IMG/VR virus record: IMGVR_UViG_3300029268_000005
DNA length: 64,000 nucleotides
Source: an uncultured virus (IMG/VR IMGVR_UViG_3300029268_000005)
Lineage: Duplodnaviria; Heunggongvirae; Uroviricota; Caudoviricetes
Strand: one strand, 5' to 3'
In this document: positions 1-64,000 of the stretch, piece after piece
Layout: every line of letters begins with the position of its first letter
Position numbering within the stretch: position 1 is the stretch's first letter
Program-made: the position numbers and the translations under genes
Notes under the pieces: model-generated
What the model was told of the DNA's origin: nothing
The model's input: only the letters and a program-made list of their open reading frames with translations
Databases searched by the model: none

Positions 1-2033
1 CAAGAATACCAGTTGTACGAAGTTGTCACATGGGCCGCATTGACAGGCAATACGTGCAGTAGCTTACGTTGCGTATCAATGGATCTGAGCTCATAGCCAC
101 CCTGCCACAGCTGCTCACCAATGCAGATTTCAAGGCTATCATCCGAGACACGAACGTCCGGTACTAGGCAGTCAGCAATCGCGCTCTTGGCTATGACCCA
201 GACACCGCGCGTAGGGTAGTGAATGGTGTTTCCGTTAGGCGCCTCTGTGCCTAGCTTCGTGCGAAAGCCACGACCTTTGAACCATGGTGAGTTCCTAAAC
301 CAGTCTCTTGGATCTTTGACGCCATCAGTCTGCAGTATGTGCATTTGCTTATGGCACAGCATACCGAGCGGGGCTTTACCGGGTCTCGCTATTTCCTCGG
401 ACAACATCTGTAACCATCTACTGCCAGCTGGCACATAACAATCATCATCAAACCAAGCTAGCCAGGGCGTGCCTATTGGCAAGCTAGCGTCTGAGAATGC
501 GCTTCGCATTAACGCGGCTTTAGAATCACCACCACTGGCCACGTACACCTTGCTGACAGGCAGGGTGTCCAAGTACTTCATAGTGTGTGTAGATACGTTT
601 CGGCACAGTACACGCAGATCTAACTTGGACGGAGGCAGACTGCTGACAATCGAGTGCAGGCATCTTCGATGCTTATCAATGTGATTGTCGTTGCAATACA
701 CGCACACTGTGAGTCGACCACCTACAGCAGGATTCTCCAATGCAGTAAGCTGCACATGCTGCGGATGCACGATAGCTGGGCCAGTTTGTTTATCCGACAT
801 AATCGACGGTGGTCGAACTAGCTCTGGTTCTCTGACTATCTCTGGAAGATACGACTCGTTAATGGACATAGACTCGTCAGGAATAAAGAACTCGTCAGGA
901 TCCGTTGTCGGCCCCCGCAACGCAGCTTGTACGGCTGCATTAAAGACGGCTTCGTCAGCATAAGTATTCTTTGGTTTGCCTATTGGAGGCATGGCGATAT
1001 CTCCTGCAACTCGTGCCGGCGGGGGCAGCAGGCCTTGTTCGTAATACCACATGACAGCTTCGATCACATGGTCTGTTGTTATCATGTCCATACAGCGTGG
1101 TGTAAAGCCGCCGTATATAGGCACAGGTTGATGGCATAGGCTGCCATCCATGAGCTTGCCTTCTGGGCTTTTACGTCGATCATTTAGCGGCACCGTGCGC
1201 CGCCGCCAGCAGCCTTTACGGCAGCATGGTAGTAAGCCTTGTGTATGTAGGTACTGGTGCGGCATCTGCACAGCACTTGCTGCAGGCCCAAACTGTTTGA
1301 AGTTATCAAACTCGTTGTAGGCTTCCCACCAAACATCTTCACGACCGCCACCCAACACAACGCAAGGCTTATCAAGAGCTGCAGCGAGATGCATCATGAA
1401 CGTTATACCGCATACAACGCCTTCAGCATGATACACATTGACGATCAAGTCTCGCACACTAGTTTGTCCAAGAAGGCACAGCGCGTTATCTAGCTGTGTG
1501 TGCATATGTTCGCTTTTGTGTGTAGCGCCCTCCTGCACAAATCTAAGACCCAGGGGTCGTAACCTATTCACGACCTCCTGATAGCGATGCTGCGGCCAGA
1601 TCTTCGTGGTCATATCCGATTTTCCACCGGGCACGATAACCCAGTAGCGTCCGGAGACCATTGGTGACTTCTTCTCTTCCTCGCTGATATGTATGTCCGG
1701 CTTTGGTGCAGTGCACGGTACACGTATGCCTGTGAGTCTTGCGAATTCTCTATGAAAGGCTGTAACGAAGTGCTCGTGATAACCACGCCGAGCTCGGCCT
1801 AGGCTGCTTCGGTAAGTACCACGGCTATTGAAATCTAGTGACACAAGCCCAACAGTGTTACGGGCCATTTTCGTCAGATACGGATTGTTGTGCCACAGCG
1901 CCGGATAGTTGGTGTCGACATCAATCAGGTACTTGTCGCCATATGTAAGCTTTATATCCCGAACCAGGGCTGTGAGCATAGTCACATCACCGGCAGCCAT
2001 GCGGAAACGTAGCATGAACTTTTTCTGGCTCAT
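1..2033 (-). CDS. GT9 (heptosyltransferase-like) plus GT2-like glycosyltransferase fusion; 3' end runs off the window; absent from the ORF track
   Basis: Manual translation from ATG 2033 (ATGA overlap with the upstream stop) is open to position 1: MSQKKFMLRFRMAAGDVTMLTALVRDIK..WHNNPY..PGGKSDMTTKIWP..CGITFMMHLAAALDKPCVVLGGGRE (GT9 motifs), then LTVCVYC..WLAWFDDDCY (GT-A DxD-type motif). Confidence 0.85.
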   Translation of the reverse strand, partial: MSQKKFMLRFRMAAGDVTMLTALVRDIKLTYGDKYLIDVDTNYPALWHNNPYLTKMARNTVGLVSLDFNSRGTYRSSLGRARRGYHEHFVTAFHREFARLTGIRVPCTAPKPDIHISEEEKKSPMVSGRYWVIVPGGKSDMTTKIWPQHRYQEVVNRLRPLGLRFVQEGATHKSEHMHTQLDNALCLLGQTSVRDLIVNVYHAEGVVCGITFMMHLAAALDKPCVVLGGGREDVWWEAYNEFDNFKQFGPAASAVQMPHQYLHTQGLLPCCRKGCWRRRTVPLNDRRKSPEGKLMDGSLCHQPVPIYGGFTPRCMDMITTDHVIEAVMWYYEQGLLPPPARVAGDIAMPPIGKPKNTYADEAVFNAAVQAALRGPTTDPDEFFIPDESMSINESYLPEIVREPELVRPPSIMSDKQTGPAIVHPQHVQLTALENPAVGGRLTVCVYCNDNHIDKHRRCLHSIVSSLPPSKLDLRVLCRNVSTHTMKYLDTLPVSKVYVASGGDSKAALMRSAFSDASLPIGTPWLAWFDDDCYVPAGSRWLQMLSEEIARPGKAPLGMLCHKQMHILQTDGVKDPRDWFRNSPWFKGRGFRTKLGTEAPNGNTIHYPTRGVWVIAKSAIADCLVPDVRVSDDSLEICIGEQLWQGGYELRSIDTQRKLLHVLPVNAAHVTTSYNWYS

Positions 2034-4093
2034 TGCAGTGCCCTGATAAGCGATGCTCGACTAACTAGCTCGTTTCTAAAGCTTAGTTCCAGCATGTTGA
2101 GTCGTTGTTTGTTGGCCAGGGCAGTTCTTGCAACTGTGTCAGTGTGCAGCTTCGTTATTAGCTCGGCCGCCGATGCAGGCTGCTCATGAGCTACAATACC
2201 ATCTTGCAGATTTTCCACACACGGGACTGCCGATGACGTTATAGCCGGCGTGCCGCAAAGTATAGACTCTGCAGCAGAATAACACCAGGTTTCTGAGTGG
2301 CTCATGTGCATAGTGCAGGTTAAGCCAGCGAATACGTCGTATGACTTTTGCTTATCTCTTACGTGCACATCGTGTGCAACAGGCTGCAGTTGCAGCGCGG
2401 CTATAAGCGCCTTGTAGCCGGCATGCTGCAACATTCGATCAAATACATGCGGCGTAGCCTTGGCCAGTGCGCAGGCTGCTAGTGCGTTGGCGTGATTCTT
2501 TCTACCTACCCCTGCCGCCAGTAAACCTACAGCAGGTCGTTCGCCAGGACTGTAGCTTTCTGGAACACTTACAAGGCCGGGTGCCACAACATTTGGTAAC
2601 CAATAGCAACGTACGTGTTGTGCTTGTAGCAGATCAGCCAAAGGCTTAGATGAGGCAAACAGACACCACAGCTTGCCCTTACGTACGGCGTTAATAGCCT
2701 CATTGAGCCTTACAAGTTCATCGCCTAGCTCGCTTTGTGCTAGCGCTGATTGCCACCATACGCCGACACGACCACGAGCAGACAGGCTTTGAAGCCTGCC
2801 CATGACGTCATTATTCCAGGCTGACACTATGAGCAGCTTGAACTTGGCTGGTGCACATTCAACAGTGCGAACATTGTGAACAGACGAGAAATGTTCAACA
2901 GCTGTACGACAGCCTGGATGAGGCGGTAGCAGCAAGTCGACATCCAGCCCGCAGGGGTTCGCATTAACCGCCGAAGTAGCTGCGTGCTCTAAGGCTAACG
3001 CCCAATCGTCGTGTTCTGTTATCCAGGCCGCACGTTGTAGGGCTGCAGGATTGCCGTTACAGCCTGTCTTAATTGCTCTACGCACAGCTGTAAGCCATTC
3101 GTCGGTCGTAGCGGTCAACGGCAGGCCAATGCCGGCAGAGTCGCCCACAAGCCGTGCAGGGTGTCCTAGTGCCGTATAGACAATACTGCAGCCTGCAGAC
3201 ATTGCCTCAGCCATAACCCTGGAGTACGACTCTGACAGAAAGGTAGGATGGGCTAGTACAGCAGCCTGCCTAAACTTGGCCAACATCACGTCAGGTGCTA
3301 GATGATCGGACTCTGGTGAGTCGTAAGCCAGGACCTCTGTATCAAACTCGCGCTGCAAAGCTTGCACTATGTCCTTGCGCATCTTGTTATAGCCGACAAT
3401 CAACACTTTGCTGCGCGCTGTATCGTTAGGTTCTGTACTCATATGGTGTGGTGGTCTGGCGATGGCAATACGCTGTGCCGGCACGCCTAGTCTGGCCAGC
3501 AGATCACGAGAAAATGTGGAGTTCGTCAGTACGCCATCGAAGTTGGCAAGTACTTCGAAGTGTTCACTAGGGCGCAGATCGCAATGCACTGCTGACGCAA
3601 GAGGCACTAGTCCTCGCCAGTAGGCCACACGGGCTAGCTTATGCCCTGGCCATTTGGCTGCTGCCTCCCAGAAGCCATTGCTGCCCGTGATCAACAGGTT
3701 TGGTTTGCACTCTGTGGCAGCGGCAACGACTTCAGCCGGGGTGGCGTTCTCACAGAATATGTAGCGCACACCGTTGATTACTTCGGCGGGAGGCGGTGTG
3801 CCGCCAGAATAGTAGGCCACAACACAGTGCCCACTTGCAGCCAGGCTAGTGAGGTAGGCGTCTAAAGACCAGGCAGCACCGCCTGTATGAGGCCACAGCA
3901 GACTAGAAGCAGATGCGATAAGAAACTTGCCATGCTCTCGGGCATCCTCACAGCCCTCTATTTCGCCTGTGTCGGGCGGCTGCTCAGCTCGGCATGTGGC
4001 GACAATCGAACGTCCTCTGTACGTAGCTTTGCGGCCACAATACCTACAAAAGACAGTTTCGCCGTAGGCCCCTAGCTTAAACTTACACTGCAT
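2030..4093 (-). CDS. Tandem GT4-like (GT-B) glycosyltransferase with a small N-terminal Cys-rich domain
   Basis: Two GT4 C-terminal motifs, ESYSRVMAEAMSAGC and ETWCYSAAESILCGTP; TNSTFS motif; N-terminal CRYC. Confidence 0.8.
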   Translation of the reverse strand: MQCKFKLGAYGETVFCRYCGRKATYRGRSIVATCRAEQPPDTGEIEGCEDAREHGKFLIASASSLLWPHTGGAAWSLDAYLTSLAASGHCVVAYYSGGTPPPAEVINGVRYIFCENATPAEVVAAATECKPNLLITGSNGFWEAAAKWPGHKLARVAYWRGLVPLASAVHCDLRPSEHFEVLANFDGVLTNSTFSRDLLARLGVPAQRIAIARPPHHMSTEPNDTARSKVLIVGYNKMRKDIVQALQREFDTEVLAYDSPESDHLAPDVMLAKFRQAAVLAHPTFLSESYSRVMAEAMSAGCSIVYTALGHPARLVGDSAGIGLPLTATTDEWLTAVRRAIKTGCNGNPAALQRAAWITEHDDWALALEHAATSAVNANPCGLDVDLLLPPHPGCRTAVEHFSSVHNVRTVECAPAKFKLLIVSAWNNDVMGRLQSLSARGRVGVWWQSALAQSELGDELVRLNEAINAVRKGKLWCLFASSKPLADLLQAQHVRCYWLPNVVAPGLVSVPESYSPGERPAVGLLAAGVGRKNHANALAACALAKATPHVFDRMLQHAGYKALIAALQLQPVAHDVHVRDKQKSYDVFAGLTCTMHMSHSETWCYSAAESILCGTPAITSSAVPCVENLQDGIVAHEQPASAAELITKLHTDTVARTALANKQRLNMLELSFRNELVSRASLIRALQ

Positions 4094-4095
4094 GA

Positions 4096-4677
4096 TTAGG
4101 CCGTGATATCTAACGTCACGCCAGTATGATCACACCAGGCACCTGGTTTCGGATCAATTGGATCGACCGTTAGACTAACATTTAAGCTGCTTAGCTCATA
4201 GGGATCCACGTCAGAATCTTCGTCATACGCCGTGATAGTCCACTCAGCTCCATCTTGAGGGCCTATGGTGAGTGTTACGTCAATGCGCCTTGTACGTGTC
4301 GAAGGTGTATACGATATAGTCACAAAGAAAGACACATAGCCATACTCGTAGTTCTCAGAACCAGGGCAGCCGACTTTTGCCACTTGATCGACACTGTATG
4401 TTGTGTAGCAAGTGCTAGCAGACCCTACGTTGTCGTCGACAAGGTCAACGACGTAGTCGGCATCAAACCTACTGCAGGTAGGCGTTATAGGATCTTCGGA
4501 CGTTCCGCAGTTGTCGATGTTGTTTGTAGAGCCGCTTATACGAAGTGTCAGACTATCCGGGGCGCTCTCATCTGAATATGACTTGCAATCGCCGGGATCT
4601 TCACCACAGCAACAATCCTCGGACATGGCGATCTGTCCATCTACGAACAGTATCGCGCCCTCGTAGAACACAACCAT
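4096..4677 (-). CDS. Cys-containing putative tail-fibre accessory protein
   Basis: Start moved to MVVFYEG (ATG 4677, GGAG upstream); SEDCCCG motif; acidic and beta-rich; follows the collagen gene. Confidence 0.55.
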   Translation of the reverse strand: MVVFYEGAILFVDGQIAMSEDCCCGEDPGDCKSYSDESAPDSLTLRISGSTNNIDNCGTSEDPITPTCSRFDADYVVDLVDDNVGSASTCYTTYSVDQVAKVGCPGSENYEYGYVSFFVTISYTPSTRTRRIDVTLTIGPQDGAEWTITAYDEDSDVDPYELSSLNVSLTVDPIDPKPGAWCDHTGVTLDITA

Positions 4678-4681
4678 GGCA

Positions 4682-5824
4682 TTACTCCGGTGGTTCTGGA
4701 CACTCGGTACCTTCGTGCCATGTTTCTGTTGTTTCTGGCTCTTCGGCAGACGACAATGCCGATACGAAACACTCAAGCTTAGTGAGTGTCAGATCCGTAC
4801 CATCAACTGCAATCTCCGTAACAGCCTCAATCGAGCTTGGCGCCCACGACATGACCTTTCCGTCGTCACTTACAAAGATCGGAGTACCGCTTGCTAGCTT
4901 TGCACCAGAAGGTATTATCCAGCCGTCGACAGTAATGCTGCTTCCGCCAGTTACACTTGCACTGGCAGTTCCACCGCCTGTTAAGTCTTGAGTTAGTGTT
5001 GCGGCAGTTACTGCTTTGAAAGAGTTAGTTCTGAATTCGAAAGAGTTGTGATCGGCAGTCTTCCAATTGCTTAACGCTGTGCCGTTGACCTTATCACCTT
5101 GGGCGTAGCCGGCTTTATTCCAGTCCTCACCAGCACCATCTACAGTGAATCGAACAGTACCTGGAACAGTAGGCACGTAGTGAAAATTGTTGGTCACACC
5201 TGTGCCTGATCCGGTTCCGACCGGGGGGTCACCAGTAGGGACGACGGCTATCGTGATGGGCATAGCCGGAACTACCGATACTTCGACCTCAACAAGATAT
5301 CTAGTGACGTTGTTAGACGTCATGACACCAAGGATCACGCCAATAGCCCACACGTTCATATTTTGAACGCCTAGATTGTTTGCCGAGGGCGCGTGTTTCA
5401 CATAACAATCTAGGACGTCTTGTGTCCAGGTTGATCCGTCGTAATGCGTAAGGTACAACGTGCCATTGTAGTATTCGCCGCCTATAAGCGTTGTGACATG
5501 CACCACAACGGCAGCGCCATTTATACCGACAGCGCCAGAGGCGCCTTGAGCCCCTTGCGGACCGGCGACACCGTTCAGGCCGTTTAAGCCAGGCACGCCC
5601 TGTGAACCTTGCGGGCCGGCTGCACCAGAAACAGCAGCAGCTAGATCCACAGGAGGTATGGCGCTCAGACCGCTGGCGTCGCAGTCAAAGATGGCTTCTG
5701 GCGGATCGGGCAGTTCGCAATTGGTGATATCGGGAATCACCTCGATTGGCTGTACGGCAGGAACCTCACAGTCAGCCGGGTCAAACACGGGATCAAAATT
5801 GTATGGTCCGCCTGTATAGCCCAT
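4682..5824 (-). CDS. Collagen-like (Gly-X-Y) putative tail-fibre protein
   Basis: GAAGPQGSQGVPGLNGLNGVAGPQGAQGASG triplets followed by a Thr/Gly-rich beta region. Confidence 0.7.
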   Translation of the reverse strand: MGYTGGPYNFDPVFDPADCEVPAVQPIEVIPDITNCELPDPPEAIFDCDASGLSAIPPVDLAAAVSGAAGPQGSQGVPGLNGLNGVAGPQGAQGASGAVGINGAAVVVHVTTLIGGEYYNGTLYLTHYDGSTWTQDVLDCYVKHAPSANNLGVQNMNVWAIGVILGVMTSNNVTRYLVEVEVSVVPAMPITIAVVPTGDPPVGTGSGTGVTNNFHYVPTVPGTVRFTVDGAGEDWNKAGYAQGDKVNGTALSNWKTADHNSFEFRTNSFKAVTAATLTQDLTGGGTASASVTGGSSITVDGWIIPSGAKLASGTPIFVSDDGKVMSWAPSSIEAVTEIAVDGTDLTLTKLECFVSALSSAEEPETTETWHEGTECPEPPE

Positions 5825-5825
5825 A

Positions 5826-6785
5826 TCAGTTCTCGCCGTAACACACTGCCATGCCCTGCATATTCACAGCCACGGTTATCGTAGCCGTTACAGGGTCGAA
5901 CTCTATCTGTACACCGTCGCCGCCTACCAATGAGATAGTCCTGCCGCCCACACCATTGACGGTACGCAGGACTTCGTTACACATAGGACTACCATCGAGT
6001 GTAGAGGCAAACTCTGGAGCCTGTTCTAGCTGAAATACAGGCTGTTGCTCACACGGGCTTACCTTATCGTTGTCTACGTCAGCGCTGACCGTGATGCTGT
6101 TATCAACAGAGTTCAGCTCTAGCCTGCAATAGATGCCCTCCTGCAGTCGAAGATCACCACACATGCCTATCTGTCGTGGCCATATGTCTTGAGGCGTTAC
6201 TGGCCATACGACAGCAGAGCAATCTTCATCAGTTTCAAATCGTGTCCTATCCTCGTTAGCTATGCTGACACTGCGAGCGTAACTTGCCACAAGATTCTGA
6301 ACTACACCAGGCTCTATGATCATGGTGCCTGTCAGGCTGTTACCGTCTGTCAGCAGCGCTGCCAACTCGGCAAGATTACCAAAGACAACGAACCCTTCCC
6401 AGCGTACGTCGTCTATCGTATCGCCGGTCGATAGGACAGATTCTGAGATCTCTAGCGGCACAACCTCAGAGACAGGCTCTTCTTCGTCAGTGTCAGCTTC
6501 GACAAATACAGGCACGTACACTGGATCAGAAAGACTTCGGCTAACTTGGAACACACCTTCGTTGAGCCCAGGTGCGTCCGAGTAGAAGCTGAATACAAAC
6601 GTATCACCGGTGCGTGCTACGCTTGCCAGCCATATGCTATGAACAGCGCTGTCAAATTCCGATAAGACACCAGCTATAAAGCCTGCGTCCACTATCGTTG
6701 AATCCGGCACGAAACATGACGACACTTCTGTGAAAGGCCATGTTCGATTTGCGTTGGTGTTATACCAGCCGGCTTGTGCTTGCAT
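5826..6785 (-). CDS. Virion protein, WxNxNxxRx(Y/W)PF paralog family
   Basis: N-terminal WYNTNANRTWPF; C-terminal LRTVNGVGG..LVGGDGVQI module shared with paralogs. Confidence 0.6.
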   Translation of the reverse strand: MQAQAGWYNTNANRTWPFTEVSSCFVPDSTIVDAGFIAGVLSEFDSAVHSIWLASVARTGDTFVFSFYSDAPGLNEGVFQVSRSLSDPVYVPVFVEADTDEEEPVSEVVPLEISESVLSTGDTIDDVRWEGFVVFGNLAELAALLTDGNSLTGTMIIEPGVVQNLVASYARSVSIANEDRTRFETDEDCSAVVWPVTPQDIWPRQIGMCGDLRLQEGIYCRLELNSVDNSITVSADVDNDKVSPCEQQPVFQLEQAPEFASTLDGSPMCNEVLRTVNGVGGRTISLVGGDGVQIEFDPVTATITVAVNMQGMAVCYGEN

Positions 6786-6795
6786 TGCAGAAGTC

Positions 6796-7623
6796 TCACC
6801 GAATGCTGTTTAGCTTTTCGCCCACAACCTCAATAAGTAACCCCTGCGCTGTAGAGCGGATACGCAGGATGCTATCTTCAGCGTCCTGATTGCCTACAGT
6901 GAGCTTGAAGTCGCCGTATTGATCCGGAGAACATACAAGGCTTCTCGACGCATCTTTGACAGTGATGGTCTTGATATGCCTAGGTGCAACAAATAGCCCT
7001 GTACCTAGTCGCCTGTTGAATAACGGATCACCAACAACGTCTATACGAATCGCGCTCAACACCTGTCGGGCCGTACCACCCACACCTGCAGGTATTACAG
7101 CCTCCTGCGCAGACAATACAATCCCAGCGCCGCCAACAAACCAGACATCGCCTGTTACCAACGTACCGTCATCCAGTAAGAAACCACGCAGGCCTATTTC
7201 TGGTGTAGGTATGCAGCAGCTGGCAACGAACTCAGTTTGATCTTGCTCAAAGCTGAATGCACCAGTACCCCAGGTCTGGAAAATGGCTAGCCTGTTGGCC
7301 TCAGATACTAGCACACCTGCAGCTCGTCCGTAGTAGTCGAACAATGGCAATACGTCAGGCGGGCTCAACAGTGTGAAGCTGCCGTAGGCTCTAGTGGCTG
7401 TAGTTGAATCACCAATAACGATGCGAACTTCCTGCTGCGTCACAACCACCTGCGATAAATACAAACCGACAGTTCCGCCTACTGGATGCAGTGCAGCATC
7501 CAGAAACGTTGTCTCTGGTATAAAGACACCGCCGTCATTAACCAATGTGGCCTTATCAGAGAACGGGTACTTGGTGTTCTCTAACGACGGACGGAACTCG
7601 GGTTGTAGTATGCGCTCACTCAT
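6796..7623 (-). CDS. Virion protein, YPF paralog family
   Basis: NTKYPFSDKATL..IPETTFLDA; TGDVWFVGGAGIVL; PDQYGDFKL. Confidence 0.6.
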   Translation of the reverse strand: MSERILQPEFRPSLENTKYPFSDKATLVNDGGVFIPETTFLDAALHPVGGTVGLYLSQVVVTQQEVRIVIGDSTTATRAYGSFTLLSPPDVLPLFDYYGRAAGVLVSEANRLAIFQTWGTGAFSFEQDQTEFVASCCIPTPEIGLRGFLLDDGTLVTGDVWFVGGAGIVLSAQEAVIPAGVGGTARQVLSAIRIDVVGDPLFNRRLGTGLFVAPRHIKTITVKDASRSLVCSPDQYGDFKLTVGNQDAEDSILRIRSTAQGLLIEVVGEKLNSIR

Positions 7624-8108
7624 GCAAATCGCAGGCGTTTGCGAATCTGGGCAGACCTAGCGGCCCTGGTAGTGTCCACAACAGCAACCGCAGGCTTGAA
7701 ACACAGCCCGTACCTGGCAGCCCAGACCTCAATGTCTTTGACATTGTCGGCAGTAAGCGGCCCGTGCGGTTTGATGAGCTTGGCAGGATCAGTGGCCAAT
7801 AGAGCCGATATGGACTCAATGCCAGTCTCCCAGACTGCATTACGAGTTGCAGCCGTCACCGTTCGAAGCATATCGTCCCACAGCTTGTTGATGTCGCCCG
7901 GCGGCACAGGCTCACCCGGTTCATCTTCGACATCGTATGCATCCTCTTCCTCAGCCGGCTCATCATCAGCCTCATCAGCCTCTTCGTCCGCAGCAGCTTG
8001 TAGCTCGTTTCGCAACGAGTCTATAGCGTTGGCAGCGGCCTCAGCTTGATCTTCGTCAACGGGCTGTTCAGGATAGCCTTCTTCAAAATCATCTTCTTCA
8101 ATTGGCAT
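7620..8108 (-). CDS. Hypothetical protein with a highly acidic N-terminus
   Basis: 162 aa, D/E-rich first half; GAGG RBS; ATGA overlap with the next gene. Confidence 0.6.
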   Translation of the reverse strand: MPIEEDDFEEGYPEQPVDEDQAEAAANAIDSLRNELQAAADEEADEADDEPAEEEDAYDVEDEPGEPVPPGDINKLWDDMLRTVTAATRNAVWETGIESISALLATDPAKLIKPHGPLTADNVKDIEVWAARYGLCFKPAVAVVDTTRAARSAQIRKRLRFA

Positions 8109-8116
8109 ATGTACCT

Positions 8117-9784
8117 CTACGTGTAAACAAGGTCGCCGCTGTTGGTGAAGACAAATCTGTCAAATATTGTGGTGGCCTTGTAACTCTCTACACCAAAGCG
8201 GCTAAGACTACCGTCCCAGGCTACAGCTGTCGGATCTACGCTACAAAGCAAAGCGCCAGTTCCTGCATTACGCACATAAGCCACCACCCAGCTGTAATTG
8301 GGATCTTCTGAAGGATAGCAGGCAACGACAACTCTGTACAGCGTATCCAGCGCCATCGCGGGCAACGCCGTGAAGTTCAAAACCGATAACTGGCCTTGGC
8401 TACGTACCATCAAAACCAGTCCACGGGTTCCAACATAAAACCCGTCCCAATCCATTGTCACTTGTATCCAGCGATAGTCATCATCGACAGACTGTATGCC
8501 GAATACAACACTGCCGTTGTTTAGCGTGTTGTTGATGTCATTGGTAAGCCGCATGTCCACAACAACTTTGCGGTAATAGGCCGTATCTAGCGGCAGATTC
8601 CTGTAGGCCAGATTACGGACGCTAAGCTGTGTTGCTTGTATCGTGCCGCTTACGACAGAGTAACCTCCTAGCAGCGTTGTCCAGCCCACCAGGGAGGAAA
8701 GGTTATCAACCAAGGGCAGCGCCGGGTCTTCCTCTGTCTCCTCCACCTCTGAGTCAATGACGAAGGGATCTAGCTCTTCTTCATCGATGATAGTGATGGA
8801 CTCGTCGGATATGGACACACACAGGTCTTCGTACTCGTTGGGCAGCGTGCCGTCGTCGGTAGGTAGACGAGCAGCTGTAACACACATGTCGCCAAGCCCT
8901 AGGCCGCAGTCAACAATGACGCCGCACACATCTTCCGTGCTGACAAGTTCGCCATCGTTGTCCAGAAAGGCCTCCCGGTGTACGTCAGTGATAACACCAC
9001 AGCCTGTGAACTCGATGGTAATATTGCCGCTGCAGTCTGGTGTGACGGTGCCAATAGCTTCAACAGGTATCGGATCGCCGCATGTGTTGCTCTCAGGCCT
9101 GTCACCGCACGGACCTTTGTAGATATCAAAGACATTACGCTGCTGGCTGTTGTCGGTATTCTTGAGCCTAATGACAATAGCCTCACGCGTTGCAGGGCTC
9201 TCGCTGTCACATAGATCGCTAGCAACCGGCACATGCCCAGGTATCTCGACACACTCGCGAACTATCTCTATGTCATCGCCGCCTATGAGTTTGACAATAC
9301 CGGTCAAAGCTGTTGATACACCTAGCTTGCCAAACGACTGAATTGGCAAGTCACGGTAGGCTTTGGCAATTCTAGGCAGCAGTTGTGCCTGGCCTACAGA
9401 GGAGCAACGCCATGTACGCAGACCGGACTCTGTTATGTTGTCGCCAAACACTATCCAGCCGCCGACACCGGCAGCCAGTGGTGTGAGCGCATACTGCTTG
9501 TCCTGCATAAACGGACGCAGTATCCGTATAGCAGCCAACGGCACTGGTGTTGAGGGCGCAGTCAGACTATCTACGCCCAGTATCACTGCGCTTACAACAG
9601 AGGCGCCAACGGTTATGCCACTGACATAGGCGTATCTTGCCAACGACCGTGGAAAGCAGATATGCAGATCAGAGATGATATTGGTAGGAATGCTGACGCC
9701 GGCATCGTCCACTAGCGACGCTAGTTCATCAAACGGATAGCACCGTTGCTGATTAAGCGAGTACCATGCCACATTTCTAGACAT
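8117..9784 (-). CDS. Virion protein, YPF paralog family, with a C-terminal lectin/jelly-roll-like domain
   Basis: WYSLNQQRCYPF; TGIVKLIGGDDIEI; TPDCSGNITI; the C-terminal ~200 aa look like a beta-sandwich (FGVES..TIFDRFVF). Confidence 0.6.
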   Translation of the reverse strand: MSRNVAWYSLNQQRCYPFDELASLVDDAGVSIPTNIISDLHICFPRSLARYAYVSGITVGASVVSAVILGVDSLTAPSTPVPLAAIRILRPFMQDKQYALTPLAAGVGGWIVFGDNITESGLRTWRCSSVGQAQLLPRIAKAYRDLPIQSFGKLGVSTALTGIVKLIGGDDIEIVRECVEIPGHVPVASDLCDSESPATREAIVIRLKNTDNSQQRNVFDIYKGPCGDRPESNTCGDPIPVEAIGTVTPDCSGNITIEFTGCGVITDVHREAFLDNDGELVSTEDVCGVIVDCGLGLGDMCVTAARLPTDDGTLPNEYEDLCVSISDESITIIDEEELDPFVIDSEVEETEEDPALPLVDNLSSLVGWTTLLGGYSVVSGTIQATQLSVRNLAYRNLPLDTAYYRKVVVDMRLTNDINNTLNNGSVVFGIQSVDDDYRWIQVTMDWDGFYVGTRGLVLMVRSQGQLSVLNFTALPAMALDTLYRVVVACYPSEDPNYSWVVAYVRNAGTGALLCSVDPTAVAWDGSLSRFGVESYKATTIFDRFVFTNSGDLVYT

Positions 9785-9792
9785 CAGCGCAC

Positions 9793-11301
9793 CTAACCTG
9801 TCAGATAGCCTTGAGCTGTAGCCGGTTCAGTTACAAGCCGATACTGTAGCGATTCTGCACCCGGCCCGACCCCAGGCTGATAGCCAGGAACAAGTGAGCC
9901 ATACGCATTGATGACAGGGTTAGGCACAGCGTAAGCATCTACAGATATGCCAACCGTGGCTGGAAACGAGCCTGCAGCCGGTATAAGACCTAGGTTGATG
10001 TAAGGCATGCTATAGGGATCAACACGAGCTGCCACAAATCTGAAGTACGGCCACGAACCCTCCGGCGTTGCCATAGAATACTGTGACACACGTTCTATGC
10101 TGGCCCAGTCATCACCGTAATCTCCGGCGTACCAGATGTGATAGTCCGTGAGCGCGAAGCTGCAGCCAGACAGATCAATCTCAAACACCAAGTTGCGTAT
10201 GCACTGCTGCGTATTGTTGCAGTAGGCTGCTGATAGCCACGCGTAGTTTGGTTGCTGCAGCTTGATCTCGGCTCGTAGTCGACGGTTATTTCGGCATGAT
10301 AGCTGTGCATTCCAGCGAGCTACGTTAGTTGCATAGATGTCTCGCACTGATTGCGCTCGGGCTACCATGTCTGCATAACGATCACGTAGCTTCCTGATGG
10401 CCTCGTAGCAGGCCAGGAAGTCATCGCACTCGCAACACGGCCCACAGTCGTTGTACAGCTGCAGCGTCGCCCCTCTGATTTCAACTTGCCTAGGGTCAGC
10501 TGAAAGCAGCGTGCGTATAGGCTGCTGCGCACGATAACAAGGATCCAAGTCTATTTTGAAGTTACCTCGTGCATCGCCTTCCGCTGAGTTGAGCTGCCGC
10601 AGGTAAACACTGTCTTCGCTGCAGTCGGCTGGATAACGTCCAGCACCCGCACCGGGTGTTGCGTGCAGCGTCAGTTTATTGCTGACTCGCAACGGCTGTG
10701 AGGCATAGCCAAATTCATTCGGCGGTGTATCAACAAGATCTACGGAGCTGGCTGTTAGGTCCAGCTTAGTGTTGTAGCCGCCACGCAGGACAACATTGCC
10801 AAAGACTGCCGTGCTGCCGATCTTAATGCTTCTGAGATCTGGCAGTACTTCTGAGCAAACACGCTCGTCTAACTGGCCTGTAGTGGGCTCGATGTATTGG
10901 TCATACGTTATGACAGTCTCGTCATCGGCCCACTCAAGGAAGACAACAAGCCTAAGAATGGTCTGACCAAGGCTCCACTGCAAGATACGAAAGCGTGTAC
11001 CCCAGTCGTTACTGCTGAACTCATCAGCTAGCAAGCTATTGAATACAACAACACCATTGGCGTCACTTATCTGGACGTCATACGTGTGCACCGGTGTAAT
11101 GGGCACTGTGACGACCTGATCGCCAAAGCCGTACAGCCAATCGATCTTGAAGGGACGTTGTAACTGATGCCCATCATCACTGTAGGCTAGATAGGCGTCT
11201 GCTATAAGCTGCTTGATATCGGCCGACGGCGCTACAAACGGGTAGTCGCTGCCGCTGAACGGCTGAATAACACCGATGCCCTGTCTGCCGAGTGTTGTCA
11301 T
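9793..11301 (-). CDS. Virion protein, YPF paralog family, with a PCCxC motif and coiled coil
   Basis: SDYPF; GNVVLRGGYN; GDARGNFKI; NDCGPCCECDD followed by a heptad helix. Confidence 0.6.
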   Translation of the reverse strand: MTTLGRQGIGVIQPFSGSDYPFVAPSADIKQLIADAYLAYSDDGHQLQRPFKIDWLYGFGDQVVTVPITPVHTYDVQISDANGVVVFNSLLADEFSSNDWGTRFRILQWSLGQTILRLVVFLEWADDETVITYDQYIEPTTGQLDERVCSEVLPDLRSIKIGSTAVFGNVVLRGGYNTKLDLTASSVDLVDTPPNEFGYASQPLRVSNKLTLHATPGAGAGRYPADCSEDSVYLRQLNSAEGDARGNFKIDLDPCYRAQQPIRTLLSADPRQVEIRGATLQLYNDCGPCCECDDFLACYEAIRKLRDRYADMVARAQSVRDIYATNVARWNAQLSCRNNRRLRAEIKLQQPNYAWLSAAYCNNTQQCIRNLVFEIDLSGCSFALTDYHIWYAGDYGDDWASIERVSQYSMATPEGSWPYFRFVAARVDPYSMPYINLGLIPAAGSFPATVGISVDAYAVPNPVINAYGSLVPGYQPGVGPGAESLQYRLVTEPATAQGYLTG

Positions 11302-11305
11302 ATAG

Positions 11306-12562
11306 CTATATGGTTACTAGGCCTGGTGTACGTCCTGAGAACTTCAGAAGATTGGCACGCACATACGGGATGTTGTTGAGCTCGTGCCATGGAGACGGGA
11401 AGTAGTTGTACTTACGCACCTCTTGGAACTTCACTGGAGTGCCTATGAAGCGTGCCTGCTCGGCATGAGTCCAATACAGAAACGAATTGGCATTCCAGAA
11501 GCTGCAATGTGTCGGATCTTGAAACGCACCACGACCATCCGTGCTCGGTGTATCGCTTAACAACCAGCCGTTGGGCGCTAGACAGCGATAGATCTCTCGC
11601 ATGGTGACCAGTGGATCGCGCAGGTGCTCAAGAGCGTCACTGGCACGGAATACACCAACAGACCCATCAGGGAATGGCCACGGTGCGCAATTAAGGTCAC
11701 GCTGTATGACACCCGGCGCTGGAAGTAGATCGATGCCCGTGAATTGCGCAGCCGGCAAGGGACCACTGCACAGGTCAATAGCTTCCAACGAATTGTCCCG
11801 ACACCAGCGCATAACCAATTCTGGCAGGTAGTGATCGCACATACCTACCGTGCCCTTCTGTATCCAATCATTCAGCTCCAGCCCTGCTGAGCTATTCTCG
11901 TCATGGTGATGCTGTATGTACAGACACTTGTCGATGTGGCGTACGTTACCAGACACGTATGTGCGGCATAGAAGGTCTTGATCATCTAGCGCCGGCAGCA
12001 GCGGATCGTGTCCCATTATCGTGTTGTAAAACGAGCTACGCCAAGCTCTGACATGGTTGGGCGCATACCATATGCGCGAGAAAGACGCAGGCGATGGTGG
12101 AAACGCAACAGCCTCCGCAAGCGCACGGCCTTCCCACTCAAACTGACGATACTGCCAGCCATGCTCGCTAGGGTACAACACAGGGCTGCCATCTTGATTG
12201 ACGTCACACCAGTTCGAATAGACAAAATCGATGCCAGGTTCAAACGCCGCGTACAGCTCTGCCAGTGCATTTGGTGTCAGCTCATCATCGTGGTCGACTT
12301 CAACCAGGAATTCGCCAGAAGCTAGCTTACAGCAGAACTTCTTTAGCGAGCCTATACCTGTGTTTCCTGCCGCGTCAAAATCAATGCACTTTATGTGTTG
12401 ACAACCGCTGGTCGCCAACAAGTTTCGAACATCGATTGCCTTGGCATCTTTGTTAGCAACGACAACCCACTCAAAGTCCTTGAATGTCTGTCGCGACAAG
12501 CTCTGCGCTAATCGCCGAATATTGGCAGGATTATGCGTAGGCGTAAAGATACTGAATCGCAT
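11306..12562 (-). CDS. GT2 glycosyltransferase fused to a class I SAM methyltransferase-like domain
   Basis: FSIFTPTHN, QTFKDFEWVVV, EVDHDD (DxD), DDQDLLCR; C-terminal IDLCSG, WPFPDGSV, LEHL, EIYRCLAPNG, FQDPTH. Confidence 0.88.
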   Translation of the reverse strand: MRFSIFTPTHNPANIRRLAQSLSRQTFKDFEWVVVANKDAKAIDVRNLLATSGCQHIKCIDFDAAGNTGIGSLKKFCCKLASGEFLVEVDHDDELTPNALAELYAAFEPGIDFVYSNWCDVNQDGSPVLYPSEHGWQYRQFEWEGRALAEAVAFPPSPASFSRIWYAPNHVRAWRSSFYNTIMGHDPLLPALDDQDLLCRTYVSGNVRHIDKCLYIQHHHDENSSAGLELNDWIQKGTVGMCDHYLPELVMRWCRDNSLEAIDLCSGPLPAAQFTGIDLLPAPGVIQRDLNCAPWPFPDGSVGVFRASDALEHLRDPLVTMREIYRCLAPNGWLLSDTPSTDGRGAFQDPTHCSFWNANSFLYWTHAEQARFIGTPVKFQEVRKYNYFPSPWHELNNIPYVRANLLKFSGRTPGLVTI

Positions 12563-12589
12563 GATTTAACCCCTCAATGTTGTTGTCGG

Positions 12590-13024
12590 TCAGTCAGGAT
12601 TGACTGATTCTTCCACACCTAGCGCAGCCTCAAGACCTGCGATAGTTGCTTCTGTAGCTGCGATAGCTGCAACGTCAGGCGTTGACGCCGCCTGCAGCTT
12701 AGCAAGAACAGCAGTGTAGTAGCTGTGATAGTAGATTTTGGCAGCAAGCTCGGTCACTGTCTGAAGCATAGCCGCGACAGCAGGAAACTTGATAGCCTCG
12801 GCGAAGATGTCATGAATAAGAACCTTCTTGGTCAGCTCGGAGTCCCAGGCAATTTCCTTGCTGGCAAAGTTATACGGCTGGAACATCAGGGACATCCGCT
12901 GTGTCAGTGGGTCTCGTTTCGACACACTTACAAGCATCGCCGTCAGATACAGCTCGTTGAACGTCTTGCTTTCGACCGCAGGCAGTACAGTCGCTTCGGC
13001 GCTCGGTATCGGCGTTAGGTCCAT
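12590..13024 (-). CDS. Hypothetical protein, possibly a fibre chaperone or rSAM partner
   Basis: Start moved to MDLTPIPS (ATG 13024, GGAG RBS); overlaps the rSAM C-terminal tail. Confidence 0.55.
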   Translation of the reverse strand: MDLTPIPSAEATVLPAVESKTFNELYLTAMLVSVSKRDPLTQRMSLMFQPYNFASKEIAWDSELTKKVLIHDIFAEAIKFPAVAAMLQTVTELAAKIYYHSYYTAVLAKLQAASTPDVAAIAATEATIAGLEAALGVEESVNPD

Positions 13025-14183
13025 TAGTGGCTCCATTCTTGTTTCTAGGCTTACGTTTAGGCACGTCACGATTTGGTCTTGAATCTAGGCTTGCTTGCCA
13101 CCAGTTAGGATTCAACTCACGAAGCTGTAGATCAATCCAATGTACAATCTTAGCCGACTCTTGCTTGAATCGACAGTATACAGGGTTGGGCTTTGACATG
13201 TCGCCCGTAGTCTTATAGTTGATATGATAGCAGCCGGAATCGCAACTACGTACAGCAACGCAGCCGGCACACATGGCTGGGCGTTCTAGGCTTACGACTT
13301 TGTGTAATCCACACTTTGCAATGTTACCATAGCCTCTATCTTTGTAATCGAGTATCTCTCTTAGCGTTCCACGGCAGAACGGCCCATCAGCCGGTTCGCT
13401 GCTAAACCGATGACAAAGATAGACATTGCCTTCGCAAGATACACAAGCCATGTTACGGCCAGCGCCGCAACCCATGCGGTGTATAAAATCATGCTGTTTT
13501 GACTTGAATGTAGCGCAAGCCCTATCAATCCAGAACAGGCGAAAGCCCTTACCGGTCTTTTTGAAGTCCTCTACAAACTCAATGCCCAGCTGCCACAGCT
13601 GTTGACAGAATATCTCTATGTTTTCAGCTGACCAGTCCGGATAGTAGTCGGGCTGTGGCGACATGCCTTTGACAAAGCCCAAGGACTGAAAGTAGTGCAT
13701 AGACTCGATAATGTACTTGGCAGCCTGCGGTGCGATCGTACTGCGACGAGTCTTGCCATAGTCTTTCCACAACAGGGTGGCTTTGTTGTAGCGTTCTAGG
13801 GCTTTGACTCCTCGCCCATCTGCCACGGCAGCAGGACAGCCGTCCACAGACCGCTGCACACTCAGCTTATTACGTTTGCAGTATTCGAAGATCTCTACGT
13901 CGTCAGATAGGCCGTTACTCATAACAGAAAAATGAGTTCCAGCCCCTCTTGATTTCAATGTGTCGACAAGATACTTAAGACTGTCAAACGCCAGCAAAGG
14001 TTCCCCGCCGTACAGCTGCAACTTACCTAGACGACCGCGCATGGTTATCTCGATCACGTCGTCCAACACAGCCTTCGACATGTCTACATTGGTTTTATGC
14101 TGTCCGAGATAGCAATAAGGGCAGTCAAGATTGCATCGCCTGGTGAGCTCGATGTCTAGTGAACGAATGCCGGAAAAACCCAT
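12870..14183 (-). CDS. Radical SAM/SPASM-domain protein (peptide/protein maturase type)
   Basis: CNLDCPYC (CxxxCxxC); YGGEPLL; SVDG; SPASM cysteines CGAG..GNVYLCHRF..CAGCVAVRSCDSGC..C. Confidence 0.92.
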   Translation of the reverse strand: MGFSGIRSLDIELTRRCNLDCPYCYLGQHKTNVDMSKAVLDDVIEITMRGRLGKLQLYGGEPLLAFDSLKYLVDTLKSRGAGTHFSVMSNGLSDDVEIFEYCKRNKLSVQRSVDGCPAAVADGRGVKALERYNKATLLWKDYGKTRRSTIAPQAAKYIIESMHYFQSLGFVKGMSPQPDYYPDWSAENIEIFCQQLWQLGIEFVEDFKKTGKGFRLFWIDRACATFKSKQHDFIHRMGCGAGRNMACVSCEGNVYLCHRFSSEPADGPFCRGTLREILDYKDRGYGNIAKCGLHKVVSLERPAMCAGCVAVRSCDSGCYHINYKTTGDMSKPNPVYCRFKQESAKIVHWIDLQLRELNPNWWQASLDSRPNRDVPKRKPRNKNGATNGPNADTERRSDCTACGRKQDVQRAVSDGDACKCVETRPTDTADVPDVPAV

Positions 14184-14194
14184 AAAACCCCTCC

Positions 14195-14220
14195 AGATTT
14201 AATTAGCGCTAATTACATCT
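14195..14220. promoter_or_regulatory. Palindrome copy 1 (core TAATTAGCGCTAATTA, 14200-14215)
   Basis: AGATTTAATTAGCGCTAATTACATCT, between the collagen/Cys gene stop and the rSAM RBS. Confidence 0.85.
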
Positions 14221-14231
14221 CCGCCGGGTCA

Positions 14232-15941
14232 CTAGTCGTCTGGATCGCAAGTGCACGCAGGATCCCTGCCGCAGCCTTCATCCTCAGGACATGGTATGTC
14301 TGCACAGTCGGGATCACAACCCTCACATGTGCAGTCTACGCAATTAGGCTCACAGCCTGTCTGTTCGCACACGCAATCAGTACAGTTAGGCTCACATTCC
14401 TCGCAATGGCAATCTTCCGGAGATCCGCATTCGTCACCATCGCAGTCACAGTTACAGTCACCAGTACTGCAATTAGGCGAGCAGCTGCCGCCAGATTCAT
14501 TGCTACAATCAGCTGCGGCGCAGTTAGGCCAACAGGCCTCCTCGTGATCGCAGTCAACCGGATCGTCTTCAGGACAGCCATCATCTGTGTCACACTGGCA
14601 CGTAGGGTCAGATCCACAGTGCTGAAATGTTTGAGAGATCTCGGTAACAGAAATGCTTGCACTCCATGAATAGCGTGCAGCAGCCAAACCCTGGCACCAT
14701 ATCGTCAGATACGGCCCTTCTTCAGGAGTTGCTGAAGGATTAACCGGTGAGACAGTTACCTCCATCCCAAGACTTGCAACAGAGCTATCATCGGTGAACA
14801 ATACTTCGTTAGTAGGCGAGCCAACAAGCTCAGCCACACCGTCACTAGCCATCTTAACCACGCCACGCATTTCCCATACGGTTGAGTATCGACTATAGTC
14901 GATAGCACCAGCGTGAATTACAAAAGCCCACAGCTTGTCAGCCGTCATCTGTAGTCTACTACCGTTTAGGGTTATTTCTGTCCAGTTATCATCTTCCGTC
15001 TGTGCATAGCCTACGGCTGTAAAGCGACGCACATACGGACCAATTCCCTGAGCAACTGAGGCAAAAATATCGTTTTTTGTGAATAACCCTGATGTTATCC
15101 CGTACGGTGCAGTGACATTATTGGTATAGCCGGAGACTGCAGCGTAGCGGGCCTCGCCGGCTATACTGTTAGCAAAGCCGCCCAAAACAGCACTGTAATC
15201 GCCTAGGTTTAAGTTGCTGACGCCGCCCAGGATAGCCGCATTTTCACCACTTAAGATATTTGATTGGCCTCCGAGAATTGCAGCACTTGTTCCAGTGTTC
15301 TCGTTATAATATCCGCCCAGCAGTGCCGAATATTCGCCGCGAGCTCTTTGATTGTCGTTACCGCTTAGAAGTTGCAGATCTACTGATCGATGACCTAGAT
15401 TTGTGGTTCCGCCTGTTCTAATGCTGCCTGTGCCGTTGGGGGTTAAGATTATGTCTTTGTTGCCCGTTGTAGTGACAATAGCGTATCCGGCTGTATTCAA
15501 GTTAGCCGTCAACGTGCTTGTCACGCCGCCTTGCGGTCCTTGTGCGCCCTGCGCACCTTGTGCGCCCTGCGCACCTTGTGCGCCGTTATTTCCCTGATTG
15601 CCTTTAAGACCCTGCACACCCTGTGTACCTTGCGTACCTTGGCTGCCCGCAGCCCCGGTAGCGCCCTGGACGCCTTGTGTGCCTGCGCCAGTGGCCCCTT
15701 GAGCCCCTTGGCTGCCTTGAGCGCCCTGTACACCTTGTGTGCCTTGAACACCCTGACTTCCAGCAGCACCACCTGCACCCTGAGCCCCCTGCGGACCTTG
15801 CGTACCTTCGCCACCGCCACCGGACTCTAGTGCGTCAGCAATGGCTATGAAGTTGTCATTCAACGCCGAGCCGGCAGCGCCAGTGGGCGTTGGCGAGACA
15901 ATGAGCAGTCCTTTGTAGTATTGCAGCGTCGGTGTAGACAT
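14232..15941 (-). CDS. Collagen-like tail-fibre/adhesin protein with beta-roll repeats and a C-terminal Cys/Asp/Glu-rich domain
   Basis: About 30 G-X-Q triplets; SA(I/L/V)LGGxxN repeats; the last 128 aa contain 30 Cys and 38 D/E. Confidence 0.8.
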   Translation of the reverse strand: MSTPTLQYYKGLLIVSPTPTGAAGSALNDNFIAIADALESGGGGEGTQGPQGAQGAGGAAGSQGVQGTQGVQGAQGSQGAQGATGAGTQGVQGATGAAGSQGTQGTQGVQGLKGNQGNNGAQGAQGAQGAQGAQGPQGGVTSTLTANLNTAGYAIVTTTGNKDIILTPNGTGSIRTGGTTNLGHRSVDLQLLSGNDNQRARGEYSALLGGYYNENTGTSAAILGGQSNILSGENAAILGGVSNLNLGDYSAVLGGFANSIAGEARYAAVSGYTNNVTAPYGITSGLFTKNDIFASVAQGIGPYVRRFTAVGYAQTEDDNWTEITLNGSRLQMTADKLWAFVIHAGAIDYSRYSTVWEMRGVVKMASDGVAELVGSPTNEVLFTDDSSVASLGMEVTVSPVNPSATPEEGPYLTIWCQGLAAARYSWSASISVTEISQTFQHCGSDPTCQCDTDDGCPEDDPVDCDHEEACWPNCAAADCSNESGGSCSPNCSTGDCNCDCDGDECGSPEDCHCEECEPNCTDCVCEQTGCEPNCVDCTCEGCDPDCADIPCPEDEGCGRDPACTCDPDD

Positions 15942-15962
15942 CTATCAACCTCCGTGTTTAGT

Positions 15963-16202
15963 TCAAGCCAACAACTGACACCGCAAACAAGGCGGGTGCA
16001 CTTTTGCACCACATCCGGGACAACGCACAGGATCTTTGGTCGCATCAGGATAATGAATCATAACCGACGTGTCGTCAATGACAACAACGTCCTCAACTGT
16101 GCCCAATACATCGTAGATGTCAGAGAGGTCACACAACAATTTACGCTGAATACGCACCGGCGTATAGCCTTGAGCACTCAGGTCAACAATTGTGTACGCC
16201 AT
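15963..16202 (-). CDS. Small protein with a C-terminal zinc ribbon
   Basis: Start MAYTIV (AAGGAG RBS); RCPGCG..PCLRC. Confidence 0.6.
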   Translation of the reverse strand: MAYTIVDLSAQGYTPVRIQRKLLCDLSDIYDVLGTVEDVVVIDDTSVMIHYPDATKDPVRCPGCGAKVHPPCLRCQLLA

Positions 16203-16210
16203 CTCCTTAG

Positions 16211-16471
16211 TTAAGCATTTGACGATTGCGCCGGCGGATGGGGCCATGTCTGTGTTTGTCCTCTGTCTGGCGGCGGCGTGCCGTCAATGTATTCTTGTAA
16301 CGTAGGCGACGGTAGTGGAGTTACTAGTGGCTGTGTGTTGAGTCGTGCCGCACCCACTTGTCGTCTAGGCTCAGGATTTATCCACTGCGGCATAAGCCCG
16401 CGACGTTGCATGTAGTGATCCATTGCGGCAACAGACGACAAATCTAATGGAAACTCATGCACGTTGGCCAT
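16211..16471 (-). CDS. Hypothetical Pro-rich protein
   Basis: 86 aa, tightly packed in the operon. Confidence 0.5.
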   Translation of the reverse strand: MANVHEFPLDLSSVAAMDHYMQRRGLMPQWINPEPRRQVGAARLNTQPLVTPLPSPTLQEYIDGTPPPDRGQTQTWPHPPAQSSNA

Positions 16472-16473
16472 TA

Positions 16474-17424
16474 TCAGCTACCTGTTATACAGCCTCTATC
16501 TTGCAGCTTAGATCCAAGTACGACTTGATCCATCTGAGCCACACGAGCTTCCAAACTAACCAAGAAATTCTCTAACGTGGTGGCCTGTCTGCCAAACTGT
16601 TCCATTGCCTGAGTCAACGTCTCTAGTTCACTGCAACCGCAGCAAGGTGTTGAGCACGGGTTTGTCAGCTTGAGACCATTGATCATTGTCTCAACCTGCA
16701 AGCACTCAGAACCTAGCAGTGTTAGTCTACCGTTGGCATCAGGCCTGATACCGTTGACGTTTCTGATCGGCGGCGATAATGCGTTACCAATGCATACGCA
16801 ATCGTCATTCAGGCCTTCACCGTCTATTGCGTCTACAACTATCTCAGGATCTGCACCCTCGGCCTGTACAACAGTGAATCGTATGTTTCTACCGGCGCTC
16901 AACACCACGGTGCCAGTCAGAACTTCACTACGCTCCTGACCATTCTGTACGATCACGCCACTGACACCACGAATACTCGGACGAACACAATCAGGCTCTA
17001 TGATCGTGGCGGTAGGATTGAACGTGAATATGCCAGCAGGCTGCTGCACAATATTAGAAAGATCACCCACAACGATATGGCCTGTGGCGTCATAGAAGTC
17101 ACCTTGGCCTAGTAGTCTGTATGACTGCCCATAGGTGTGTGTCGTAGCCGCAAGCATTGCCGACGCTACAGTGGTTGTGGTCGAGCCGTTGTAGTAACCG
17201 ATGACAATGTTGTAACCTGTCGTAAACGCACCAAGAGTGGATACGTAGAATCCGGCAGGATTTACAGAGACACCGGCATTAAGCGACAGATGCAACGATA
17301 GGAGAAAGTCGTTAGGAATGCTAAACGCACCACTTTGGTCTACACCGGCAGCATCAGCCGTCAACGGATAGCGCCGGCTGGCGTTGTGATTCAACCATTC
17401 AAGATTGCGTAAACCAATGGCCAT
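16474..17424 (-). CDS. Virion protein, WxNxNxxRxYP paralog family, with a PCCxC motif and coiled coil
   Basis: WLNHNASRRYPL; TGTVVLSAGRNI; IRNVNGIRPDANGRL; NPCSTPCCGC followed by heptads. Confidence 0.6.
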   Translation of the reverse strand: MAIGLRNLEWLNHNASRRYPLTADAAGVDQSGAFSIPNDFLLSLHLSLNAGVSVNPAGFYVSTLGAFTTGYNIVIGYYNGSTTTTVASAMLAATTHTYGQSYRLLGQGDFYDATGHIVVGDLSNIVQQPAGIFTFNPTATIIEPDCVRPSIRGVSGVIVQNGQERSEVLTGTVVLSAGRNIRFTVVQAEGADPEIVVDAIDGEGLNDDCVCIGNALSPPIRNVNGIRPDANGRLTLLGSECLQVETMINGLKLTNPCSTPCCGCSELETLTQAMEQFGRQATTLENFLVSLEARVAQMDQVVLGSKLQDRGCITGS

Positions 17425-17432
17425 AAAGCTAC

Positions 17433-19232
17433 CTATTGGGAAATGCTCAGCACACCGGCCTGACGAATCACATGCAGTTCACCGCTGTAGGCATCTGTCG
17501 ATAATCGCTGCAGCGTAAAGAACACGGTGTCGCCAGCCACAACAGAAATTGCAGCAGACTCAGCAGTAAACACCTGATTGGACGAGGCAAGCGTAATGCC
17601 GGCATCAATCGACGACGCTGAGTCAGCCGTTGGCAGCGCAGCAGCAGTGAGCAGGGCGCTGTCCCTAGACAATACACGATATGTGAGACTGAACACATCG
17701 TCTGGAACAGTGCCTGTCGTACGCCCAAGCAATTGAAGCCTGAGCTTGAGTACAGTGCCTTCTGGCAAGGTCTGTTTGGCAGGCACCGATATACGACCAC
17801 GATAGGCAGCTTGTCTTCCGGCAGGGAAGCCAAGACCCATCACCTCTTCGTAGTACTCGTCTGTGACACCATCAAGGCGCACCGTGTCCACCTGCAGCTC
17901 AGTATTCGTCAGATCGTTATCGACGAATATGCTGACCTTACCCTGGACCGATCCATCTTCGTTAGTGACGTCACCAGTTAGAGTCACGTTGTCACTACCA
18001 GCCACGACAGATTCAACCATCGGGCCTTTAATGAACGTGCCGGCATCGGTCAGACCTTTGAGCGCCGTGTAGCCTGCAGTGTCCTCTGTCTGCACTGTCA
18101 GGGCCAGCTGCAGACCTATCACAAGATGGCCAGTTCCAGCCGTATCGTCAGTGCCGGCGCAAGTGATAGTCAGCGGACTACCGTCTTTTACGGTTAGACT
18201 GAGTACCGCCGTCTGCAGACTGTAGAACAGCGGCAAGCTGAACCACAGCGTCATGCTAGATTGCAGCGCACGCGGGCATTCACAGACTTCCGACACACCC
18301 TCACTGATGCTGTCAGGCACTGTAGGCCACGGCACGTCACCAAAGCAGTTGCTCATCCACCATATGCCGTTGCGATCAATGACAACAAGCTCGTCAGCGC
18401 CTGTGGGAACTAGCGTACCGAGTACAGCAAAGTCCTCACCACGATTCCACAGCAGCACAGCGCTTTCGACAGGCAGCGGCGGCCACAGGGCACTGAACGA
18501 TGAGGCTGCGATGTTGTAACCAAACTGCGCACCCAGCGGGGCCAGTCCACCAAAGCTTGGATCATCAGCAGGCAGCCAACCTTCAATGTCCGTGTCTGCG
18601 GTTACAGACCATCGTGAATCAGCAAGCACGCTTTCACCAGCAGGCACACACTGCAGAGAGAACTTATGGTGCTTATGGCCATCCAGCAGTGCACGCGGCA
18701 GAGGGTTAACGTATATCAACCACGTGCTTGTTGTGGCTGACTCCATCACAGTTAGTACGGGCACGCTAACGCCGGGTTCTTGCCGTACAAGCTTGCCGGC
18801 CTGCATAGGCGACAAGTAGTAGTCGCCAGGCACTACCGTATCGTCAATCGCCAGAGACATGTCAACAATGTACATGCCAAACAAAAGAACATCACCGTTC
18901 TCGCTGCTGTTTTTGGTGATGCACACTCCGCGCACCTTGGCAGACTCGGCCAAGCTAAGCACCCCTGTAGCTGCGTCAACCGCCACAGACGCCAATGCCG
19001 GTTCGTAGCGATGGTTGGTTGTGTTGTAGTACACAGGCCGACCAACGGCTACGGCAGACGACATATTTTTGGCTCGATCAATTACGGTGGAGCCTGCTGA
19101 AATCGTGTCTAGCAACGACTTCAGATGGTCTATGTTGCCTTTCAGCTCCAACGTGGGTCGATTTGTAACACCGCCACGTACGGCCTCACCGTCGCGAACC
19201 GTTCTGATTAGCGTCTGATAGCTCATGGGCAT
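17433..19232 (-). CDS. Putative baseplate/fibre structural protein
   Basis: 599 aa, beta-rich; lies between baseplate and fibre genes. Confidence 0.55.
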   Translation of the reverse strand: MPMSYQTLIRTVRDGEAVRGGVTNRPTLELKGNIDHLKSLLDTISAGSTVIDRAKNMSSAVAVGRPVYYNTTNHRYEPALASVAVDAATGVLSLAESAKVRGVCITKNSSENGDVLLFGMYIVDMSLAIDDTVVPGDYYLSPMQAGKLVRQEPGVSVPVLTVMESATTSTWLIYVNPLPRALLDGHKHHKFSLQCVPAGESVLADSRWSVTADTDIEGWLPADDPSFGGLAPLGAQFGYNIAASSFSALWPPLPVESAVLLWNRGEDFAVLGTLVPTGADELVVIDRNGIWWMSNCFGDVPWPTVPDSISEGVSEVCECPRALQSSMTLWFSLPLFYSLQTAVLSLTVKDGSPLTITCAGTDDTAGTGHLVIGLQLALTVQTEDTAGYTALKGLTDAGTFIKGPMVESVVAGSDNVTLTGDVTNEDGSVQGKVSIFVDNDLTNTELQVDTVRLDGVTDEYYEEVMGLGFPAGRQAAYRGRISVPAKQTLPEGTVLKLRLQLLGRTTGTVPDDVFSLTYRVLSRDSALLTAAALPTADSASSIDAGITLASSNQVFTAESAAISVVAGDTVFFTLQRLSTDAYSGELHVIRQAGVLSISQ

Positions 19233-19242
19233 CCGTCCGTGT

Positions 19243-19860
19243 TTAACCGAAGGTTAGCGGCCAGTCTATTCCGATTTGCAGGCTGGGCAACTTGGTCAGT
19301 TGACTAGCAGCCTCGTAGTACCACCGACAATAGATGAGGTCTTGTGAATCGTCGGCGTAGTCAGGTGTGACAACCAATGCACCACCATACACGCGACTCT
19401 GCTGTGTGCTGGAGAACTCCAGACCGTTGATACCAACAGTACCCGTAGTCTGCGCAAAACATGTCAGCTTATTACCGCGCGGGAATATAAGCTCATTGGT
19501 TGACTCTTTGACAGCTGCCACAAGGGGCACGCGCAAATAGTCACGCAGCCCTGACAAGTTGCGATAGTAAGACAGAGCATCGTCTCGATTGACGGTAGGC
19601 GGCGATACTTCAGCGCCGGCGTTATTCTCAAACTCAATGTACATGGCCGAGATGTTGTACGACTTGCCATCAACAGAGCCGCGAAGCAGTTCGCATTGAA
19701 CTGTCGCCCAGTCGTACATTATGTCGTTGTGGTTGAACTTGCCACCAGGAAACCACAAACCTGAAACACGCAGTTGCGGACGGATGTATGTAAAACCGTT
19801 CGCTGAAAATTGTTGCCACAACCGTGCAGCGCCGGCTGCATATGTACCAGGCTTAAGCAT
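19243..19860 (-). CDS. Putative baseplate structural protein
   Basis: 205 aa; AGGAG RBS; gene context. Confidence 0.5.
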   Translation of the reverse strand: MLKPGTYAAGAARLWQQFSANGFTYIRPQLRVSGLWFPGGKFNHNDIMYDWATVQCELLRGSVDGKSYNISAMYIEFENNAGAEVSPPTVNRDDALSYYRNLSGLRDYLRVPLVAAVKESTNELIFPRGNKLTCFAQTTGTVGINGLEFSSTQQSRVYGGALVVTPDYADDSQDLIYCRWYYEAASQLTKLPSLQIGIDWPLTFG

Positions 19861-19870
19861 AAAGGCTCCT

Positions 19871-21514
19871 TCAAGGGCAGTAGCAGTCTATATATCGAAG
19901 TCTTGGTTGTTCGACTATACGCTCAGTGACCACCGTCTCGCCTGTAGGCTCCGCAGCGTAGTAAGTGCTAGCCGATTCTAGTATGTTGCCGGCGGGCGTA
20001 ATTGTGTCGCCTACGCCACTAAGCCTGAACACTAGCAACAAGGAACTAAACGACGGCAGTATGTGTCTAAGCATTCGTAGCAATGCGTAGTCTAGCCTGT
20101 TAGGCCCCAAATAGGCTGTCTTTGCCTGGATCACCAGCGCATGTCGACGTAGAACATTGGCTGCCAAGAATTCAAGAGGATTGACGGTAGCTGGCAGATT
20201 GCCTGCTCTGGGCGGATCCTCTTTGATTGTTCGCGTATCCAGCAAGTCTGCCAAGGTCTGTCCAGCGGCTAATCCACGAGAATGTACCTCGTCCCAGAAC
20301 TTGGCAATGTCCAGTGGCCAGCCACCGACTTCGAATGACACCTTGGCGATGCCTTCAACGTCAGTAACAGTTAGAGGTACGTCGGCATTACGAAACGTTA
20401 TGCCGTCTAGGTAGCCTGGAGCCAGATACTCCTTGCCCAGCGTCACGGCAAATAGCGAGTCAGGCACATTTCCACGATTAAGGTCAATCGCCTGAAAGGC
20501 TTCACCTAGCGTTTGACCTCTGTACAGCACATCGCCAATTGCGACGGTTGCTGTATCGTCGATATGCAGCTTGTAAACGTTGTCAGACGTTATGACGAGC
20601 AGATTGCGTGAGTCTGTGACAACATCCTCAACCACTTCACCGTCCGTCTCTGCTATAGGCACATCGACAACTGCTGACAACAGTTGCCGTATGACGTACT
20701 CGGAGCCGCCGTTGGTCAGCCCATTCCAATAGGCCTGCAGAAACCGTCGATAATTCTCACTAGTGGCTTGGCGAAGACCTAGCTGATACCCAAGGTGATA
20801 CCATGGTAAGTCTCTGTCTTCCACAGGCTGAAACATCCACAGCGTTATCTCTGTGTCTGTTACTTCGCTGCCTGTGTAAACAAGTTCACTGCTGATTCGG
20901 CTGTCATCAAACGGCTGGGTGTAGAAAACCAACTGGCCGTTAGCCGCGTCATATTCGTAATCCAGGCCAGCCACCAGTGTGATGCTAGGCGAGAAAATAC
21001 GATCAGTCAGCAATAGCGGTGCTGCTGTCAGAGCCAGCGGGCATGGGAAGCTGTATGTGTGTCTGTCCAGCAGTTGGCCATAATACTTGATGTTACTTAC
21101 AGCCGGGGAGCCGCCGCCGGATAGTACAAGCTCGTTCCAGTCGTCTTCTGTCAGCTCAAACCAGTCTTCAGGGTTGAACTCAAGCCAGTCCTGCGTGATC
21201 TCAGACGGTATACCGGCATACGTGACATTCTCACCGTACCGCAGAGCGCTTATGGCGGCAGAATTGCACTCAGAGCGGCGTAGCTTGATTTGATACCATC
21301 TGTGACGTTGCCCGAGCGGCAGTGTCTCCCTGGAAAGCGAGTCCTGCAGATGTCGCAGGTTTGCCTGCGTCTGTCTATGCAGAAGCGCCTGGCCTTCTAG
21401 TATGTCCTGTAGAAGGAAGCGGCCAGAATACTGCTCAGACCAGAAAGAGCCCAGATAAGTCAACAGGGCTTCTGGCTGGTCTAGTTCGCCAGCGGGATAG
21501 ATGGTAGGGGCCAT
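19871..21514 (-). CDS. Putative baseplate wedge protein
   Basis: LGSFWS N-terminus; YRRFLQAYWNGLTNGGS..IRQLLSAV (tail-wedge-like); TGGTAGAAT 6 nt upstream of ATG suggests a leaderless transcript. Confidence 0.55.
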   Translation of the reverse strand: MAPTIYPAGELDQPEALLTYLGSFWSEQYSGRFLLQDILEGQALLHRQTQANLRHLQDSLSRETLPLGQRHRWYQIKLRRSECNSAAISALRYGENVTYAGIPSEITQDWLEFNPEDWFELTEDDWNELVLSGGGSPAVSNIKYYGQLLDRHTYSFPCPLALTAAPLLLTDRIFSPSITLVAGLDYEYDAANGQLVFYTQPFDDSRISSELVYTGSEVTDTEITLWMFQPVEDRDLPWYHLGYQLGLRQATSENYRRFLQAYWNGLTNGGSEYVIRQLLSAVVDVPIAETDGEVVEDVVTDSRNLLVITSDNVYKLHIDDTATVAIGDVLYRGQTLGEAFQAIDLNRGNVPDSLFAVTLGKEYLAPGYLDGITFRNADVPLTVTDVEGIAKVSFEVGGWPLDIAKFWDEVHSRGLAAGQTLADLLDTRTIKEDPPRAGNLPATVNPLEFLAANVLRRHALVIQAKTAYLGPNRLDYALLRMLRHILPSFSSLLLVFRLSGVGDTITPAGNILESASTYYAAEPTGETVVTERIVEQPRLRYIDCYCP

Positions 21515-21543
21515 AGGCCTATTCTACCAGGAAACCTGATAGC

Positions 21544-21879
21544 CTAAGAACGCCACTTCCGCAGCGTGTCAGGCATGGGAAAGGGGTTGTCCATCCGTAG
21601 AGGACGATAGGCGAATATCCGAAGCACCAGGATTACCGCACCGTTGATGACGAACAACACACGAGACATCAAGGGGGAACAGTGGTCCGATATGATCGGC
21701 ATCAGATAGTCAGAGACCCCCAGGAACATGATGAAGACGCCGTACCAGAAGCCTGCGCTACAGTACCACGGCAGATTGCTTTGTGTGGGCTGCGTACGTT
21801 CGGCCAGAGGGCCTAGATCAGCTTGCGTCAGCTGAGGCTCTGTAGTCTCGCACGATTTGTTCTGTGTCGGCTCGGTCAC
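21544..21879 (-). CDS. Holin-like two-TM membrane protein
   Basis: PWYCSAGFWYGVFIMFLG and LFVINGAVILVLR hydrophobic helices; basic C-terminus. Confidence 0.6.
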   Translation of the reverse strand: MTEPTQNKSCETTEPQLTQADLGPLAERTQPTQSNLPWYCSAGFWYGVFIMFLGVSDYLMPIISDHCSPLMSRVLFVINGAVILVLRIFAYRPLRMDNPFPMPDTLRKWRS

Positions 21880-22120
21880 GATTCAGCCACCATTTGAACA
21901 GCAGATTGATGACTATGGACAACGCCCACAACACAAGTATTGGACTACCGTAGGTTTCCCTGTAGTCCGCTATAGCCTGCGTCCGTATACGCTTGTCGTC
22001 GAAGCCGTTTGTGTCCCACTTGGCAACTATAAGCTTGAGCCATCGTCTGGCAGGCTTGCGTCCAGCTCGAAGTCGAATAGATTGGCTGAATAGGGCCTCT
22101 TCGAATTCTTCAGGACGCAT
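21818..22120 (-). CDS. Hypothetical protein with one TM helix
   Basis: Start MRPEEF (GGAGG RBS); YGSPILVLWALSIVINLLFKWW. Confidence 0.6.
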   Translation of the reverse strand: MRPEEFEEALFSQSIRLRAGRKPARRWLKLIVAKWDTNGFDDKRIRTQAIADYRETYGSPILVLWALSIVINLLFKWWLNRDRADTEQIVRDYRASADAS

Positions 22121-22122
22121 GG

Positions 22123-22683
22123 CTACCTCCGACGGAAAAATAGACCTCTCGGCGCATAGCCAGTGCTCTGTTGCGGAGTGCCGCAACTGCCTGACGGGCA
22201 CGAGCCAGAGGTCTGACCACCGATCGTGCAGGCTCCGTTTGCACAGTCGCTCTGCTGAAAAGGTGTCCAGGCCTTAGGCGTTTTGTTGGTCTGTACGGTG
22301 ATAGACAGGCCGTTGTTCTGCACGTTGTCGAGCAGCGTGTTGATCTTCTGCGCAGTTTGCTTGGCTGTATCCGTCAGATCCGAAATGCCTAGCCAGCTGC
22401 TGGGAGATCCAGCAGAACCGGAGCTACAATCTGGGCACGGCGTCTGGTGTCCGTCACCGTGTGTAATGTAGCCCGTGTTGTTGCAGCTAGGGCATACACC
22501 TGGAACAGGCGGCGTAGGAATAACTGGTTCGAATGAGGTCAGGCTGACCACGGTCACAGACGCTGCAGCAACATCTAGTGATATTGCGTCATGACCTCGC
22601 CAGTCGTAACGAACACCAGGCACAGTGGTCTGGCAGCCCGACAGACACAGACCAACACAGGCGGCTAACAACAATGATCGCAT
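22123..22683 (-). CDS. Cys-rich lipoprotein (Planctomycete-style)
   Basis: Lipobox LSGC; CPSCNNTG..GDGH..CPDC zinc-finger-like motif; CANGAC..CPSGSC. Confidence 0.7.
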   Translation of the reverse strand: MRSLLLAACVGLCLSGCQTTVPGVRYDWRGHDAISLDVAAASVTVVSLTSFEPVIPTPPVPGVCPSCNNTGYITHGDGHQTPCPDCSSGSAGSPSSWLGISDLTDTAKQTAQKINTLLDNVQNNGLSITVQTNKTPKAWTPFQQSDCANGACTIGGQTSGSCPSGSCGTPQQSTGYAPRGLFFRRR

Positions 22684-22687
22684 AGTG

Positions 22688-23638
22688 TTACCCTAACACG
22701 TCTGAGGGGGTGCCGTAGTTCGGCAGCTTCTTAGCGGGTATGCCAACGACGTCGCAGTAGAAGAACATTGAGCGTGACCTTAGGAAATATTGAGCCCACA
22801 TTTCTTCGCTCAACAGGAACGAACCCACAGGCCACGGCCCGTACAGTTCGTCAGGCCACACGCGCGGCTTGTTATTCCATTTGCCCCAGGAATTTGCGAC
22901 CAGGAACACGCAGCAGGGGTAAACCTGCTTGGTGTCGTCCATGCCAATGGTGGCCATGTCATGATTCCACGACTTACCACGCACAGCCAAGCCGCGAGCA
23001 TCTGAGCTGGCCTGCACGCCGAATTGCTGGCCTGAGTGGCAGGCGTAGCCAGCTGCGAACAGGGCCTTAGCTTCGGCTATATCGCCAGGTGCCACGTAGC
23101 GTCCGACATGATGCTTCTTGCACTCGGCTATCATTTCAGCCGGCATGCCTCGGAGCCAGTTGTCACATATCCATTCGTTGAGCTTAGACAAGTCAGCGAA
23201 CGGGTACTTCTCACGAAACAGGAAACCGGTGTCCACTTCGAAACGTGTAGCTACAGCCGGATCCATACCCTCGCCGCGCGAGCCACGCGCACCGTACGTA
23301 GGCTCGGTGGCTCCACGTTTGTAGTATTCCTCGGCTTCACCCTTGATGTCGATTTCTACCGAGCGAGTAGTGTCTCGGCAGTTACGAGATCCGTGGCTGA
23401 CACAGCTACCTCTGACCTGGGCCTCAAGTCCAAATGCTCCTGGGTCATACTTTTCACGAGACTTCCACAGTAACGCCAAGGCCTTATCACCTATGCCACG
23501 AAGATGCGGGCAGGCCGCACCAAATGTCGTGGCCTTGCCATCGGCAAACAGCCGCTCCATCGTGGCCTTGTTGTACTGCCAACCAAGCAAGCCGCATTCG
23601 TAAGCAGACACAATGTCTTGCGGAGTCCGGAAAAGCAT
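22688..23638 (-). CDS. Papain-like (C1 family) cysteine peptidase
   Basis: QVRGSCVSHG (oxyanion Gln and catalytic Cys); WNHDMATIG (His); ANSWG (Asn). Confidence 0.85.
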   Translation of the reverse strand: MLFRTPQDIVSAYECGLLGWQYNKATMERLFADGKATTFGAACPHLRGIGDKALALLWKSREKYDPGAFGLEAQVRGSCVSHGSRNCRDTTRSVEIDIKGEAEEYYKRGATEPTYGARGSRGEGMDPAVATRFEVDTGFLFREKYPFADLSKLNEWICDNWLRGMPAEMIAECKKHHVGRYVAPGDIAEAKALFAAGYACHSGQQFGVQASSDARGLAVRGKSWNHDMATIGMDDTKQVYPCCVFLVANSWGKWNNKPRVWPDELYGPWPVGSFLLSEEMWAQYFLRSRSMFFYCDVVGIPAKKLPNYGTPSDVLG

Positions 23639-23646
23639 ATATCACC

Positions 23647-24114
23647 TCACTTGGCTTGCAGACAGGCCCAAGCAACTGCGTTCAAGGCACTAACCAGAGA
23701 TGCCCGCAACGTAGTGCCATCGGTACGGGGCTTATTGAGGTCAGCCACCTCTAGACCAATTTGCTGCTGCAACACTTGATCAATAGCAGCAGCAAGCCCT
23801 GGTACTTTCGGTGTCAGGATTCCTGCAAAGCGTAGCGTTACAAAACGTGTATTGGCCTCTTTGAAGTCCCTAGTCGTTTTTATAACGCCGGCATCACGCT
23901 GCACAGTATCAGCCAAGGCAGCGTAGGCATAGCCAAGCTCGGCAGCCTGAGCATGACCTTTGAGCAACGTCGTTACAGGCTTAACCGCGTCTTGCAGACC
24001 AGCTGCCGGCGCAGTAATTACCGATGGCGTAACCGTCTCCTGCGGCCCAATCACTCGCGGAGCCACAACCAGAACGAGCGCCAAAGCAAGTAAGATCCCT
24101 CGTAGCTTAGTCAC
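23647..24114 (-). CDS. Secreted or membrane-anchored helical protein
   Basis: Start moved to GTG 24114 after AAGGAGG; N-terminal LLALALVLVVA. Confidence 0.65.
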   Translation of the reverse strand: MTKLRGILLALALVLVVAPRVIGPQETVTPSVITAPAAGLQDAVKPVTTLLKGHAQAAELGYAYAALADTVQRDAGVIKTTRDFKEANTRFVTLRFAGILTPKVPGLAAAIDQVLQQQIGLEVADLNKPRTDGTTLRASLVSALNAVAWACLQAK

Positions 24115-24145
24115 GGCAAACCTCCTTGCCTGCACGGTTTGACCG

Positions 24146-24511
24146 TTATTCAGGCTTAGGAATGACAACGTCCGGAGCCTTTGTCCAATCAACGCGATAA
24201 TGCGGCGGATCAGCGCCGACAATAAGCGCAGGTAGTACGATGTATCGCAGAGCCTCTGTGGCATTAGCACAGCCCTCGACACGGGCCATGAGCGCACGGA
24301 AGCAGCGATACAGCTCGTAGTCTTCGCCCTGCAGCTTACTGACCTTTGCAGTTTCTGCCGTAGGCACGATCCACGCCTGCTGCTCAGGCGTCGCAGCTGT
24401 GCCACTGGGCTTAATCTTGAATTTCAGCTTGCTGACTACTGCCGGAAGCCATGACGCAACCAGCAACACAACAACAGCTGCCGCTAACCAATCAGTCAGA
24501 CTTAGATTCAT
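24146..24511 (-). CDS. Membrane-anchored hypothetical protein
   Basis: Start MNLSLTD; TM helix WLAAAVVVLLVASWL. Confidence 0.6.
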   Translation of the reverse strand: MNLSLTDWLAAAVVVLLVASWLPAVVSKLKFKIKPSGTAATPEQQAWIVPTAETAKVSKLQGEDYELYRCFRALMARVEGCANATEALRYIVLPALIVGADPPHYRVDWTKAPDVVIPKPE

Positions 24512-24869
24512 CTGGCCACCCCTCAGTGTTGAATTTGGTGACAAGCTTGTCGATCAGTCGACCTGCAACAGACAACATCGTCTGTTTGATCATCGGGTCG
24601 ATGACCGAAGTTTCCAGGTAGGCGGGCACCAATGGGATATCGAGAGGCTCAATGACCTCGTCGTAGAACTTCTCGAGCGTGGCGAGGACAAGCTCTTTCT
24701 TGATACGGCCAATGACTTCCCACTGCTGCGCAATGAGAACGGCCTTCTCGACCAGCTTGCAGAAGGTATCCCAGATATGCCCGATGGCAATCTCGCCGGT
24801 CAGCTGGCCTTGAGCGTTGGTCAAAGCACCTTGTAGCTGTTCGGCGATTTTGGTGTAGAGCTGACTCAT
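24492..24869 (-). CDS. Hypothetical helical protein
   Basis: Start MSQLY after GAGGGAG; KKELV..YDEVIEPLDIP; TACAAT -10-like element upstream. Confidence 0.65.
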   Translation of the reverse strand: MSQLYTKIAEQLQGALTNAQGQLTGEIAIGHIWDTFCKLVEKAVLIAQQWEVIGRIKKELVLATLEKFYDEVIEPLDIPLVPAYLETSVIDPMIKQTMLSVAGRLIDKLVTKFNTEGWPDESKSD

Positions 24870-24954
24870 CTCTGTGTTCTCCCTCAAAAGTCAAGTCATT
24901 GCATGCAATCACTGCTTGTATTGTACTTTTGAGTTACAGTCAGCGTCAACAGAA

Positions 24955-24982
24955 ACGGCCAGGGGGAAAAACCCCTGGCCGT
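24955..24982 (-). terminator. Hairpin, probable intrinsic terminator
   Basis: ACGGCCAGGGG / CCCCTGGCCGT 11-bp stem with a short U-tract on the minus strand. Confidence 0.6.
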
Positions 24983-25010
24983 CGCTGCCACATCCAACCA
25001 CACTCCCACA

Positions 25011-25313
25011 CTACCGGCAGCAGCGCGTCCTGCGCTCGTGCCGGGCACATCCACGCTTCACAACATGAACAATGGCCGCGCCAGTCCTGCCAACCACCTT
25101 GGCGGTTTTGACGCACAGCTCACGGCTCTCAGCCTTGATTTTGGCTACGACCGGGGCCCGACAAGCCGCAGCAGGCTCAGCCTGGGCTGCCTCCGGTGCG
25201 ACAAGCCTGCAGCCGTTGGGCCCACAGACCTTGCCAGGAGCCATCGCATGGCTGTCAGTAACGAAGCTCAAAGCCAGCGACAGCAGCACAACAAGCAGTA
25301 ACAGATACTTCAT
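25011..25313 (-). CDS. Small secreted Cys-containing protein
   Basis: Signal peptide MKYLLLLVVLLSLALS; CGPNGC; basic C-terminus ending RCCR; GAGGAGG RBS. Confidence 0.7.
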   Translation of the reverse strand: MKYLLLLVVLLSLALSFVTDSHAMAPGKVCGPNGCRLVAPEAAQAEPAAACRAPVVAKIKAESRELCVKTAKVVGRTGAAIVHVVKRGCARHERRTRCCR

Positions 25314-25331
25314 CGGTTTTCCTCCTCGAAT

Positions 25332-25349
25332 GTAATTAGCGCTAATTAC
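25332..25349. promoter_or_regulatory. Palindrome copy 2
   Basis: GTAATTAGCGCTAATTAC, between the baseplate J stop and the next RBS. Confidence 0.85.
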
Positions 25350-25355
25350 GAGCGC

Positions 25356-27017
25356 TCAAACTTCAATCATATTAGCCGTACGGACAGAAATTGCAATATC
25401 GTCTTCGCTGATGAACAGGGCAATGGTCCGACCACTGGACATATTGTCGTCGTCGGCAGGCAATTCCAGCACATCCGTAGTGGCCGTGTACTGCAGTTCT
25501 CCGTTAGGCTTACGAATCACTGCCAATAGCTCTAGCGCCCGAACATGGGCTGGAGAGGACAGATAGGCGTGTATGACATCGGTCAGAGCCGATGTAGACA
25601 GCACATTGGTGAAACCAAGGTTGTGGATGTATGCCGCCAGATCGCTACGGATCGCTGCAACGTCTGGCGTTGTTTGCCCTGGCGACAGTTCTATGGTGAA
25701 CGACATGTGCAGGAAGCACGGTATCGGGGCTTTGATCAATATGTCGCCAGCGCCATTCAAAAAGCTGCGACGTGAAGCCCAATCCTGAATGGCAGCAATA
25801 TCCGGCATACGCTCCACAGTTACATCGTAGTCCTGCGTCGACACGTATGGCGTTAGTGACGCTGTCGGTGTGGTCGAATCAACGAACTGGATAACGGCGG
25901 TCTGGAATCGACTGTACGTTGACTCTAGGGCTGTAGCAATGTCGGGAAGTAACCCACCGGATTCAAGTGCGCTTATATCAGTGCCGCGCACGTCGCTGTA
26001 GACTGCGAACGTACCGCTATCTGTGCTGCCAGAAGCCACAATACGTGAGGCATAGTAGAAGCCTGGGGCCTCTTCACGATCAATCGAAAACTGCCACAGG
26101 CCGCCGCTTCCGTCGCTAGCACGTCCAACATATGTGGCTGTCTTGGCTAGCATAGTGCTGAGTGGTCGGATACGTGTACGTACGTACCAGTCTGTGCAGC
26201 CACCAACAGAGCACGGCATAAGGCTATGCTGATCTCGCAGCATTCCAGCATCGCCCATTCCAAGTATCGAGTCCGACAGTATCTGCGGAAAGGCAGAAGC
26301 ATCCCTGATCGCGGCACTCATATGGGCGCGACCACCACAGGTCTTAACTGTCAGACCATCGGACAGTCGAGCGATAAGATCCGTATTGGTCTCCTCGTCG
26401 CGGCCATCAGAAAAGTCTGAAGTGACGTAGGCTTTGACAAAGTACGACGGCTGCGGAATGACACTCAACTCAGTGCCACGCAACAGCATGTAGCTACTGC
26501 CGACTGAGGCAGCCACAAGCTCAATAGTAAAGCTGTAGTTGCCGTCACTCAACTCCTGCAACACGCGGTCCTGATCAGACACAACATTATCAACAGATGT
26601 GCGCGCAGAGAAACTAGCGGCAGTGGTAAACTGCAGACCATTGGCCTCAAAGAGCGTACCCGCCGCTATTGTTACTGGCTGCAATGCATTGAGCTGAATG
26701 GTGACTGTGCCGCCAGCGAAGCTACCTGCACTTCTTACAACGCCGTGGTTGTAGAGTACGGCATCCACCAGATCGTCTGAGACGAGTGAAGGATTCTCCA
26801 CCAGGCGTTGCAGGCTCAGAGCATCAGACATGTTTGTCAGCTCGGTCTGGTGCTTAGCTGCAAACATAGCCCCAGGAACCAGTAGAAGGCTGCGCAATAC
26901 GCCTGACCGTAGATCCAGACTAGGATTGTATTCAGCCAGTAGCGCTGTCAGCAATTCAAGCTGCTGCTCAACTAGCGTAGGATCAAGATCAGAAAAGCTG
27001 GCAACATCAGTACCCAT
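25356..27017 (-). CDS. Baseplate J-like wedge protein
   Basis: LDLRSGVLRSLLL; VTIAAGTLF..GLQFTT; FSDGRDEETNTDLIAR, the typical gpJ pattern. Confidence 0.8.
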   Translation of the reverse strand: MGTDVASFSDLDPTLVEQQLELLTALLAEYNPSLDLRSGVLRSLLLVPGAMFAAKHQTELTNMSDALSLQRLVENPSLVSDDLVDAVLYNHGVVRSAGSFAGGTVTIQLNALQPVTIAAGTLFEANGLQFTTAASFSARTSVDNVVSDQDRVLQELSDGNYSFTIELVAASVGSSYMLLRGTELSVIPQPSYFVKAYVTSDFSDGRDEETNTDLIARLSDGLTVKTCGGRAHMSAAIRDASAFPQILSDSILGMGDAGMLRDQHSLMPCSVGGCTDWYVRTRIRPLSTMLAKTATYVGRASDGSGGLWQFSIDREEAPGFYYASRIVASGSTDSGTFAVYSDVRGTDISALESGGLLPDIATALESTYSRFQTAVIQFVDSTTPTASLTPYVSTQDYDVTVERMPDIAAIQDWASRRSFLNGAGDILIKAPIPCFLHMSFTIELSPGQTTPDVAAIRSDLAAYIHNLGFTNVLSTSALTDVIHAYLSSPAHVRALELLAVIRKPNGELQYTATTDVLELPADDDNMSSGRTIALFISEDDIAISVRTANMIEV

Positions 27018-27026
27018 GGCTTTACC

Positions 27027-27497
27027 TCAAACCGTAACCGGAATAGGCAGTAGAATTCGTTGATCGCTGCCGGCTTTACTAATGAGCCGAATCACAATGA
27101 TCAGTCGACCGTGCTGTAGCGTTGTTGATAGAAGTTCAGCAGATTCGAAGCATTCGTCAGCAGGATCGGTGTCGGTCTCTTCTTTTTGAAACAGTATAGC
27201 TATGTCTGATACGGCTGCAGCAAACGCCGTTTCAACGTCACCTTCTGTTTGCAGATAGCCGCCTTCAGCCTCAGTCATGAAGTACGAGCCATCCTGCATA
27301 TCGAATGGGCAGGAGCCACGCTTCTGAAACAAGCGGATCAGAAACTTCTGCGCCAGCTTTTGAGGCCCAGCACAGATCTTGCCAGAGTTGCCTTGGCTAG
27401 CCAACGTCATCACCAACGGAGTTTCGCCGTACGGTTTGACGTCATCAAAGGCAAACAGGTCCACAGTCCTGCCGGCATAGTCTGCTATTGTTGTCAT
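27027..27497 (-). CDS. gp25/gpW-like baseplate protein (sheath initiator)
   Basis: GPQKLAQKFLIRLFQKRGS..DG; size and position directly upstream of the J-like gene. Confidence 0.7.
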   Translation of the reverse strand: MTTIADYAGRTVDLFAFDDVKPYGETPLVMTLASQGNSGKICAGPQKLAQKFLIRLFQKRGSCPFDMQDGSYFMTEAEGGYLQTEGDVETAFAAAVSDIAILFQKEETDTDPADECFESAELLSTTLQHGRLIIVIRLISKAGSDQRILLPIPVTV

Positions 27498-27937
27498 TCA
27501 GAGCTATCCTTGTTAGCTTTCTCAATACGCTCTAGATAGCCTCGCAGCAGCATCTGGATAGGCCCGCCACTATTACCATGACCTGCGGCCCGCCCTGCTG
27601 ACATAGCCATACAGCGACAGAAGGAACTGTGTCGCAATCTATAGGCTCGCTCCAGCACAGCTATGAAGTCGTGTTGAAGCTGTACAAGTGCATAATCTCC
27701 ATCCACACCGATGCTGGACTTACTCTCCAGAATAGACGCCATATCCTGCACTAGCGCGGTTCTGTCGAAGCTGTCGCTAAGCGACTCCCAGTCCTGCAGA
27801 TCCGGGGCCTCCCCAGGCGGAACATACCAATCCGACTGACCATTATTGGTCGTCTCTTTACCAAAGGCAGTAGACCATTCGCATAAACGGTCTATCTGCT
27901 TCAGAAATTCATCTCGCAGTTTGCCTTTGGCCGTCAT
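27494..27937 (-). CDS. Hypothetical protein
   Basis: 147 aa; ATGA-coupled to genes on both sides. Confidence 0.6.
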   Translation of the reverse strand: MTAKGKLRDEFLKQIDRLCEWSTAFGKETTNNGQSDWYVPPGEAPDLQDWESLSDSFDRTALVQDMASILESKSSIGVDGDYALVQLQHDFIAVLERAYRLRHSSFCRCMAMSAGRAAGHGNSGGPIQMLLRGYLERIEKANKDSSE

Positions 27938-28677
27938 TGGAATAGTCCAAGCTGTTCTTGTTGATCTAGCATGGCCTGAATCTTAGCACGCCGCTGACTA
28001 ATAGCGCCAGGAGACAGCTTAAGCTTAGTTGCAATCTGTTGTGTAGATAGCGGCCTATGCCCGTACATACCTAGCGAGTGTTCCAGTATCAGTTTGTCTT
28101 GATCCGGCAGGCTGGAATACACAGCTTCCAACCAAGGCTGGTCGCTGCTGGCTATAGTGGGCGAATGACCAGCTCCGCTTCCGGACTCATCGCGCTCTAT
28201 GAAGTACCCCTCAGACACCGGAGGCTTGTACTGTCTTACACGAGCAATACGGGCAACAGACAAGCCGGTACTGTCAGCTAGTTCTTCGGTAGTAGGGTCG
28301 CGACCATACCTGTCACGAAGATCATTCTCTGCAGAGCTCAGATGGGCCTGATCTAGAGACACACGCTCAGGTGTTCGAATTATCTGCTGCTGTTCTCTAG
28401 ACACTCGACGCAGGCCTTGCAGCGAATTGATAACAAACGTGCTCAGCTTAGACTCGGCAGGATCGTATCGTTGCAGTGACTGCAGAAGGATGCGCTTTGC
28501 GTGGCCTTGTATGGTCGGCCCGGCGTCTGATCCGACATGGGCCTGTATGCCCTTATCAATACTAGGCTGTATGGCCCGCAGCATTCTATTGGCGCTCTCA
28601 GGCGTCGGCATTTTACGCCACTCAGAGAACTCAGCCGGCGTATCGGTCTTTGTGCTGAACTGCTGTCTAGTAGGCAT
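27934..28677 (-). CDS. Sigma-70 family RNA polymerase sigma factor (regions 2-4; FliA/SigB-like architecture)
   Basis: RYDPAESKLSTFVINSL (region 2); GRDPTTEELADSTGLS (region 3); LPDQDKLIL..LSTQQIATKLKLSPGAISQRRAKI (region 4 HTH). Start moved to MPTRQ after GGAGG. Confidence 0.88.
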   Translation of the reverse strand: MPTRQQFSTKTDTPAEFSEWRKMPTPESANRMLRAIQPSIDKGIQAHVGSDAGPTIQGHAKRILLQSLQRYDPAESKLSTFVINSLQGLRRVSREQQQIIRTPERVSLDQAHLSSAENDLRDRYGRDPTTEELADSTGLSVARIARVRQYKPPVSEGYFIERDESGSGAGHSPTIASSDQPWLEAVYSSLPDQDKLILEHSLGMYGHRPLSTQQIATKLKLSPGAISQRRAKIQAMLDQQEQLGLFQ

Positions 28678-28681
28678 GAGC

Positions 28682-30334
28682 CTAGCCTCCAAAATGATAC
28701 GCATCGACAAGCGGAGCACCTACAAAGGCTGACTTGTACAGCGGGTGGTCTGCTGTTGATGTTCTATCACTACTATTCTCGTCAATTGTGCGAAGCTGTG
28801 ATAGCTGCATTGTTGTTCCGGCATACAGCGGCGCTGCATTGATCTGTGTAGAGACACGAGCCACGGTGCCAATAAGATCACCCGCAAGCACGTCGGATTC
28901 ACCGATATGCACGTCACCAGTATTCTCTACTTTTATGTTGGATCCAGGCGCTATGTCGAATCGCAGCTTACCCTGCACTATGCCAGACCTGCCACGCAAT
29001 GCCTCTTCAACATAGATAGCTTTTGCCAATTTCTCGTACAGCTCAGGCAATGACTTATAGATCTCTGCGGCTGTAATACCGTCGTCATTTCCGGTTGTTG
29101 ACTGTCGTGCACTTGCAGGTGTTGTGGCTGTAGCGATGGTGACATCGCCAAAGCCTACTGTTCGTCTGAAGTCACTCGTATACCCTGGTGCTGTGCCCAT
29201 CCAAGACGGAACACGTTTGACCAGCAGCATTCCTTTGGCGGCAGGGTCAGGGCAGTAACACCCGCCGTCGTCCCAGGCAATCTCGTGAAATGCACCTGTG
29301 TCGTCGGTAGTCGGCGATATGAGCTGCACGCCGCGAACAGGTCGATTTATCATCCCCGATATCTTGATATCGTCTACATCACGAGAATATATCTGTTTGT
29401 CGAATAGCTTTCGCATACCGGCAAGTCTAGGCACGATCATGACTGTACTAGCGCGTGGCACGACTGACAGCATGAAAGCCGGGCATATGTTGTTGATCAA
29501 CACATCCCATAGCGTAGTGCTCCACATGGACTGCACTGTCATGCTCTTTATGGCACCGCCAATGGCCTCTGCCAGCGGCATACGCGAGTTACCAACAGCC
29601 AAAGCTGCTGGCACATGCCATTTGCTTTTCTTTACGCTGCCGGCATCACCCTCTATATGATCCAACGCAGCCAACGACTGTGAGTTCTTCTTCTCAGTGC
29701 CAAAGCAACCACTGTCACCGCTGGTGCCAAGCTGCAAGATGTCGAAGTTGGCAACTGATCTAAAGAATGGAGCCAGGCACTTACCCCACAGGTCGTCCTG
29801 TATGTTATCTTCCGAGAACACCTCGGCATCACCGGCAATACTGAGCAACGTCATCTGGTTGGCCTTCAGAGAGGCCATTGTCGCTATGCCGCCAGCGAAC
29901 CCTGCACTAAACCTATAGTTGAAGGGATTACTGGGATGACTCTGATTGCTGAACACAGATGAGAATGCCAGGTTGGACAACCAATGGATCACAGGTATCT
30001 GTAGCTGGATCTCTCCATGCCGTTTGTGAAACATTGCGCCAGTCATGTAGCCTTCAAACAATGTTTGTCGACCGGCATCTGACCAATCATCACTGCTGCC
30101 AGGCTCCCAGGGACCTTCAGCCTGCATACGAATAATAACAGGCAGCATGAAGCCAAACTTACCTGAATGCACTTTCGAAGCTACGGTGGATCTTATGTCT
30201 CGACCAACGGCTAATGACACTGCAGCTTCAGGTACCGCATTGAGCCCGTAGTGCATCGCTACATTGCTGCAGGTGTACTCGGTACCGCCTATAGACACTG
30301 TAGTTTTGAGCTTAACCCTGTTAGATCTAGCCAT
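28682..30334 (-). CDS. Putative baseplate hub protein (gp27/gp44-like)
   Basis: LNAVPEAAVSL..LFEGY; C-terminal GKLRFDIAPGS..GTVARVS; position after the tape measure. Confidence 0.6.
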   Translation of the reverse strand: MARSNRVKLKTTVSIGGTEYTCSNVAMHYGLNAVPEAAVSLAVGRDIRSTVASKVHSGKFGFMLPVIIRMQAEGPWEPGSSDDWSDAGRQTLFEGYMTGAMFHKRHGEIQLQIPVIHWLSNLAFSSVFSNQSHPSNPFNYRFSAGFAGGIATMASLKANQMTLLSIAGDAEVFSEDNIQDDLWGKCLAPFFRSVANFDILQLGTSGDSGCFGTEKKNSQSLAALDHIEGDAGSVKKSKWHVPAALAVGNSRMPLAEAIGGAIKSMTVQSMWSTTLWDVLINNICPAFMLSVVPRASTVMIVPRLAGMRKLFDKQIYSRDVDDIKISGMINRPVRGVQLISPTTDDTGAFHEIAWDDGGCYCPDPAAKGMLLVKRVPSWMGTAPGYTSDFRRTVGFGDVTIATATTPASARQSTTGNDDGITAAEIYKSLPELYEKLAKAIYVEEALRGRSGIVQGKLRFDIAPGSNIKVENTGDVHIGESDVLAGDLIGTVARVSTQINAAPLYAGTTMQLSQLRTIDENSSDRTSTADHPLYKSAFVGAPLVDAYHFGG

Positions 30335-31125
30335 TAGTGAGCCCTCTGATAGAGCGCCCACAGGCGATACAACAGTGCTAACAAGAAGCCGCTGAATCGA
30401 TACGGAAATTCAGCATGACTTGTCCACAGCTGATAGAAAGTTCTATACGGCTCGGACTTAATGTCATTGTCTGCTAGGCCGAATAGCGGCATTGTCATGT
30501 TACTGCCCACGGACTGCAGCTGTGCAGCAATATCACCCAATGATCGTGTCGGCTTGGCGTACGCCTCAACACGCCATGAATCCCCAGGGTCTGCACTAAA
30601 CACCGCACGAAGTTCATCGCCGGATATGTCAAATACAGAGCTAAGGTCATCAGTGTAGCTGTAATCATAAGTGACGCTTGCGATAGGGGCCGTCTGTCTG
30701 GATACGGCTACTCGCGACTCGTCTATAACGCTGACCAACCAACGATGATAAATGCCTATGTCGTCAGCGGCAGGCATACTGCCCAGCAGTGTCAACGTAC
30801 CAGTGCCTTCTCTGGCTGCCACGTATGTGCCAAACAGACCGGCAAAATCTGAATCAGCTAGCCCAGGTGAATATGTGAACCTGTGATCGAGATCGGTCAC
30901 ATACTCCACAAACTCTGTCGAGTGTAACACGGTCAAAAGCTGTCGTACCCGATAGAACTTCAGCATGTCGTCAGGTCTGGGGCCGTACAAATAGCCAAAG
31001 ATTGACGATATGTAGCTAGGCAACACAAGCGGCTGGAAGTCCGGCGGCATATACTCTTCGCCAGGACGGCCAGTAGCTTTCTGCGAAGGCATATTGAGCA
31101 GAAGTTGTCGTGCTACATTTATCAT
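30334..31125 (-). CDS. Hypothetical tail/baseplate protein
   Basis: 263 aa within the tail operon. Confidence 0.55.
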   Translation of the reverse strand: MINVARQLLLNMPSQKATGRPGEEYMPPDFQPLVLPSYISSIFGYLYGPRPDDMLKFYRVRQLLTVLHSTEFVEYVTDLDHRFTYSPGLADSDFAGLFGTYVAAREGTGTLTLLGSMPAADDIGIYHRWLVSVIDESRVAVSRQTAPIASVTYDYSYTDDLSSVFDISGDELRAVFSADPGDSWRVEAYAKPTRSLGDIAAQLQSVGSNMTMPLFGLADNDIKSEPYRTFYQLWTSHAEFPYRFSGFLLALLYRLWALYQRAH

Positions 31126-31134
31126 CGGGCTATC

Positions 31135-31605
31135 TCACGGTACTAGCATGAAGCTCAGCTGAAACTGAAACATCCTGGTTGCTGGATCTACAAGCTCACC
31201 GCGCAGACCTATTAAGTAGCCCCGCAGTATTGATGATGGGCTGATGCGTATCTGTAGTGGTTCCGCGCGAGCAACAATTCGATTGGCTTTGTAAAACTCC
31301 AATACACGTCCAAAGCCACTTCCTGAGCCATTGCAGTCGTTAGCAACGCTTATACCCTCAACGGCAACTTCGCCAACCTTGTCGCCTGTGACGTAGACGT
31401 AGATATCGTTGCCAATAGTGTGTTGTACGAATACATTGCACGACGCAGACATCACCAGTCGCTGAAACATGCTGCGCATGGATTCAAAACCACCCCATCC
31501 ATCCACAGACACGATGCTTCCAGACACTAGTGGACCTGCCAAGGCTTTGACGACGCCCATGTTAGATGAGCCGCGTCCACCGTTGGTGTATAGAACTACG
31601 CTCAT
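31135..31605 (-). CDS. Tube-like/tail initiator protein
   Basis: QHTIGNDIYVYVTGDKVGEVAVEG resembles the tube segment YEVGQPRIYYVGGRTAGEVSIE; start MSVVLY. Confidence 0.55.
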   Translation of the reverse strand: MSVVLYTNGGRGSSNMGVVKALAGPLVSGSIVSVDGWGGFESMRSMFQRLVMSASCNVFVQHTIGNDIYVYVTGDKVGEVAVEGISVANDCNGSGSGFGRVLEFYKANRIVARAEPLQIRISPSSILRGYLIGLRGELVDPATRMFQFQLSFMLVP

Positions 31606-31612
31606 AGGCACC

Positions 31613-34318
31613 TCACGTCGCGCTTGGCGAACTGTCCATTTGTGCACCGCCGCTGACTTCGTTCTTGCCGTCGGACTTCAACTCTAGCGTGCCCGATAAC
31701 ACCAGCTTACCACCACCGCCTACGCCACCAGCGGATTGCGCAGCGGCGGCTGATTCTGCCTGCCTTCCGGCTGCTTCGAGTCTTGGTATCAATTCACCAT
31801 AGAAGTCATTAGGCGATCTGGCGCTGTCTGCCAGCCTACCAAAGTCAGAATCGGCGCCGGCGTCACGAAGAGCATCGCGATCACCCTGGGACAGCTTATC
31901 AACGACTTGTGCGTAAGTGGCATTATCATCAACACCGGTTCTGGACCGCATGCTCTGATAAAGCTGCATCCGCCTAGATACGTCATTCAGGTATTTAAGC
32001 TGGCCTGTACGAGAGGCCCCCTTCTTCATGACGGCGTCTATGGACGACTTGCCCTTGGCATCAGCGCTGACACCAAACGCACCTAGAGCTTTGTCGCGTG
32101 CAGTTTCGTTGGCTTTAACAGCGTCCAAGAAACTATCCGAGGCCGGGCCACCTACGTCTAGATTGGCGGAATGAGATATGTCATTCAATGCGGCTACAGC
32201 ATCGTCAAAGCCCTTGGCCGAAGCTGCGGTATCACCGCCAGCTCGCATGGCTGACGCCTGTGTTCGTAGGTTGGTAAGCGTAGACTCAAGCCTCGCCTTA
32301 TCACCCTCGCTTACAGTGACACCACCCAGTGCGCGAGCCACCAGATCTGGAATTGATGTCGAAGGATCTGAGCTAATCACAGCCTCGGCCAGATTTCTGG
32401 TTATGCTGTTGCTGCCTAATGGCGCTAGCGCACTCTCTAGCTTGGCACCGGCACTGGCAGCGGCATACGCCCGACGACCGCCGTCGCGAACACGGCCATT
32501 TGTTAAAGCCCAAGCATCAACTAGGCTGCTGTTGAATTGTGAGCCTTGCAATGAGTTGTTCATGCTGCCAGTGACAACACTGGACAGACCCATCAATCCT
32601 TCCTCTAGCTTGTCCCTACCGCCGTACCTGTTAATCATCTGACGAGCTGCAGCGGCATTTGGCCCGTTGCCATCAGCGATTGCAGTCAGGTTAGCGGCCA
32701 TGGAGCTGGCCATGTACTTGTCTCGGTCAGCATCGCCTAACTTAGCATTGTCACTCAACGCTGAGGCAGCTTGTCGGGATGATAGTTCAGCGGCCAATGC
32801 ACCTCGCTGCTGGGCGCTACCACCGACACCGGCAGAGTCCAGGGCACCGGCAATAGCCGTACGACCAGCACCGCCAATCTGTTTAAGCACAGCCTGTTTC
32901 TGCAGTGTGCCCTGCACATAGCCTTGGACATTGTTCTCGTGAACGTACTGTTGATTGCTAGACCGCTGGCTGTACATGCGGTCTATATCACCAGCAGCTA
33001 GCCCGAGTGTATTGCCGCTGGCTAGAATGGATGTCATTCGGTCAGAACCAATGTCGCTGATATTAACGTCCCTACCACCAAGCCGCACTGTTCCCTGTCC
33101 GGCCTGTACAGCCTGCATAAGCTTGGCCGCGTCAGAGCCTGCAGTAAATGTTCCAGCGCCGCCCAGGGACTGCATACGATACATTACACCCAGCCTATTG
33201 CTTATGCCGGATGCCGCCGCATTAGCTGACAGGGCCTGGGCAGACTGTGTAAGCTGGCTTAGACCAGACATACCCCACGCCTGCATACCGCCGAGACCAG
33301 CAGAGCTATATCCCGCCATGAATTGCATGCCTGACATCGCTGTGCTGGCCGAGAAGGCTGGGTTTAGGCCTAATGAGCCTGTCATCTGTATGGCTGACTG
33401 CTGTAACGCCACAGCGCCTTCTAGGCCTATGCCTACGTGCTGTGCCATTCTGTTTGTGGTTCGAACTAGCATCTCAGCGCTGCCAGTCGACATCTGCTGC
33501 ATGCCACCACCGGTCAGGCCGTCCAGAGCTTTCAGCAGCTGCCCCATAGGTGCGTTGGGCTTGCCGGCCTCGCCAAAAATCTCGGACATAGCCGAGACGA
33601 CTTTCTCGTAACCCTTCAACGTTCGAATGACTTTACCGGAATCAATCGATCCAGCCTTGTCTCCACCTACCCCGCCAGACAAGTCGCCAAATACACCTCG
33701 CTGCTGCTGTGCGCCAAACAGGGCACCCTGCTGACCCATACTTAACGTACGGTCCCTGTAGTTGTCTCCAGCATACATGCTCTGCTGGATTTGGTTGCCT
33801 AACGTCGTAACAGTCTCGACGCCTAGCCCCAATCGTCCGGTCATCGGATCTATCATGTTCTGACCGGCTGTCATCAGATGACTAGCCAGCACAGTACGAC
33901 TACCGCGACGACCACCAAAGCTATCAAGGAAGTTAGGCGACATTCGCGCCATCATTGGCGCTGCGCCGGCAGCTGTATCTGCCAGCGTGTTGGCTGCTGC
34001 TTCTGTCTGGTCATTCCAGGCAATGCCGGCGATATTGGCACTACCGCGCAACCAGCCCCTGAACATCGCACGTTCGTCAGGAGCAGCCGCACGCATGGCA
34101 GCGTCGTGCATCAGCGAGAAGCGCTGCTGCTCCATACGCCGATACGGATTCCGACCAGTTAGCCCGCCAAGGAATAGACCGTGGTTGTTGGCGTAGCCTG
34201 ATAACAGCGCGCCACCAATGGCCTGTATGCCCATGGCCATAGGGTCACCACCGCCATCAAGGCCTTCAAGACCGTTGTATGACGGGCTCATGCTGAACGG
34301 CCAGTTATCGCTTGCCAT
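31613..34318 (-). CDS. Tape measure protein
   Basis: 901 aa, Gly/Ala/Met-rich and helical, directly after a frameshift-linked chaperone pair. Confidence 0.7.
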   Translation of the reverse strand: MASDNWPFSMSPSYNGLEGLDGGGDPMAMGIQAIGGALLSGYANNHGLFLGGLTGRNPYRRMEQQRFSLMHDAAMRAAAPDERAMFRGWLRGSANIAGIAWNDQTEAAANTLADTAAGAAPMMARMSPNFLDSFGGRRGSRTVLASHLMTAGQNMIDPMTGRLGLGVETVTTLGNQIQQSMYAGDNYRDRTLSMGQQGALFGAQQQRGVFGDLSGGVGGDKAGSIDSGKVIRTLKGYEKVVSAMSEIFGEAGKPNAPMGQLLKALDGLTGGGMQQMSTGSAEMLVRTTNRMAQHVGIGLEGAVALQQSAIQMTGSLGLNPAFSASTAMSGMQFMAGYSSAGLGGMQAWGMSGLSQLTQSAQALSANAAASGISNRLGVMYRMQSLGGAGTFTAGSDAAKLMQAVQAGQGTVRLGGRDVNISDIGSDRMTSILASGNTLGLAAGDIDRMYSQRSSNQQYVHENNVQGYVQGTLQKQAVLKQIGGAGRTAIAGALDSAGVGGSAQQRGALAAELSSRQAASALSDNAKLGDADRDKYMASSMAANLTAIADGNGPNAAAARQMINRYGGRDKLEEGLMGLSSVVTGSMNNSLQGSQFNSSLVDAWALTNGRVRDGGRRAYAAASAGAKLESALAPLGSNSITRNLAEAVISSDPSTSIPDLVARALGGVTVSEGDKARLESTLTNLRTQASAMRAGGDTAASAKGFDDAVAALNDISHSANLDVGGPASDSFLDAVKANETARDKALGAFGVSADAKGKSSIDAVMKKGASRTGQLKYLNDVSRRMQLYQSMRSRTGVDDNATYAQVVDKLSQGDRDALRDAGADSDFGRLADSARSPNDFYGELIPRLEAAGRQAESAAAAQSAGGVGGGGKLVLSGTLELKSDGKNEVSGGAQMDSSPSAT

Positions 34319-34790
34319 ATCGGCGCTTCCTTGCTGGTGTCACAGGCCTGCTAACCGGCCGACGCTGCTTACTCTCTCTGGCCTCTTTATGTCGGGCCAA
34401 CATGGCAGCGGCAGCTGCTTCGATCTTTTTGCGAACTTCAGGATCGTTGCTATCACCGAAGCGTTTGTTCCAGCCACCGACCATGGCCTTAACTGAACGC
34501 CTATTAGCATCTTCCCTGTTTTTGGTTGTTTCAGGGAAGTACATATTCTGCAGTTCATTCAACAGATCGAATGATCCGTCTCGCGCATAGTTGAAATAGC
34601 TGTCCTCCAGGTGATTGATTTGTAGAAACGCTAGATTATGCTGCAGCAGCAGTTTCAGCATTTCTACCTTTTGCTGCCTATCGAATTCGCGCAACACTAG
34701 CGATTTATGAAGCCCCCACTGTTGATCAAACGGCTTGCATTTGCTGACATCTAAGCGCCCGGCTACGGCGGCCCTTACAAGTAGGCTCAA
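34305..34790 (-). CDS. Tail assembly chaperone, frameshifted (GT-type) part
   Basis: Weak TTG start with no RBS; in frame with a -1 shift at A AAT TTC (34808-34814). Confidence 0.65.
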   Translation of the reverse strand: MSLLVRAAVAGRLDVSKCKPFDQQWGLHKSLVLREFDRQQKVEMLKLLLQHNLAFLQINHLEDSYFNYARDGSFDLLNELQNMYFPETTKNREDANRRSVKAMVGGWNKRFGDSNDPEVRKKIEAAAAAMLARHKEARESKQRRPVSRPVTPARKRRYGKR

Positions 34791-35848
34791 CCCTGGCCGG
34801 GTTTCCAGAAATTTGCGTTTCTGACATTCTCCTCCATGCGCTTAGCAAGCAGTTCGAAGTCATTGATCAGCTGACCGACAATACGATGTAGACCCTCAGA
34901 CTTGAAAATCCGGTCATACACGTATTGCTGTATGGCAACCAACGGGGACTCAACGTCGCCAATCTTCTGTTTCCAAGCCTCGATAGACTGAGGGAAGTCG
35001 GCGCTCCACTCAGTAGTGCGAATGTCTACAAGCTGCATACAGGCTTTGTAGCGTGTTAGCTGCTCGTAGGGGTCCATTGTCTTGTTAGCACGTTGTTCGC
35101 TGTGCACCTGATTGAAGCACAGGTCGAGTTCCGCCGGTGACACCTGCCGAATGGTTACCTGCAGCTTACCACCAAGACATGAGTAGCATTTCTGCCACGG
35201 TGTCAGCGCCAGTGTCGATTCAACAAACGACTCAAGATCCTCGGCTGACGGCTTAATAGGGTCGGCAGCCAAGTCGCTGAATCCGCAATTCCGACACTTG
35301 GTTACCTTATCTAACGCGCCGGTCTGATCTTTCTCTTCAGTAGTGCCTTCAGCAATCTCCGCAGCAAGCTTGTTAGGCTCAACATCCATGTCGACTTCTA
35401 TGTTGGGCTGCGAAGATGCCTGGATAGCTGCCATCACACCTGGGGCGATAGGCCCTTGTGCAGGCCTAATCGGATCCTCGGCTACTGTGCTTGTCTGTGC
35501 TGCTTCTGCAAACAGGGAACGAACACGACGCATTCGTTCAGGCGTAGCTTGCTCAAGCGGAACAGACGGCGGCTGTCGTAGTGGTGGCTGATCTGGCGAC
35601 ACAGGCAAAGGCATTTGGCCGATATCGTACGCCGATGTCTGCGCTTCGGCCATGGCTTCGGCTAGCAGCTGTGGCAGGTTCTCAGGAATAGGCTCTCCAT
35701 CGCGCCAGCCCAGCTCCTCCAGCTGCTCTCGTTCGGTATCAGTCAAACGCTGCACACGCATAGGCCGTCCTGGCGGCAACGGCAGATTAGAGCCCGACAG
35801 TTCCTTCAGTGACGGCATTGGACGATTTCTAACTGGTTTATCTTGCAT
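34787..35848 (-). CDS. Tail assembly chaperone (G-type) with a Pro-rich N-terminus and CxxC
   Basis: Ends NANFWKPGQG with an X XXY YYZ slippery heptamer; lies upstream of the tape measure. Confidence 0.65.
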   Translation of the reverse strand: MQDKPVRNRPMPSLKELSGSNLPLPPGRPMRVQRLTDTEREQLEELGWRDGEPIPENLPQLLAEAMAEAQTSAYDIGQMPLPVSPDQPPLRQPPSVPLEQATPERMRRVRSLFAEAAQTSTVAEDPIRPAQGPIAPGVMAAIQASSQPNIEVDMDVEPNKLAAEIAEGTTEEKDQTGALDKVTKCRNCGFSDLAADPIKPSAEDLESFVESTLALTPWQKCYSCLGGKLQVTIRQVSPAELDLCFNQVHSEQRANKTMDPYEQLTRYKACMQLVDIRTTEWSADFPQSIEAWKQKIGDVESPLVAIQQYVYDRIFKSEGLHRIVGQLINDFELLAKRMEENVRNANFWKPGQG

Positions 35849-35858
35849 CGCTTTCCCC

Positions 35859-38672
35859 TCAAGAGTTAACTGACTTGGCTATTACCTTGTAGCCCGAGTC
35901 AAATGACTTCGGATCCCAGCCTTCCCATTGCGGGTCCGTATAAGCGTCATCGGCACGTGACTTGTCGTAGCCTTCTTTGACGATGTAATACTTGTGCTGA
36001 AGCTGTAGAAAAGAACTGTCGTCAGTCCAGGCCTCACGGCCAGGATGTGGCTGCATCTTCTCTCCGTGATACTCGACGTCCTGCTCTTTCCAGGCCGTTC
36101 CACCAGACGAGGCGTCAGCAATACACTGCCACCAAGCCTGAGGTAGCTTGAAGCTGGCCGTATTCATCTGATCTGCTGTGCGCAGACTGAACTGCAGCTT
36201 CTCTTGCAAAATGCTACTACCAATGCCGTTGTCCGAATAGAGCTCGTCTGTGAACGTAGCAGCGAATATGTCGCTCATCGTGGTCTTTATACGCGACATG
36301 TAGTCATCTTGTGTCGCCATGTCGCTTGTATAGTCCCGGCCCTTCTCCATCTCACCGATACGACCTTCGTAGATTCTGGATTTGGCCGAGGCATAGTGGC
36401 CATCAACGGACAACGAATAACCACGGAATAGATGACCGCCTCGTAGGTTGCACAGCATGCCATTGATGATTAGCGGTGAGCCTATGCGACAGCAAGCAGG
36501 ATGCCACGAATTAACAGCTGTCGGAGTGCCCTTCTGTTTCTGTGAGGCTCCGCTCCAGAAAGCATCGGCTGCATACGAGCTAATGAACCTGAATACCTTG
36601 TCGGCAACAACGTTTACAGTCTGTTGACCTTGATCGGCATCTATAGTGATAGGACCTGCATCTATCTTGCCATCCGTGCTGCCTGTGCGTAGATATAGCT
36701 CTTTGCCCATCAGCGCTACCTTACTGTGCGCTGCTTTGAACAAAATGCCTGATCCTCGTATCTCTTCGCCGGCAGCGTCTGTCCATTCTTGCAGATCGGA
36801 CGCTGCCCTGTTCTCAAACAGCATGCGTCCTTGTTTTCCACCGTTACCGGCCAGGAATTCTGTGTTGTACTGAGCTTTAATGCGTACATCGGCATTAGAG
36901 CTCGTCACATCAACAGAATTCTGAGCACGAAGCACAATATCGTCGCCGCTCCAGACTATCAGGCTCTTGCCAGGCATAAGCATGACGTCACCGGCTGGTC
37001 GCAGCAGTATATTGCCGCCGGTCATCAAGATTTCGCTGCCGTAGGCATCTCTGAACACCAAACCGCCGTCAGGTGTCTGCCAGAAGCCTGAAGTAGACTC
37101 GAAATACTCTGTTTCTCCGTATCGACCGTCAATACGCACAGATTTCTTGTCTGGTGGAGGCAGCCAAGTGTCAGATTCTAGTGAAGAGAACTCTGGAGGG
37201 GACGCTAGAACGCTAAGAGGCGAGTCTCCAGACTCAGAATGCTCTTCAGGCAGCGAAAAGTCCTTGTTGTGGTAGTGAAAAGGATGCAACATCTTCCAAT
37301 TGAAGTTATGTGCGTCCGAATCAGCCACATGCTGCGCCTGCAAGACGTGCGGTAGCTCGTCGTCAGGCATAGGCATAGCTTTGACTTTATGTTCTTCATC
37401 GCCAATGCCAGAGAAAGAATAGCCACCGGTATCTGTGTATCTATCTCCTTGCGGATCTTCAGGTAGCCTGAGTTGCTTAGCTATGGGTATCAGCGCACGC
37501 TTTGTAATCGAGATACTGTGCGCGCTGGTAAGCGAATACGACCCATCAAGGCCCACGCTCTCTCGAAATAGACCTATAGGCGTGCTTTCCGTGTCGGAAA
37601 ACGTCCACGGACCCTTGGCATTAGCCGGCGGGGCCATCAATTCACGCAAATAGCCCTGCCCTAGGTAGCCACGCCACTCACGCCAGCGGAAGAATGGGCT
37701 CTGATCGTCCTCTTTTGGCTCGTACGCAGCCCATATAGCCTGCTTATGTACGTCATCAGCAGACTTTTCGTCGATAGACCGTTCGTCTTGTTCGAAATAC
37801 CCTGCGGCTTCCCACGGATACACCGCCGAAGCATAGCAGTTGTAGGCTTCACCACTGTCGTTTCGTACCTGCCACTGACTGTTTGCAGTGTTCCAGTCCA
37901 GGTTGTAGGTCGACAGGCGGGCAAAACGGTCTGCGTAGAACAAAAACAGGCCACAGATCTCGTCGATGCTTAGCTGGATGTGTGCATCGTCAATGAAAAC
38001 GCTGCCACCAAGGTCACTAATGCGTCCCCACTCGCCAGCAACAGTGGCATCTAGCGGTCGTGAGTCAGAATAGTCACGCACACCACAGTTTTTGGACAGC
38101 ATCGAGAACAGCTGCTTGTACAAGCCACCCTCAGCCACGAGGCATGATCCACCACCCTGGACAATCCAGTCAGGTTGAGACAGATCGCCACACTGCACAA
38201 GCCCAGGCACAGCACAAAGTATGATGCCAGTGGTGGACTCAGCGGGTCGATGGACAAGTACGAACTGCCCAGGCCCTAGTGGAGATGTTTCGCGTACTGA
38301 GAACGGATAGAGACCCGTTTCAGAGCCCTTGCTACAGCCTATATCGCCTCCACCGTCAGATAACTGCACTTTGTACCAGTTGCAGTACGGTATGGCTATG
38401 ACGATACGGCCCAGACACAGTAAGCCTTGCTTGCCCAGGCTCATCTGGTGCAAGCCAGCAGACTCACGTGTGTTACTGGCCAAAGTAGCCTGCGAAGCCA
38501 TCTCAGGGGCCGTAGACGAGTCTATTCGAAGCTCGTTGGCTCTGAGTCTGGCTTGCAGGTTTTGAATTTGGTCAGTTGTAAGGGCACGCTCAGAAAAAGG
38601 AGGCTCGGGCATTAGTAATGGCCTATTGGTATGGGCTCTAGGTCCCTCGGGTGGCAGTCCGCTGTCACCCAA
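35859..38672 (-). CDS. gp5/VgrG-like baseplate hub/spike protein (start uncertain)
   Basis: OB-fold-like N-terminus; beta-helix segment DGGLVFRDAYGSEILMTGGNILLRPAGDVMLMPGKSLIVWSGDDIVLRAQNSVDVTS. Confidence 0.65.
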   Translation of the reverse strand: MGDSGLPPEGPRAHTNRPLLMPEPPFSERALTTDQIQNLQARLRANELRIDSSTAPEMASQATLASNTRESAGLHQMSLGKQGLLCLGRIVIAIPYCNWYKVQLSDGGGDIGCSKGSETGLYPFSVRETSPLGPGQFVLVHRPAESTTGIILCAVPGLVQCGDLSQPDWIVQGGGSCLVAEGGLYKQLFSMLSKNCGVRDYSDSRPLDATVAGEWGRISDLGGSVFIDDAHIQLSIDEICGLFLFYADRFARLSTYNLDWNTANSQWQVRNDSGEAYNCYASAVYPWEAAGYFEQDERSIDEKSADDVHKQAIWAAYEPKEDDQSPFFRWREWRGYLGQGYLRELMAPPANAKGPWTFSDTESTPIGLFRESVGLDGSYSLTSAHSISITKRALIPIAKQLRLPEDPQGDRYTDTGGYSFSGIGDEEHKVKAMPMPDDELPHVLQAQHVADSDAHNFNWKMLHPFHYHNKDFSLPEEHSESGDSPLSVLASPPEFSSLESDTWLPPPDKKSVRIDGRYGETEYFESTSGFWQTPDGGLVFRDAYGSEILMTGGNILLRPAGDVMLMPGKSLIVWSGDDIVLRAQNSVDVTSSNADVRIKAQYNTEFLAGNGGKQGRMLFENRAASDLQEWTDAAGEEIRGSGILFKAAHSKVALMGKELYLRTGSTDGKIDAGPITIDADQGQQTVNVVADKVFRFISSYAADAFWSGASQKQKGTPTAVNSWHPACCRIGSPLIINGMLCNLRGGHLFRGYSLSVDGHYASAKSRIYEGRIGEMEKGRDYTSDMATQDDYMSRIKTTMSDIFAATFTDELYSDNGIGSSILQEKLQFSLRTADQMNTASFKLPQAWWQCIADASSGGTAWKEQDVEYHGEKMQPHPGREAWTDDSSFLQLQHKYYIVKEGYDKSRADDAYTDPQWEGWDPKSFDSGYKVIAKSVNS

Positions 38673-38712
38673 GCCTTAACCGCGCTGTGGGCCAGTCAGC
38701 GCGGCAATGTCA

Positions 38713-39204
38713 TCAGGTGCTGTAAATCAGCGAACTGAACATGAGTCGCAACGACTCATTGATCAACATGTCCGCTGAAGTAACACCGACGCCGACAGTC
38801 GTAATGACGCAGAAGTAGCATTCATACGACACCGTGGACATCGACGTGGTATCACAGCCGCTGGTAAGTTCCATGTGCACAGTGTTTCCATCCGCAGCGC
38901 AGATGTCGCCGTACGTCTGGTAGAAGGCTGCCGTGATGGTCTTCGGGCCGATAACGCGCTCGATAGACACCTCGCCAGCCGTTCGGCCGCCCACGTAGTA
39001 TATGCGCGGCTGTCCGACCTCGTAAAGCCTGGTGATCTGCTGTTGATAGCTCAGCTGCAGGCGCTGAACAAGCAGTCCAACATCGGCACCAAGCTGAATG
39101 TCGGCAGACCCGTCGGTAATACGAGGAAACGTCAGTGTGGCCTGCTCTGCAGAGAAAGCACCACCGAACGTATCAGAGTTGCGATTGAAGACGTCTCTAC
39201 TCAT
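38713..39204 (-). CDS. Tail tube protein
   Basis: 163 aa directly downstream of the sheath; LVQRLQLSYQQQITRLYEVG; strong RBS. Confidence 0.8.
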   Translation of the reverse strand: MSRDVFNRNSDTFGGAFSAEQATLTFPRITDGSADIQLGADVGLLVQRLQLSYQQQITRLYEVGQPRIYYVGGRTAGEVSIERVIGPKTITAAFYQTYGDICAADGNTVHMELTSGCDTTSMSTVSYECYFCVITTVGVGVTSADMLINESLRLMFSSLIYST

Positions 39205-39225
39205 TTTTTGCCTCCGTGCTGGGTT

Positions 39226-39253
39226 GAGATGTAATTAGCGCTAATTACATCTC
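39226..39253. promoter_or_regulatory. Palindrome copy 3 (perfect 28 bp)
   Basis: GAGATGTAATTAGCGCTAATTACATCTC, between the sheath and tube genes. Confidence 0.9.
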
Positions 39254-39260
39254 GTCCCGG

Positions 39261-42062
39261 TTAGCCGACAACCAAGTGCGATTCGATATTGTTCAAGGCA
39301 TGCGGCAGTGACAGCGTAGTGTCGATCACGATACGGTTGGCCAGCGTGCTGTGCCGACGGATATCGTCAATCGTGCCTTCGATAAGCTGCGCACCAAGAT
39401 GTCGGACGTAATTACGTCCAGTCAACACCTTGAACGCGGCCTTGAGCTCGCTGCGTATCTTGGTGATCAGCGAGTCGGAAACATTCGAGATACCGACGTA
39501 CGGATTGTACACTTCGTCCAAGAAGTACGAGATGGAGTCCAAGTTACGGGTGATGGACTCTTCTCGCTCGTTGTCGTCGTCCGTACTGCCGGTAGTGACA
39601 GCATGTCGCGTGTAGACCGCGCCACTACGCGGATTGGCAGTCACAAGCCACACACCGTTTCCAGCCATCGAGTTCAACTGCGTGTAACTGAACGCAGTCG
39701 TACGCGACATGTCGTCGAATCCAGCCAACGAGACACGCGTCATCGGTTGGTGCGGCAAGATACCGCCGGACTGTGCGGACAAGGCCGCGCACAAATGGTA
39801 TCCGGCAAACGTGTAACCGCTGCCACCAACAGAATCAGGCCACACAGCGCGGACACGGCGAGTGCTGAATCCGTGCTGCAGAGGAATCTCGATAGCCCGC
39901 TGCGTGTTGTTAAGTGAGCGCCAAATCTCAATCTTCTGCGGCGTGTTCACTGCAACGGTATTGCCGGAATACAGACGAATGGTGTCCTCGTTGATGACGG
40001 CATCAACAATGAACTCCGTGTAGCTGACGTTGTCCCAGCCGTCCGTCGTATACAGGTAACGGACCACATCGCCGGCAGTGACGTTATTGGCAACAAAGTT
40101 ACCGTTGCCCGCAGGCACTTCCAGCCACGTGTATTGCGTGCTGGTTGTGTACGGGTCATCACTGAGCTTGGCCAAGACCTCTTCGCCATCCTCAGAGGTG
40201 GCAGTGCTGACCACAGCCTTCTCAGCCACATCGTCCAGATTGATCCACAACACGCGCCAGCGGGCGTATTCAGGAGTGGACATTGTGGCCACGTGAGCGG
40301 CAAACAAGCCCCACACGGTGGCGTTACGGGTCAGAGGGACGAGGCCATACAGCCTGTCTTCTCCACCGATCACGTCCAGCGCCTGAGCCCAGCTGTCGAC
40401 ATCGGACGGGTCACTGACAGCCGTGAAATAGACCGGCACGCCGTTGTTGTTCTGCAGGCCCATGTACAAGGCCCACTTCAACTCGTTGTCAGGGTGAGTA
40501 GCGCCGGAAACAGCGGTGTCCAGATCTTCAGGATCTGCCACGTTGTACACAGCGTCCACCAGATCGGCCAGCCATGCACGATACTCCACAAACAGCTGAC
40601 CGTAGCCCTTGCTGGACTCAGAGATGACGTCCAAGGCCATAGCCGTTCCGCCATCCGTCCAGGTCTCGTCGTAAGCCACGAGAGAGTCGTTGACGGTAAG
40701 CTGCGTCGCAGACTGCTCCCAATTGACCAGAGGGGCAAATCCAGTTCGTTGTTCACCGATCTGGATGTCCTTCATGATGTACAACGACAGATCAAGTTCG
40801 ACTGCCGTGCCAGAGCTGGCAATTGCGCTGGGCAGGTTATGCCCGAGCACCAGGGTCCTGTAGGCCCCATTGCTTTCAGCTGTGGCTTCGATGGAATAGC
40901 GGTCACCCTTGCGCAGACCAGCTTGGCTGAACGCAACGGTGATGCCCTTCGTTCCAACAACAACAGCAGAACCAGCCGCCGTGACATTGGTCGGACCACT
41001 GATATCAACACCACGGTCGGTGGTGACAGTAATCTGCGGAACATCGACCCACAGGCCACCCTTCGTGACTTCGATGATGTAAGTCACGTCTTGCGTACCT
41101 GTGTAGTTTCCACCCGACGTAGCCACAGGTGCCGTCCAGGCTTGTCCAACGACAACTTCCCACTCCTGGCCGACAACAAAGTCTGAAGGCGACACGCCAT
41201 CGACGTCAGCCGACAACGAGCACTCTTCACTGCCGGTGTTGTCCCAGGTGACGGTGACACCACGGTCACCAATCGTTGTCGGAACACCAAAGGCCGACGG
41301 AGTAACGTCGGAGTCATTGTCACGGCCAGACAGCGAGGTCACGCGAAGCTTGGCAGTCGTGGCGTCACCATCAATCGAGCCTTCAATGACACGAATCGTG
41401 TAAGTCTCGTTGATGTCGCCATCGGCAAGACCATCGTAAGCTGCCGAAGACGTAGCCGTAACGGTGACACAGTTCTCTGCGCCATCTTCCTGGGTGGTAG
41501 CGGCAACAGGGGCAGACTGCGTGCTAACATTACTGGCGTCTGCAACTGCAGAGCCGATAACATCGGCAACAGTCTCGGCCACAAAGTCCTTGACGTACGT
41601 CCACAGCTCGTAATCGACATCGGCAACCACGGCACGAACCTTGACGATATCGCCAGGCGTGACATCGCGGTCGTAGAAGTCGGCAGAACGAGGATAGGAC
41701 ACGCCATTCGACTTGAAGCTCAGCGTCGGGCTGGTGATACGGCTGGCTCGCGACGGCACGGATTCAATGGTATCGCCGCCACCGATGGTGTCGGTGAAGT
41801 AGCGCAGCAAGGCATTGTCCATGTACAGCTTGGTATAGGCCGCATCAATCACACCGCCGGCAGGGCGGTTAGGCCAAGCGTAATCCGTATCGGTCAACGG
41901 ATCGTAGTAGCCAAGATAACCCTCTTGCTTCTCATCACTCTCAGCATAGCGAACGAGCTTGGCATGCCCGCCCGTGTAGTGTGCGGGTAGTTCCGGCGTG
42001 GTCGCCGAGACAGACTTGTTGAAGTCCTGGTAAATCAGATTGCCGGGGACGATGTACGCCAT
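39261..42062 (-). CDS. Contractile tail sheath protein
   Basis: N-terminal MAYIVPGNLIYQDF; C-terminal HQPMT..QLNSMAGNGV..YTRHAVTT..REESITRNLD..LPHALNNIE. Confidence 0.9.
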   Translation of the reverse strand: MAYIVPGNLIYQDFNKSVSATTPELPAHYTGGHAKLVRYAESDEKQEGYLGYYDPLTDTDYAWPNRPAGGVIDAAYTKLYMDNALLRYFTDTIGGGDTIESVPSRASRITSPTLSFKSNGVSYPRSADFYDRDVTPGDIVKVRAVVADVDYELWTYVKDFVAETVADVIGSAVADASNVSTQSAPVAATTQEDGAENCVTVTATSSAAYDGLADGDINETYTIRVIEGSIDGDATTAKLRVTSLSGRDNDSDVTPSAFGVPTTIGDRGVTVTWDNTGSEECSLSADVDGVSPSDFVVGQEWEVVVGQAWTAPVATSGGNYTGTQDVTYIIEVTKGGLWVDVPQITVTTDRGVDISGPTNVTAAGSAVVVGTKGITVAFSQAGLRKGDRYSIEATAESNGAYRTLVLGHNLPSAIASSGTAVELDLSLYIMKDIQIGEQRTGFAPLVNWEQSATQLTVNDSLVAYDETWTDGGTAMALDVISESSKGYGQLFVEYRAWLADLVDAVYNVADPEDLDTAVSGATHPDNELKWALYMGLQNNNGVPVYFTAVSDPSDVDSWAQALDVIGGEDRLYGLVPLTRNATVWGLFAAHVATMSTPEYARWRVLWINLDDVAEKAVVSTATSEDGEEVLAKLSDDPYTTSTQYTWLEVPAGNGNFVANNVTAGDVVRYLYTTDGWDNVSYTEFIVDAVINEDTIRLYSGNTVAVNTPQKIEIWRSLNNTQRAIEIPLQHGFSTRRVRAVWPDSVGGSGYTFAGYHLCAALSAQSGGILPHQPMTRVSLAGFDDMSRTTAFSYTQLNSMAGNGVWLVTANPRSGAVYTRHAVTTGSTDDDNEREESITRNLDSISYFLDEVYNPYVGISNVSDSLITKIRSELKAAFKVLTGRNYVRHLGAQLIEGTIDDIRRHSTLANRIVIDTTLSLPHALNNIESHLVVG

Positions 42063-42095
42063 GGATTGTGCCTCCGTGCGACAGGCAGAAAGGTT

Positions 42096-42722
42096 TTAAG
42101 GATTCAGCAGTACGTTGAGCGAGACGCGCTTCAGGCGAGGTGCCTGCTGTCTAAGTGACCAGCGCTCTGAGAACGCATAGCCTACATTGACAGGAACAAC
42201 AAAGTTTTCAGTAGACTCCTCGAGTTTAGCTACGGCTCCAACCTCAAGTACTGCGAACCGGTATAGACCAAGTTCTTTGCTGATCTGCTGGCCAAATTCG
42301 TGAATTTGTCGACTGACTTCCGTTGCCAGTAGGTCAGCCTGCGATCCTGTGCCGCCTATGCAAAACAACGAATGGCTACCAATCCAAAACGTCTCGAAAT
42401 GGGTGAAGCCAAACTTGTCCGAGGCAGGTCCTTGGCGCTTATCCCCAATACCAACACGGTGATTGGTGTAAGCGTTACGTTTGATTAAAACCGCTGGACG
42501 CTTGCCAGTCGTGGCAGGATTCCAGCGCCAAACACTCTCTATCAGTATATTTGTTCGCTCACCGTCACGCCATACAAGGTGACGTAGGTCTGGGTTCTCT
42601 ATAAGGTCTTCGGCGGCAAAATGCCTGGTAAGTTCGTCTCTGAAGCAGCCAGTTAGCGTCTGTGCCGCTGAGTACAGCGAACAGATGGAACTAAGGGTAA
42701 TTGGATCAAAGTCAGTGCTCAT
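42096..42722 (-). CDS. Putative tail completion/terminator protein
   Basis: KRPAVLIKR; position immediately upstream of the sheath. Confidence 0.6.
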   Translation of the reverse strand: MSTDFDPITLSSICSLYSAAQTLTGCFRDELTRHFAAEDLIENPDLRHLVWRDGERTNILIESVWRWNPATTGKRPAVLIKRNAYTNHRVGIGDKRQGPASDKFGFTHFETFWIGSHSLFCIGGTGSQADLLATEVSRQIHEFGQQISKELGLYRFAVLEVGAVAKLEESTENFVVPVNVGYAFSERWSLRQQAPRLKRVSLNVLLNP

Positions 42723-42730
42723 GGCTAATC

Positions 42731-42883
42731 CTACAGGCCCAGTAGACGCCGGATACGCTTATGATTTGGCTCATAGTCCGTGACACTAAGCGTTCGGATC
42801 ATCTGCCGTTCCTTCGGCTTATCTTTACGCTCAGGCTTTTGCACAGGGGCGCCTGAACCCTTTTTGGGTGGAATATAGGGCAT
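42731..42883 (-). CDS. Small basic hypothetical protein (50 aa, not in the track)
   Basis: MPYIPPKKGSGAPVQKPERKDKPKERQMIRTLSVTDYEPNHKRIRRLLGL fills the gap between its neighbours. Confidence 0.5.
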   Translation of the reverse strand: MPYIPPKKGSGAPVQKPERKDKPKERQMIRTLSVTDYEPNHKRIRRLLGL

Positions 42884-42884
42884 A

Positions 42885-43724
42885 CTAGGTCCTATCTATT
42901 GCCAGACCGTAGATGGTGTGACTGAACGGGGCGTGTCGAAGCTCAGCCTCAACAATAACCGGTACACCGCGATACTCGGCAACATGCTTGATGCTCTGTA
43001 TGAACCAGCGCATGTCCGATTCGTCCTGCACCCACACGTCCTCTGTATCTAATTGCGGTACGGACAGAAACTTACCGGAGATGACGATGTTGTTTGTTGT
43101 AGCTGTGGGCTCCTGCACCTGCTCTCTACGCACTTTCTGGGACAGCTCGGCCCATATGCAAGGTGTGGCTGCAAAGTAGCCGCCCTCGAAGCCTGTTCCA
43201 AAACACAGCGGACAGTCTGGGTTAAGGTTCTCGCCAGTTTGGTAGTCTATATGGCCGGCAGAACATGCAGCACCGTATAGCTTACGTTTGAGCAGATAGC
43301 CACGACAACCGGCATGAGTAGCCTGATAGCGAACACGCCACTGGCGCTGAATCTCACGCACTAGCCTGTTGTCACGAACATCTAGACCACCGTAGCAAGA
43401 GGCAGGCTGTGAGTAGTACGTGCCAAGGCTGGTTACAAGCTTAACACGATAGTGTGTCCACTGTGTTTGGCCAAAAACTCGTTGCGTGTCATCGACAAGA
43501 TAGAAAGTGTCTTGGGCCGTTGCGCCCACATTTGTCCAATCATCGGCAGTAGACGTGCCTGTACGGCCAATCTGTAATTGGAACGTATGAGGGGCCGGGT
43601 CATGAAACGTAGGGACCAATGCCCATTCAACGACAGTGCCGCCCTGTATGACCACAGATACGCGTACATACTGGAACACTGCCTCGCAGACATTTCCGCA
43701 AGACGCTGTGCAGGATTCAGGCAT
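42885..43724 (-). CDS. Putative neck/head-closure protein with a Zn-binding motif
   Basis: YLLKRKLYGAAC..DCPLCFGTGFEGGY; start moved to MPESC (downstream of a terminator). Confidence 0.65.
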   Translation of the reverse strand: MPESCTASCGNVCEAVFQYVRVSVVIQGGTVVEWALVPTFHDPAPHTFQLQIGRTGTSTADDWTNVGATAQDTFYLVDDTQRVFGQTQWTHYRVKLVTSLGTYYSQPASCYGGLDVRDNRLVREIQRQWRVRYQATHAGCRGYLLKRKLYGAACSAGHIDYQTGENLNPDCPLCFGTGFEGGYFAATPCIWAELSQKVRREQVQEPTATTNNIVISGKFLSVPQLDTEDVWVQDESDMRWFIQSIKHVAEYRGVPVIVEAELRHAPFSHTIYGLAIDRT

Positions 43725-43743
43725 ATTGCGACCTGTGATAGCT

Positions 43744-43780
43744 AAAAGAAACGACAGGGGCCGAAGGCACCCCTGTCGTT
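43744..43780 (-). terminator. Intrinsic terminator
   Basis: AACGACAGGGG..CCCCTGTCGTT stem followed by TCTTTT on the minus strand. Confidence 0.85.
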
Positions 43781-43803
43781 CATTGTACATCTACCTACGG
43801 CCC

Positions 43804-44088
43804 TCAGCGAGGGCTAGCGACGCCAACGAGCGTCCGCGTTGCATAACTGGGCTCCGCCGGGAGCCTGTCAACTTTCGGCAACACACGTGGCAACACACGA
43901 AACCTGCACCTGTCTTGGGCGATCACCCTACAGACAGCCAGGCTGTTCATGTGTCGACACCGTTCACAAAAGTTCAGTCGCCCGACGCGACTGCGCAAGA
44001 TCCGGATCGGTTCCCCACAAACACCACATGTGTCTGCGAAGAACTGAGAGTCATGACCAACCCTACGCGGAACTTGACTGACGATCAT
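43804..44088 (-). CDS. Small zinc-ribbon accessory protein
   Basis: CGVCG..CERC; AAAGGA RBS before GTG/ATG; start approximate. Confidence 0.5.
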   Translation of the reverse strand: MIVSQVPRRVGHDSQFFADTCGVCGEPIRILRSRVGRLNFCERCRHMNSLAVCRVIAQDRCRFRVLPRVLPKVDRLPAEPSYATRTLVGVASPR

Positions 44089-44116
44089 CACGGTTTCCTT
44101 TACATCCCTGAGAAAC

Positions 44117-44145
44117 AAAAAACGCCAAGACAAACAGCTTGGCGT
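44117..44145 (-). terminator. Intrinsic terminator
   Basis: ACGCCAAG / CTTGGCGT stem followed by a U-tract on the minus strand. Confidence 0.75.
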
Positions 44146-44169
44146 ATCCTACCGACGCTAATCACGCAA

Positions 44170-44658
44170 CTATCTACCGTTTGGGGTTGTGGAGTACCTC
44201 AGTCCACCTCCATTTCCAAAGACATTGGTGCTTCCAAACGGATTTGGCACTGTATAAGTGCCGCCGCTGGTCGTCTGACCGCCAAACGAATTTGGCGTTG
44301 TCCGGCCTTGGTACATACCGGAGCTACTATGGAAATTCTGACCCCCAGAGAAGTTGGGAGTGCTGCTGCCCTGGTACATTCCAGAGCTGCCATAGAAGTT
44401 TTGCCCGCCGGAGGAGTTGGGCGTGCTGCGACCTTGGTACATTCCTGAACTTCCGTAGAAGTTCTGGCCCCCGGCCGAGTTGGTTGTTGTCTGGCCCTGG
44501 TACATCCCAGAACTTCCGTAGAAGTTCTGCCCGAAGGACCCACTGTTTCCGAACGCGCTTTGCTGCCCGTTCGCCGTCGGCAGCAGGACCGTGACCGCAG
44601 CCACAACTAATGCAAAGATCGCCAACACACACACCATTCTCAAAACAGAGCCAACCAT
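44170..44658 (-). CDS. Secreted protein with four 21-aa GQNFYGSSGMYQG repeats
   Basis: Signal/TM segment followed by 63-nt tandem repeats; start MVGSVL after AGGAGG. Confidence 0.8.
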   Translation of the reverse strand: MVGSVLRMVCVLAIFALVVAAVTVLLPTANGQQSAFGNSGSFGQNFYGSSGMYQGQTTTNSAGGQNFYGSSGMYQGRSTPNSSGGQNFYGSSGMYQGSSTPNFSGGQNFHSSSGMYQGRTTPNSFGGQTTSGGTYTVPNPFGSTNVFGNGGGLRYSTTPNGR

Positions 44659-44717
44659 GACAAACCCTCCTGAGTTAAAGAAATAGTGGCCCACCAAAAC
44701 TAAGCACTACCTATAGG

Positions 44718-44727
44718 ATTATGCCAC
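44718..44727 (-). promoter_or_regulatory. Extended -10-like promoter GTGGCATAAT
   Basis: TGn+CATAAT; identical 10-mer at 49086-49095; TGGCATAT at 53947-53954. Confidence 0.55.
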
Positions 44728-44747
44728 GGTAAGCCACAATCTTTTAC

Positions 44748-45659
44748 TCAGGCATAGCCAGATCCAAGAGATCCTCGGAATAGCTTGGCATTAAGCTCGA
44801 CCTTTTTGTAGCGAACAAAGTCGTGCCATTCTGACTTGAGGGCAGAGGCCAGCTGAATATACTCTCCGTTCTTGTCCTTGTCATTGATGACAACACCGGA
44901 GGCACTGGCACCAAGCTTATTGCGCATATAGTGGTGTACGGCAATCATCAGAAGCTCAGCAACAATGGCCTTAAGCCAATGTTCTCTGAACGGAAAGTTC
45001 TTGCAGTTGTAACGGGCAATCGGCGGGGGCTCTTCATTCCAATATCGAATAGGTCCTAGAATAGCCGACACGATCTCGTTGTCATCGAACTCAACGTCTT
45101 GCAGAAGATCGTTCTCAACACCTGTGTCCCGCATCCGTATACGAATCTCTGACAATGACGGCGGTCCTACTCGTTGTTGAATATCACCGAAGAGTGACTC
45201 TTCAATCGACAGCAAACCACTGTTCAAGACAACAATATCACCGGCAGCATTCTTGACGGCCACATTGACCCTATAAATACCAGCGATGTCGTAGATGGCC
45301 CTAGGTATGGCAAAACTGATCTGTCCGGAAGAAGCAGCTGAGAACTCACCAGTTGCAGCGATTATGCGACCACCTGCGCAATCGGCAATTCGCACATCAA
45401 CACTTGCCGTATCGGCATCTTCCGATTCGCTAATAGAATCGGACACTGTAATCAAGCTAGACAGATCGACAGGTGCACCGCTCTTGTCACGTACTAGCCA
45501 GGTAACAGTGCTAGCTACGCCTTTATCACCAAGGACAACGGGCCGTTTTGTGTTGATAGGGCAGCCTTCGTGCGTTGGCACATTAGGCTGTATCGTAGAC
45601 GACAGCGGAAGACCTGCATCATCAGACGGCTGCGTTACCTGTGTACCTGTGACGGGCAT
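44748..45659 (-). CDS. Putative head-tail adaptor with an N-terminal Ig/BppU-like domain
   Basis: EIRIRMRD..NDLLQDVEFDDNEI..WNEEPP; N-terminal PVDLS..GQISF..AGIY. Confidence 0.65.
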   Translation of the reverse strand: MPVTGTQVTQPSDDAGLPLSSTIQPNVPTHEGCPINTKRPVVLGDKGVASTVTWLVRDKSGAPVDLSSLITVSDSISESEDADTASVDVRIADCAGGRIIAATGEFSAASSGQISFAIPRAIYDIAGIYRVNVAVKNAAGDIVVLNSGLLSIEESLFGDIQQRVGPPSLSEIRIRMRDTGVENDLLQDVEFDDNEIVSAILGPIRYWNEEPPPIARYNCKNFPFREHWLKAIVAELLMIAVHHYMRNKLGASASGVVINDKDKNGEYIQLASALKSEWHDFVRYKKVELNAKLFRGSLGSGYA

Positions 45660-45668
45660 GCTGTGTTC

Positions 45669-47789
45669 CTAGCTGACAGTGAGTGACTTGTAATCAGGCC
45701 CGTAATAACCCTGTTTGAAATACAGCAGGACATAGTTGCCTGGATCAAGCATCATGGGCGTTACCCATCGACCAAGCAGGGTTGTAACGCTGCGCGCGAC
45801 GGCGTATGCCGCTGTTCGATTTCCAGCTTCCCAGTCGGACTGTGTAAATGCCCATATTGTCGCGTTATCAATTCCAGCGCCATTAGCAGCGGCATAAGCC
45901 AATGCGTCATCGCTGCCATAGTTGTGATCAACAGATACAGCATCATCGCTGGAAGTATCTACAACAATCGTATCAGTCTTGGCCTGAATGTCTTCCAGGT
46001 ACTTGTCGATACTGCCGTCTGCCGAGGTGGTGCCTGTGGCTGCAAGCTGTAGGGCGTTACGGAAGTCCTGAGGATCAAATGACACAGAGACAGAGCTAAT
46101 TGCCTCTGGCAAAGTTGTGCCTGTGTCTTCGCTGATCTGCGCTAGCAACGAGCCCTCAGCCTCCATAGCTGTTTTCACATCTGAGGCTGAATGAGTAGAA
46201 AATCCAGCGGCAGTTACCCAGTGTATGTCGCCATAAGCTGCCAGCGCAGTTATTGCTGCATCCATCTCAGCCTTGGTTGGTCCGGCATAAGTGCTAAATG
46301 CCGCAGTCAGGTCGTTAGTTGTCAGTGTGCTGGTGCCTATGGTGGGCGGATTAGATACGTCTGCAGCCCAATTTAGCGTTGCTGGCGATTTGGCAACTGC
46401 CGCGCCGGCAGCGTGTCGACTTGTTATCGTCGTATCCAAGTATCCGGCCTTGGTGTTTGTCCATACAGCTGTACTGAGCGCTGTAGACGCCAGGGCCAGC
46501 GGGCTAACCGCTGAATCCAACTCGGCCTTCGTAGGCGGGCGGTAGGCCGTAATCGCGGCGGCGCAGGCGGCTTGCGTTTCGGCCTGGTTCAACCCGCTTT
46601 CGACGGCCGTTTCCAATTGCACAAGTACCGGCTGCGCGGAGTAGGTTGCCGTCTTAACTAATGCGACGATGAGACTCTTAGCGCCGGCTATAGCTGCGAT
46701 AGTAGGATGCAGGCTGATTGAGTACGCGCCAGGGTGATTGGTATGCTCGATTTCAGTAATGCGACACCGCGAGTTGTCCACTGATGCGTTGTATTGGACG
46801 GCTGCGCCGACAACGAGCGTGTCATTGGTTGTGGCATACGTCCATGAATCGCCGGTTTCTGGGCACAGAATGTGTATTTCAGCGTTAGCGTCAAGAGCGC
46901 TGGCACCTGTCTGCTCCTCGCTGAATGCAAATGATCCTTCACCCTGAATCATGGTCACGGTCATTAGTGGTTGTGGCATACCAGCTAGCGCCCCCGTGAA
47001 TTCCACCAACACATCGGATTGATCCATTGAGCAAGACACATCTCCAACGCCGATGTTTGGCAGCGCCTCTAAGGCTATTTGCATCGACGCACTGTCACGG
47101 CCATAAAGCGAAACGGTAGTCTCGCCGTCAAAAGTGACCGTAAATTCCTGCGGTTCGCCAGGGTCGGATACCTCGTAAAGTCGCTGGATGGCATTGGCTT
47201 GCACGCCGGTCATCAGCGTCGTGGCGTCCCCGGCCGGATCGACCACAAACAACGGCACCATCGGCTCCGTCTCACCGTGCGGCATCACAATCGTGATCAT
47301 GTCGCCTGTCGGTCTAGCTACGGAACTCGCCGCCAAGACCGCGTCTAGTTGGGTGTCCAGATCATCGTCGGCCATGCCCAACGCCGTGCGGATGTCGGCG
47401 GAACTGAGCGTCGATGCAGCGGCATCGAACCAATCGACCTGCCATGAGGCGTTGGTGTCGCTGGCGTTGCTGCTCAGGACTTGGATCGTGTAATCGGTGG
47501 CCGTAGCCGAACCGCCGGCCAGGTAGTACGGGCCGAGGTGCAACGTCACGCCCGTATCGGTCGCAACATCCTTCGCCACCGCGAACTGATCGAGCGTTCG
47601 GCTGTCGGTCGTGTTGCGGATCTTGACCGTGATCGTCGCCGCCGTGTTGGTCAGTCCGGTCAGCATGACCTTCGCCGCCACCCGCAGCGTCGTGGCTGCA
47701 CTGACCGTTAGTTTGGCTGTTGCCAGGGACTGCAACGTGGTCACGTTCAACGCGCTGCCGGTCGTGCTCTGTAGTGCTGTTACTGCCAT
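45669..47789 (-). CDS. Mosaic Ala/Thr-rich virion fibre/decoration protein
   Basis: IALEALPNIG..VEFTGALAG module; PTKAE(L/M)D repeats; C-terminal carboxypeptidase-regulatory-like YKQGY-type end. Confidence 0.6.
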   Translation of the reverse strand: MAVTALQSTTGSALNVTTLQSLATAKLTVSAATTLRVAAKVMLTGLTNTAATITVKIRNTTDSRTLDQFAVAKDVATDTGVTLHLGPYYLAGGSATATDYTIQVLSSNASDTNASWQVDWFDAAASTLSSADIRTALGMADDDLDTQLDAVLAASSVARPTGDMITIVMPHGETEPMVPLFVVDPAGDATTLMTGVQANAIQRLYEVSDPGEPQEFTVTFDGETTVSLYGRDSASMQIALEALPNIGVGDVSCSMDQSDVLVEFTGALAGMPQPLMTVTMIQGEGSFAFSEEQTGASALDANAEIHILCPETGDSWTYATTNDTLVVGAAVQYNASVDNSRCRITEIEHTNHPGAYSISLHPTIAAIAGAKSLIVALVKTATYSAQPVLVQLETAVESGLNQAETQAACAAAITAYRPPTKAELDSAVSPLALASTALSTAVWTNTKAGYLDTTITSRHAAGAAVAKSPATLNWAADVSNPPTIGTSTLTTNDLTAAFSTYAGPTKAEMDAAITALAAYGDIHWVTAAGFSTHSASDVKTAMEAEGSLLAQISEDTGTTLPEAISSVSVSFDPQDFRNALQLAATGTTSADGSIDKYLEDIQAKTDTIVVDTSSDDAVSVDHNYGSDDALAYAAANGAGIDNATIWAFTQSDWEAGNRTAAYAVARSVTTLLGRWVTPMMLDPGNYVLLYFKQGYYGPDYKSLTVS

Positions 47790-47795
47790 GCTGGC

Positions 47796-48131
47796 TTACT
47801 CCTGGCTCGGCTGCGGTTCGGGCTCGACGGCCTCGGGCTGTTCTGGCATCGGCGGGAACTGATACGGGCTGTTCGCCTCCCAGAACGCTTGCGTACTGTC
47901 GAACGTCGCGGACAGTGCGGCGGCCACTTCGACCGGCAGCGCAGCCAGGATGTTGGCCTTGCCGTGCGCCTTGCAGCGATCGGAAATCATGGAACACTGA
48001 TAGGCCATCTCGCTCCAGGTCCGTTCGATACCCTGGAGGATGTCGGCCACCGCCGTTGCGATCTCGCTGGTCGTCTGCGCCTGCCGCGCGAACTCGACGA
48101 GCACCGCCGCGGGTTTGGCTTCTTCGGGCAT
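47796..48131 (-). CDS. Hypothetical protein
   Basis: 111 aa, GAGG RBS, tightly packed. Confidence 0.6.
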   Translation of the reverse strand: MPEEAKPAAVLVEFARQAQTTSEIATAVADILQGIERTWSEMAYQCSMISDRCKAHGKANILAALPVEVAAALSATFDSTQAFWEANSPYQFPPMPEQPEAVEPEPQPSQE

Positions 48132-48132
48132 G

Positions 48133-48894
48133 TTAGCACCTCGTATGGGCTAGGCCGTTTTTTCCGGCCAGGTAGTGGTATTGGATGCGGGCCGCGGCCA
48201 GGGCGTAGGTGTAGAGGGCCACGCCGAAGATCCGGCCATCGTAATAGGACGTGGCCCCGGCGCCATTGGCCGCAGCGCCGATTTTCAGCGGACACGTCGC
48301 GTTGTAGATCGCGGCGATCGCACCAGCAGCAACCTTCGCGGGCGTTTGCAATACACCATTCACATAGAGCGCGAGGGTCGTACCGTTCCACGTAAACGCA
48401 ACGTGGCTCCACTCGCCAACCGTCAGGCTGGCGGTGCTGTTGTACCGCTTGACGTTACTCCCGTAGAGCCCATCAGCGGAAATGGTCACTTGAAGTTTCG
48501 GCGGATTCGACGTCTCGACCTGCATCAGCCAGGACCGCTGATTGATGCTTGAATCGTATTGTCCGCAGATCGACCGATTGAAGGTGCTGCCCTGCCTCAC
48601 CCAGGCTTCCACGGTCATCGCCGAGGATACAGCGATCGCGGCGGAATCGGCGATCGAGACGCATTGGCTCGACCCGTTGAACGTCGGTGCGCCGGAAGCA
48701 CTACGGTTGATCGGTCCCGGCATGACGCCCAGAGTTGGCGAACCCACATATGTGCCAGCATTGTTGGTCCCGCGCGCGGCCAGCATCAGATCCGCAGCCG
48801 CTATTCCACTGACCTCGTCGAGCATCCATGCAGCGACCGGCAGACCGCCGTAGGCGGCCTCGCTCAAGATCACGTTGCGGTAGTCTAGATACAT
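48133..48894 (-). CDS. LamG/concanavalin-A-like jelly-roll domain protein
   Basis: PVAAWMLDE, TFNGSSQ, MTVEAWV, WSHVAFTWNGTTLALYVNG, YDGRIFGVALYTYAL. Confidence 0.9.
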   Translation of the reverse strand: MYLDYRNVILSEAAYGGLPVAAWMLDEVSGIAAADLMLAARGTNNAGTYVGSPTLGVMPGPINRSASGAPTFNGSSQCVSIADSAAIAVSSAMTVEAWVRQGSTFNRSICGQYDSSINQRSWLMQVETSNPPKLQVTISADGLYGSNVKRYNSTASLTVGEWSHVAFTWNGTTLALYVNGVLQTPAKVAAGAIAAIYNATCPLKIGAAANGAGATSYYDGRIFGVALYTYALAAARIQYHYLAGKNGLAHTRC

Positions 48895-48951
48895 CTGCTG
48901 CCTCGTTGTGACGCTATCTCAACACATTATAAGCAATAACCCCTGATAGCT

Positions 48952-49080
48952 AAAGAAAAGGCCATGCGACTGCATGGCCCCTTCTACACTTGTGACTCAT
49001 CCATGAGACTAGCCTCCATGCTAAAACAAATGACGTACAGGTAGGACAGGAGCGTATTAGGTTCCGTACGCCTAGTCTCC
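48952..49080 (-). ncRNA. Candidate ~130-nt small RNA with ANGGA hairpins and a terminator (RsmY/Z-like)
   Basis: Own GTGGCATAAT element upstream; TAGC-ATGGAG-GCTA and CTC-ATGGAT-GAG hairpins; GGCCATGC/GCATGGCC stem plus TTTTCTTT terminator; only very short ATG ORFs. Confidence 0.45.
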
Positions 49081-49095
49081 TACCTATTATGCCAC

Positions 49096-49356
49096 CTAAA
49101 CGGTCTGCCGTTCAGGGGCCGTCGTGTGACCGTACTGCTCCAGCAGCGCGGTCAGCGCCTGTCGCGACGCAAGCTGCAGGCTCCGAGTCTCCTCGAAGAC
49201 CTCCGGCTCGCTCATCGCCAGATCGGCCAGCTCGTCGATGTTGATGACAAGCTGAGTGACCTTCACGACGACGTCGTTCGGGACGTCGTCACAAAGTGCC
49301 ACCTGCCAGTGCCTATGATCGGCGTCTGGCATTTCGCAGTAAACGTCGAGTAGCAT
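49096..49356 (-). CDS. Small accessory hypothetical protein
   Basis: Start moved to MLLDVY (AGGAG RBS and ACTAGCC box). Confidence 0.65.
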   Translation of the reverse strand: MLLDVYCEMPDADHRHWQVALCDDVPNDVVVKVTQLVINIDELADLAMSEPEVFEETRSLQLASRQALTALLEQYGHTTAPERQTV

Positions 49357-49394
49357 CGTGTTTTCTCCTATTACGAGGCTAGTTATGCGACACG

Positions 49395-49435
49395 AAAACG
49401 CTGCGTCCCCCATATTCTTTCGGAGGACGCAGCGT
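49395..49435 (-). terminator. Hairpin plus U-tract
   Basis: ACGCTGCGTCC / GGACGCAGCGT stem followed by TTT. Confidence 0.7.
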
Positions 49436-49478
49436 ATTGGAAGAGAATTTCGCCAGAAAAGTACACAATCTGACGAAA

Positions 49479-49949
49479 TTATTCTTTGCCAGCTGCCGAT
49501 TTGGCCCGCTTTGTGATCACGGACCACGCAAAATTGGACAATGCTTTTCCTATGTGCCAGCAAACGAATACCGACACCAGTAAGGCACCTAGAGTGCATA
49601 GCGAATCGTCACGATTCGAGCCCTCGTTACGCACTACGGCTCGCGTACGAAGGCCGTCCTCCTCTGTTAGAGCCTTGACGCTAGAGAAGCGTCCGTTCAG
49701 CTCTTGGTTGTTGCTGCTGACGTCAGTAGACAAGTTGTCTAACTTGGCCGATAGGGTGACCAGTCGAGCATCTAGCCCGCTCATGCGGGCTGCCAAAACG
49801 TTGGCCTCATCGCTGATCTTGCCCATCAGCACGTTCTGACCGGACACGACTTGCCCGGTTGTGCGGCCAATGTAGCTTGCCAGCAGCACAGAGAACAACG
49901 CAACAACAACGAGAATTACGGTGGTGTGAATAGCGGACTTGTCATTCAT
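49479..49949 (-). CDS. TM-coiled coil-TM membrane protein (paralog 1)
   Basis: N- and C-terminal hydrophobic helices with heptads between them. Confidence 0.75.
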   Translation of the reverse strand: MNDKSAIHTTVILVVVALFSVLLASYIGRTTGQVVSGQNVLMGKISDEANVLAARMSGLDARLVTLSAKLDNLSTDVSSNNQELNGRFSSVKALTEEDGLRTRAVVRNEGSNRDDSLCTLGALLVSVFVCWHIGKALSNFAWSVITKRAKSAAGKE

Positions 49950-49985
49950 CTTGAATCCCCTTGGCTAGTTAGGGCTAGAGCAAAC

Positions 49986-50561
49986 TCACGAACGTACGGT
50001 CAGCTTCTTAATAAGCTGCCATATCTTACGCGACAAGAACTTTAGTGCGTGCCAGCTAACTAGCACGCCGATAAGCACGGCAACAGTGAACCATGGAATC
50101 TCTTCCGTGCAGGTAACGACATGGTATCTCAGATTGCTTATCGAATCCTTCTGAGACACCAGTCGGTCCAGAATCCGGTAGTCATGCTCATGAGCCTCCT
50201 TCGAAAGAGTCTCGACCGATTTCTGCAGCTGCATGATCATGTCGACCGGAGGTCGTTGATCACGGAGAAGCTTTTTCATCTCCTCGTGATCCTCGGCGTA
50301 TACGCGCGCCGAGTTCTTCAGAAGGTTCTCTAATGCCGTCAACCGGCCTAGGACACTGTACACCTCGTCCAGCACTTTTTGATTATCGCTGGTAGGTGCT
50401 TTGACCGTGTCCGACGGCGCAAACACAGCCGGTGTGATGCAGTCCACGGCGCGATGTTCGCTCTGCTTGAGCCTTTCAGGCTCACTAGGTGCCAGGGCGT
50501 AAAAGCCCACGGCCACCAGTGCCATGACCAACACGACGAACAAGATCTTTTGAGTCTTCAT
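49986..50561 (-). CDS. TM-coiled coil-TM membrane protein (paralog 2)
   Basis: Start MKTQKIL; C-terminal GVLVSWHALK resembles SVFVCWHIGK in paralog 1. Confidence 0.75.
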   Translation of the reverse strand: MKTQKILFVVLVMALVAVGFYALAPSEPERLKQSEHRAVDCITPAVFAPSDTVKAPTSDNQKVLDEVYSVLGRLTALENLLKNSARVYAEDHEEMKKLLRDQRPPVDMIMQLQKSVETLSKEAHEHDYRILDRLVSQKDSISNLRYHVVTCTEEIPWFTVAVLIGVLVSWHALKFLSRKIWQLIKKLTVRS

Positions 50562-50603
50562 GAAACATTCCTTTTGGCTAGTGACGTGATGACAAAACAT
50601 ACG

Positions 50604-50993
50604 TTACGCTGATTGCTTTGCTGCCAACTCTGCTCGTGCCGCCTTCCAGGCACGAATTATGTTGCGTATGCACAGGTATACGCCCATAGCAGATAGTATC
50701 AACACGGCCGTATTCCATGTCGATTCCTGTACGATCGTGCGTGTATACACATGATCCGATGTCGCCTCCTTAGAGGCATTGGATTGTATCTCGCGCCACT
50801 TGGCGGCTGTGCTGTGTGTATCTGCCTGCAGCGTTGTAAGCTGCATTCGCACCTCGTTGATGACCTTGTCTCGCTGACGTTCAGCGGACATGATCGAATT
50901 CAGTGTACTGGTGTTCGACGACACCAACAGCAGTGTACACAAACTCATGGAGACAGTTGCCGTCATGCAGACGGACATGTATTTGCTAATCAT
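50604..50993 (-). CDS. TM-coiled coil-TM membrane protein (paralog 3)
   Basis: Same topology; YTRTIVQE resembles RTRAVVRNE in paralog 1. Confidence 0.7.
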   Translation of the reverse strand: MISKYMSVCMTATVSMSLCTLLLVSSNTSTLNSIMSAERQRDKVINEVRMQLTTLQADTHSTAAKWREIQSNASKEATSDHVYTRTIVQESTWNTAVLILSAMGVYLCIRNIIRAWKAARAELAAKQSA

Positions 50994-51151
50994 GACATCT
51001 CCTAAGGCTAGTTAGGTGGTGAAAAACTACTGGCTGAGGGACAGCAGGGCCTGCGCCCCGCAGTAAACCGTCCCGGCCAGAATCAGAAGCTTGACCACCG
51101 ACATGGCGATCACAGACACCACGCTATCTACGTGAGCTGACTTACGCATGT

Positions 51152-52141
51152 TTACTCCTTAAAGAGGGCGGGTAGTAACTGAACGGCTAGCTCCCGGCTG
51201 AGATGCAGCCGGAAGGGTTCGTTGCTGATGATCCCATGTTGAGGGCCGCGCCCAGGGATCTCAGCGACAGTTTCACGCAGGTCGATACCGTCGTGTAGGG
51301 CGGTGAATATGACCTGCTTGGTAGACAGTCGGGATGCAATTGCACCCTTTGTGCTGATGACGACCAGCACATCTGCATTCAGGTCGACAGCCGTGGCCTG
51401 TAGAATGTGGCTGTCGAACTTGTCGCTGACGTTGGATACGTCCAGCACGGCCCATCGGCGGTCGTACACCGTCGAGATGCGCATGCTGTCCAACACGTCT
51501 AACGTGTCCCGCACCACAACGTCGTGGTTCAGCGCCATGACATTCAGACGCTTCTCAGCTTCGCGGCCAACCAACATGTCCACAAACAGCTGGTAGGCTT
51601 CCTGATGGCCGCGCGCATCTTCGCGCTGCAATACGGCCGTCGACCTAACGAATAGCTGGCCGATATCTGAGAAGAGATGCAGCTTGGCCGCATAAGACGG
51701 CCCGTCCAGCCGCATCGCATCCTCAACCAAATCGACGTAGGTGAGGCCTACGGCGCGCAGTGCTGCAAACAGTCCATCGCCGTCGGCGTGAGCGATGATC
51801 ACATCTTTGTCGCCGATGCAGCCGATATCGATCAGCTGGGCACAGGCTAGAGCGTTCTTACGGGTGACACACAACGCGTCTACTAACGGCCGTGCCCGTA
51901 TTAGCTCGTATACGTCATCGTACAACTCGCTGCCGGTATCTGGTTTGTGATGGTCACGTACCATCACCTTGTGCTTCATCGCTAGGTCTGAAATCAGATC
52001 ATGGCACACCACTGGCGACAGATCGGCTATCAGAACCTTGGAGGCACCCTGGCAGCATCGGATCAGTACCGACGATATCTGTTCGATTTCAGACGGCTGG
52101 ACGAACATCGCCAGCGTCTTACGAAGCATTAACGAAAACAT
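51152..52141 (-). CDS. DHH-like phosphoesterase with permuted motif order
   Basis: VLIADL, VRDHH, then IIAHADGDG. Confidence 0.55.
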   Translation of the reverse strand: MFSLMLRKTLAMFVQPSEIEQISSVLIRCCQGASKVLIADLSPVVCHDLISDLAMKHKVMVRDHHKPDTGSELYDDVYELIRARPLVDALCVTRKNALACAQLIDIGCIGDKDVIIAHADGDGLFAALRAVGLTYVDLVEDAMRLDGPSYAAKLHLFSDIGQLFVRSTAVLQREDARGHQEAYQLFVDMLVGREAEKRLNVMALNHDVVVRDTLDVLDSMRISTVYDRRWAVLDVSNVSDKFDSHILQATAVDLNADVLVVISTKGAIASRLSTKQVIFTALHDGIDLRETVAEIPGRGPQHGIISNEPFRLHLSRELAVQLLPALFKE

Positions 52142-52172
52142 GAAAAACTCCTAGGCTAGTGTTGCGATACAT

Positions 52173-52213
52173 AAAAAAGAAAGACCGACCGGCGTTTGCC
52201 AAGTCGGTCTTTC
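52173..52213 (-). terminator. Intrinsic terminator
   Basis: GAAAGACCGAC / GTCGGTCTTTC stem followed by TTTTTT. Confidence 0.8.
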
Positions 52214-52234
52214 CGTGGCGACCTCTGAGTCGGC

Positions 52235-53068
52235 CTACAAGTCGGAATACTTATAGTCGGCTAAGAACGCCAACGCCGCCTCGCGGCGTTGCGTAGTCGG
52301 TTCGTACAGGAACCGGTGCGCCGGACTATCCGACGAAGTATTATGGTTCGACCAGAACGTCCTCAGGTCGAATCCAGACTCGGCCATAATGGCTATGTAG
52401 TCGTCTAGCCACAAGCCTGCACGCCAGCAGGCTAGCGCATGTGACGATACGCCGTCGCCGGTGTAAATGGCCGGCATCATGATGCCTCCATCTTGCTGAC
52501 GAATAGCCAGCAAAGGGAAGGCCGAAAACGACGTCATGGCCGTCAGAAGAATCTGACAGAGCCCGGCTGCTGGCAATGTTGTAGACGCCGGCAGCTGCGC
52601 TCCAATGGCCCACAGATCGTTCTGAAGACGGGCCATTGGGTTGTCCTCGAACTTGACCTCGTCGGTTTCCGGGTCAAGTAGCATGGCATGGCCGTCCGTG
52701 ACCACCGCATGTACCTGATTGCCAATCAGGCACACCTGTCGCTCTTCCGCCGTCATGGCAGCCAGCTTGGCCATCAGCTGCTCATGATCATCGAGCCTGT
52801 CATGCGACGGCACGGACCCCGTAAGGTCCGTCAGCGGAATGTCCAGACAGGACCAGTTGTTCTGATCCATTGTACGGACAACGTCCAGTGAACGACTGCG
52901 CATGACAGCCCTGGACAAAGCTGTCAGCGCTTTTGGCAGCATGGTCCTTGGCGCTTGCTGCTGGCTTCTTTCCAAGCCAACGAGCTTCTCCACCAGCACC
53001 GGCATATTGACGATGCTGATGTTCCAGGGCCACCCAAACGGGCGTTCCTTCGCAAGCTTCATACTCAT
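52235..53068 (-). CDS. Accessory hypothetical protein (start may be ATG 53062)
   Basis: 277-aa ORF; AAAGGA RBS and ACTAGCC box. Confidence 0.7.
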   Translation of the reverse strand: MSMKLAKERPFGWPWNISIVNMPVLVEKLVGLERSQQQAPRTMLPKALTALSRAVMRSRSLDVVRTMDQNNWSCLDIPLTDLTGSVPSHDRLDDHEQLMAKLAAMTAEERQVCLIGNQVHAVVTDGHAMLLDPETDEVKFEDNPMARLQNDLWAIGAQLPASTTLPAAGLCQILLTAMTSFSAFPLLAIRQQDGGIMMPAIYTGDGVSSHALACWRAGLWLDDYIAIMAESGFDLRTFWSNHNTSSDSPAHRFLYEPTTQRREAALAFLADYKYSDL

Positions 53069-53399
53069 TCCTTTACACTAGTGAGGGCTAGTAAAAATGG
53101 CCTCCGGACGGATCACTAGCCTAATCCGCCGGAGGCCCCACACCACAAAACTCAATAATAGCGCCCTGTTCTGGCTCCTATGGCCAGCACTCAGGGTCTG
53201 TTACCACGGAGTAAAACTGCAAGTTAAGAACGAAGCTAACACACTGGATACCTGTAGGGCAGGCCGGTCAACCGCAAGCGGTCCACATTTATCGGCGTTC
53301 GTTGCCCTAACAGGCTCCAGTGCCAGCGGCAGGAGCCACCGCCGTTGCGACCCCTGTGTAACTTTTTTGCCGAATTACACAGAGGTAAGCGCTCCTGAA

Positions 53400-53696
53400 C
53401 TACACTCCGTCGTTCCACCAGGCCTGCTGGCTCGGTAGCCACGTGGCCTCCTCGCGCCACGTCCGTCCACCGTTGACGTTATCACCGCCCCTGGCCACAA
53501 AGTGCGCCGACTTTGACGGGTCGATCACGCGAACAAGGTCCGGACCCGAAACGAATCCGTTGTCGCGGACTCCTTCGGTGACGCAGTTGATGCAGCAGAA
53601 CACTTGACCCCAGCAGGCACCGCTGCCGAAGTAGGAGCGGCCGTAGATGTGCCCTAACTCCCGCGTCAGGACTACCTCTTGTACGTTCGTTGACAT
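53400..53696 (-). CDS. Accessory hypothetical protein
   Basis: Start moved to MSTNVQ (AAAGGA RBS and ACTAGCC box). Confidence 0.65.
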   Translation of the reverse strand: MSTNVQEVVLTRELGHIYGRSYFGSGACWGQVFCCINCVTEGVRDNGFVSGPDLVRVIDPSKSAHFVARGGDNVNGGRTWREEATWLPSQQAWWNDGV

Positions 53697-53965
53697 CGCA
53701 AAATTCCTTTGGCTAGTGACTATAAACACAAAACAGACCGAAAGGTCTGATAATTGGCGCCTGCCGCAAGTAGGGAGACCTACGGCAGGTTCGTTGCACA
53801 GGTACCGTAGCAGGCCTGGAGTTATCCAAGCCTCCACAGCGTAAAAGCAACGAAGGACTGCAATGCCGGACTGCAGTCATAAGATGGCAGCGACCTCAGA
53901 ACTATGTCCGGTCGCCGCGTATTAAGGCGGTACTAAGCTAAAGTCGATATGCCAAGGAGATTGGA

Positions 53966-53991
53966 AGATGTAATTAGCGCTAATTACATCT
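53966..53991. promoter_or_regulatory. Palindrome copy 4 (perfect 26 bp)
   Basis: AGATGTAATTAGCGCTAATTACATCT, overlapping the expected -35 position of the TGGCATAT element. Confidence 0.9.
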
Positions 53992-54068
53992 CTGATCCGT
54001 GGCAGCGACGATAGCTAGTTAGCGCCTCCAATATAGTATGACGCGTTTTGGGCCTTTATTTACCAATG

Positions 54069-54106
54069 AAAAAAGCCGGCAGGTGCCTCATGCACCCACC
54101 GGCTTT
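54069..54106 (-). terminator. Intrinsic terminator ending the head operon
   Basis: AAAGCCGG..CCGGCTTT stem followed by a U-tract on the minus strand. Confidence 0.8.
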
Positions 54107-54124
54107 GCCAACCTTCCGTGGTTG

Positions 54125-54478
54125 TCAGACGCGGTATTCCATCTCCGAATCGGTCAGGCTCGTAAGCCAGCACGGTGCGGCGACAGCCAGCGTGTTGTTA
54201 TTCAGCACGAGCATCTGGGACTGATCCAGAGTAGCATCGTACAGAATAGGAGCAGGAGTCGACACAAGCTCAAGCCACCCAGCTTCGAGGGCCTCGAAGA
54301 ACTTCTGCACGCCACGGGCGCCGAAGATCCGACCAATGGTATCGACGACATGGCCGCTAATCGAGACTTCCTCGTTGTTGTCCAGCTCAGCCCCGTGGGG
54401 CGGCACAATGCTAATCTTGCGCTTCGAGCCGGCAACATTGCGAATGGTGGACACCAAACAGCTGATATCAACAGCCAT
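54125..54478 (-). CDS. Putative head-associated structural protein
   Basis: 117 aa, CACGGAGG RBS, follows the capsid genes. Confidence 0.6.
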   Translation of the reverse strand: MAVDISCLVSTIRNVAGSKRKISIVPPHGAELDNNEEVSISGHVVDTIGRIFGARGVQKFFEALEAGWLELVSTPAPILYDATLDQSQMLVLNNNTLAVAAPCWLTSLTDSEMEYRV

Positions 54479-54543
54479 GGTTTTCCTCCGTGATCATCCA
54501 CACTTGCTAACAGCCTCGCGGCCGTTCGAAAAAGCTGGCAATG

Positions 54544-54984
54544 TTACTGGCCAGCCGCCAAAAGTTCTTCCTGCGCAGTCTTGAGCAACAGTGCCGAATT
54601 GTAGATGGTCGGGTTCTGGGCGAGTTCCCAGGCAGCGGCCATCGCAGCATCCGTACGATTGGTCTCGTTAGCGCTCTTGATAGCGCCCGACACAGGGCTG
54701 TCTTGCAGCACATTGTGCAGAGCTTGCTCGGCCACGGCGAACGGGTCAGCCTGGGCCGGCGCTGTCTCAGCAGTCTTGGTCGCCAGCATCAACGTGGCGG
54801 CAGTATTCATCATGCGCTGAACCTGCTCCTCGTTCTCCGGCTGGTACCCTCGACTGGCGAGTTTGGAAAAGAAGACGCGCTTGTGCACACCTTCCATGAC
54901 GTTATGGAAAGCCACTTTGATAAGCTCTTCGCTATTCGGAGCTTCCTTCGGAGTGACTTCCGTATTGCTGTTCGCAGTCGACAT
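54544..54984 (-). CDS. Head-associated helical protein with KxA motifs
   Basis: Start MSTANS; VFFSKLASRG; KTAE, KSAN, KTAQ. Confidence 0.65.
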   Translation of the reverse strand: MSTANSNTEVTPKEAPNSEELIKVAFHNVMEGVHKRVFFSKLASRGYQPENEEQVQRMMNTAATLMLATKTAETAPAQADPFAVAEQALHNVLQDSPVSGAIKSANETNRTDAAMAAAWELAQNPTIYNSALLLKTAQEELLAAGQ

Positions 54985-55065
54985 GAGTTTCTCCGCAGTC
55001 GATAGCACAACGAGATCCGCCAAGGCTGATTTACATCAGCCAAGGCGGACTCGCGAGGGGTGTCA

Positions 55066-56007
55066 TCAGATGAACTCGGCTCGGGCCACGGCGTTGGTAT
55101 TGCCGATGGTGCAGCCGTTCTCTTCGTACGCAAAGAACTCAATCATGAAGGCTTTGCGCTCGATGAACATCGTGACCGGTTCCAACTCAAAATGCTTGCC
55201 AAGGAACTTCGGGTCGGCAAACAGGTAGATGTTGTTCGTCTCGACGATGTCCTTCTTGATCGTGACGATCCAGTCGATGCCCATGAAACGCTGCAGCGAC
55301 CAACCATCACGCATCACATCCATCGACAAGTCGCCGCCCATTTCGTCTCGGCGGAACTTACCAACTTCCTTGATGGTCAGCATATTGCAGACCGCCAACT
55401 TGGTCTCAAGGCAGCTGGGCGTCGAAGGCAGAATCTTCAGCATGTCCCAGAGGCTGTCGCGGTTGATCCCGCCGCCGATCTGTTCGTACTGAGCCACACC
55501 GGACGTGGGCAAAATGACACCAGGGCCAACAATAGCGTTGTTGACGGCCCGGAACCATTTGGCGTCCTCTTCCGCCAACATGTCCTTGATAGCATTATCA
55601 GAGAACACCTGGCGAATATCCATGACCCAAGTACGCAACTCGGACACGTCCTTGGTGAAGCGGGTCGTCATGATCCGCTCGAAACCAACGGGGTAGCGAG
55701 GTCCCTTGATGTACATGTTGCTGGGCAACATGGCGAAAGGAACGCTGACAGCCGCCGGAGAATCCGGTTCCTTGTCGATGATCTTGATCGGCTTGTCGTC
55801 TTCGATCATGCGGTCAAGGTCGTCGGTGATAGTCACCGGCGGGAGAATCTTTCGGAGGACGCCATCTTCACGCATCTTGTAACGCGTGTAGTCGTTGGCG
55901 GCATCCACAGCTTCTTTGCGCTGTTGCCAATCGGTAGAACCGAGCTTTTCGCAAAGCACCCGGTTGACCACCTTCGGGTCCAGGCCTTCTTCCAAAAGGG
56001 CGCTCAT
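55066..56007 (-). CDS. Major capsid protein (HK97 fold by inference)
   Basis: 313 aa after protease, scaffold and decoration genes; MREDGVLRKILPP..KDMLAEED..PKFLGK..FFAYE..IGN; start MSALL after CACGGAGG; hairpin downstream. Confidence 0.8.
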   Translation of the reverse strand: MSALLEEGLDPKVVNRVLCEKLGSTDWQQRKEAVDAANDYTRYKMREDGVLRKILPPVTITDDLDRMIEDDKPIKIIDKEPDSPAAVSVPFAMLPSNMYIKGPRYPVGFERIMTTRFTKDVSELRTWVMDIRQVFSDNAIKDMLAEEDAKWFRAVNNAIVGPGVILPTSGVAQYEQIGGGINRDSLWDMLKILPSTPSCLETKLAVCNMLTIKEVGKFRRDEMGGDLSMDVMRDGWSLQRFMGIDWIVTIKKDIVETNNIYLFADPKFLGKHFELEPVTMFIERKAFMIEFFAYEENGCTIGNTNAVARAEFI

Positions 56008-56052
56008 ATGCACCTCCGTGTTAGCTAAGTTTCAGTGGTGTCCGTACCAATA

Positions 56053-56643
56053 TCAGCTTTCGAGACCGCTGACGCTAGTCGTCAGCTTCGGCAGCCAGAC
56101 AGGCCAGAAGGCCAGGACATTGCGACGGAAAGTGTTCGCACGAACGGCGCGGCTGACCACACCGCAAATCGGCTTCTCGTAAGCAGCGGCCCTGGTAATA
56201 CGGCCACCAGTAGCGGCATCCGTGTTGCTAGCAACGGCCGTGAGGCAGTCACCAGGAGCATAGGTGTCGCCAAGAGACGACTCGGGTTCGAACTCCGTGG
56301 TCTCCAGCTCCATGGCCGCAGCGGCGGCAAAGCCACCGATGTTGCCAGAGGGCGTGGCCGCCACGTAGACGTCGGCCTCGGTGGCCGGATCGCCGCCACC
56401 GACGGTGACGTCGTTGTCGGTCGAGGTCTGGAAGAGGAAGATCGCCATGTGACCAGCCTGCACAACGTCAGGCAGCCCCATCTCGTAGTCCCCGTCCGCA
56501 TTCAAGTGAGCCACGCGACCGCCCCACACTTGGTCGATGGTCACAACAGACGCAAGCTTCGCCACGAAGTCCACCGCTTGCTGGCTCGGCCAGCCCTTCA
56601 GCGGGTTCAGACCGTGGACAGTCATTTGGGTAGGAGTCTTCAT
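56053..56643 (-). CDS. Putative head decoration/cement protein
   Basis: Directly upstream of the MCP; ELETTEF..YAPGDCLTA..ICGVVS. Confidence 0.65.
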   Translation of the reverse strand: MKTPTQMTVHGLNPLKGWPSQQAVDFVAKLASVVTIDQVWGGRVAHLNADGDYEMGLPDVVQAGHMAIFLFQTSTDNDVTVGGGDPATEADVYVAATPSGNIGGFAAAAAMELETTEFEPESSLGDTYAPGDCLTAVASNTDAATGGRITRAAAYEKPICGVVSRAVRANTFRRNVLAFWPVWLPKLTTSVSGLES

Positions 56644-56686
56644 ACTGCTGTTCCTCCGTGAAAAGAAATCGTCGGTGGACGAAAGG

Positions 56687-57133
56687 TCAGCTCGTCAGAC
56701 CAAGCTTAGACAGGAAAGCTTGATCAGCCGCGCTGGGAGCTCCACGCTCACCGATGTAGTTAGGGTTGGTTCGACCAACAGCTGAGGCGCTCTTTTCGGG
56801 AACGCCACGGCCCTGCTGAAGCATGGCCACTTTTTGCTGCAGCTCAGTAATCTGAGCGGCGTGTGCCGTACGTTCGGCTGCCAACTTTTGGCAAATACGG
56901 CGAATGACACGTAGCGTCCCAGGATGCTGGTTCAGGGTCTCTTCGGCCAGCTTCGATTCCTTCTCAGGGTCGAACAACTGCACGGAGACCATCGCCTTGA
57001 GCGCCTCAGGGATGGCCGAGGTAACTTCCGCAGCTTGCTTCTCTTGTTGAGCAACAAGGTCCGAAGCCGCAGCAGCAATCTTTCCCGTAGTCTCGACATA
57101 GCCGAGCACTTGGGTAGTCAATGCTTTATCCAT
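56687..57133 (-). CDS. Scaffold-associated coiled-coil protein
   Basis: Heptads; KQAA, KSAS; C-terminal ADQAFLSKLGL. Confidence 0.6.
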   Translation of the reverse strand: MDKALTTQVLGYVETTGKIAAAASDLVAQQEKQAAEVTSAIPEALKAMVSVQLFDPEKESKLAEETLNQHPGTLRVIRRICQKLAAERTAHAAQITELQQKVAMLQQGRGVPEKSASAVGRTNPNYIGERGAPSAADQAFLSKLGLTS

Positions 57134-57156
57134 GGAATCCTCCGCAATATCGATGC

Positions 57157-58404
57157 TTACTTACCGCACAGGTCAGTAATAGACTTGAGAATGGCCTGAA
57201 ACTGTTGAGCCTGTGCCGCATTCTTCGGTTGCCACTTGGGCTTAGCCGAAGCCTGCTTGTTGGCCATTTGAACGAGTTTGGCAGCTGCCTTGGCCTGAAC
57301 CGCAGCAGGATCAACGTTGGCCTGCGACAAGGCTTCCTGCAGCATTGCAAGCAGATCGGCTTGCTGACCTTCACCGCCGGCCATGCCGGCAAGAGCAGCG
57401 TCGCCACCTACGTCGCCCATCGGGGGCATTCCCTCAGGGCCTGCGCCCATCGGAGGCTCTCCCATCGGAGGAGCGCCACCACCGCCGGCCCCGCCAGCGC
57501 CCTGCAGAAGCTGCAGCAGGAGCTCAGGAGGGATCTCGTCGCCGCCACCGGCCATTCCCGCAGGAGCAGCGCCTGGCATGTCGCCCATCGGGGCTTCCGC
57601 CGCAGGATCTTCCGTCATCGAAGGCTCAGACGACTCGGTCTCTTCCTTCGGAGGCTTCGGATCCTCTTCTTCGGAGTCTTCACACTCCTCGGCCTGCTTC
57701 TGCGCTTGTGCGAAAAAAGCATCGTAGTAGTCTGCCAGCTTGGTAGCAGCTTCGTCGGCTATCAAGATGGTGTCGCGCAGAGACGTGACAACACCAGCCA
57801 CTTCGGCTTGCTTGTCATTGGCCGCAGCACCAACAACGGCTTGAGCCAAGGCGGCACCGGCCTGAGAAGCAGCCTTGGAAGGCTGAGCCGGCTTCTGAGC
57901 TTCCTTGTTCGAGGAGTCAAACGCCACAGCCAGCTTCGCAAGGATGCTTGTCCCCTGCGCATTGGCCTGATTGATAAGCGTTCGAAGCTCAGCAAACTTC
58001 TTCCCGTCTAACGAACTGTTGTCGGTACGGGCGGGGTGGCTGGATCCGGGATCGTCCTTCTCGGATTTGGCCGAGGAGGTTTCGTTGCTCGGATCTTCGC
58101 CAGTGGCCGCAACGGTAGCTCCGATATTCATCTGGAACTGATCCTGCGTACCAGGCGTGTTTTCCTTGGCGTTGTTGACGCCAATGGGTTGATCATCCTT
58201 GTTGTCCTTTTCGTTCTCCGAAGAACGAGCACCTTCTTGCGCAGGTGCAGTTCCATCATCGACGTTCTTGGACGGATGGGTCGTAGCGCCGCCAATGTTA
58301 GCGGGCTCACTGTTTGCCGAAGCCGACTTCTCCGGATTAACTTGCTGCAGCAAAGCAGCAATGCTGTTCCGAAGACTGGCTTGCTTATTGAACAAAGTAG
58401 TCAT
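57157..58404 (-). CDS. Putative prohead scaffold/core protein
   Basis: Low-complexity acidic and Gly/Pro-rich, with many KxA motifs; follows the protease. Confidence 0.65.
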   Translation of the reverse strand: MTTLFNKQASLRNSIAALLQQVNPEKSASANSEPANIGGATTHPSKNVDDGTAPAQEGARSSENEKDNKDDQPIGVNNAKENTPGTQDQFQMNIGATVAATGEDPSNETSSAKSEKDDPGSSHPARTDNSSLDGKKFAELRTLINQANAQGTSILAKLAVAFDSSNKEAQKPAQPSKAASQAGAALAQAVVGAAANDKQAEVAGVVTSLRDTILIADEAATKLADYYDAFFAQAQKQAEECEDSEEEDPKPPKEETESSEPSMTEDPAAEAPMGDMPGAAPAGMAGGGDEIPPELLLQLLQGAGGAGGGGAPPMGEPPMGAGPEGMPPMGDVGGDAALAGMAGGEGQQADLLAMLQEALSQANVDPAAVQAKAAAKLVQMANKQASAKPKWQPKNAAQAQQFQAILKSITDLCGK

Positions 58405-58449
58405 CCTTGAAATCTCCGTAGGATGATGAATGTGCTGTCTCGCAAAGTG

Positions 58450-59973
58450 TTACGCGACAACCTTATTTTGCAGGACTACACATTCAAGTGTCAACGGTAA
58501 TAGTTCTTCGGGCGTAGCCATACTGGCCAGGGCAGACAACTGATACAGGGCATACTGCTCTGCAATCTTCTGCGCCAACTCTCCACATGCCCCTGATTTG
58601 ATCAACGTACTTTTGGAGCGCAAACGTGTTTCTGCGTCCTTATACAAGGCAGCTCGTTGCGCACGATCTACGATTGAAGACAGCTCAAGCGAATGATCTC
58701 GGGTGAACTTATCAGCCCAGCTGCGCCGTTGTGCTGAGACCGGACCAACAGTAACGGCAAACGCACTTGAGGCAATCTTCGTGTAAACCACTGGATCCGA
58801 AGCCAGTCGGCCAAAAACACCAGGCAGTTCGTCTTCCGACAGCGATAAAAGCTGTGCTGTCTTTTCACGGTTATCTCCGGTTAACAACCGGACAAAATCG
58901 CGGAACGGCAAAAGTACTCTCCGGCTAGCCATGGCTGCTAGCTTCAAGTTTACCTCACCGGTATCCAGCGGTCCCAATTCTCGAATCTCTATCGGGCGCT
59001 GCTTACTCTCAGCTAGACCCAGGGCAAGAGCCTTGTGTCGTTCCGTCGTGTTTCCTTCCATAGCCGTCTCAAGCTGCGCCAGTTTGTGCAGCAAGACAGC
59101 CTGCTTCTGCGATGCCTTCTGATCGTTAAGGCGCAGTATTGTTCCGTAGCCGTTCTGATTGGCGTATATCTCGGCCAGTTCGGCACCACCGATAACATGA
59201 CCAGCGCTGGCTGCCTTTGTCATGTAGTCGGCTTTAGCACCCCAGGCACTAGGATCGGCAGGACGCCCGACCTTGGATATATCGAACCATCCGGGATTGG
59301 GATTGTCCACAAATTGCTGCAGACCGTCCCATGCCAATTTGGTGAGTCCGTCACGGCAGCCAAACATACGTCGGCCAGTTTCCGGACTGATGCACGTATC
59401 TTCAGTGCAGTACTCACTTCGATTGGCTGCCTTGTTATGGCAGTTTTGGCAGACATCGTAGTCGATTGTAGTGGCCATGCTCCACGGCAGGGCGTCACCA
59501 CGGTTCAAGGCATGCAGGTCGTCGTCAGGCATCACAAGACCGCCGTTACGTTCGGCAGCTTCCTTGGTGCCATTGCCGACAACTAGCAGCTCAATCCTGC
59601 GCATTGGCTCGTTGTATGCGGATGCAGCAACCTTGCCATAGCTCTTGTCAGGATCTTTGTTTTTGTGATTTCGGTAGTAACGGGCCTTAGTAACAAAGCG
59701 ACCATGATGCTCACGGCAATCAGCTTCCTTGAAGCCATCGCCATTGCGATTAGATCCAAAGCCCTCGGTGGCACAGACAGCGATCAAATGTATAGGAATG
59801 TCGCCACGGGCAATCTTGACGTTCTCAAGTGCCTTCGTCAGGGCATGATCAGCGCGCTTTAAGAATACGGCGCGGTCATGATTGGCAAGGCCACCGCTGG
59901 CCATCTTTACCAGTTGAGCGGGTTCTTCCGTCAACCTATCCCATGAGCCTACGCCTACAATTTTGTGCATCAT
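58450..59973 (-). CDS. Putative prohead (capsid maturation) serine protease with a Zn-binding insertion
   Basis: NRNGDGF, YRNHKNKDP (His), PWSMAT (Ser), DVCQNC..YC, FDISKVGRPADPSA; position upstream of scaffold and MCP. Confidence 0.75.
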   Translation of the reverse strand: MMHKIVGVGSWDRLTEEPAQLVKMASGGLANHDRAVFLKRADHALTKALENVKIARGDIPIHLIAVCATEGFGSNRNGDGFKEADCREHHGRFVTKARYYRNHKNKDPDKSYGKVAASAYNEPMRRIELLVVGNGTKEAAERNGGLVMPDDDLHALNRGDALPWSMATTIDYDVCQNCHNKAANRSEYCTEDTCISPETGRRMFGCRDGLTKLAWDGLQQFVDNPNPGWFDISKVGRPADPSAWGAKADYMTKAASAGHVIGGAELAEIYANQNGYGTILRLNDQKASQKQAVLLHKLAQLETAMEGNTTERHKALALGLAESKQRPIEIRELGPLDTGEVNLKLAAMASRRVLLPFRDFVRLLTGDNREKTAQLLSLSEDELPGVFGRLASDPVVYTKIASSAFAVTVGPVSAQRRSWADKFTRDHSLELSSIVDRAQRAALYKDAETRLRSKSTLIKSGACGELAQKIAEQYALYQLSALASMATPEELLPLTLECVVLQNKVVA

Positions 59974-61205
59974 TTCGGTTGTACCTTATCCTTAAATCGC
60001 TGCGCAAAATTAGACGAACCGCCCCATATCGCCGGCAAAACGAGACCAAGCAAGCTGGGCAATTTCTTTACCATGCCGGCACGCCCGACCCTAGACAGGC
60101 CACGTACCTGGGAATTCGAAAGGGTCGGCATATATTTGTTGGGCAGTGAGGGATCGTGCTGATCGGCCACGGCAGACAGCTGCGCCCTTAGTCGCGTAAA
60201 CCACGAGGCATTCGTTAGTTCTTGCTTGAGCAATGCCTGAGCTTCGGTTGCCAGTCGTTGTTCTTCTACTAGCGACTTGATCCTATCATTAACGTGCTTC
60301 ACGTTATCAGAGACAGTCTTACCCATACTGTGATAATCTGCCAAGATCTTAGGATCATTCACTTTGGCATCTTGCAGCTTCTTTATCAGGCCGTTGGTGT
60401 CCTTGTGCAGGGTCGAAAAAAGGCCTTCGTTTGTACTTGCTGCCGCTAGATCACTGGCAATTTCGGCAGACGACCGCAGGGGTATGCCTTCTGTAGGGTT
60501 AAACACGTCGAAACGATGTGTAGGCTGTGTTAACCAAGACTTGCCAAATTCAAAAGGCTTTTCGGCAGTACCTGTTATAACATTTGAAATATTACTTGGG
60601 TTGAATCTGCGAATCATCTCGGCCAAACCAAACAAGCCTGCACCGATTGGCATTTTTCTAGCCACATCGCCCACCAACGTAGGCTGTGCTTGTGCTGCCT
60701 CCTGGCTACGTCTAGTCAGCTCGTCAACCGCTGGATTGCCTGTGGTGGCATTTGGAGCCGCAGCAGGTGCAGCCGGTGTTACAGGTGCTGCTGGAGCTGC
60801 CGGGCCGCTAGAGGCAGCAGGAGCCGATGCTGACTCCTCAAGCTTCCTCTTGATAACCTCGTTCCAGTCCTTGCCTGTAGGCGTGCCAGGAAGCCCTTGG
60901 TAGGCCTTATACGCCAAACCAGCGCCACCACCAAGCAATCCACCGGACAGCGCCCCAGTCAGCATGGACTTGGGCATATTACGTTCTTCCTCGTCGCCCG
61001 CCAGGCCGGTGAGTCCACCAAGCAACGCCCCGCCACCAGCGCCCAGCAAAGCGCCGGCAATAGGCGTATGGTTTGTGGCAAACTCTTTGAGCTGTTCTAT
61101 AGCATCAGCCTGCTTCTCTGCCCGTAAGGCTTGGGCCGTAGATGCAATAGCCGCCAACTTGCGTGCCGCGTCTTGAACGCTGCCTTCAAACAAAGATTGA
61201 ATCAT
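59970..61205 (-). CDS. Glycine-zipper protein, probable internal head/ejection protein
   Basis: GALLGAGGGALLGGLTG..GALSGGLLGGGAGLAY after EKQA. Confidence 0.55.
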   Translation of the reverse strand: MIQSLFEGSVQDAARKLAAIASTAQALRAEKQADAIEQLKEFATNHTPIAGALLGAGGGALLGGLTGLAGDEEERNMPKSMLTGALSGGLLGGGAGLAYKAYQGLPGTPTGKDWNEVIKRKLEESASAPAASSGPAAPAAPVTPAAPAAAPNATTGNPAVDELTRRSQEAAQAQPTLVGDVARKMPIGAGLFGLAEMIRRFNPSNISNVITGTAEKPFEFGKSWLTQPTHRFDVFNPTEGIPLRSSAEIASDLAAASTNEGLFSTLHKDTNGLIKKLQDAKVNDPKILADYHSMGKTVSDNVKHVNDRIKSLVEEQRLATEAQALLKQELTNASWFTRLRAQLSAVADQHDPSLPNKYMPTLSNSQVRGLSRVGRAGMVKKLPSLLGLVLPAIWGGSSNFAQRFKDKVQPK

Positions 61206-62550
61206 CGTGCAGTACCTCGGCACCCTTGGTTCTATCTAGCCCGATGGCTTCCGTCTGCCGCATCGTTTTCTCGATGTTGGCAATCTGCTCAGCCTCAAAC
61301 GGCGCGACAGCGCCTTGTGTCAGCCGCTGACGTAACAAAGGTCGCATAATAGCTGGCTGGCTCGATACGTGCTGGCCCAGCTGAGCGATCTCGTTGTAGG
61401 CCGACAACACTTCATCAGGCTCGTGGCTGCTGATAACTTCATCGTTGTCCAGAAAGTCCTGCAACATGGCTCGCGCATAGATCTGGCGTATCTCATTCTG
61501 ATCGCCAGGAGTCGCAAGCTCGTCTGCAATAGACGAAGACATTTCACCAGGAGTCTTATCAGCGCCAGTCTGTCGGCCCCAGTTAGCTACGCCCGCCGTC
61601 ATACCGCCCATCAGAGCCGGAAAAAAGTTCGCTTCTTTCATCGTCGAAGAGTCCTGAAAGACAGACGAGCATATCTCGGCGTGTGATGGGCTCAACACAA
61701 AAGGGCGCAATTCGTCCTCCGCTACGTTGAACATAGCCATCTTGCAGTGTCGCTTTTCGGCTTCGGCCTTGTTGACGGCCTGGGCGCACTTGATCACATT
61801 GTGAATCAAGTTGTACGGCTCTTGTGTTTCAGCCACAGCAGTCAGCCTTGGCTTGAATGCAGCCTTACGCAACTCAAGATATTCGTTGCTCGCGTAGGCA
61901 ATATCCATAGCTAGCTTGGCTGGAGGGCCAAACAACTGACAGGCATAGTATTCAACTTCCGGTGTCTGAAGCCGGGCTATAGACGACTTTCGGAAGTAGT
62001 CATTCATCTCTTTTACCGACTCTCGGAAGTTATCGGTAAACCTGGCGGCAACAGAGCTCGCGTATTCGTAAGCCTGCTTGGCCTTCGTAATGGCCTTCAT
62101 CGGCTGCTTCTTTGCCGCCGGCTTCTTATTGGCGCAGGCTGCTTCCTTCTCAGTAAGCAACGACGGCAGCTTGGTTGACCATACGCCTGTTGAAGACTCA
62201 GGCCACGGATCAGGCGGTCGATCATACTCATCGGACACAGACAGAGCCGGCTCAGCTGAGGCGATCTTTTCCGGGTACAGTCTGGCCATGATGTTCTCGA
62301 TACGAGCAATCGGGAACTCGGCCAATTTCTCAAGAACACCGGTGTTCTGTTCACGCTGATACGCAGACCGGCCGACGTTGAAGGATCGAACAAGCAGTGG
62401 AATGTACGTGGAAGGTAGCCTGTGATCGGTGGCCACCTTAACAATGGCGTCATCAGGCGACACACCGTCGTCTGTGATAGACGCCATGCATTCTCGCACA
62501 GCTCCAACTAGCCGATCTTCAGCGGCCTTATCAAAGGGGGCAACCGCCAT
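61186..62550 (-). CDS. Head-region protein with multiple KxA motifs
   Basis: Start MAVAP after AAGGAG; EKIAS, EKEAA, MKEAN. Confidence 0.65.
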   Translation of the reverse strand: MAVAPFDKAAEDRLVGAVRECMASITDDGVSPDDAIVKVATDHRLPSTYIPLLVRSFNVGRSAYQREQNTGVLEKLAEFPIARIENIMARLYPEKIASAEPALSVSDEYDRPPDPWPESSTGVWSTKLPSLLTEKEAACANKKPAAKKQPMKAITKAKQAYEYASSVAARFTDNFRESVKEMNDYFRKSSIARLQTPEVEYYACQLFGPPAKLAMDIAYASNEYLELRKAAFKPRLTAVAETQEPYNLIHNVIKCAQAVNKAEAEKRHCKMAMFNVAEDELRPFVLSPSHAEICSSVFQDSSTMKEANFFPALMGGMTAGVANWGRQTGADKTPGEMSSSIADELATPGDQNEIRQIYARAMLQDFLDNDEVISSHEPDEVLSAYNEIAQLGQHVSSQPAIMRPLLRQRLTQGAVAPFEAEQIANIEKTMRQTEAIGLDRTKGAEVLHDDSIFV

Positions 62551-62551
62551 G

Positions 62552-63502
62552 TCACGCTCCTTGCTTAACGAATATCTCGGCACCGGGCATCGGCTCTAGC
62601 GTAATAGTCTGATCATTACTGATCAGCAGCGTTTCTTCGGCCCGCAACTCAGCAGCCGTTTCGGCAAATGGCTGCAGCGACTTGATCTGATTCTTCAGCG
62701 CTTCCTGACCGATCAACCACGGCAATGTGGTTAGGGACGCATGAACATTGGCACCCAGGTTCTGCCGTTGTGTATCGACGTGACCAATACGATCATCATA
62801 GGCCTGTTTGAGCCGCGCTGTAATGTCAAACAACTGCATCACATTCAGACGGTTCACCTGAAACACACGGGCGGCTATAGTCGATTTCCTAAGGAGGTAA
62901 CGTTCCCAACAACGAAACATCCAGTCGTGGACCTGATGCTGCGTTGTTGGGAGTCCTTCGTGTGTGCCGGCAAAAATGATTGCGTCGAGTACAACAGGCC
63001 CGCCAAAATAGCCAAACAGCTTATACAGCATTCCAGCGTAAGCGACGTCACTTTCAGTCGGCGCTTGGTGAATGGCAAAGTCACGAAGCACCGTGGTGAA
63101 GATGTAGTCTTTGAACGGCAGCCTGTCTCTAACATTGAAATATAGCTTCTCATACCAGTCCACGGAGGCTAGCGGCAGGCCGCTGTAGCTGTAAATTGAG
63201 TAATCATCCTGACCAGCCAAGATACGGGCCTGTAACACCTCACGCTTCAGCACATCCGGCCCAAAATGCATGTTGTATGCTAGGGCTATCGGAATGAAGC
63301 GACCCAGTACAGCGTCCTGTGCCTCAGCCGTAGCTGCGTCCCTGTACTGCTTGAGGAATCGGTTGTATTGCCGTATAGAATCGTCGTCGCCACGGCGAGA
63401 AGGATTACCACGAGGCGAACGCTCTACCAGCTGGGCAACACGCTGATGCCGCCAGGAAGGGTTGCGAAACGGGTTCAGTTGTTGGAATTCTGAAGTGAGC
63501 AT
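62552..63502 (-). CDS. Hypothetical protein
   Basis: 316 aa; ATG directly abuts palindrome copy 5. Confidence 0.7.
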   Translation of the reverse strand: MLTSEFQQLNPFRNPSWRHQRVAQLVERSPRGNPSRRGDDDSIRQYNRFLKQYRDAATAEAQDAVLGRFIPIALAYNMHFGPDVLKREVLQARILAGQDDYSIYSYSGLPLASVDWYEKLYFNVRDRLPFKDYIFTTVLRDFAIHQAPTESDVAYAGMLYKLFGYFGGPVVLDAIIFAGTHEGLPTTQHQVHDWMFRCWERYLLRKSTIAARVFQVNRLNVMQLFDITARLKQAYDDRIGHVDTQRQNLGANVHASLTTLPWLIGQEALKNQIKSLQPFAETAAELRAEETLLISNDQTITLEPMPGAEIFVKQGA

Positions 63503-63529
63503 AGATGTAATTAGCGCTAATTAAATCTA
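63502..63529. promoter_or_regulatory. Palindrome copy 5
   Basis: TAGATGTAATTAGCGCTAATTAAATCTA makes up the whole intergenic spacer. Confidence 0.85.
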
Positions 63530-63958
63530 CATGCCAGATTCGGTAAGAATCGTGTATCCGATGTGGAATGTAGCGGCGCTAACAGACTCCAATTCGATGT
63601 AAAGGGCTCCGGTCTGCCGAATGGTTACCGGACTTCGTTCGTCCATGTTCTCGTAGGCCCTGTCCAGCCCAAGGTCGGTGACGACCGTAGCTCCAGCGGC
63701 GGCAACGCCGTTATGCACAACGTGCACGTCAGGGTGGTGCAGGCTGATGAGGTCATCCGGATTGTCACTATCTTCAGAAATAGACGAACAGGCGTCTTCT
63801 CTGTCGAAAATAGAGAACGTGAAACCCTCGGCCGTACCGTCAATCTGCTTAATAATGAAGCGGTTGATGACACCGCGAATCGGTGCGCGAACAGCGAAGC
63901 ACGATTTGATACCGGCCTCTACCTCCACGCTTGTTACGTAGCTGATGGGCAGACCCAT
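63527..63958 (-). CDS. Hypothetical beta-rich protein, possibly structural
   Basis: 143 aa; AAAGG RBS. Confidence 0.65.
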   Translation of the reverse strand: MGLPISYVTSVEVEAGIKSCFAVRAPIRGVINRFIIKQIDGTAEGFTFSIFDREDACSSISEDSDNPDDLISLHHPDVHVVHNGVAAAGATVVTDLGLDRAYENMDERSPVTIRQTGALYIELESVSAATFHIGYTILTESGM

Positions 63959-64000
63959 GTGTCACCTTTCTATATCGAAGCAACGTCTTCAAGACTGGGT

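Follow-up and report, generated by a model that had tools for sequence, protein, structure and literature searches.

The window, the whole 64,000-nt stretch of DNA analysed here, comes from an uncultured large phage and carries a gene for a collagen-like fibre protein directly upstream of a radical SAM (rSAM) gene, both on the minus strand (Table 1). Both genes belong to a cassette that sits between genes 16474-17424 and 9793-11301, which tblastn showed to be conserved in the related phages L244, L245 and L246. The spacer between fibre and rSAM gene contains a GGAGG 7 nt 5' of the rSAM ATG and no predicted terminator-like site. Of the remaining cassette members, ORF3 overlaps the 3' end of the rSAM ORF, has no match in Pfam, NCBIfam or PHROG and resembles only unnamed viral proteins in the Atlas (TM ~0.5), and the fusion protein matches the Pfam families Glycos_transf_2 (E 3.3e-10) and Methyltransf_23 (E 1.6e-8). 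Most genes around the cassette have no PHROG match. The 133-kb phage record as a whole contains one rSAM gene and one Cys-dense domain.

Table 1 Features of the fibre-rSAM locus and the evidence for each.
Feature	Position	Strand	Evidence
Variable-slot cassette (two small ORFs, fibre, rSAM/SPASM, ORF3, GT2-methyltransferase fusion)	11302..16473	-	tblastn synteny with L244, L245, L246
Collagen-like fibre protein, 569 aa, predicted substrate	14232..15941	-	ORF; Pfam Collagen E 9.8e-12; PHROG
Collagen G-x-y repeats, residues 43-138	15528..15815	-	Pfam, NCBIfam, PHROG matches
Beta-roll repeats like head of trimeric adhesin UspA1, ~residues 191-293	15063..15371	-	phmmer against PDB
C-terminal Cys/Asp/Glu tail, 128 residues, predicted modification site	14235..14618	-	composition, motif counts
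Spacer, 48 nt, fibre stop codon to rSAM ATG	14184..14231	-	sequence
Radical SAM/SPASM enzyme, 437 aa, without RRE	12870..14183	-	Pfam, NCBIfam, alignment, AlphaFold2, Foldseek
ORF3, at most 159 aa, function unassigned, cassette member	12590..13069	-	ORF list
Glycosyltransferase family 2 and SAM-methyltransferase fusion, 418 aa, cassette member	11306..12562	-	Pfam

In PHROG, the fibre protein matched tail-fibre families, with phrog_6320 on top (E 2e-24, residues 19-138), and its beta-roll part resembled UspA1 (3pr7, E 2.5e-6; phmmer, PDB) and, weakly and under the Pfam cutoff, LbR_Ice_bind (E 0.0019). These domain types and the gene neighbourhood suggest that the fibre is located in the virion. 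The tail contains 30 Cys, 24 Asp, 14 Glu and just one Lys/Arg, compared to a single Cys in the remaining 441 residues. It includes five CxP(N/D)C repeats (CWPNC, CSPNC, CEPNC twice and CDPDC; 0.2 expected from shuffles, z 9.8) and is bracketed by similar ends, CGSDPTCQCD..GCPEDD and CPEDEGCGRDPACTCD. Our recount thus agreed with an initial annotation of this DNA, which had described a 128-residue domain with 30 Cys and 38 Asp/Glu, built from such repeats between similar ends. The tail showed no sequence match in Pfam, NCBIfam or PDB, and had no homologue by sequence in a set of proteins 312-996 aa long.

The enzyme passes the Pfam model Radical_SAM (PF04055) with 45.3 bits, compared to a gathering threshold of 29.5, and carries the CX3CX2C cluster motif at C17/C21/C24, which is invariant in the 15-sequence family alignment. 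The hallmark of SPASM proteins is CX9-15GX4C ... CX2CX5CX3C ... C in the C-terminal extension; here, the seven-Cys pattern C239-x12-G252-x4-C257 ... C305xxC308x5C314x3C318 ... C337 is likewise invariant in the 15 sequences. The Pfam SPASM model (PF13186) was not reported for the enzyme at E <= 0.01. Judged by these motifs, the enzyme belongs to the radical SAM superfamily and its SPASM subgroup. An eighth invariant Cys in the C-terminal half of the family, C270, has no counterpart in CteB and could, by analogy with anSME, in which auxiliary cluster I is fully Cys-ligated, complete the ligation of this cluster.

The enzyme N-terminus is the start of the radical SAM core, and family profile positions 5-359 align to residues 97-451 of the 453 residues of CteB, indicating that the enzyme lacks a counterpart of the N-terminal RRE part of CteB (~96 residues). 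A PqqD/RRE-type Pfam match was also absent from the three small neighbouring ORFs. The earlier description of the next gene as a complete rSAM/SPASM enzyme without an RRE-sized extension therefore stands. The closest thioether maturases (PapB, CteB, QhpD and CrpC) use an RRE-leader interaction, and the lack of an RRE is an observation that speaks against a thioether reading. Conservation in the enzyme ends at about residue 365, and the stretch 370-437 is predicted to be disordered, with a pLDDT <50 in the AlphaFold2 model (mean pLDDT 80.8, pTM 0.77). Foldseek searches with this model returned CteB (5why, E 8e-16) on top, followed by anSME (4k37, E 3.6e-13).

Among curated family models, the PapB ranthipeptide maturase model ranked first for all 15 members of the enzyme family (best E 2e-53), followed by those of QhpD, nif11-type and SCIFF maturases. 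The window enzyme aligned to positions 2-330 of the 330 positions of the PapB model NF047865 (E 9.3e-39), and reached no curated NCBIfam cutoff: it scored 133.6 vs 340 bits for PapB, 69.5 vs 453 bits for QhpD (TIGR03906; model positions 93-459 of 467), 67.6 vs 425 bits for the SCIFF maturase (TIGR03974; match from model position 96 of 451), 51.8 vs 350 bits for the CXXX-repeat peptide enzyme (TIGR04115) and 41.6 vs 525 bits for the CrpC family (TIGR04463; residues 11-119 only). The anaerobic sulfatase maturase model TIGR03942 was absent from the best 25 families of the window enzyme and matched 12 of the 15 family members (best E 5.9e-16). When the family profile was compared with PDB, CteB (E 2.7e-37, 131.8 bits) scored above anSME (E 2.7e-16, 62.7 bits). 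By sequence scores and predicted fold, the enzyme family is thus nearest to thioether-forming maturases.

In the viral_contigs set, the enzyme family occurs in the contig of the window and in five others, at 35-45% identity to the window enzyme, and the six viral enzymes form four lineages with 37-46% identity between them. In all six loci, the same-strand upstream gene ends in a dense Cys and acidic/amide domain of 74 to 408 residues, 31-52 bp from the enzyme gene in five loci and 590 bp in L006. These domains sit on unrelated carriers. In addition to the collagen/UspA1-like fibre of the window, they include a DUF2341/LamG protein, a protein of 489 aa that contains 111 Cys, an unnamed protein of 441 aa and two Ser-rich proteins of ~2000 aa with F5/8-type-C domains and gp53-like baseplate N-termini. 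Conversely, the cassette was absent from the corresponding slot in all three syntenic relatives (L244, L245 and L246; records of 224.5, 161 and 202 kb with an estimated completeness of 100, 78 and 90%), and neither the enzyme family nor an acidic Cys-dense ORF was found anywhere in these records. The slot-flanking genes are adjacent in L245 (9979/10001), and other genes occupy the slot in L244 and L246. The gene-neighbourhood survey proposed in the initial annotation thus came out in favour of linkage, on the basis of four independent enzyme lineages and three relatives, with 11 family members (P0002, P0004-P0010, P0012, P0014 and P0015) left out of the context count. About half of the phage rSAM loci that were sampled have a ladder of the CNCNY or CXXX type beside an rSAM of another clade. 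Both genes are jointly kept or jointly lost in related phages, which makes it likely that the enzyme puts sulfur-carbon bridges into the fibre tip.

Comparison of the six tails with shuffled sequences revealed a single spacing that is enriched in all of them, Cys-x-x-(D/E/N). In the window tail, 21 of the 30 Cys have D/E/N at i+3 (10.2 expected; z 4.8, with z-scores within each domain, here and elsewhere, inflated by internal repeats), and observed and expected counts are 34/13.4 in L003, 99/33.1 in L004, 57/18.3 in L005, 17/9.5 in L006 and 17/8.3 in L007. In contrast, C-x-x-x-[DEN] was enriched in none of the six tails (window 12 vs 10.0 expected, z 0.9), and C-x-x-x-C in the window tail, the spacing of CXXX-repeat targets with their Cys at every fourth position, was near expectation (6 vs 6.7). 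The initial annotation had looked at CX3(D/E), with the caveat that 12 occurrences are close to the ~9 expected from composition. This caveat was right, as 10% of 5000 shuffles reach 12 (8.7 +/- 2.2), and the conserved motif is CX2(D/E/N) instead. When ten offsets from i-4 to i+6 were compared, D/E/N/Q occupancy peaked at i+3 in five of six tails and tied with i-1 in L006, reaching 61-94% at i+3 over a background of 30-41%; CXXX-type tails of other phage loci have D/E/N/Q at i+1 rather than i+3. These statistics point to the i+3 residue as the putative acceptor. In L004 and L005 this residue is mostly Asn, an observation that speaks against the thioether reading, given that PapB is reportedly restricted to carboxylate acceptors (PMC12373016).

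We consider leaderless thioether stapling of the fibre tip by the adjacent rSAM/SPASM enzyme to be the probable explanation, of which we infer the chemistry, the location in the virion and the purpose. Cleavage of SAM by the enzyme would produce a 5'-deoxyadenosyl radical, which would abstract a hydrogen from an acceptor side chain that then bonds a Cys sulfur. In this manner, many intramolecular thioether (ranthionine-type) bridges could be installed in the 128-residue fibre tail, likely between the Cys sulfur and a side-chain carbon of Asp, Glu or Asn at i+3, at -2 Da per link and up to ~21 sites. Without RRE and leader, the enzyme might bind its substrate directly through the repeated motif or the fibre fold, and its basic disordered C-terminus possibly aids docking on the very acidic substrate. 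Stapling would occur in the cytoplasm before lysis and give a trimeric virion fibre whose distal tip is stapled and withstands reduction, and fibre and maturase would transfer between phages as one unit. The original proposal that the tail is a ranthipeptide-like rSAM substrate is strengthened by the linkage and by the kinship with thioether maturases; as regards link formation, acceptor and virion location it stays conjectural. About evenly poised is the broader view of a portable two-gene phage module, in which a Cys-x-x-(Asp/Glu/Asn)-tipped fibre or adhesin is paired with a leaderless rSAM/SPASM stapler lacing the host-facing fibre end with up to dozens of thioethers.

It is less likely, but deserves consideration, that the same enzyme acts on the same substrate with another chemistry, such as conversion of Cys to formylglycine, sactionine links to alpha-carbons or links to partners other than i+3. 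The architecture of the enzyme is anSME-like (no RRE, ~370 conserved residues, a protein substrate), its model matches 4k37 with a target-normalised TM of 0.72, and the C-terminal half of the family contains eight Cys that are invariant; nevertheless, thioether maturases outscore anSME by a wide margin in the PDB comparison and PapB is the top family throughout. The CxP(N/D)C repeats, enriched in the window, L004 and L005, recall the C-x-P-x-R form of the sulfatase-type anSME motif C/S-x-P/A-x-R, but they occur once in L003 and are missing from L006 and L007, and the fibre tail has no C-x-P-x-R because it contains only one Lys/Arg in total. NxxcB forms a Cys-Asn beta-thioether in the NxxC motif of NxxcA, with the acceptor Asn three residues upstream of Cys. 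Such an upstream acceptor would fit the enrichment of [DEN]-x-x-C in L004 (81 vs 32.8) and L005 (40 vs 18.2), but this spacing is not enriched in four of six tails, including that of the window (14 vs 10.1, z 1.7). Moreover, the links demonstrated experimentally in a Cys-rich protein with C-x-x-D sites are ranthionines (PMC13692751).

Two further readings do without a stapled virion tip. It appears improbable that the tail is a metal-binding or post-lysis disulfide domain and that the rSAM enzyme targets another phage protein or a host target. Cys- and acid-rich sequences are frequently metal binders, the modification of the fibre tail is a prediction from sequence, and the CrpA authors also consider metal binding by the modified protein (PMC13692751). 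However, CC and CxxC, the spacings usual for metal and redox sites, are depleted in five of six tails (z -3.4 to -7.6), CxxC in the window tail is weakly low (4 vs 6.7, z -1.3), and the phage genome offers no second Cys-dense candidate or second rSAM. This reading also leaves unexplained why enzyme and tail adjoin in 6/6 loci on unrelated carriers and are jointly absent in 3/3 relatives. We regard it as still more improbable that the fibre is a giant RiPP precursor whose core, the modified tail, is cleaved off and released as a free peptide rich in Cys (toxin, signal or exclusion factor), the fibre body being its leader. RiPP core peptides are indeed C-terminal and RiPP maturases are among the relatives of the enzyme family, but Pfam, NCBIfam and PHROG revealed no recognisable protease or exporter gene in the cassette, the tails far exceed known RiPP cores in length, and the carriers, large proteins of the adhesin or fibre type, lie within structural modules.

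To our knowledge, the substrates known for rSAM thioether stapling are small peptides (sacti- and ranthipeptides) and two cellular proteins, QhpC and CrpA (2026), and we found no description in the literature of phage or virion thioether stapling by a radical SAM enzyme. If leaderless stapling of the fibre tip holds true, RiPP chemistry would have been recruited to virus-particle building, a new class of virion post-translational modification, and phages would bring their own maturase to obtain a rigid, reduction-proof, cysteine-laced fibre tip despite the reducing cytoplasm. The fibre and enzyme pair would then be a swappable host-range cassette, and such phages would depend on the iron-sulfur and SAM supply of the host, probably under low oxygen. 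An enzyme family acting on folded protein without leader or RRE would also be useful for protein and peptide stapling.

Among known systems, the rSAM/SPASM enzyme anSME (PDB 4k36-4k39) is likewise devoid of an RRE, is of comparable size and directly targets a short Cys motif in a protein, and its fold match to the enzyme model is near-equal (TM 0.61-0.72, Foldseek). It differs by a much weaker sequence similarity and by its chemistry, the conversion of a single Cys/Ser to formylglycine, and the fibre tail lacks a sulfatase-type motif. CteB, which acts on the SCIFF peptide CteA (PDB 5wgg, 5why), has the closest solved structure by both profile and predicted fold and shares the SPASM cysteine pattern, but it has ~96 extra N-terminal residues (RRE), lacks C270 and forms one link in a 6-Cys peptide. 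QhpD cross-links Cys to Asp/Glu within a protein subunit, the quinohemoprotein amine dehydrogenase gamma subunit QhpC, rather than in a peptide natural product. Unlike the window enzyme, QhpD has an N-terminal extension (model match from position 93), and it forms three links in a small enzyme subunit, compared to the dozens predicted in the fibre tail. Much as predicted for the window enzyme, PapB installs repeated Cys-to-Asp/Glu side-chain thioethers in PapA (freyrasin) with the acceptor C-terminal to the donor. According to PMC12373016, the PapB acceptor must be C-terminal to Cys, with i+1 to i+7 tolerated, and its RRE docks on the leader of a short peptide with native CX3D motifs. In contrast, the window has no RRE, CX3(D/E/N) is unenriched, the candidate substrate is a 569-aa fibre and Asn acceptors are likely in some relatives.

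The SPASM rSAM enzyme CrpC provides a further parallel, as it introduces ranthionines into CrpA, a Cys-rich protein of 28.8 kDa from Methanococcus voltae, whose repeats bear C-X-X-Q/D and whose modified motifs include CAVD and PCAGD (PMC13692751, 2026). The word 'phage' does not occur in the text of this paper or in three supplementary files (PMC13692751). In this archaeal system, the gene of the SPASM enzyme adjoins that of a protein-sized substrate with C-terminal Cys-rich repeats (PMC13692751), a layout also present in the window with its 569-aa candidate substrate, 21/30 Cys with D/E/N at i+3 and a 48-nt gap. Both systems have C-x-x-(acid/amide) motifs with the acceptor C-terminal to Cys, the links being proven by mass spectrometry in CrpA and predicted here. 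Unlike the window enzyme, CrpC interacts through an RRE with a leader-like N-terminus (PMC13692751), and the CrpC/CrpA pair is archaeal and cellular and CrpA is no fibre, whereas the pair in the window is viral.

The window belongs to an uncultured phage record (IMG/VR contig, 185 kb; analysed record, 133,466 bp), and its long ORFs are almost all encoded on the minus strand. One of these encodes a collagen-like fibre ending in a Cys-rich tail, and the initial annotation had described this protein correctly in each detail that we checked, from the 30 Cys and the Asp/Glu counts to the fivefold CxP(N/D)C. Besides its 30 Cys, the tail contains 24 Asp and 14 Glu but just one Lys/Arg, compared with one Cys in the remaining 441 fibre residues, and its five CxP(N/D)C motifs stand against an expectation of 0.2. 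The tail matched no family in Pfam or NCBIfam and no PDB sequence at E <= 1, and no homologue was found among proteins of 312-996 aa; the tails of the loci described below can therefore be compared by motif statistics alone. Fibre residues 140-441 were compared with 22 distant relatives (protein sequences, considered without genomic context), none of which has a Cys-rich tail (maximum, 3 Cys in 60 aa). The tail is therefore an added module, a finding that bears on the make-up of the fibre and not on its link with the enzyme.

Parts of the fibre protein and the baseplate gene that opens the conserved gene order
Feature	Position	Strand	Description
Fibre ORF	14232-15941	-	569 aa, four recognisable parts
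Fibre N-terminal segment		-	Short, precedes the collagen repeats
Collagen G-x-y repeats	Fibre residues 43-138		Pfam Collagen E 9.8e-12; PHROG tail-fibre families, best E 2e-24
Fibre beta-roll region			Resembles head of trimeric adhesin UspA1 (PDB 3pr7, E 2.5e-6)
Fibre tail	14235-14618	-	128 residues, C-terminal part of the fibre
gp6-like baseplate wedge gene	25356-27017		phrog_6 E 1.9e-18

The neighbouring enzyme ORF (437 aa) begins 48 nt past the fibre stop codon, with GGAGG ahead of its start. It encodes a radical SAM (rSAM) protein (PF04055) with cluster cysteines C17/C21/C24 and a full SPASM cysteine pattern, all of them conserved without exception in 14 aligned homologues (33-46% identity). 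An N-terminal RRE is absent, as position 5 of the family profile aligns with CteB residue 97. Conservation stops near residue 365, and residues 370-437, which overlap ORF3, are unconserved and predicted to be disordered (AlphaFold2 mean pLDDT 80.8 overall, <50 in this segment). For all 15 family members the model of the ranthipeptide maturase PapB gave the top score, followed by those of QhpD, nif11-type and SCIFF maturases; since no curated cutoff was reached, we treat the group as a family of its own. It formed one clade in a FastTree phylogeny of 214 rSAM sequences (midpoint-rooted, no support values), apart from phage enzymes associated with CNCNY or CXXX proteins. Megablast of window positions 8000-20000 returned no match among GenBank phages, and tblastn of the enzyme gave only matches of at most 36% identity, each spanning less than 80% of the query. 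Profile scans with the family alignment covered 11 of 64 parts of the metagenome contigs and 15 of 64 parts of the genome contigs; among the matches listed, the new ones duplicated two known viral loci (L004 and L007), and none came from bacteria at close range (long matches had <=28% identity). When the enzyme was modelled in complex with fibre residues 430-569, the score was 0.00, the fold of the partner alone being uncertain; we count this neither for nor against the pairing.

In IMG/VR, the enzyme family was found on six contigs, including that of the window. At all six loci, the same-strand gene immediately upstream of the enzyme ends in a dense domain of Cys and Asp/Glu/Asn, so that the linkage check called for by the initial annotation came out positive. 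The six enzymes represent four lineages (L004/L005, 76% identical; L006/L007, 73%; remaining pairs, 37-46%). Apart from this domain, the upstream proteins are unrelated. They are the collagen fibre of the window; one protein of 441 aa (unnamed, 48 Cys) and one of 489 aa (111 Cys); a DUF2341/LamG protein; and a pair of Ser-rich proteins of ~2000 aa with F5/8-type-C domains and N-termini resembling baseplate wedge gp53. Three phages keep the gene order of the window from the gp6-like baseplate wedge gene to position 4682 without the 5.2-kb cassette 11302-16473, and in one of them (L245) the two genes flanking the cassette are directly adjacent. The whole records of these three phages contain neither a member of the enzyme family nor an acidic Cys-dense ORF. 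One has a weak generic rSAM match elsewhere (24.6 bits), and their only matches in the Cys screen are Arg-/Pro-rich stretches (Cys-dense in G003) that are apparently out-of-frame in high-GC DNA. The window's own record holds a single rSAM and a single Cys-dense domain. Comparative genomics, albeit across few lineages, thus makes the putative enzyme-substrate pairing well supported.

Outside the window, the same record contains a 481-aa ORF (C1:112462-113904) whose 26 Cys follow CxxC-type spacings; it is zinc-ribbon-like and different in kind from the fibre tail. Within the cassette, the rSAM ORF extends 200 nt into ORF3 (12590-13069) in a different frame (overlap 12870-13069); ORF3 may start at a later Met, and an Atlas entry begins MDLTP. 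ORF3 matched no family in Pfam, NCBIfam or PHROG, and its structural look-alikes are all unnamed viral proteins. The cassette also carries a glycosyltransferase-2/methyltransferase fusion (11306-12562), and sugar-nucleotide genes lie upstream of the Cys-rich gene at L004 (3783-5724); the fibre may be glycosylated or methylated. Between 11000 and 17000, promoter-like sites (6 versus 5.6 expected) and terminator-like sites (8 versus 5.3) were not above chance. The gene on the upstream flank (16474-17424) and the one next past the downstream flank (8117-9784) share the N-terminal motif N..W..N....RYP...D..G..IP.D....LH and cross-match by tblastn with 27.9% identity in the syntenic relative L244, and are likely to be paralogous structural proteins bordering the slot.

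Although the six tails cannot be aligned, they have one spacing in common, Cys-x-x-(Asp/Glu/Asn), observed versus expected 21/10.2 times in the window, 34/13.4 in L003, 99/33.1 in L004, 57/18.3 in L005, 17/9.5 in L006 and 17/8.3 in L007. Across ten offsets from i-4 to i+6, acid/amide occupancy peaked at i+3 in five of six tails, with a tie at i-1 in L006 (61-94% versus 30-41% background); Asn accounts for most i+3 residues in L004 and L005. As internal repeats render z-scores within a single tail optimistic, the evidential weight lies in the recurrence of i+3 in tails whose repeat units differ (CxPNC, CxCDxEC, CxCNxDC, CGCECPEE). CC and CxxC, common metal/redox spacings, were depleted in five of six tails, CxxC being weakly low in that of the window. 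The initial annotation had drawn attention to CX3(D/E), with the caveat that it occurs at composition level; this caveat was justified (12 observed versus 8.7 +/- 2.2), and CX3(D/E), not being enriched, was rejected as the shared motif in favour of Cys-x-x-(D/E/N), which is enriched in all six. CX3(D/E/N), the native PapA spacing, was enriched in none.

We surveyed 80 viral loci with any relative of the enzyme, together with 80 metagenome and 80 bacterial/archaeal genome loci; several loci are near-duplicates. Cys-dense ORFs (>=12 Cys in 60 aa, same strand, within 3 kb; ORFs under 60 aa uncounted, so that short RiPP precursors are missed) lay near the rSAM at 42/80, 11/80 and 1/80 loci, respectively. 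Most of these partners bear CNCN(Y/F) ladders (phrog_26958) or CXXX ladders and adjoin other phage rSAM clades. The window pair is thus a single branch of a wider theme among phages that is apparently unpublished. The former, at loci among L008-L068 (e.g. L029:8763-9914, L044:10666-13263, L068:5259-6302), are 150-400-aa proteins with terminal CxCNCN(Y/F) ladders, present as 3-4 tandem paralogues in L043 and L044; D/E/N/Q occupies i+1 and i+3 of ~65% of their Cys, and their rSAMs are distant from the enzyme (22-27% identity). CXXX-type ladders (CQxxCExxC...) immediately downstream of other phage rSAMs were seen at L025:9163-10683, L010:9137-10270 and L014:5843-6958. The ladder protein at L025 has a match to Hoc-like head decoration proteins (phrog_10993, E 9.5e-85), suggesting that capsid decoration proteins, besides fibres, may be rSAM targets. 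The sole bacterial/archaeal genome locus with a Cys-dense partner, a Vicinamibacteria MAG contig (L208:2961-6989), encodes a 1343-aa CXXX-ladder protein ending 12 bp ahead of the rSAM gene. In phage Phass-1 (OQ749652.1), a stretch without annotated genes ~290 bp downstream of the rSAM gene contains a 78-codon frame (L282:6426-6659) that is Cys-rich at its end, with 8 Cys among 40 residues. No Cys-dense ORF lies within 5 kb of the distant rSAM (21% identity) encoded by Campylobacter phage CP220. A full-text literature search, whose coverage excludes most subscription journals, returned no paper connecting any radical SAM maturase with a structural protein of a phage; a cyanophage paper describes a gene of this kind as one for 'antibiotic synthesis' (PMC12801897).

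Of the mechanisms considered, thioether stapling at Cys-x-x-(D/E/N) has the most support and is probably the one at work. The alternative that the family performs anSME-like or otherwise different chemistry seems rather unlikely to us. It draws on C270, an eighth Cys invariant in the family and absent from CteB, and on the near-equal fold match to anSME, the known SPASM enzyme that acts on proteins and, like the window enzyme, lacks an RRE. Among solved structures, both sequence profile and predicted fold place CteB nearest and anSME second. The sulfatase maturase model, however, scored the family much lower than the thioether maturase models did.

Stapling at Cys-x-x-(D/E/N) can be set beside two known systems. 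PapB needs its acceptor C-terminal to Cys and tolerates i+1 to i+7 (PMC12373016); it docks via an RRE and reportedly uses carboxylates alone (PMC12373016), whereas Asn predominates at i+3 in the L004/L005 tails. CrpC, a SPASM enzyme of Methanococcus voltae described in 2026, puts ranthionine links on the 28.8-kDa Cys-rich CrpA, whose repeats bear C-X-X-Q/D, with links mapped to CAVD, PCAGD, ACAGM and CPLVL (PMC13692751). CrpC differs in family (TIGR04463; 41.6 bits for the window enzyme versus a cutoff of 525) and is archaeal, with an RRE and a leader-like substrate N-terminus, whereas the window enzyme is RRE-less and phage-encoded (PMC13692751 for CrpC). By analogy, CrpC/CrpA would nevertheless be the closest system in its way of working.

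Follow-up and report, generated by a model that had tools for sequence, protein, structure and literature searches.

The window, the whole 64,000-nt stretch of DNA analyzed here, comes from an uncultured jumbo phage (record G000, 65% complete), for which a single-protein search of viral contigs returned a sister record, G001, as the only match. The phage encodes beta and beta-prime RNA polymerase domains with an NADFDGD motif, and most of its proteins have no assignable family. A first-pass annotation had listed nine CsrA/RsmA-type sites, mainly on the ribosome-binding sites of structural genes, and all nine were recovered where it had placed them. Specifically, six are minus-strand copies of CACGGAGG starting exactly at 15949, 39211, 42071, 54485, 56013, and 56653, each 5–9 nt upstream of an ATG. 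All features described below lie on the minus strand.

CsrA-type sites on the Shine-Dalgarno sequences of virion genes

The major capsid gene (55066..56007; 313 aa) was identified through phrog_2522 (E 1e-3) and through a family profile that matches the capsid protein of PDB 6wkk (E 1e-4). Its Shine-Dalgarno (SD) sequence carries an A-CACGGAGG-T hexaloop site (56012..56021), whose coordinates stand as annotated, but the start codon is ATG 56007 rather than GTG 56013. The capsid leader also holds a second, previously overlooked ANGGAN hairpin (56036..56049; 4 bp, ACGGAC loop), which precedes the first GGA by 26 nt and appears in both the MFE and the centroid fold. On this predicted fold, the two hairpins would let one CsrA dimer bridge both sites. 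Such an upstream hairpin was found in only 5/64 capsid leaders, the present one included, and in none on the opposite strand. A TT-CACGGAGG-AA site (56651..56662) lies on the SD of the gene (56053..56643; ATG 56643) for a 196-aa putative capsid decoration/cement-like protein. This protein has no PHROG or Pfam match, and its assignment is a lead from a feature search, in which its Atlas neighbours carry Phage_cement families on 10–28% of members. Further downstream, a T-CACGGAGG-A site (54484..54493) covers the SD of the last gene of the capsid operon (54125-54478; 117 aa, no family), and the 5-bp hairpin with an ACGGAA loop (54109..54124) is found, as previously described, past the stop codon and ahead of this operon's intrinsic terminator (about 54068-54106).

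The tail genes carry the same element. The tail sheath gene (39261..42062; 933 aa, ATG 42062) is preceded by an SD with a G-CACGGAGG-C site (42070..42079); phrog_279 (tail sheath) is matched by 8/21 aligned orthologues (best E 4.5e-12) and not by this protein by itself, and a PDB search with the sheath profile returned nothing relevant. The tail tube gene (38713..39204; 163 aa, ATG 39204), for which Atlas structures match Phi812_tail_tube and Phage_tail_2 (TM 0.66–0.70), also has a G-CACGGAGG-C site on its SD (39210..39219), and a collagen-containing tail-fibre-like gene (14232-15941) has an AA-CACGGAGG-TT site there (15947..15958). The flanks agree with the first-pass description at all six CACGGAGG sites, with A-U or U-A pairs at four of them and G-C pairs at two.

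The remaining sites vary more in form. Two GGA sites (58401..58420), T-ACGGAG-A on the SD and T-CAAGGATG-A (58402-09) over the ATG itself, precede a putative scaffold gene (57157-58404), so named from its position. At a 155-aa gene with no family (GTG 24114), the SD is covered by G-CAAGGAGG-T (24121-28) in a 6-bp G-U-rich stem (24116..24133; five extra pairs if G-U is counted). An extra candidate, G-CAAGGAAG-C (34325..34334), precedes a 901-aa gene with no family at 34318. The sites carry the (A/U)CANGGANG(U/A) or ANGGAN motif of CsrA/RsmE operators and, like such operators, overlap the SD (six sites) or the start codon (ATG 58404). The stems are only 2–3 bp long, the free-RNA MFE shows just one of the six CACGGAGG hairpins (tube), and the predictions for the capsid and fibre leaders include competing folds in which the SD is buried.

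Enrichment and flank pairing exceed chance

The window contains seven copies of CACGGAGG (six minus, one plus) against 1.86 expected, a count reached in 1/100 shuffles. Genome-wide, on our own gene calls, a CAN prefix occurs at 9/24 GGAGG starts (P 3.6e-5), and the flanks pair at 9/9 of these starts compared with 6/15 other GGAGG starts (Fisher 0.007; flank permutation 0.002), seven of the nine being the first-pass annotation's own picks. The other two of the nine, which lie outside the window, are also paired, as are 2/2 in the part of G001 that is missing from G000. In addition, CANGGANG is flank-paired in 12/13 cases at ribosome sites, compared with 26/69 at other coding-strand positions (P 4e-4).

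The initial proposal would have been undermined had flank pairing not exceeded chance, which it clearly does both here and in relatives, or had the host 16S rRNA explained the CAC prefix. We read 16S tails at 30 Planctomycetota loci, out of 93/121 sampled genomes with matches, and found CACCUCCUUUCU in 28/30. Since none of these tails ends in CCUCCG, we rejected the prefix as an extended SD for this sample, the host itself being inferred. The sampled tails would instead favour AAAGGAGG, and the U of the common A-U flank pair also lengthens the SD. Planctomycetota is only a lean for the host phylum, because the bins are labelled inconsistently (Gemmataceae, Planctomycetota, Nannocystaceae, Nanopelagicales, and Alphaproteobacteria).

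The phage encodes a CsrA

The search for csrA that the first-pass annotation had suggested led to a gene in the phage itself, outside the window, among non-structural genes (G000:C1 90169-90348; locus L001:1465-1644; 59 aa). Its product scores 78–79 bits against PF02599 (79.2 bits; curated cut-off, 27), and its best PDB match is RsmE (2jpp). It retains L2, L4, R6, and R44, which we take to be the RNA-binding residues of CsrA, with L at position 43. Among 38 parsed phage CsrAs, L2, R6, A36, R44, and E46 are present in all 38 and H occupies position 43 in 10; a hairpin lies on csrA's own SD in 11/38 copies. The gene is found in 22/23 near-complete records of relatives (at least 90% complete).

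We also looked for antagonists of CsrA. FliW was found in 0/5 phage records searched, neither G000 nor the initial 70 kb of G001 (both incomplete) showed a GGA-hairpin cluster resembling a CsrB-like sponge, and Rfam gave no match within the window. In one relative, G004, we observed two GGA-rich stretches.

Hairpins are conserved at the capsid, decoration, and sheath genes

Covariation of the flanks, claimed for the sites in the window, extends to relatives at the capsid, decoration, and sheath genes, where compensatory changes were found, and not at the poorly conserved tube, 54478, and 3'-UTR sites. The capsid SD hairpin is kept in 30/37 relative clusters, with the second pair formed in 28/30, as A-U in 20 and U-A in 7, and loop position 1 is A in 37/44 capsid leaders. 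On the capsid tree, the pair type changes 7 times at the second pair and 11 times at the third; a test on independent pairs had a single supported pair, so that significance was unreachable. The decoration SD hairpin is kept in 23/34 clusters and paired in 22/23 (13 A-U, 9 U-A), and the sheath SD hairpin is kept, with G-C flanks, in 16/26 relatives, its third pair forming in 13/16 compared with 8.0 in shuffles. By contrast, the tube hairpin is kept in only 8/22 relatives, with covariation signal absent within those eight, and that of gene 54478 in only 3/20 clusters. A counterpart of the 3'-UTR hairpin before a terminator was seen, by eye, at one other locus (L010) among 48 3' regions, which leaves a conserved sponge at this position unsupported.

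At the scaffold gene, relatives mostly carry an AAGGAG hexaloop (second pair in 31/52 compared with 19.3) or a site just past the ATG, and a protease-like gene used as a control has the hairpin in 0/17. For the relatives' SD hairpins, the second pair forms in 29/33, whereas 5000 shuffles gave 18.2 and never more than 26, and the middle base varies between C, U, and A. Hairpins of at least 4 bp number 64 on the coding strand versus 3 on the other, in 39/80 loci.

Sites tend to decay where csrA is absent or divergent

Eleven relatives were scored genome-wide for csrA and paired sites. Sites appear to have decayed in relatives with absent or odd csrA: 1/4 are paired in the complete, csrA-less G012, 0/3 in G017 (csrA remnant), and 1/4 in G005 (divergent copy only), compared with 23/26 in G007, 14/17 in G034, 7/7 in G074, and 4/6 in G009. 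G012 and G017 are sisters and therefore count as one loss. A strict correlation was rejected, as it is only partial among the 11 relatives: the csrA-bearing G045 and G032 have 0/2 and 0/1 sites paired, and G024 (89% complete) and G004 (84% complete) have 4/5 and 8/17 paired with csrA undetected in the recovered part.

DISCUSSION

The SDs of the virion genes match the textbook CsrA hairpin, and the phage likely uses its own CsrA to curb the synthesis of particle proteins. We infer CsrA binding, repression, and the phage rather than the host protein as effector from sequence comparisons, and we assign a probability of about 0.6 to the phage-encoded CsrA being a translational repressor of virion mRNAs. 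The first-pass proposal that a CsrA-family protein gates virion-protein translation is supported to this extent. Mechanistically, the phage CsrA, probably made early because csrA is among the non-structural genes, would clamp the 2–3-bp stems like RsmE on hcnA and block ribosome loading, which would suppress premature translation of the capsid, decoration, sheath, and other late mRNAs. CsrA probably curbs its own synthesis as well, through a similar hairpin on the csrA SD. Neither FliW nor a CsrB-like RNA was found, so repression is probably released once late transcripts supply sites in excess of the CsrA dimers.

Several known systems resemble this arrangement. The RsmE-hcnA SD hairpin of Pseudomonas (PDB 2JPP) and CsrA/RsmA operators share the (A/U)CANGGANG(U/A) motif with an ANGGAN loop over the SD, the hcnA core UCACGGAUGA and the phage CACGGAGG sites are identical apart from the last loop base (PMC5668361, excerpt), and this very structure is the best PDB match of the phage CsrA. 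However, the phage regulator gene is viral, its candidate targets are the virus's own virion mRNAs, G-C second pairs are common (sheath), and a Gac/Rsm small RNA was not found for the phage. In the CsrA-FliW-flagellin circuit (Campylobacter flaA; Bacillus hag is cited), the transcript for the most abundant structural subunit is repressed by CsrA acting at CANGGANG-like hexaloops, of which two are spaced by 21 nt, and flagellin mRNA titrates CsrA (PMC4894983, excerpt). The two hairpins of the phage capsid leader, 26 nt apart, are similar, but FliW was not found in the phage records searched and few relatives have the second hairpin. In Pseudomonas putida, Rsm also represses the hcp and tss mRNAs of type VI secretion (bioRxiv 10.64898/2026.07.10.737732), a likeness in that CsrA-family translational repression, here predicted, acts on a contractile sheath-and-tube machine; that system is, however, cellular and controlled by GacS and small RNAs. 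As a jumbo phage with beta and beta-prime domains and NADFDGD, the present phage resembles the mReC RNA-polymerase-encoding tailed phages, whose capsids best match PF07068/VOG11186 (PMC7481178). In contrast, 0/40 aligned capsid proteins here match PF07068 at E 0.1, and mReC membership is tentative.

The main rival holds that host CsrA paralogues mainly read the sites, coupling virion synthesis to host physiology, with the phage CsrA acting on host mRNAs (the anti-defence role proposed in the literature) or serving to free late mRNAs, either as a decoy or by forming heterodimers. CsrA is prevalent in Planctomycetota (PMC13443453, excerpt), so the likely host phylum carries CsrAs of its own; the Gemmataceae bin G081 has six CsrA matches, some possibly from the phage contig, and CsrA presence in phage and host correlates (PMC8450108, excerpt). 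The relatives with sites and no detected csrA (G024, G004), and those with csrA and no paired sites (G045, G032), also fit host control. However, G024 and G004 are incomplete, sites are largely lost in the sole complete csrA-less relative and in two with remnant or divergent copies, and phage CsrAs keep their RNA-binding residues and, in part, a hairpin on their own SD. On balance, we regard host control as unlikely. Rather less likely is that CsrA binds and promotes expression through mRNA protection or remodelling, or that the hairpins just display the SD within a loop, so that highly translated genes initiate strongly with no protein involved. In favour, repression seems costly for the most abundant virion genes, SD-burying folds are predicted for the capsid and fibre leaders, and csrA knock-down in an unrelated phage led to smaller plaques (PMC11879866, excerpt). 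Yet the RsmE-hcnA structure shows an SD-located site sequestering the SD (PMC5668361, excerpt), and the conserved A at loop position 1 together with the C-G closing pair is the CsrA code, superfluous for a generic loop.

It is very improbable that another RNA-binding protein or nuclease, similar to T4 RegA or RegB, reads the GGAG loop. RegB cleaves GGAG within SD regions, and the many phage proteins without a family could include such a factor, but RegA (PF01818) was not found in the 65% complete G000, and the motif is the full CsrA consensus in a phage that has CsrA. Chance or an extended SD, which we consider the most improbable and already largely refuted, could draw on GGAGG being an ordinary SD, on the short stems, and on the tentative host assignment; against it stand the enrichment, the flank pairing, the swaps in relatives, the variable middle base, and the AAAGGAGG preference of the sampled 16S tails.

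We return to the preferred reading, repression by the phage's own CsrA. Catalogues of phage csrA genes date back to 2020, with csrA/rsmA in 30 phages in one survey (PMC7366521) and further cases in PMC8450108 and PMC11879866 (PTXU04_00028). The proposed roles, host manipulation or anti-CRISPR, come with no named targets in the excerpts of these three papers, and according to that of PMC11879866 the role had no test before the knock-down of PTXU04_00028. Our literature search found no paper on targets of a phage's own CsrA. The present phage likewise carries csrA in its genome but differs in that the candidate targets are among its own genes, so that specific, conserved candidates, the capsid, decoration, and sheath mRNAs, can now be named. 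Speaking against repression, one canonical target escaped repression by roughly half of the natural CsrAs in a single assay (PMC13443453, excerpt). A 59-aa protein and short RNAs make the question testable in vitro or in E. coli, with phage culture unneeded. More tentatively, the whole family of RNA-polymerase-encoding jumbo phages may possess a private, autoregulated CsrA threshold switch, in which early CsrA would silence virion mRNAs until these titrate it out without a small RNA or FliW, hairpin strength would determine in what order and ratio the head and tail proteins are made, and some members would have expanded the switch to more than 20 genes with a single-chain tandem CsrA. If the repression holds true, a captured bacterial global regulator controls the late genes of these phages at the level of translation.

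Hairpin sites in G000 pair beyond chance

The first-pass annotation listed nine CsrA/RsmA-type hairpin sites on the minus strand of the window, at the capsid, decoration, 54478, sheath, tube, fibre and scaffold starts, at 24121-28 and in a 3′ UTR (54109-24), and all nine were found with the flanks it described. Their covariation score is 0.61, versus 0.16 when shuffled (0 of 500 shuffles reach it), and a third pair is present in only four of the nine.

The window covers bases 1-64000 of virus record G000 (133,466 bases, estimated 65% complete). Across G000, we made 145 minus-strand gene calls of our own, disregarding the CAN prefix when choosing starts, and 24 of these starts have a GGAGG Shine-Dalgarno (SD). 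The CAN prefix occurs on nine of the 24 (P = 3.6e-5), and the outer flanks pair in all nine (eight Watson-Crick, one G-U), compared with 6 of the 15 GGAGG starts without it (Fisher, 0.007; permutation, 0.002). Flank pairing is above chance in this record. Seven of the nine prefixed starts were the annotation's own picks; the other two, 88818 (a gene with a weak holin match) and 88475, lie outside the window, and flanks pair at both, as they do at two further sites in sequence that G000 lacks but its sister record G001 contains. Similarly, CANGGANG is paired at 12/13 ribosome sites versus 26/69 other coding-strand positions.

The capsid gene was assigned by phrog_2522 and PDB 6wkk matches, the sheath gene by phrog_279 (matched by 8/21 orthologues), the tube gene by Atlas structural matches, and the fibre gene by collagen and tail-fibre matches. 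Cement-like neighbours provide a lead for the decoration gene, “scaffold” and “protease” follow gene order only, and genes 54478 and 24114 gave no family match.

Several other elements were observed in G000. On the minus strand, a terminator-like 12-bp hairpin with a U tract (about 120615-120647) has a CsrA-type loop, ACGGAU, and a paired TA-CACGGAGG-TA site (81090-81097) lies within a coding region, followed by out-of-frame ATGs. A perfect palindrome with core AATTAGCGCTAATT, a candidate operator or small repeat element, has nine copies (window 14201, 25334, 39233, 53972, and 63509; G000 86680, 100523, 109497, and 124064), mostly intergenic or just before starts, one lying immediately upstream of the CsrA site at the tube gene; the copy at 39233 reaches a 12-bp arm (fold z, −4.5). 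Among relatives, the palindrome is matched six times within the initial 70 kb of G001 and at most once in each of the other 11. ACTAGCC, a candidate promoter-like or processing motif, shortly precedes the SD of small non-structural genes 53717, 53092, 52160, 51012, 50582, 49969, and 49383 (window 49383-53717, minus strand). Auxiliary genes at G000 85070-124619 include adenylosuccinate synthetase, a ThiF and JAB-like pair, a protein kinase, a 2H phosphoesterase/LigD protein, a PAS-domain membrane protein, and rmlA-D-like genes, the last called by eye from translations.

Sites at virion genes are conserved and covary

Relatives were collected via capsid alignment (n = 79; 80 of 105 loci retained, the sister record being one of them). 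Single-linkage clustering at 95% identity gave 37 capsid clusters. The capsid SD carries CANGGAGG in 30 of them, 28 with the second pair (20 A-U, 7 U-A, 1 G-U) and 22 with the third pair as well. Ignoring relatedness, the second pair occurs in 29/33 unique 16-mers versus 18.2 when shuffled (5000 shuffles; maximum, 26). On the capsid tree, pair type changes 7 times at the second pair and 11 times at the third, but an independent-pairs test had a single supported pair, too few to reach significance. At the decoration gene, 34 clusters have a GGAG anchor; the motif is present in 23 of these and paired in 22 (13 A-U, 9 U-A), while the same scoring gave 0/17 for the protease-like gene. The sheath motif is found in 16/26 (30 loci drawn from 34 records), the second pair being G-C in 15 and a third pair forming in 13/16 versus 8.0 in shuffles that ignore relatedness. 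Scaffold orthologues mostly have an AAGGAG loop with covarying stems (31/52 versus 19.3, relatedness again ignored). Counting hairpins with at least four Watson-Crick pairs gave 64 for the coding strand versus 3 for the opposite strand (39 of 80 loci).

The capsid, decoration, and sheath sites are kept with swapped pairs. Conservation is weaker at the tube (8/22) and 54478 (3/20) sites, and among 48 3′ regions a clear counterpart of the 3′-UTR hairpin was seen once. The G000 capsid leader (before ATG 56007) has another ANGGAN hairpin, 26 nt further upstream than the first site; such a hairpin is rare, occurring in 5 of 64 capsid leaders including this one. Altogether, the sites are real and conserved.

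The phage and many of its relatives encode CsrA

The annotation proposed control by a host or phage CsrA-family protein, and G000 does carry csrA (90169-90348; PF02599, 78 bits). The closest PDB entry to the 59-aa product is the RsmE of 2jpp, and the gene's own SD sits within a 3-bp AAGGAG hairpin; 11 of 38 parsed copies have an own-SD hairpin of at least 3 bp. A csrA match occurs in 36/79 relatives and in 22/23 of those at least 90% complete, and L2, R6, A36, R44, and E46 are kept in all 38 copies parsed (from 40 loci). Tandem two-domain CsrAs, possibly single-chain dimers, occur in relatives G007 (L093, 163 aa) and G014 (L097, 142 aa); the largest site set is that of G007, its RNA polymerase gene included. 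In several relatives, a divergent second form of CsrA has a longer loop (L104, L107, L108); this form is the sole CsrA in G005.

We counted paired CANGGAGG starts genome-wide in relation to csrA. Carriers have 23/26 (G007), 7/7 (G074), 4/6 (G009), 8/8 (G000), and 14/17 (G034, first 200 of 204 kb). Complete G012, without csrA even by family profile, has 1/4; its sister G017, with a csrA remnant, 0/3; and G005 (86% complete, divergent copy only), 1/4; all three have lost the sheath and tube sites. Counter-cases exist both with csrA (G045, 0/2; G032, 0/1) and without detected csrA (G024, 89% complete, 4/5; G004, 84%, 8/17). The link between csrA presence and site retention, with about two independent losses, is thus no more than suggestive.

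The phage also encodes a two-gene multisubunit RNA polymerase (G000 66614-80019, L160); a single 2197-aa ORF holds beta together with part of beta-prime, including the catalytic motif. LAGLIDADG domains occur in the two ORFs alike, with Hint (intein-like) matches in one of them. Like mReC phages (PMC7481178), this phage has beta and beta-prime domains containing NADFDGD, but its capsid shows no match to the Pfam family described for capsids of that group.

Probable CsrA binding and a proposed repression of virion mRNAs

The prefix could instead be an extended SD. An A-U pair does lengthen the SD through its U, but U-A and G-C pairs add nothing to it. Host bin labels conflict and lean to Planctomycetota; in a sample of that phylum, itself only a lean, 28/30 16S loci end in CACCUCCUUUCU and 0/30 in CCUCCG. 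Since CACCUCCUUUCU favours AAAGGAGG, the C's of the prefix cost SD pairing, and we rejected this explanation. RsmE, by comparison, binds (A/U)CANGGANG(U/A), looping ANGGA on a 3-bp stem and clamping the SD (PMC5668361; consensus and T6SS parallel, bioRxiv 10.64898/2026.07.10.737732). Stems in G000 are marginal, and free-RNA folding shows only the tube site among six CACGGAGG sites, which fits, but does not prove, a protein-induced clamp. We consider the sites very probably CsrA-family binding sites (probability about 0.9).

Phage csrA is known from 30 phages (PMC7366521), and many further genes, with a proposed anti-CRISPR role, have been reported (PMC8450108). Knock-down of one gave small plaques, its role being termed previously untested (PMC11879866), and about half of CsrA homologues did not repress a canonical target (PMC13443453). 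Searches of open-access papers turned up none that places CsrA sites on genes of the phage itself.

Two GGA-hairpin-rich, apparently non-coding stretches in relative G004 (about 101800-102800, minus strand) could be sponge RNA or could have arisen by chance, the GC content being 66%. Because neither FliW nor a CsrB-like RNA was found in the incomplete phage records examined, release from repression would most simply occur through titration of CsrA by late mRNA, much as flaA mRNA titrates CsrA in Campylobacter (PMC4894983). Phage CsrA would repress virion mRNAs and probably its own mRNA too; that it represses its phage's own virion mRNAs is the reading we favour, with moderate confidence.

Follow-up and report, generated by a model that had tools for sequence, protein, structure and literature searches.

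Does a gene-free stretch of 144 nt in an uncultured phage encode a small RNA that draws CsrA away from the messages of that phage? The window, meaning the whole 64,000-nt stretch of DNA analysed here, makes up the first 64 kb of a linear virus record that is 133,466 nt long and about 65% complete; nearly all genes of the record lie on the - strand. Csr/Rsm decoy RNAs are mainly known from Gammaproteobacteria. Judged by its sequence, the stretch is a real, non-random CsrA-site element that lies outside the known Csr/Rsm families. It may function as a minimal CsrA decoy RNA, a lineage-specific add-on and not a core switch, which is a reading that we hold tentatively and at just under an even chance. 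The solid result is a family-wide set of predicted target sites; the decoy role of the element is a candidate.

The element occupies 48952-49095 on the - strand, between a stop codon at 49096 and a start codon at 48894, and is the closing unit of a 5-kb cassette of orphan genes. This cassette lies between a 117-aa gene and a LamG-domain gene and is found in none of 79 other loci. Its proteins have no Pfam match and no useful PHROG match. The 86-aa protein encoded by the last cassette gene was searched for in metagenomes (59 of 64 parts), where only the identical copy L344 is among the matches listed, and the 329-aa cassette protein is an orphan. The 275-aa cassette protein has 12 distant relatives, none with a Pfam family above cut-off, and no usable Atlas match. 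The parts of the locus are as follows.

49096..49356, - strand: orphan ORF of 86 aa, the final cassette gene, with a stop codon that directly adjoins the element on the 5' side
49086..49095, - strand: extended -10-like promoter element GTGGCATAAT (TG-n-CATAAT), recognised by sequence, a putative promoter
49039..49085, - strand: long hairpin found by folding, outer stem AGGUAGGA/UCCUACCU, with GGA at 49065-49063 in a 10-nt loop
49010..49023, - strand: CsrA-type hairpin 2, UAGC-AUGGAG-GCUA, four Watson-Crick pairs, loop holding an SD-like GGAGG
49008..49016, - strand: complement of the ACTAGCC box, GAGGCTAGT (RNA GAGGCUAGU), overlapping the 3' arm of hairpin 2
48996..49007, - strand: CsrA-type hairpin 3, CUC-AUGGAU-GAG, 3-bp stem, marginal in prediction
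49019-48984, - strand: 11-codon ORF
48984..49004, - strand: 6-codon micro-ORF MDESQV, sharing the frame of the 11-codon ORF that contains it, GGAGG 8 nt upstream
48952..48983, - strand: predicted intrinsic-terminator-like hairpin, RNA GGCCAUGC-AGUC-GCAUGGCC (extendable), then UUUUCUUU
48926..48954, - strand: putative promoter-like site TTTAGC-17 nt-TATAAT, overlapping the U-tract of the element, ahead of the LamG-domain gene
48894-48133, - strand: LamG-domain gene, 253 aa, downstream of the element

Every sequence part that an earlier, sequence-only reading had named within the element is found in its place on the - strand, as is the 11-codon ATG-initiated ORF, the other sense-strand frame being the 6-codon one. 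The promoter element GTGGCATAAT is without a good -35, and its predicted start is about 49080-49078. The pattern TGnYAYAAT occurs three times on the - strand of the genome, twice in non-coding DNA (in the element and at 44726, before a 162-aa gene), where the non-coding fraction of the genome is 0.14 and a control pattern is non-coding in 1 of 10 cases. The gene behind this second GTGGCATAAT copy (window 44170-44727, - strand) encodes a secreted-looking protein with 21-residue repeats (63-nt DNA repeats). The terminator core in DNA is GGCCATGC-AGTC-GCATGGCC at 48979-48960, with the tail TTTTCTTT at 48959-48952; a structural scan finds it at -16.7 kcal/mol, and it is absent from the list of the consensus terminator scan. 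Terminator tails with a common TTTAGCTATC are seen at window 48959 and 43751 and genome 90115, with a TTTACCTATC version at L008:18545, and each of 11 relatives has one to four copies of the pattern.

The structure of the element exceeds what chance provides. The region folds with z = -3.67, as well as which none of 200 shuffles folds, and three ANGGA are reached in 50 of 20,000 dinucleotide shuffles. The two CANGGANG hexaloop hairpins together appear in 0 of 20,000, and the element is the only unit of paired GGA hairpins plus terminator found in the 133-kb genome. A scan of both strands, which took in this genome, 11 relatives and 66 kb from a longer assembly of the phage, likewise returns only the element as a paired-GGA unit followed by a terminator. 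That it is ordinary structured intergenic DNA with a terminator, its GGA hairpins without function, is highly improbable: the lack of conservation and of an Rfam match (below) would agree with this, as would the hairpin-rich cassette (two further spacers have z = -5.0 and -8.6), but the shuffles and the uniqueness of the unit in the genome speak against it, and the same motif is under selection at virion genes of the phage family.

How well these hairpins form depends on where the RNA begins. The long hairpin starts right after the -10 hexamer, so that a transcript with the usual start at 49080-49078 loses most of the 5' arm, and the 5' part of the RNA refolds; the hairpin forms only when the RNA starts at or upstream of about 49083. 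Over nine 5' ends tried, the closing-pair probability is 0.17-0.57 for hairpin 2 and 0.02-0.30 for hairpin 3. Forcing both costs 0.1 kcal/mol with a start at 49085 and 2.3 kcal/mol with a start at 49079, amounts that protein binding could supply for both hexaloops. With a long 5' end, two of the GGA sites are mostly open and the third is mostly paired. The two tandem ANGGAN hexaloop hairpins of the sequence-only reading are present and beyond chance, but hairpin 3 is only marginally stable. The long hairpin that was said to carry ACGGA beside its loop also exists, but the GGA sits inside a 10-nt loop that is no hexaloop, and the structure is lost with the usual start.

If the element is a decoy, its resemblance to known ones is partial. 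Like RsmX/RsmY/RsmZ and CsrB/CsrC, it has short ANGGA hairpins followed by an intrinsic terminator, is non-coding and lies in a CsrA-encoding genome (PMC7366521, PMC1488887). Its 144 nt contain one AGGA, no ARGGA, three ANGGA and four GGA, whereas CsrB has 16 motifs and V. fischeri CsrB1/2 have 21 (PMC1488887). Of the five features by which PMC1488887 recognises Csr/Rsm sRNAs, the intergenic location and the predicted Rho-independent terminator are found, and two are missing, namely motif density and an upstream activator site; a GacA-type palindrome with up to 4 mismatches (a general form of the motif, not the weight matrix of PMC1488887) was not found in 49096-49400. For the fifth, repeated GGA in loops or unpaired stretches, the picture is the mixed one given above, with two sites mostly open on the long RNA and one mostly paired. 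Rfam covariance models give no match at gathering score in the window, and at E up to 10 between 48800 and 54200 there are eight weak matches, none on the element. The element differs from the decoys of Gammaproteobacteria in having no Rfam match and no GacA-type site found, and also in being phage-borne, lineage-specific and likely aimed at phage CsrA and virion genes. As to GGA spacing, the distances within the element are 12, 45 and 60 nt, the 12 nt separating the GGA of hairpin 3 from that of hairpin 2. CsrA bridges sites 10-63 nt apart with an optimum above 18 nt, below which the spacing of 12 falls, while SELEX data describe short stems and hexaloops that agree with the hairpins of the element (PMC7652899).

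Conservation was sought in several ways. With nhmmer across 352 loci (4.3 Mb), the only homologues of the element are copies of the same phage, which are identical. A blastn search of 47800-54500 against annotated phages gives no element homologue, and exact-pattern scans of viral contigs match only the same phage. A degenerate pattern returns 33 loci: this phage accounts for one, and each of the other 32, which were rejected, falls within an open frame (73-260 codons) and shows no nhmmer similarity. The RNA does not belong to the RsmY/RsmZ/CsrB group: Rfam has no match for it, ARGGA is absent, ANGGA occurs just three times, and relatives carry no homologue. A search for a family-wide sponge, by patterns in 50 records and structural scans of 11 relatives, yields one other candidate, in the genome G005; these scans covered 160 of 183 kb of G004 and the first 200 kb of G002, G003, G006, G008, G009 and G019. 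In a relaxed scan of the 11 relatives there is 1 sponge-like unit, and the four control motifs give 0, 0, 0 and 2; as gene leaders, paired GGA hairpins are found 24 times and the controls 2, 0, 1 and 1 times. Since sponge-like units are no commoner in relatives than controls, a decoy would be a lineage-specific addition. Within about 270 nt, the unit in G005 (L157:1060-1365) combines a promoter-like TTGACA-17-TAACTT with four ANGGA and a hairpin resembling a terminator. It contains the hairpins GGCC-AGGGAU-GGCC and GAC-AAGGAU-GUC, has z = -3.84 over 1092-1365, is unrelated in sequence to the element and is overlapped by a 92-codon ORF; its genome has two csrA matches.

The protein that such a decoy would bind is encoded by the phage. 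The csrA gene (59 aa, genome 90348-90169; match C1:90205-90348, E 7.7e-23) yields a product whose residues 1-48 align gap-free with RsmE/CsrA. It retains L4 and R44, which are the residues highlighted in PMC7652899 (Fig. 1 legend), and has Gly at 7 and Leu at 43. Among 50 related records, csrA is present in 32, and 21 of the 25 that are at least 90% complete have it. The same genomes thus hold a CsrA protein together with predicted GGA-site targets, recognised by sequence and covariation. A CsrA-type site on the capsid gene occurs without a csrA match in L013/G009 and L045/G030, while L038 and L039 have csrA and no capsid site; because G009 and G030 keep the site without a match and L038 and L039 show the reverse, host CsrA may also act. 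In G019, three tandem CANGGANG sites lie directly 5' of csrA (L090:1462-1500), which suggests autoregulation.

The targets themselves are found on virion genes. The 313-aa protein at 56007-55066 (- strand) is a weak match to the major head protein phrog_2522 (E 0.00098), and 1,488 of 1,999 candidates are relatives of it, the top ones sharing 60-67% identity; 80 viral loci were retained out of 110 confirmed. Many of the relatives' records are about 200 kb. Genome bins of capsid relatives bear mixed labels (Planctomycetota, Gemmataceae, Nannocystaceae, Nanopelagicales, Alphaproteobacteria), and one relative carries a name from a Planctomycetota bin. The leader concerned in this phage is the following.

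56008..56032, - strand: leader of the major capsid gene with a CACGGAGG SD, a putative CsrA target

The same CACGGAGG SD precedes the genes starting at 56643, 54478, 42062, 39204 and 15941. When the genes of the phage are divided at 89 kb, those below this position forming a structural block (a label set by the analyst that does not reflect measured timing), 14 of 69 genes of that block have CANGGANG no more than 25 nt from the start, against 0 of 67 in the other block (p = 6e-5). Strength of the SD alone is insufficient to explain this bias, because among GGAGG-type SDs the motif is found at 9 of 16 in the structural block and at 0 of 8 in the other. Among the 11 relatives, CANGGANG is present at the capsid gene in 11 of 11, at the 196-aa gene before it in 9 of 11, at a 933-aa sheath-like gene in 8 of 10 and at the 163-aa gene after that in 5 of 10; 'sheath' and 'tube' are named from size and position, with no family match for either. 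Overall, 75 of 351 structural genes in these relatives carry CANGGANG against 0 of 19 non-structural ones (p = 0.018), and a stricter motif gives p = 0.054 in the same comparison, which has only 19 non-structural comparators.

At the capsid gene the sites also show signs of selection on structure. Capsid leaders have CANGGANG at 62 of 78 loci with an assignable start, and ANGGAG lies near the capsid start at 67 of 80 loci, which reduce to 50 distinct sites. Thirty of these have stems of at least 3 bp that place ANGGAG in a hexaloop. Summed stem length is 154, compared with 95 after swapping of arms, and 0 of 10,000 swaps reach 154 (kinship being ignored); the stems covary, with A-U, U-A and C-G exchanges across the family. 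The AUGGAG loop of hairpin 2 is also the loop in 14 of the 50 distinct capsid leaders. A CsrA regulon on the virion genes of this phage family, with predicted targets, is well supported, and the SD hairpins on capsid and other virion genes probably weigh more as a finding than the element does. A conserved gene of about 275 aa, whose product begins with MARKP, has a CsrA-type site on its SD in L117, L125, L130, L133, L135, L136 and L143 and a second such site just 3' of its start codon; by eye, its product looks like a cell-wall hydrolase.

Because the phage has csrA, CsrA-consensus SD sites on virion genes and covarying hairpins, a decoy would be expected to de-repress structural genes. CsrA encoded in the non-structural block would bind the SD hairpins of virion messages and hold back translation of capsid, sheath and tube. 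Transcription of the element would begin at the extended -10 promoter, or the element would form the 3' end of the mRNA of the accessory cassette, or both would occur, and the resulting small RNA would serve as a decoy for the CsrA of the phage or of its host. This RNA would offer two or three sites that one CsrA dimer could bridge, and by lowering free CsrA it would advance the synthesis of virion proteins. The proposal of a CsrA sponge gains from the phage csrA, the virion SD sites and the covariation across the family, but the RNA belongs to no known family and has no homologue. Counting against a decoy, its three ANGGA face an abundant capsid mRNA that would itself titrate CsrA. It is possible, if somewhat unlikely, that all this amounts to a complete phage-owned Csr circuit that times virion assembly, with CsrA repressing capsid, sheath and tube and the small RNA titrating CsrA; in the boldest form, CsrA-free RNA would open hairpin 2 and pair with seven accessory leaders.

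The position of the element allows it to be read as part of a longer message. Because the stop codon of the 86-aa gene directly precedes it, the element could be the 3' UTR of that gene or of the cassette, where CsrA bound near the terminator would act in cis on mRNA stability or termination, a distinctly unlikely reading. It agrees with the long hairpin being complete only on transcripts that start upstream of about 49083, and of the 14 terminators of the genome, 5 have a CANGGA no more than 100 nt away (background 0.127). One of these is on the - strand at genome G000:C1:120610-120665, where a GCG-AUGGAA-CGC hairpin accompanies a terminator with an ACGGAU loop. Against it, the extended -10, a rare motif found twice in non-coding DNA, lies exactly at the 5' edge of the element, and across the family CANGGA near terminators shows no enrichment (30 of 209); such sites in a 3' UTR would titrate CsrA anyway. 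ACGGAA sites also precede the terminators at window 54119 and about 52215.

Alternatively, the two hairpins may gate translation. Hairpin 2 would cover the SD and hairpin 3 the AUG of MDESQV, forming a CsrA-gated start that is either the remnant of a deleted gene or an attenuation device; in the latter form, a ribosome would stop at the 5' arm of the terminator when CsrA is scarce and permit read-through into the downstream virion genes. This is unlikely, although several points favour it. A GGAGG lies 8 nt before the ATG at 49004, the stop codon (48986-48984) adjoins the 5' arm of the terminator, and paired GGA hairpins in relatives are nearly always gene leaders (24 against 1 terminator unit). 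Pairs of SD site and start site also precede the conserved gene of about 275 aa in relatives, and a short upstream ORF under CsrA control is known from iraD (PMC7652899 section 6). The spacing from SD to AUG is, however, not independent evidence, because it arises automatically from any AUGGAG..AUGGAU pair 15 nt apart, and the MDESQV peptide has no conserved copies in other phages. Attenuation in particular meets the difficulties that only about 60 nt separate the SD from the U-tract, with no evident pause site, and that the LamG-domain gene downstream has its own promoter-like site.

The sequence-only reading had also proposed that the RNA could silence early accessory genes by pairing with a box beside their SDs. 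The boxes exist as described.

49377..53717, - strand: seven ACTAGCC boxes (53717, 53092, 52160, 51012, 50582, 49969, 49383), each just 5' of the SD of an accessory gene

The complement is present in the element, but for four of the genes it is only 7 nt long; for two it reaches 8 nt and for one 9 nt. Pairing of GAGGCUAGU with ACUAGCC beside the seven SDs, which would block translation in competition with CsrA on hairpin 2, is very unlikely. A 7-mer complement arises by chance only about 1-2% of the time (GGCTAGT is in 437 of 20,000 shuffles and in 1.1% of 135-nt genome windows), and a second copy of the complement lies in the 6-nt loop (53121-53116) of the hairpin at 53140-53098. Other sRNAs that base-pair, McaS and GadY, also bind CsrA (PMC7652899). 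With a 5' end at 49085, the box leaders co-fold with the RNA at -7.7 to -10.8 kcal/mol against a median of -5.9 (p = 0.002), a test that is partly circular because the leaders were chosen for carrying the complement. This effect is gone with a 5' end at 49079 (p = 0.56), and a simple duplex test gives p = 0.135. Out of 144 leaders, those with a box occupy only ranks 9-44 in co-folding when the RNA starts at 49085, and ranks 18-114 when it starts at 49079. The 7-9 nt seed, moreover, sits in the stem of hairpin 2, and since it overlaps the 3' arm, pairing and CsrA binding would be mutually exclusive.

The box itself points elsewhere. It is bipartite: in all seven cases a TTT or T-run precedes it at the same distance of about 11 nt (background 0.084, 36 of 429 windows), and the RNA of the element has no complement to this T-run, which counts against antisense pairing. 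For the 275-aa cassette gene, the T-run spacing fits its second copy, ACTAGTG. Four boxes lie directly 3' of terminator-like hairpins whose tail is the T-run. Reverse copies of ACTAGCC were considered as antisense promoters and ruled out, as neither has a T-run. Because it is bipartite, with a fixed T-run that reverse copies lack, the box fits a private, DNA-level signal of promoter type better than an sRNA target. No array of ACTAGCC boxes is found in relatives, where single scattered matches occur in 5 of 49 other records, the same as for a control. The name 'early' for the accessory genes is unsupported because the cassette sits inside the virion-gene block; its genes come after a palindrome of which copies stand ahead of several transcription units. 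The early-to-late switch put forward in the sequence-only reading is therefore speculative. In T4-type phages, PeSL promoter/stem-loop cassettes place repeated terminator and signal units between the orphan genes of a variable region (PMC2839356), which is like the ACTAGCC box and not the GGA hairpins; unlike PeSL, the box does not match the sigma-70 consensus and is a putative promoter.

Returning to the tentative decoy, several known systems share parts of its design. The E. coli sRNAs McaS and GadY, with at least two GGA motifs (PMC7652899), resemble the element in having few GGA sites and a possible short seed. No sequence relation to them is seen, and the seed of the element overlaps a CsrA hairpin, its pairing being poorly supported. 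The leaders of glgC, cstA and B. subtilis hag have two CsrA sites, one of them on the SD (PMC7652899 section 6), and this two-site layout is that of the element and of the capsid, sheath and other leaders of the family; in the element, unlike CsrA-repressed leaders, the frame behind the sites has only 6 codons and runs into the terminator. Alleles of csrA have been recorded on 30 of 2517 phage genomes, with their role left open, in a survey of phage and plasmid csrA whose available sections name no targets or antagonists (PMC7366521); here, conserved virion sites occur in the same genomes. Non-coding RNAs of phages are known, for example from phiKZ, none of them linked to RsmA in the available sections of PMC8545117. 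In the open full-text literature, which was the scope of the search (subscription literature lying outside it), no phage-encoded CsrA decoy RNA and no CsrA control of virion genes was found. If the decoy is real, the synthesis of late proteins in phages would be set by a timer that works after transcription and has an RNA antagonist of its own, and this would be outside Gammaproteobacteria. This family of phages of about 200 kb, with a phage CsrA, conserved SD hairpins and candidate decoys in two lineages, offers a test case.

Other features of the genome deserve mention. Within the cassette, the spacer at 53055-53410 (- strand, z = -4.96) has a terminator-like hairpin at its end; the loop of this hairpin, GGCUAG, is the complement of part of the ACTAGCC box that directly follows. 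At the head of the cassette (53690-54075, - strand) stands a non-coding chain of hairpins with z = -8.64, one loop of which, UCUCC, is complementary to GGAGA. The palindrome AATTAGCGCTAATT has nine copies in the record (window 14201, 25334, 39233, 53972 and 63509; genome 86680, 100523, 109497 and 124064) and five further copies in the first 66 kb of G001, with none in the scanned parts of the 11 relatives. It often lies right before a gene or behind a terminator, and is a candidate operator or phage promoter. Beyond the window, a tRNA-like sequence lies on the - strand at about 123640-123715 of the genome (G000:C1).
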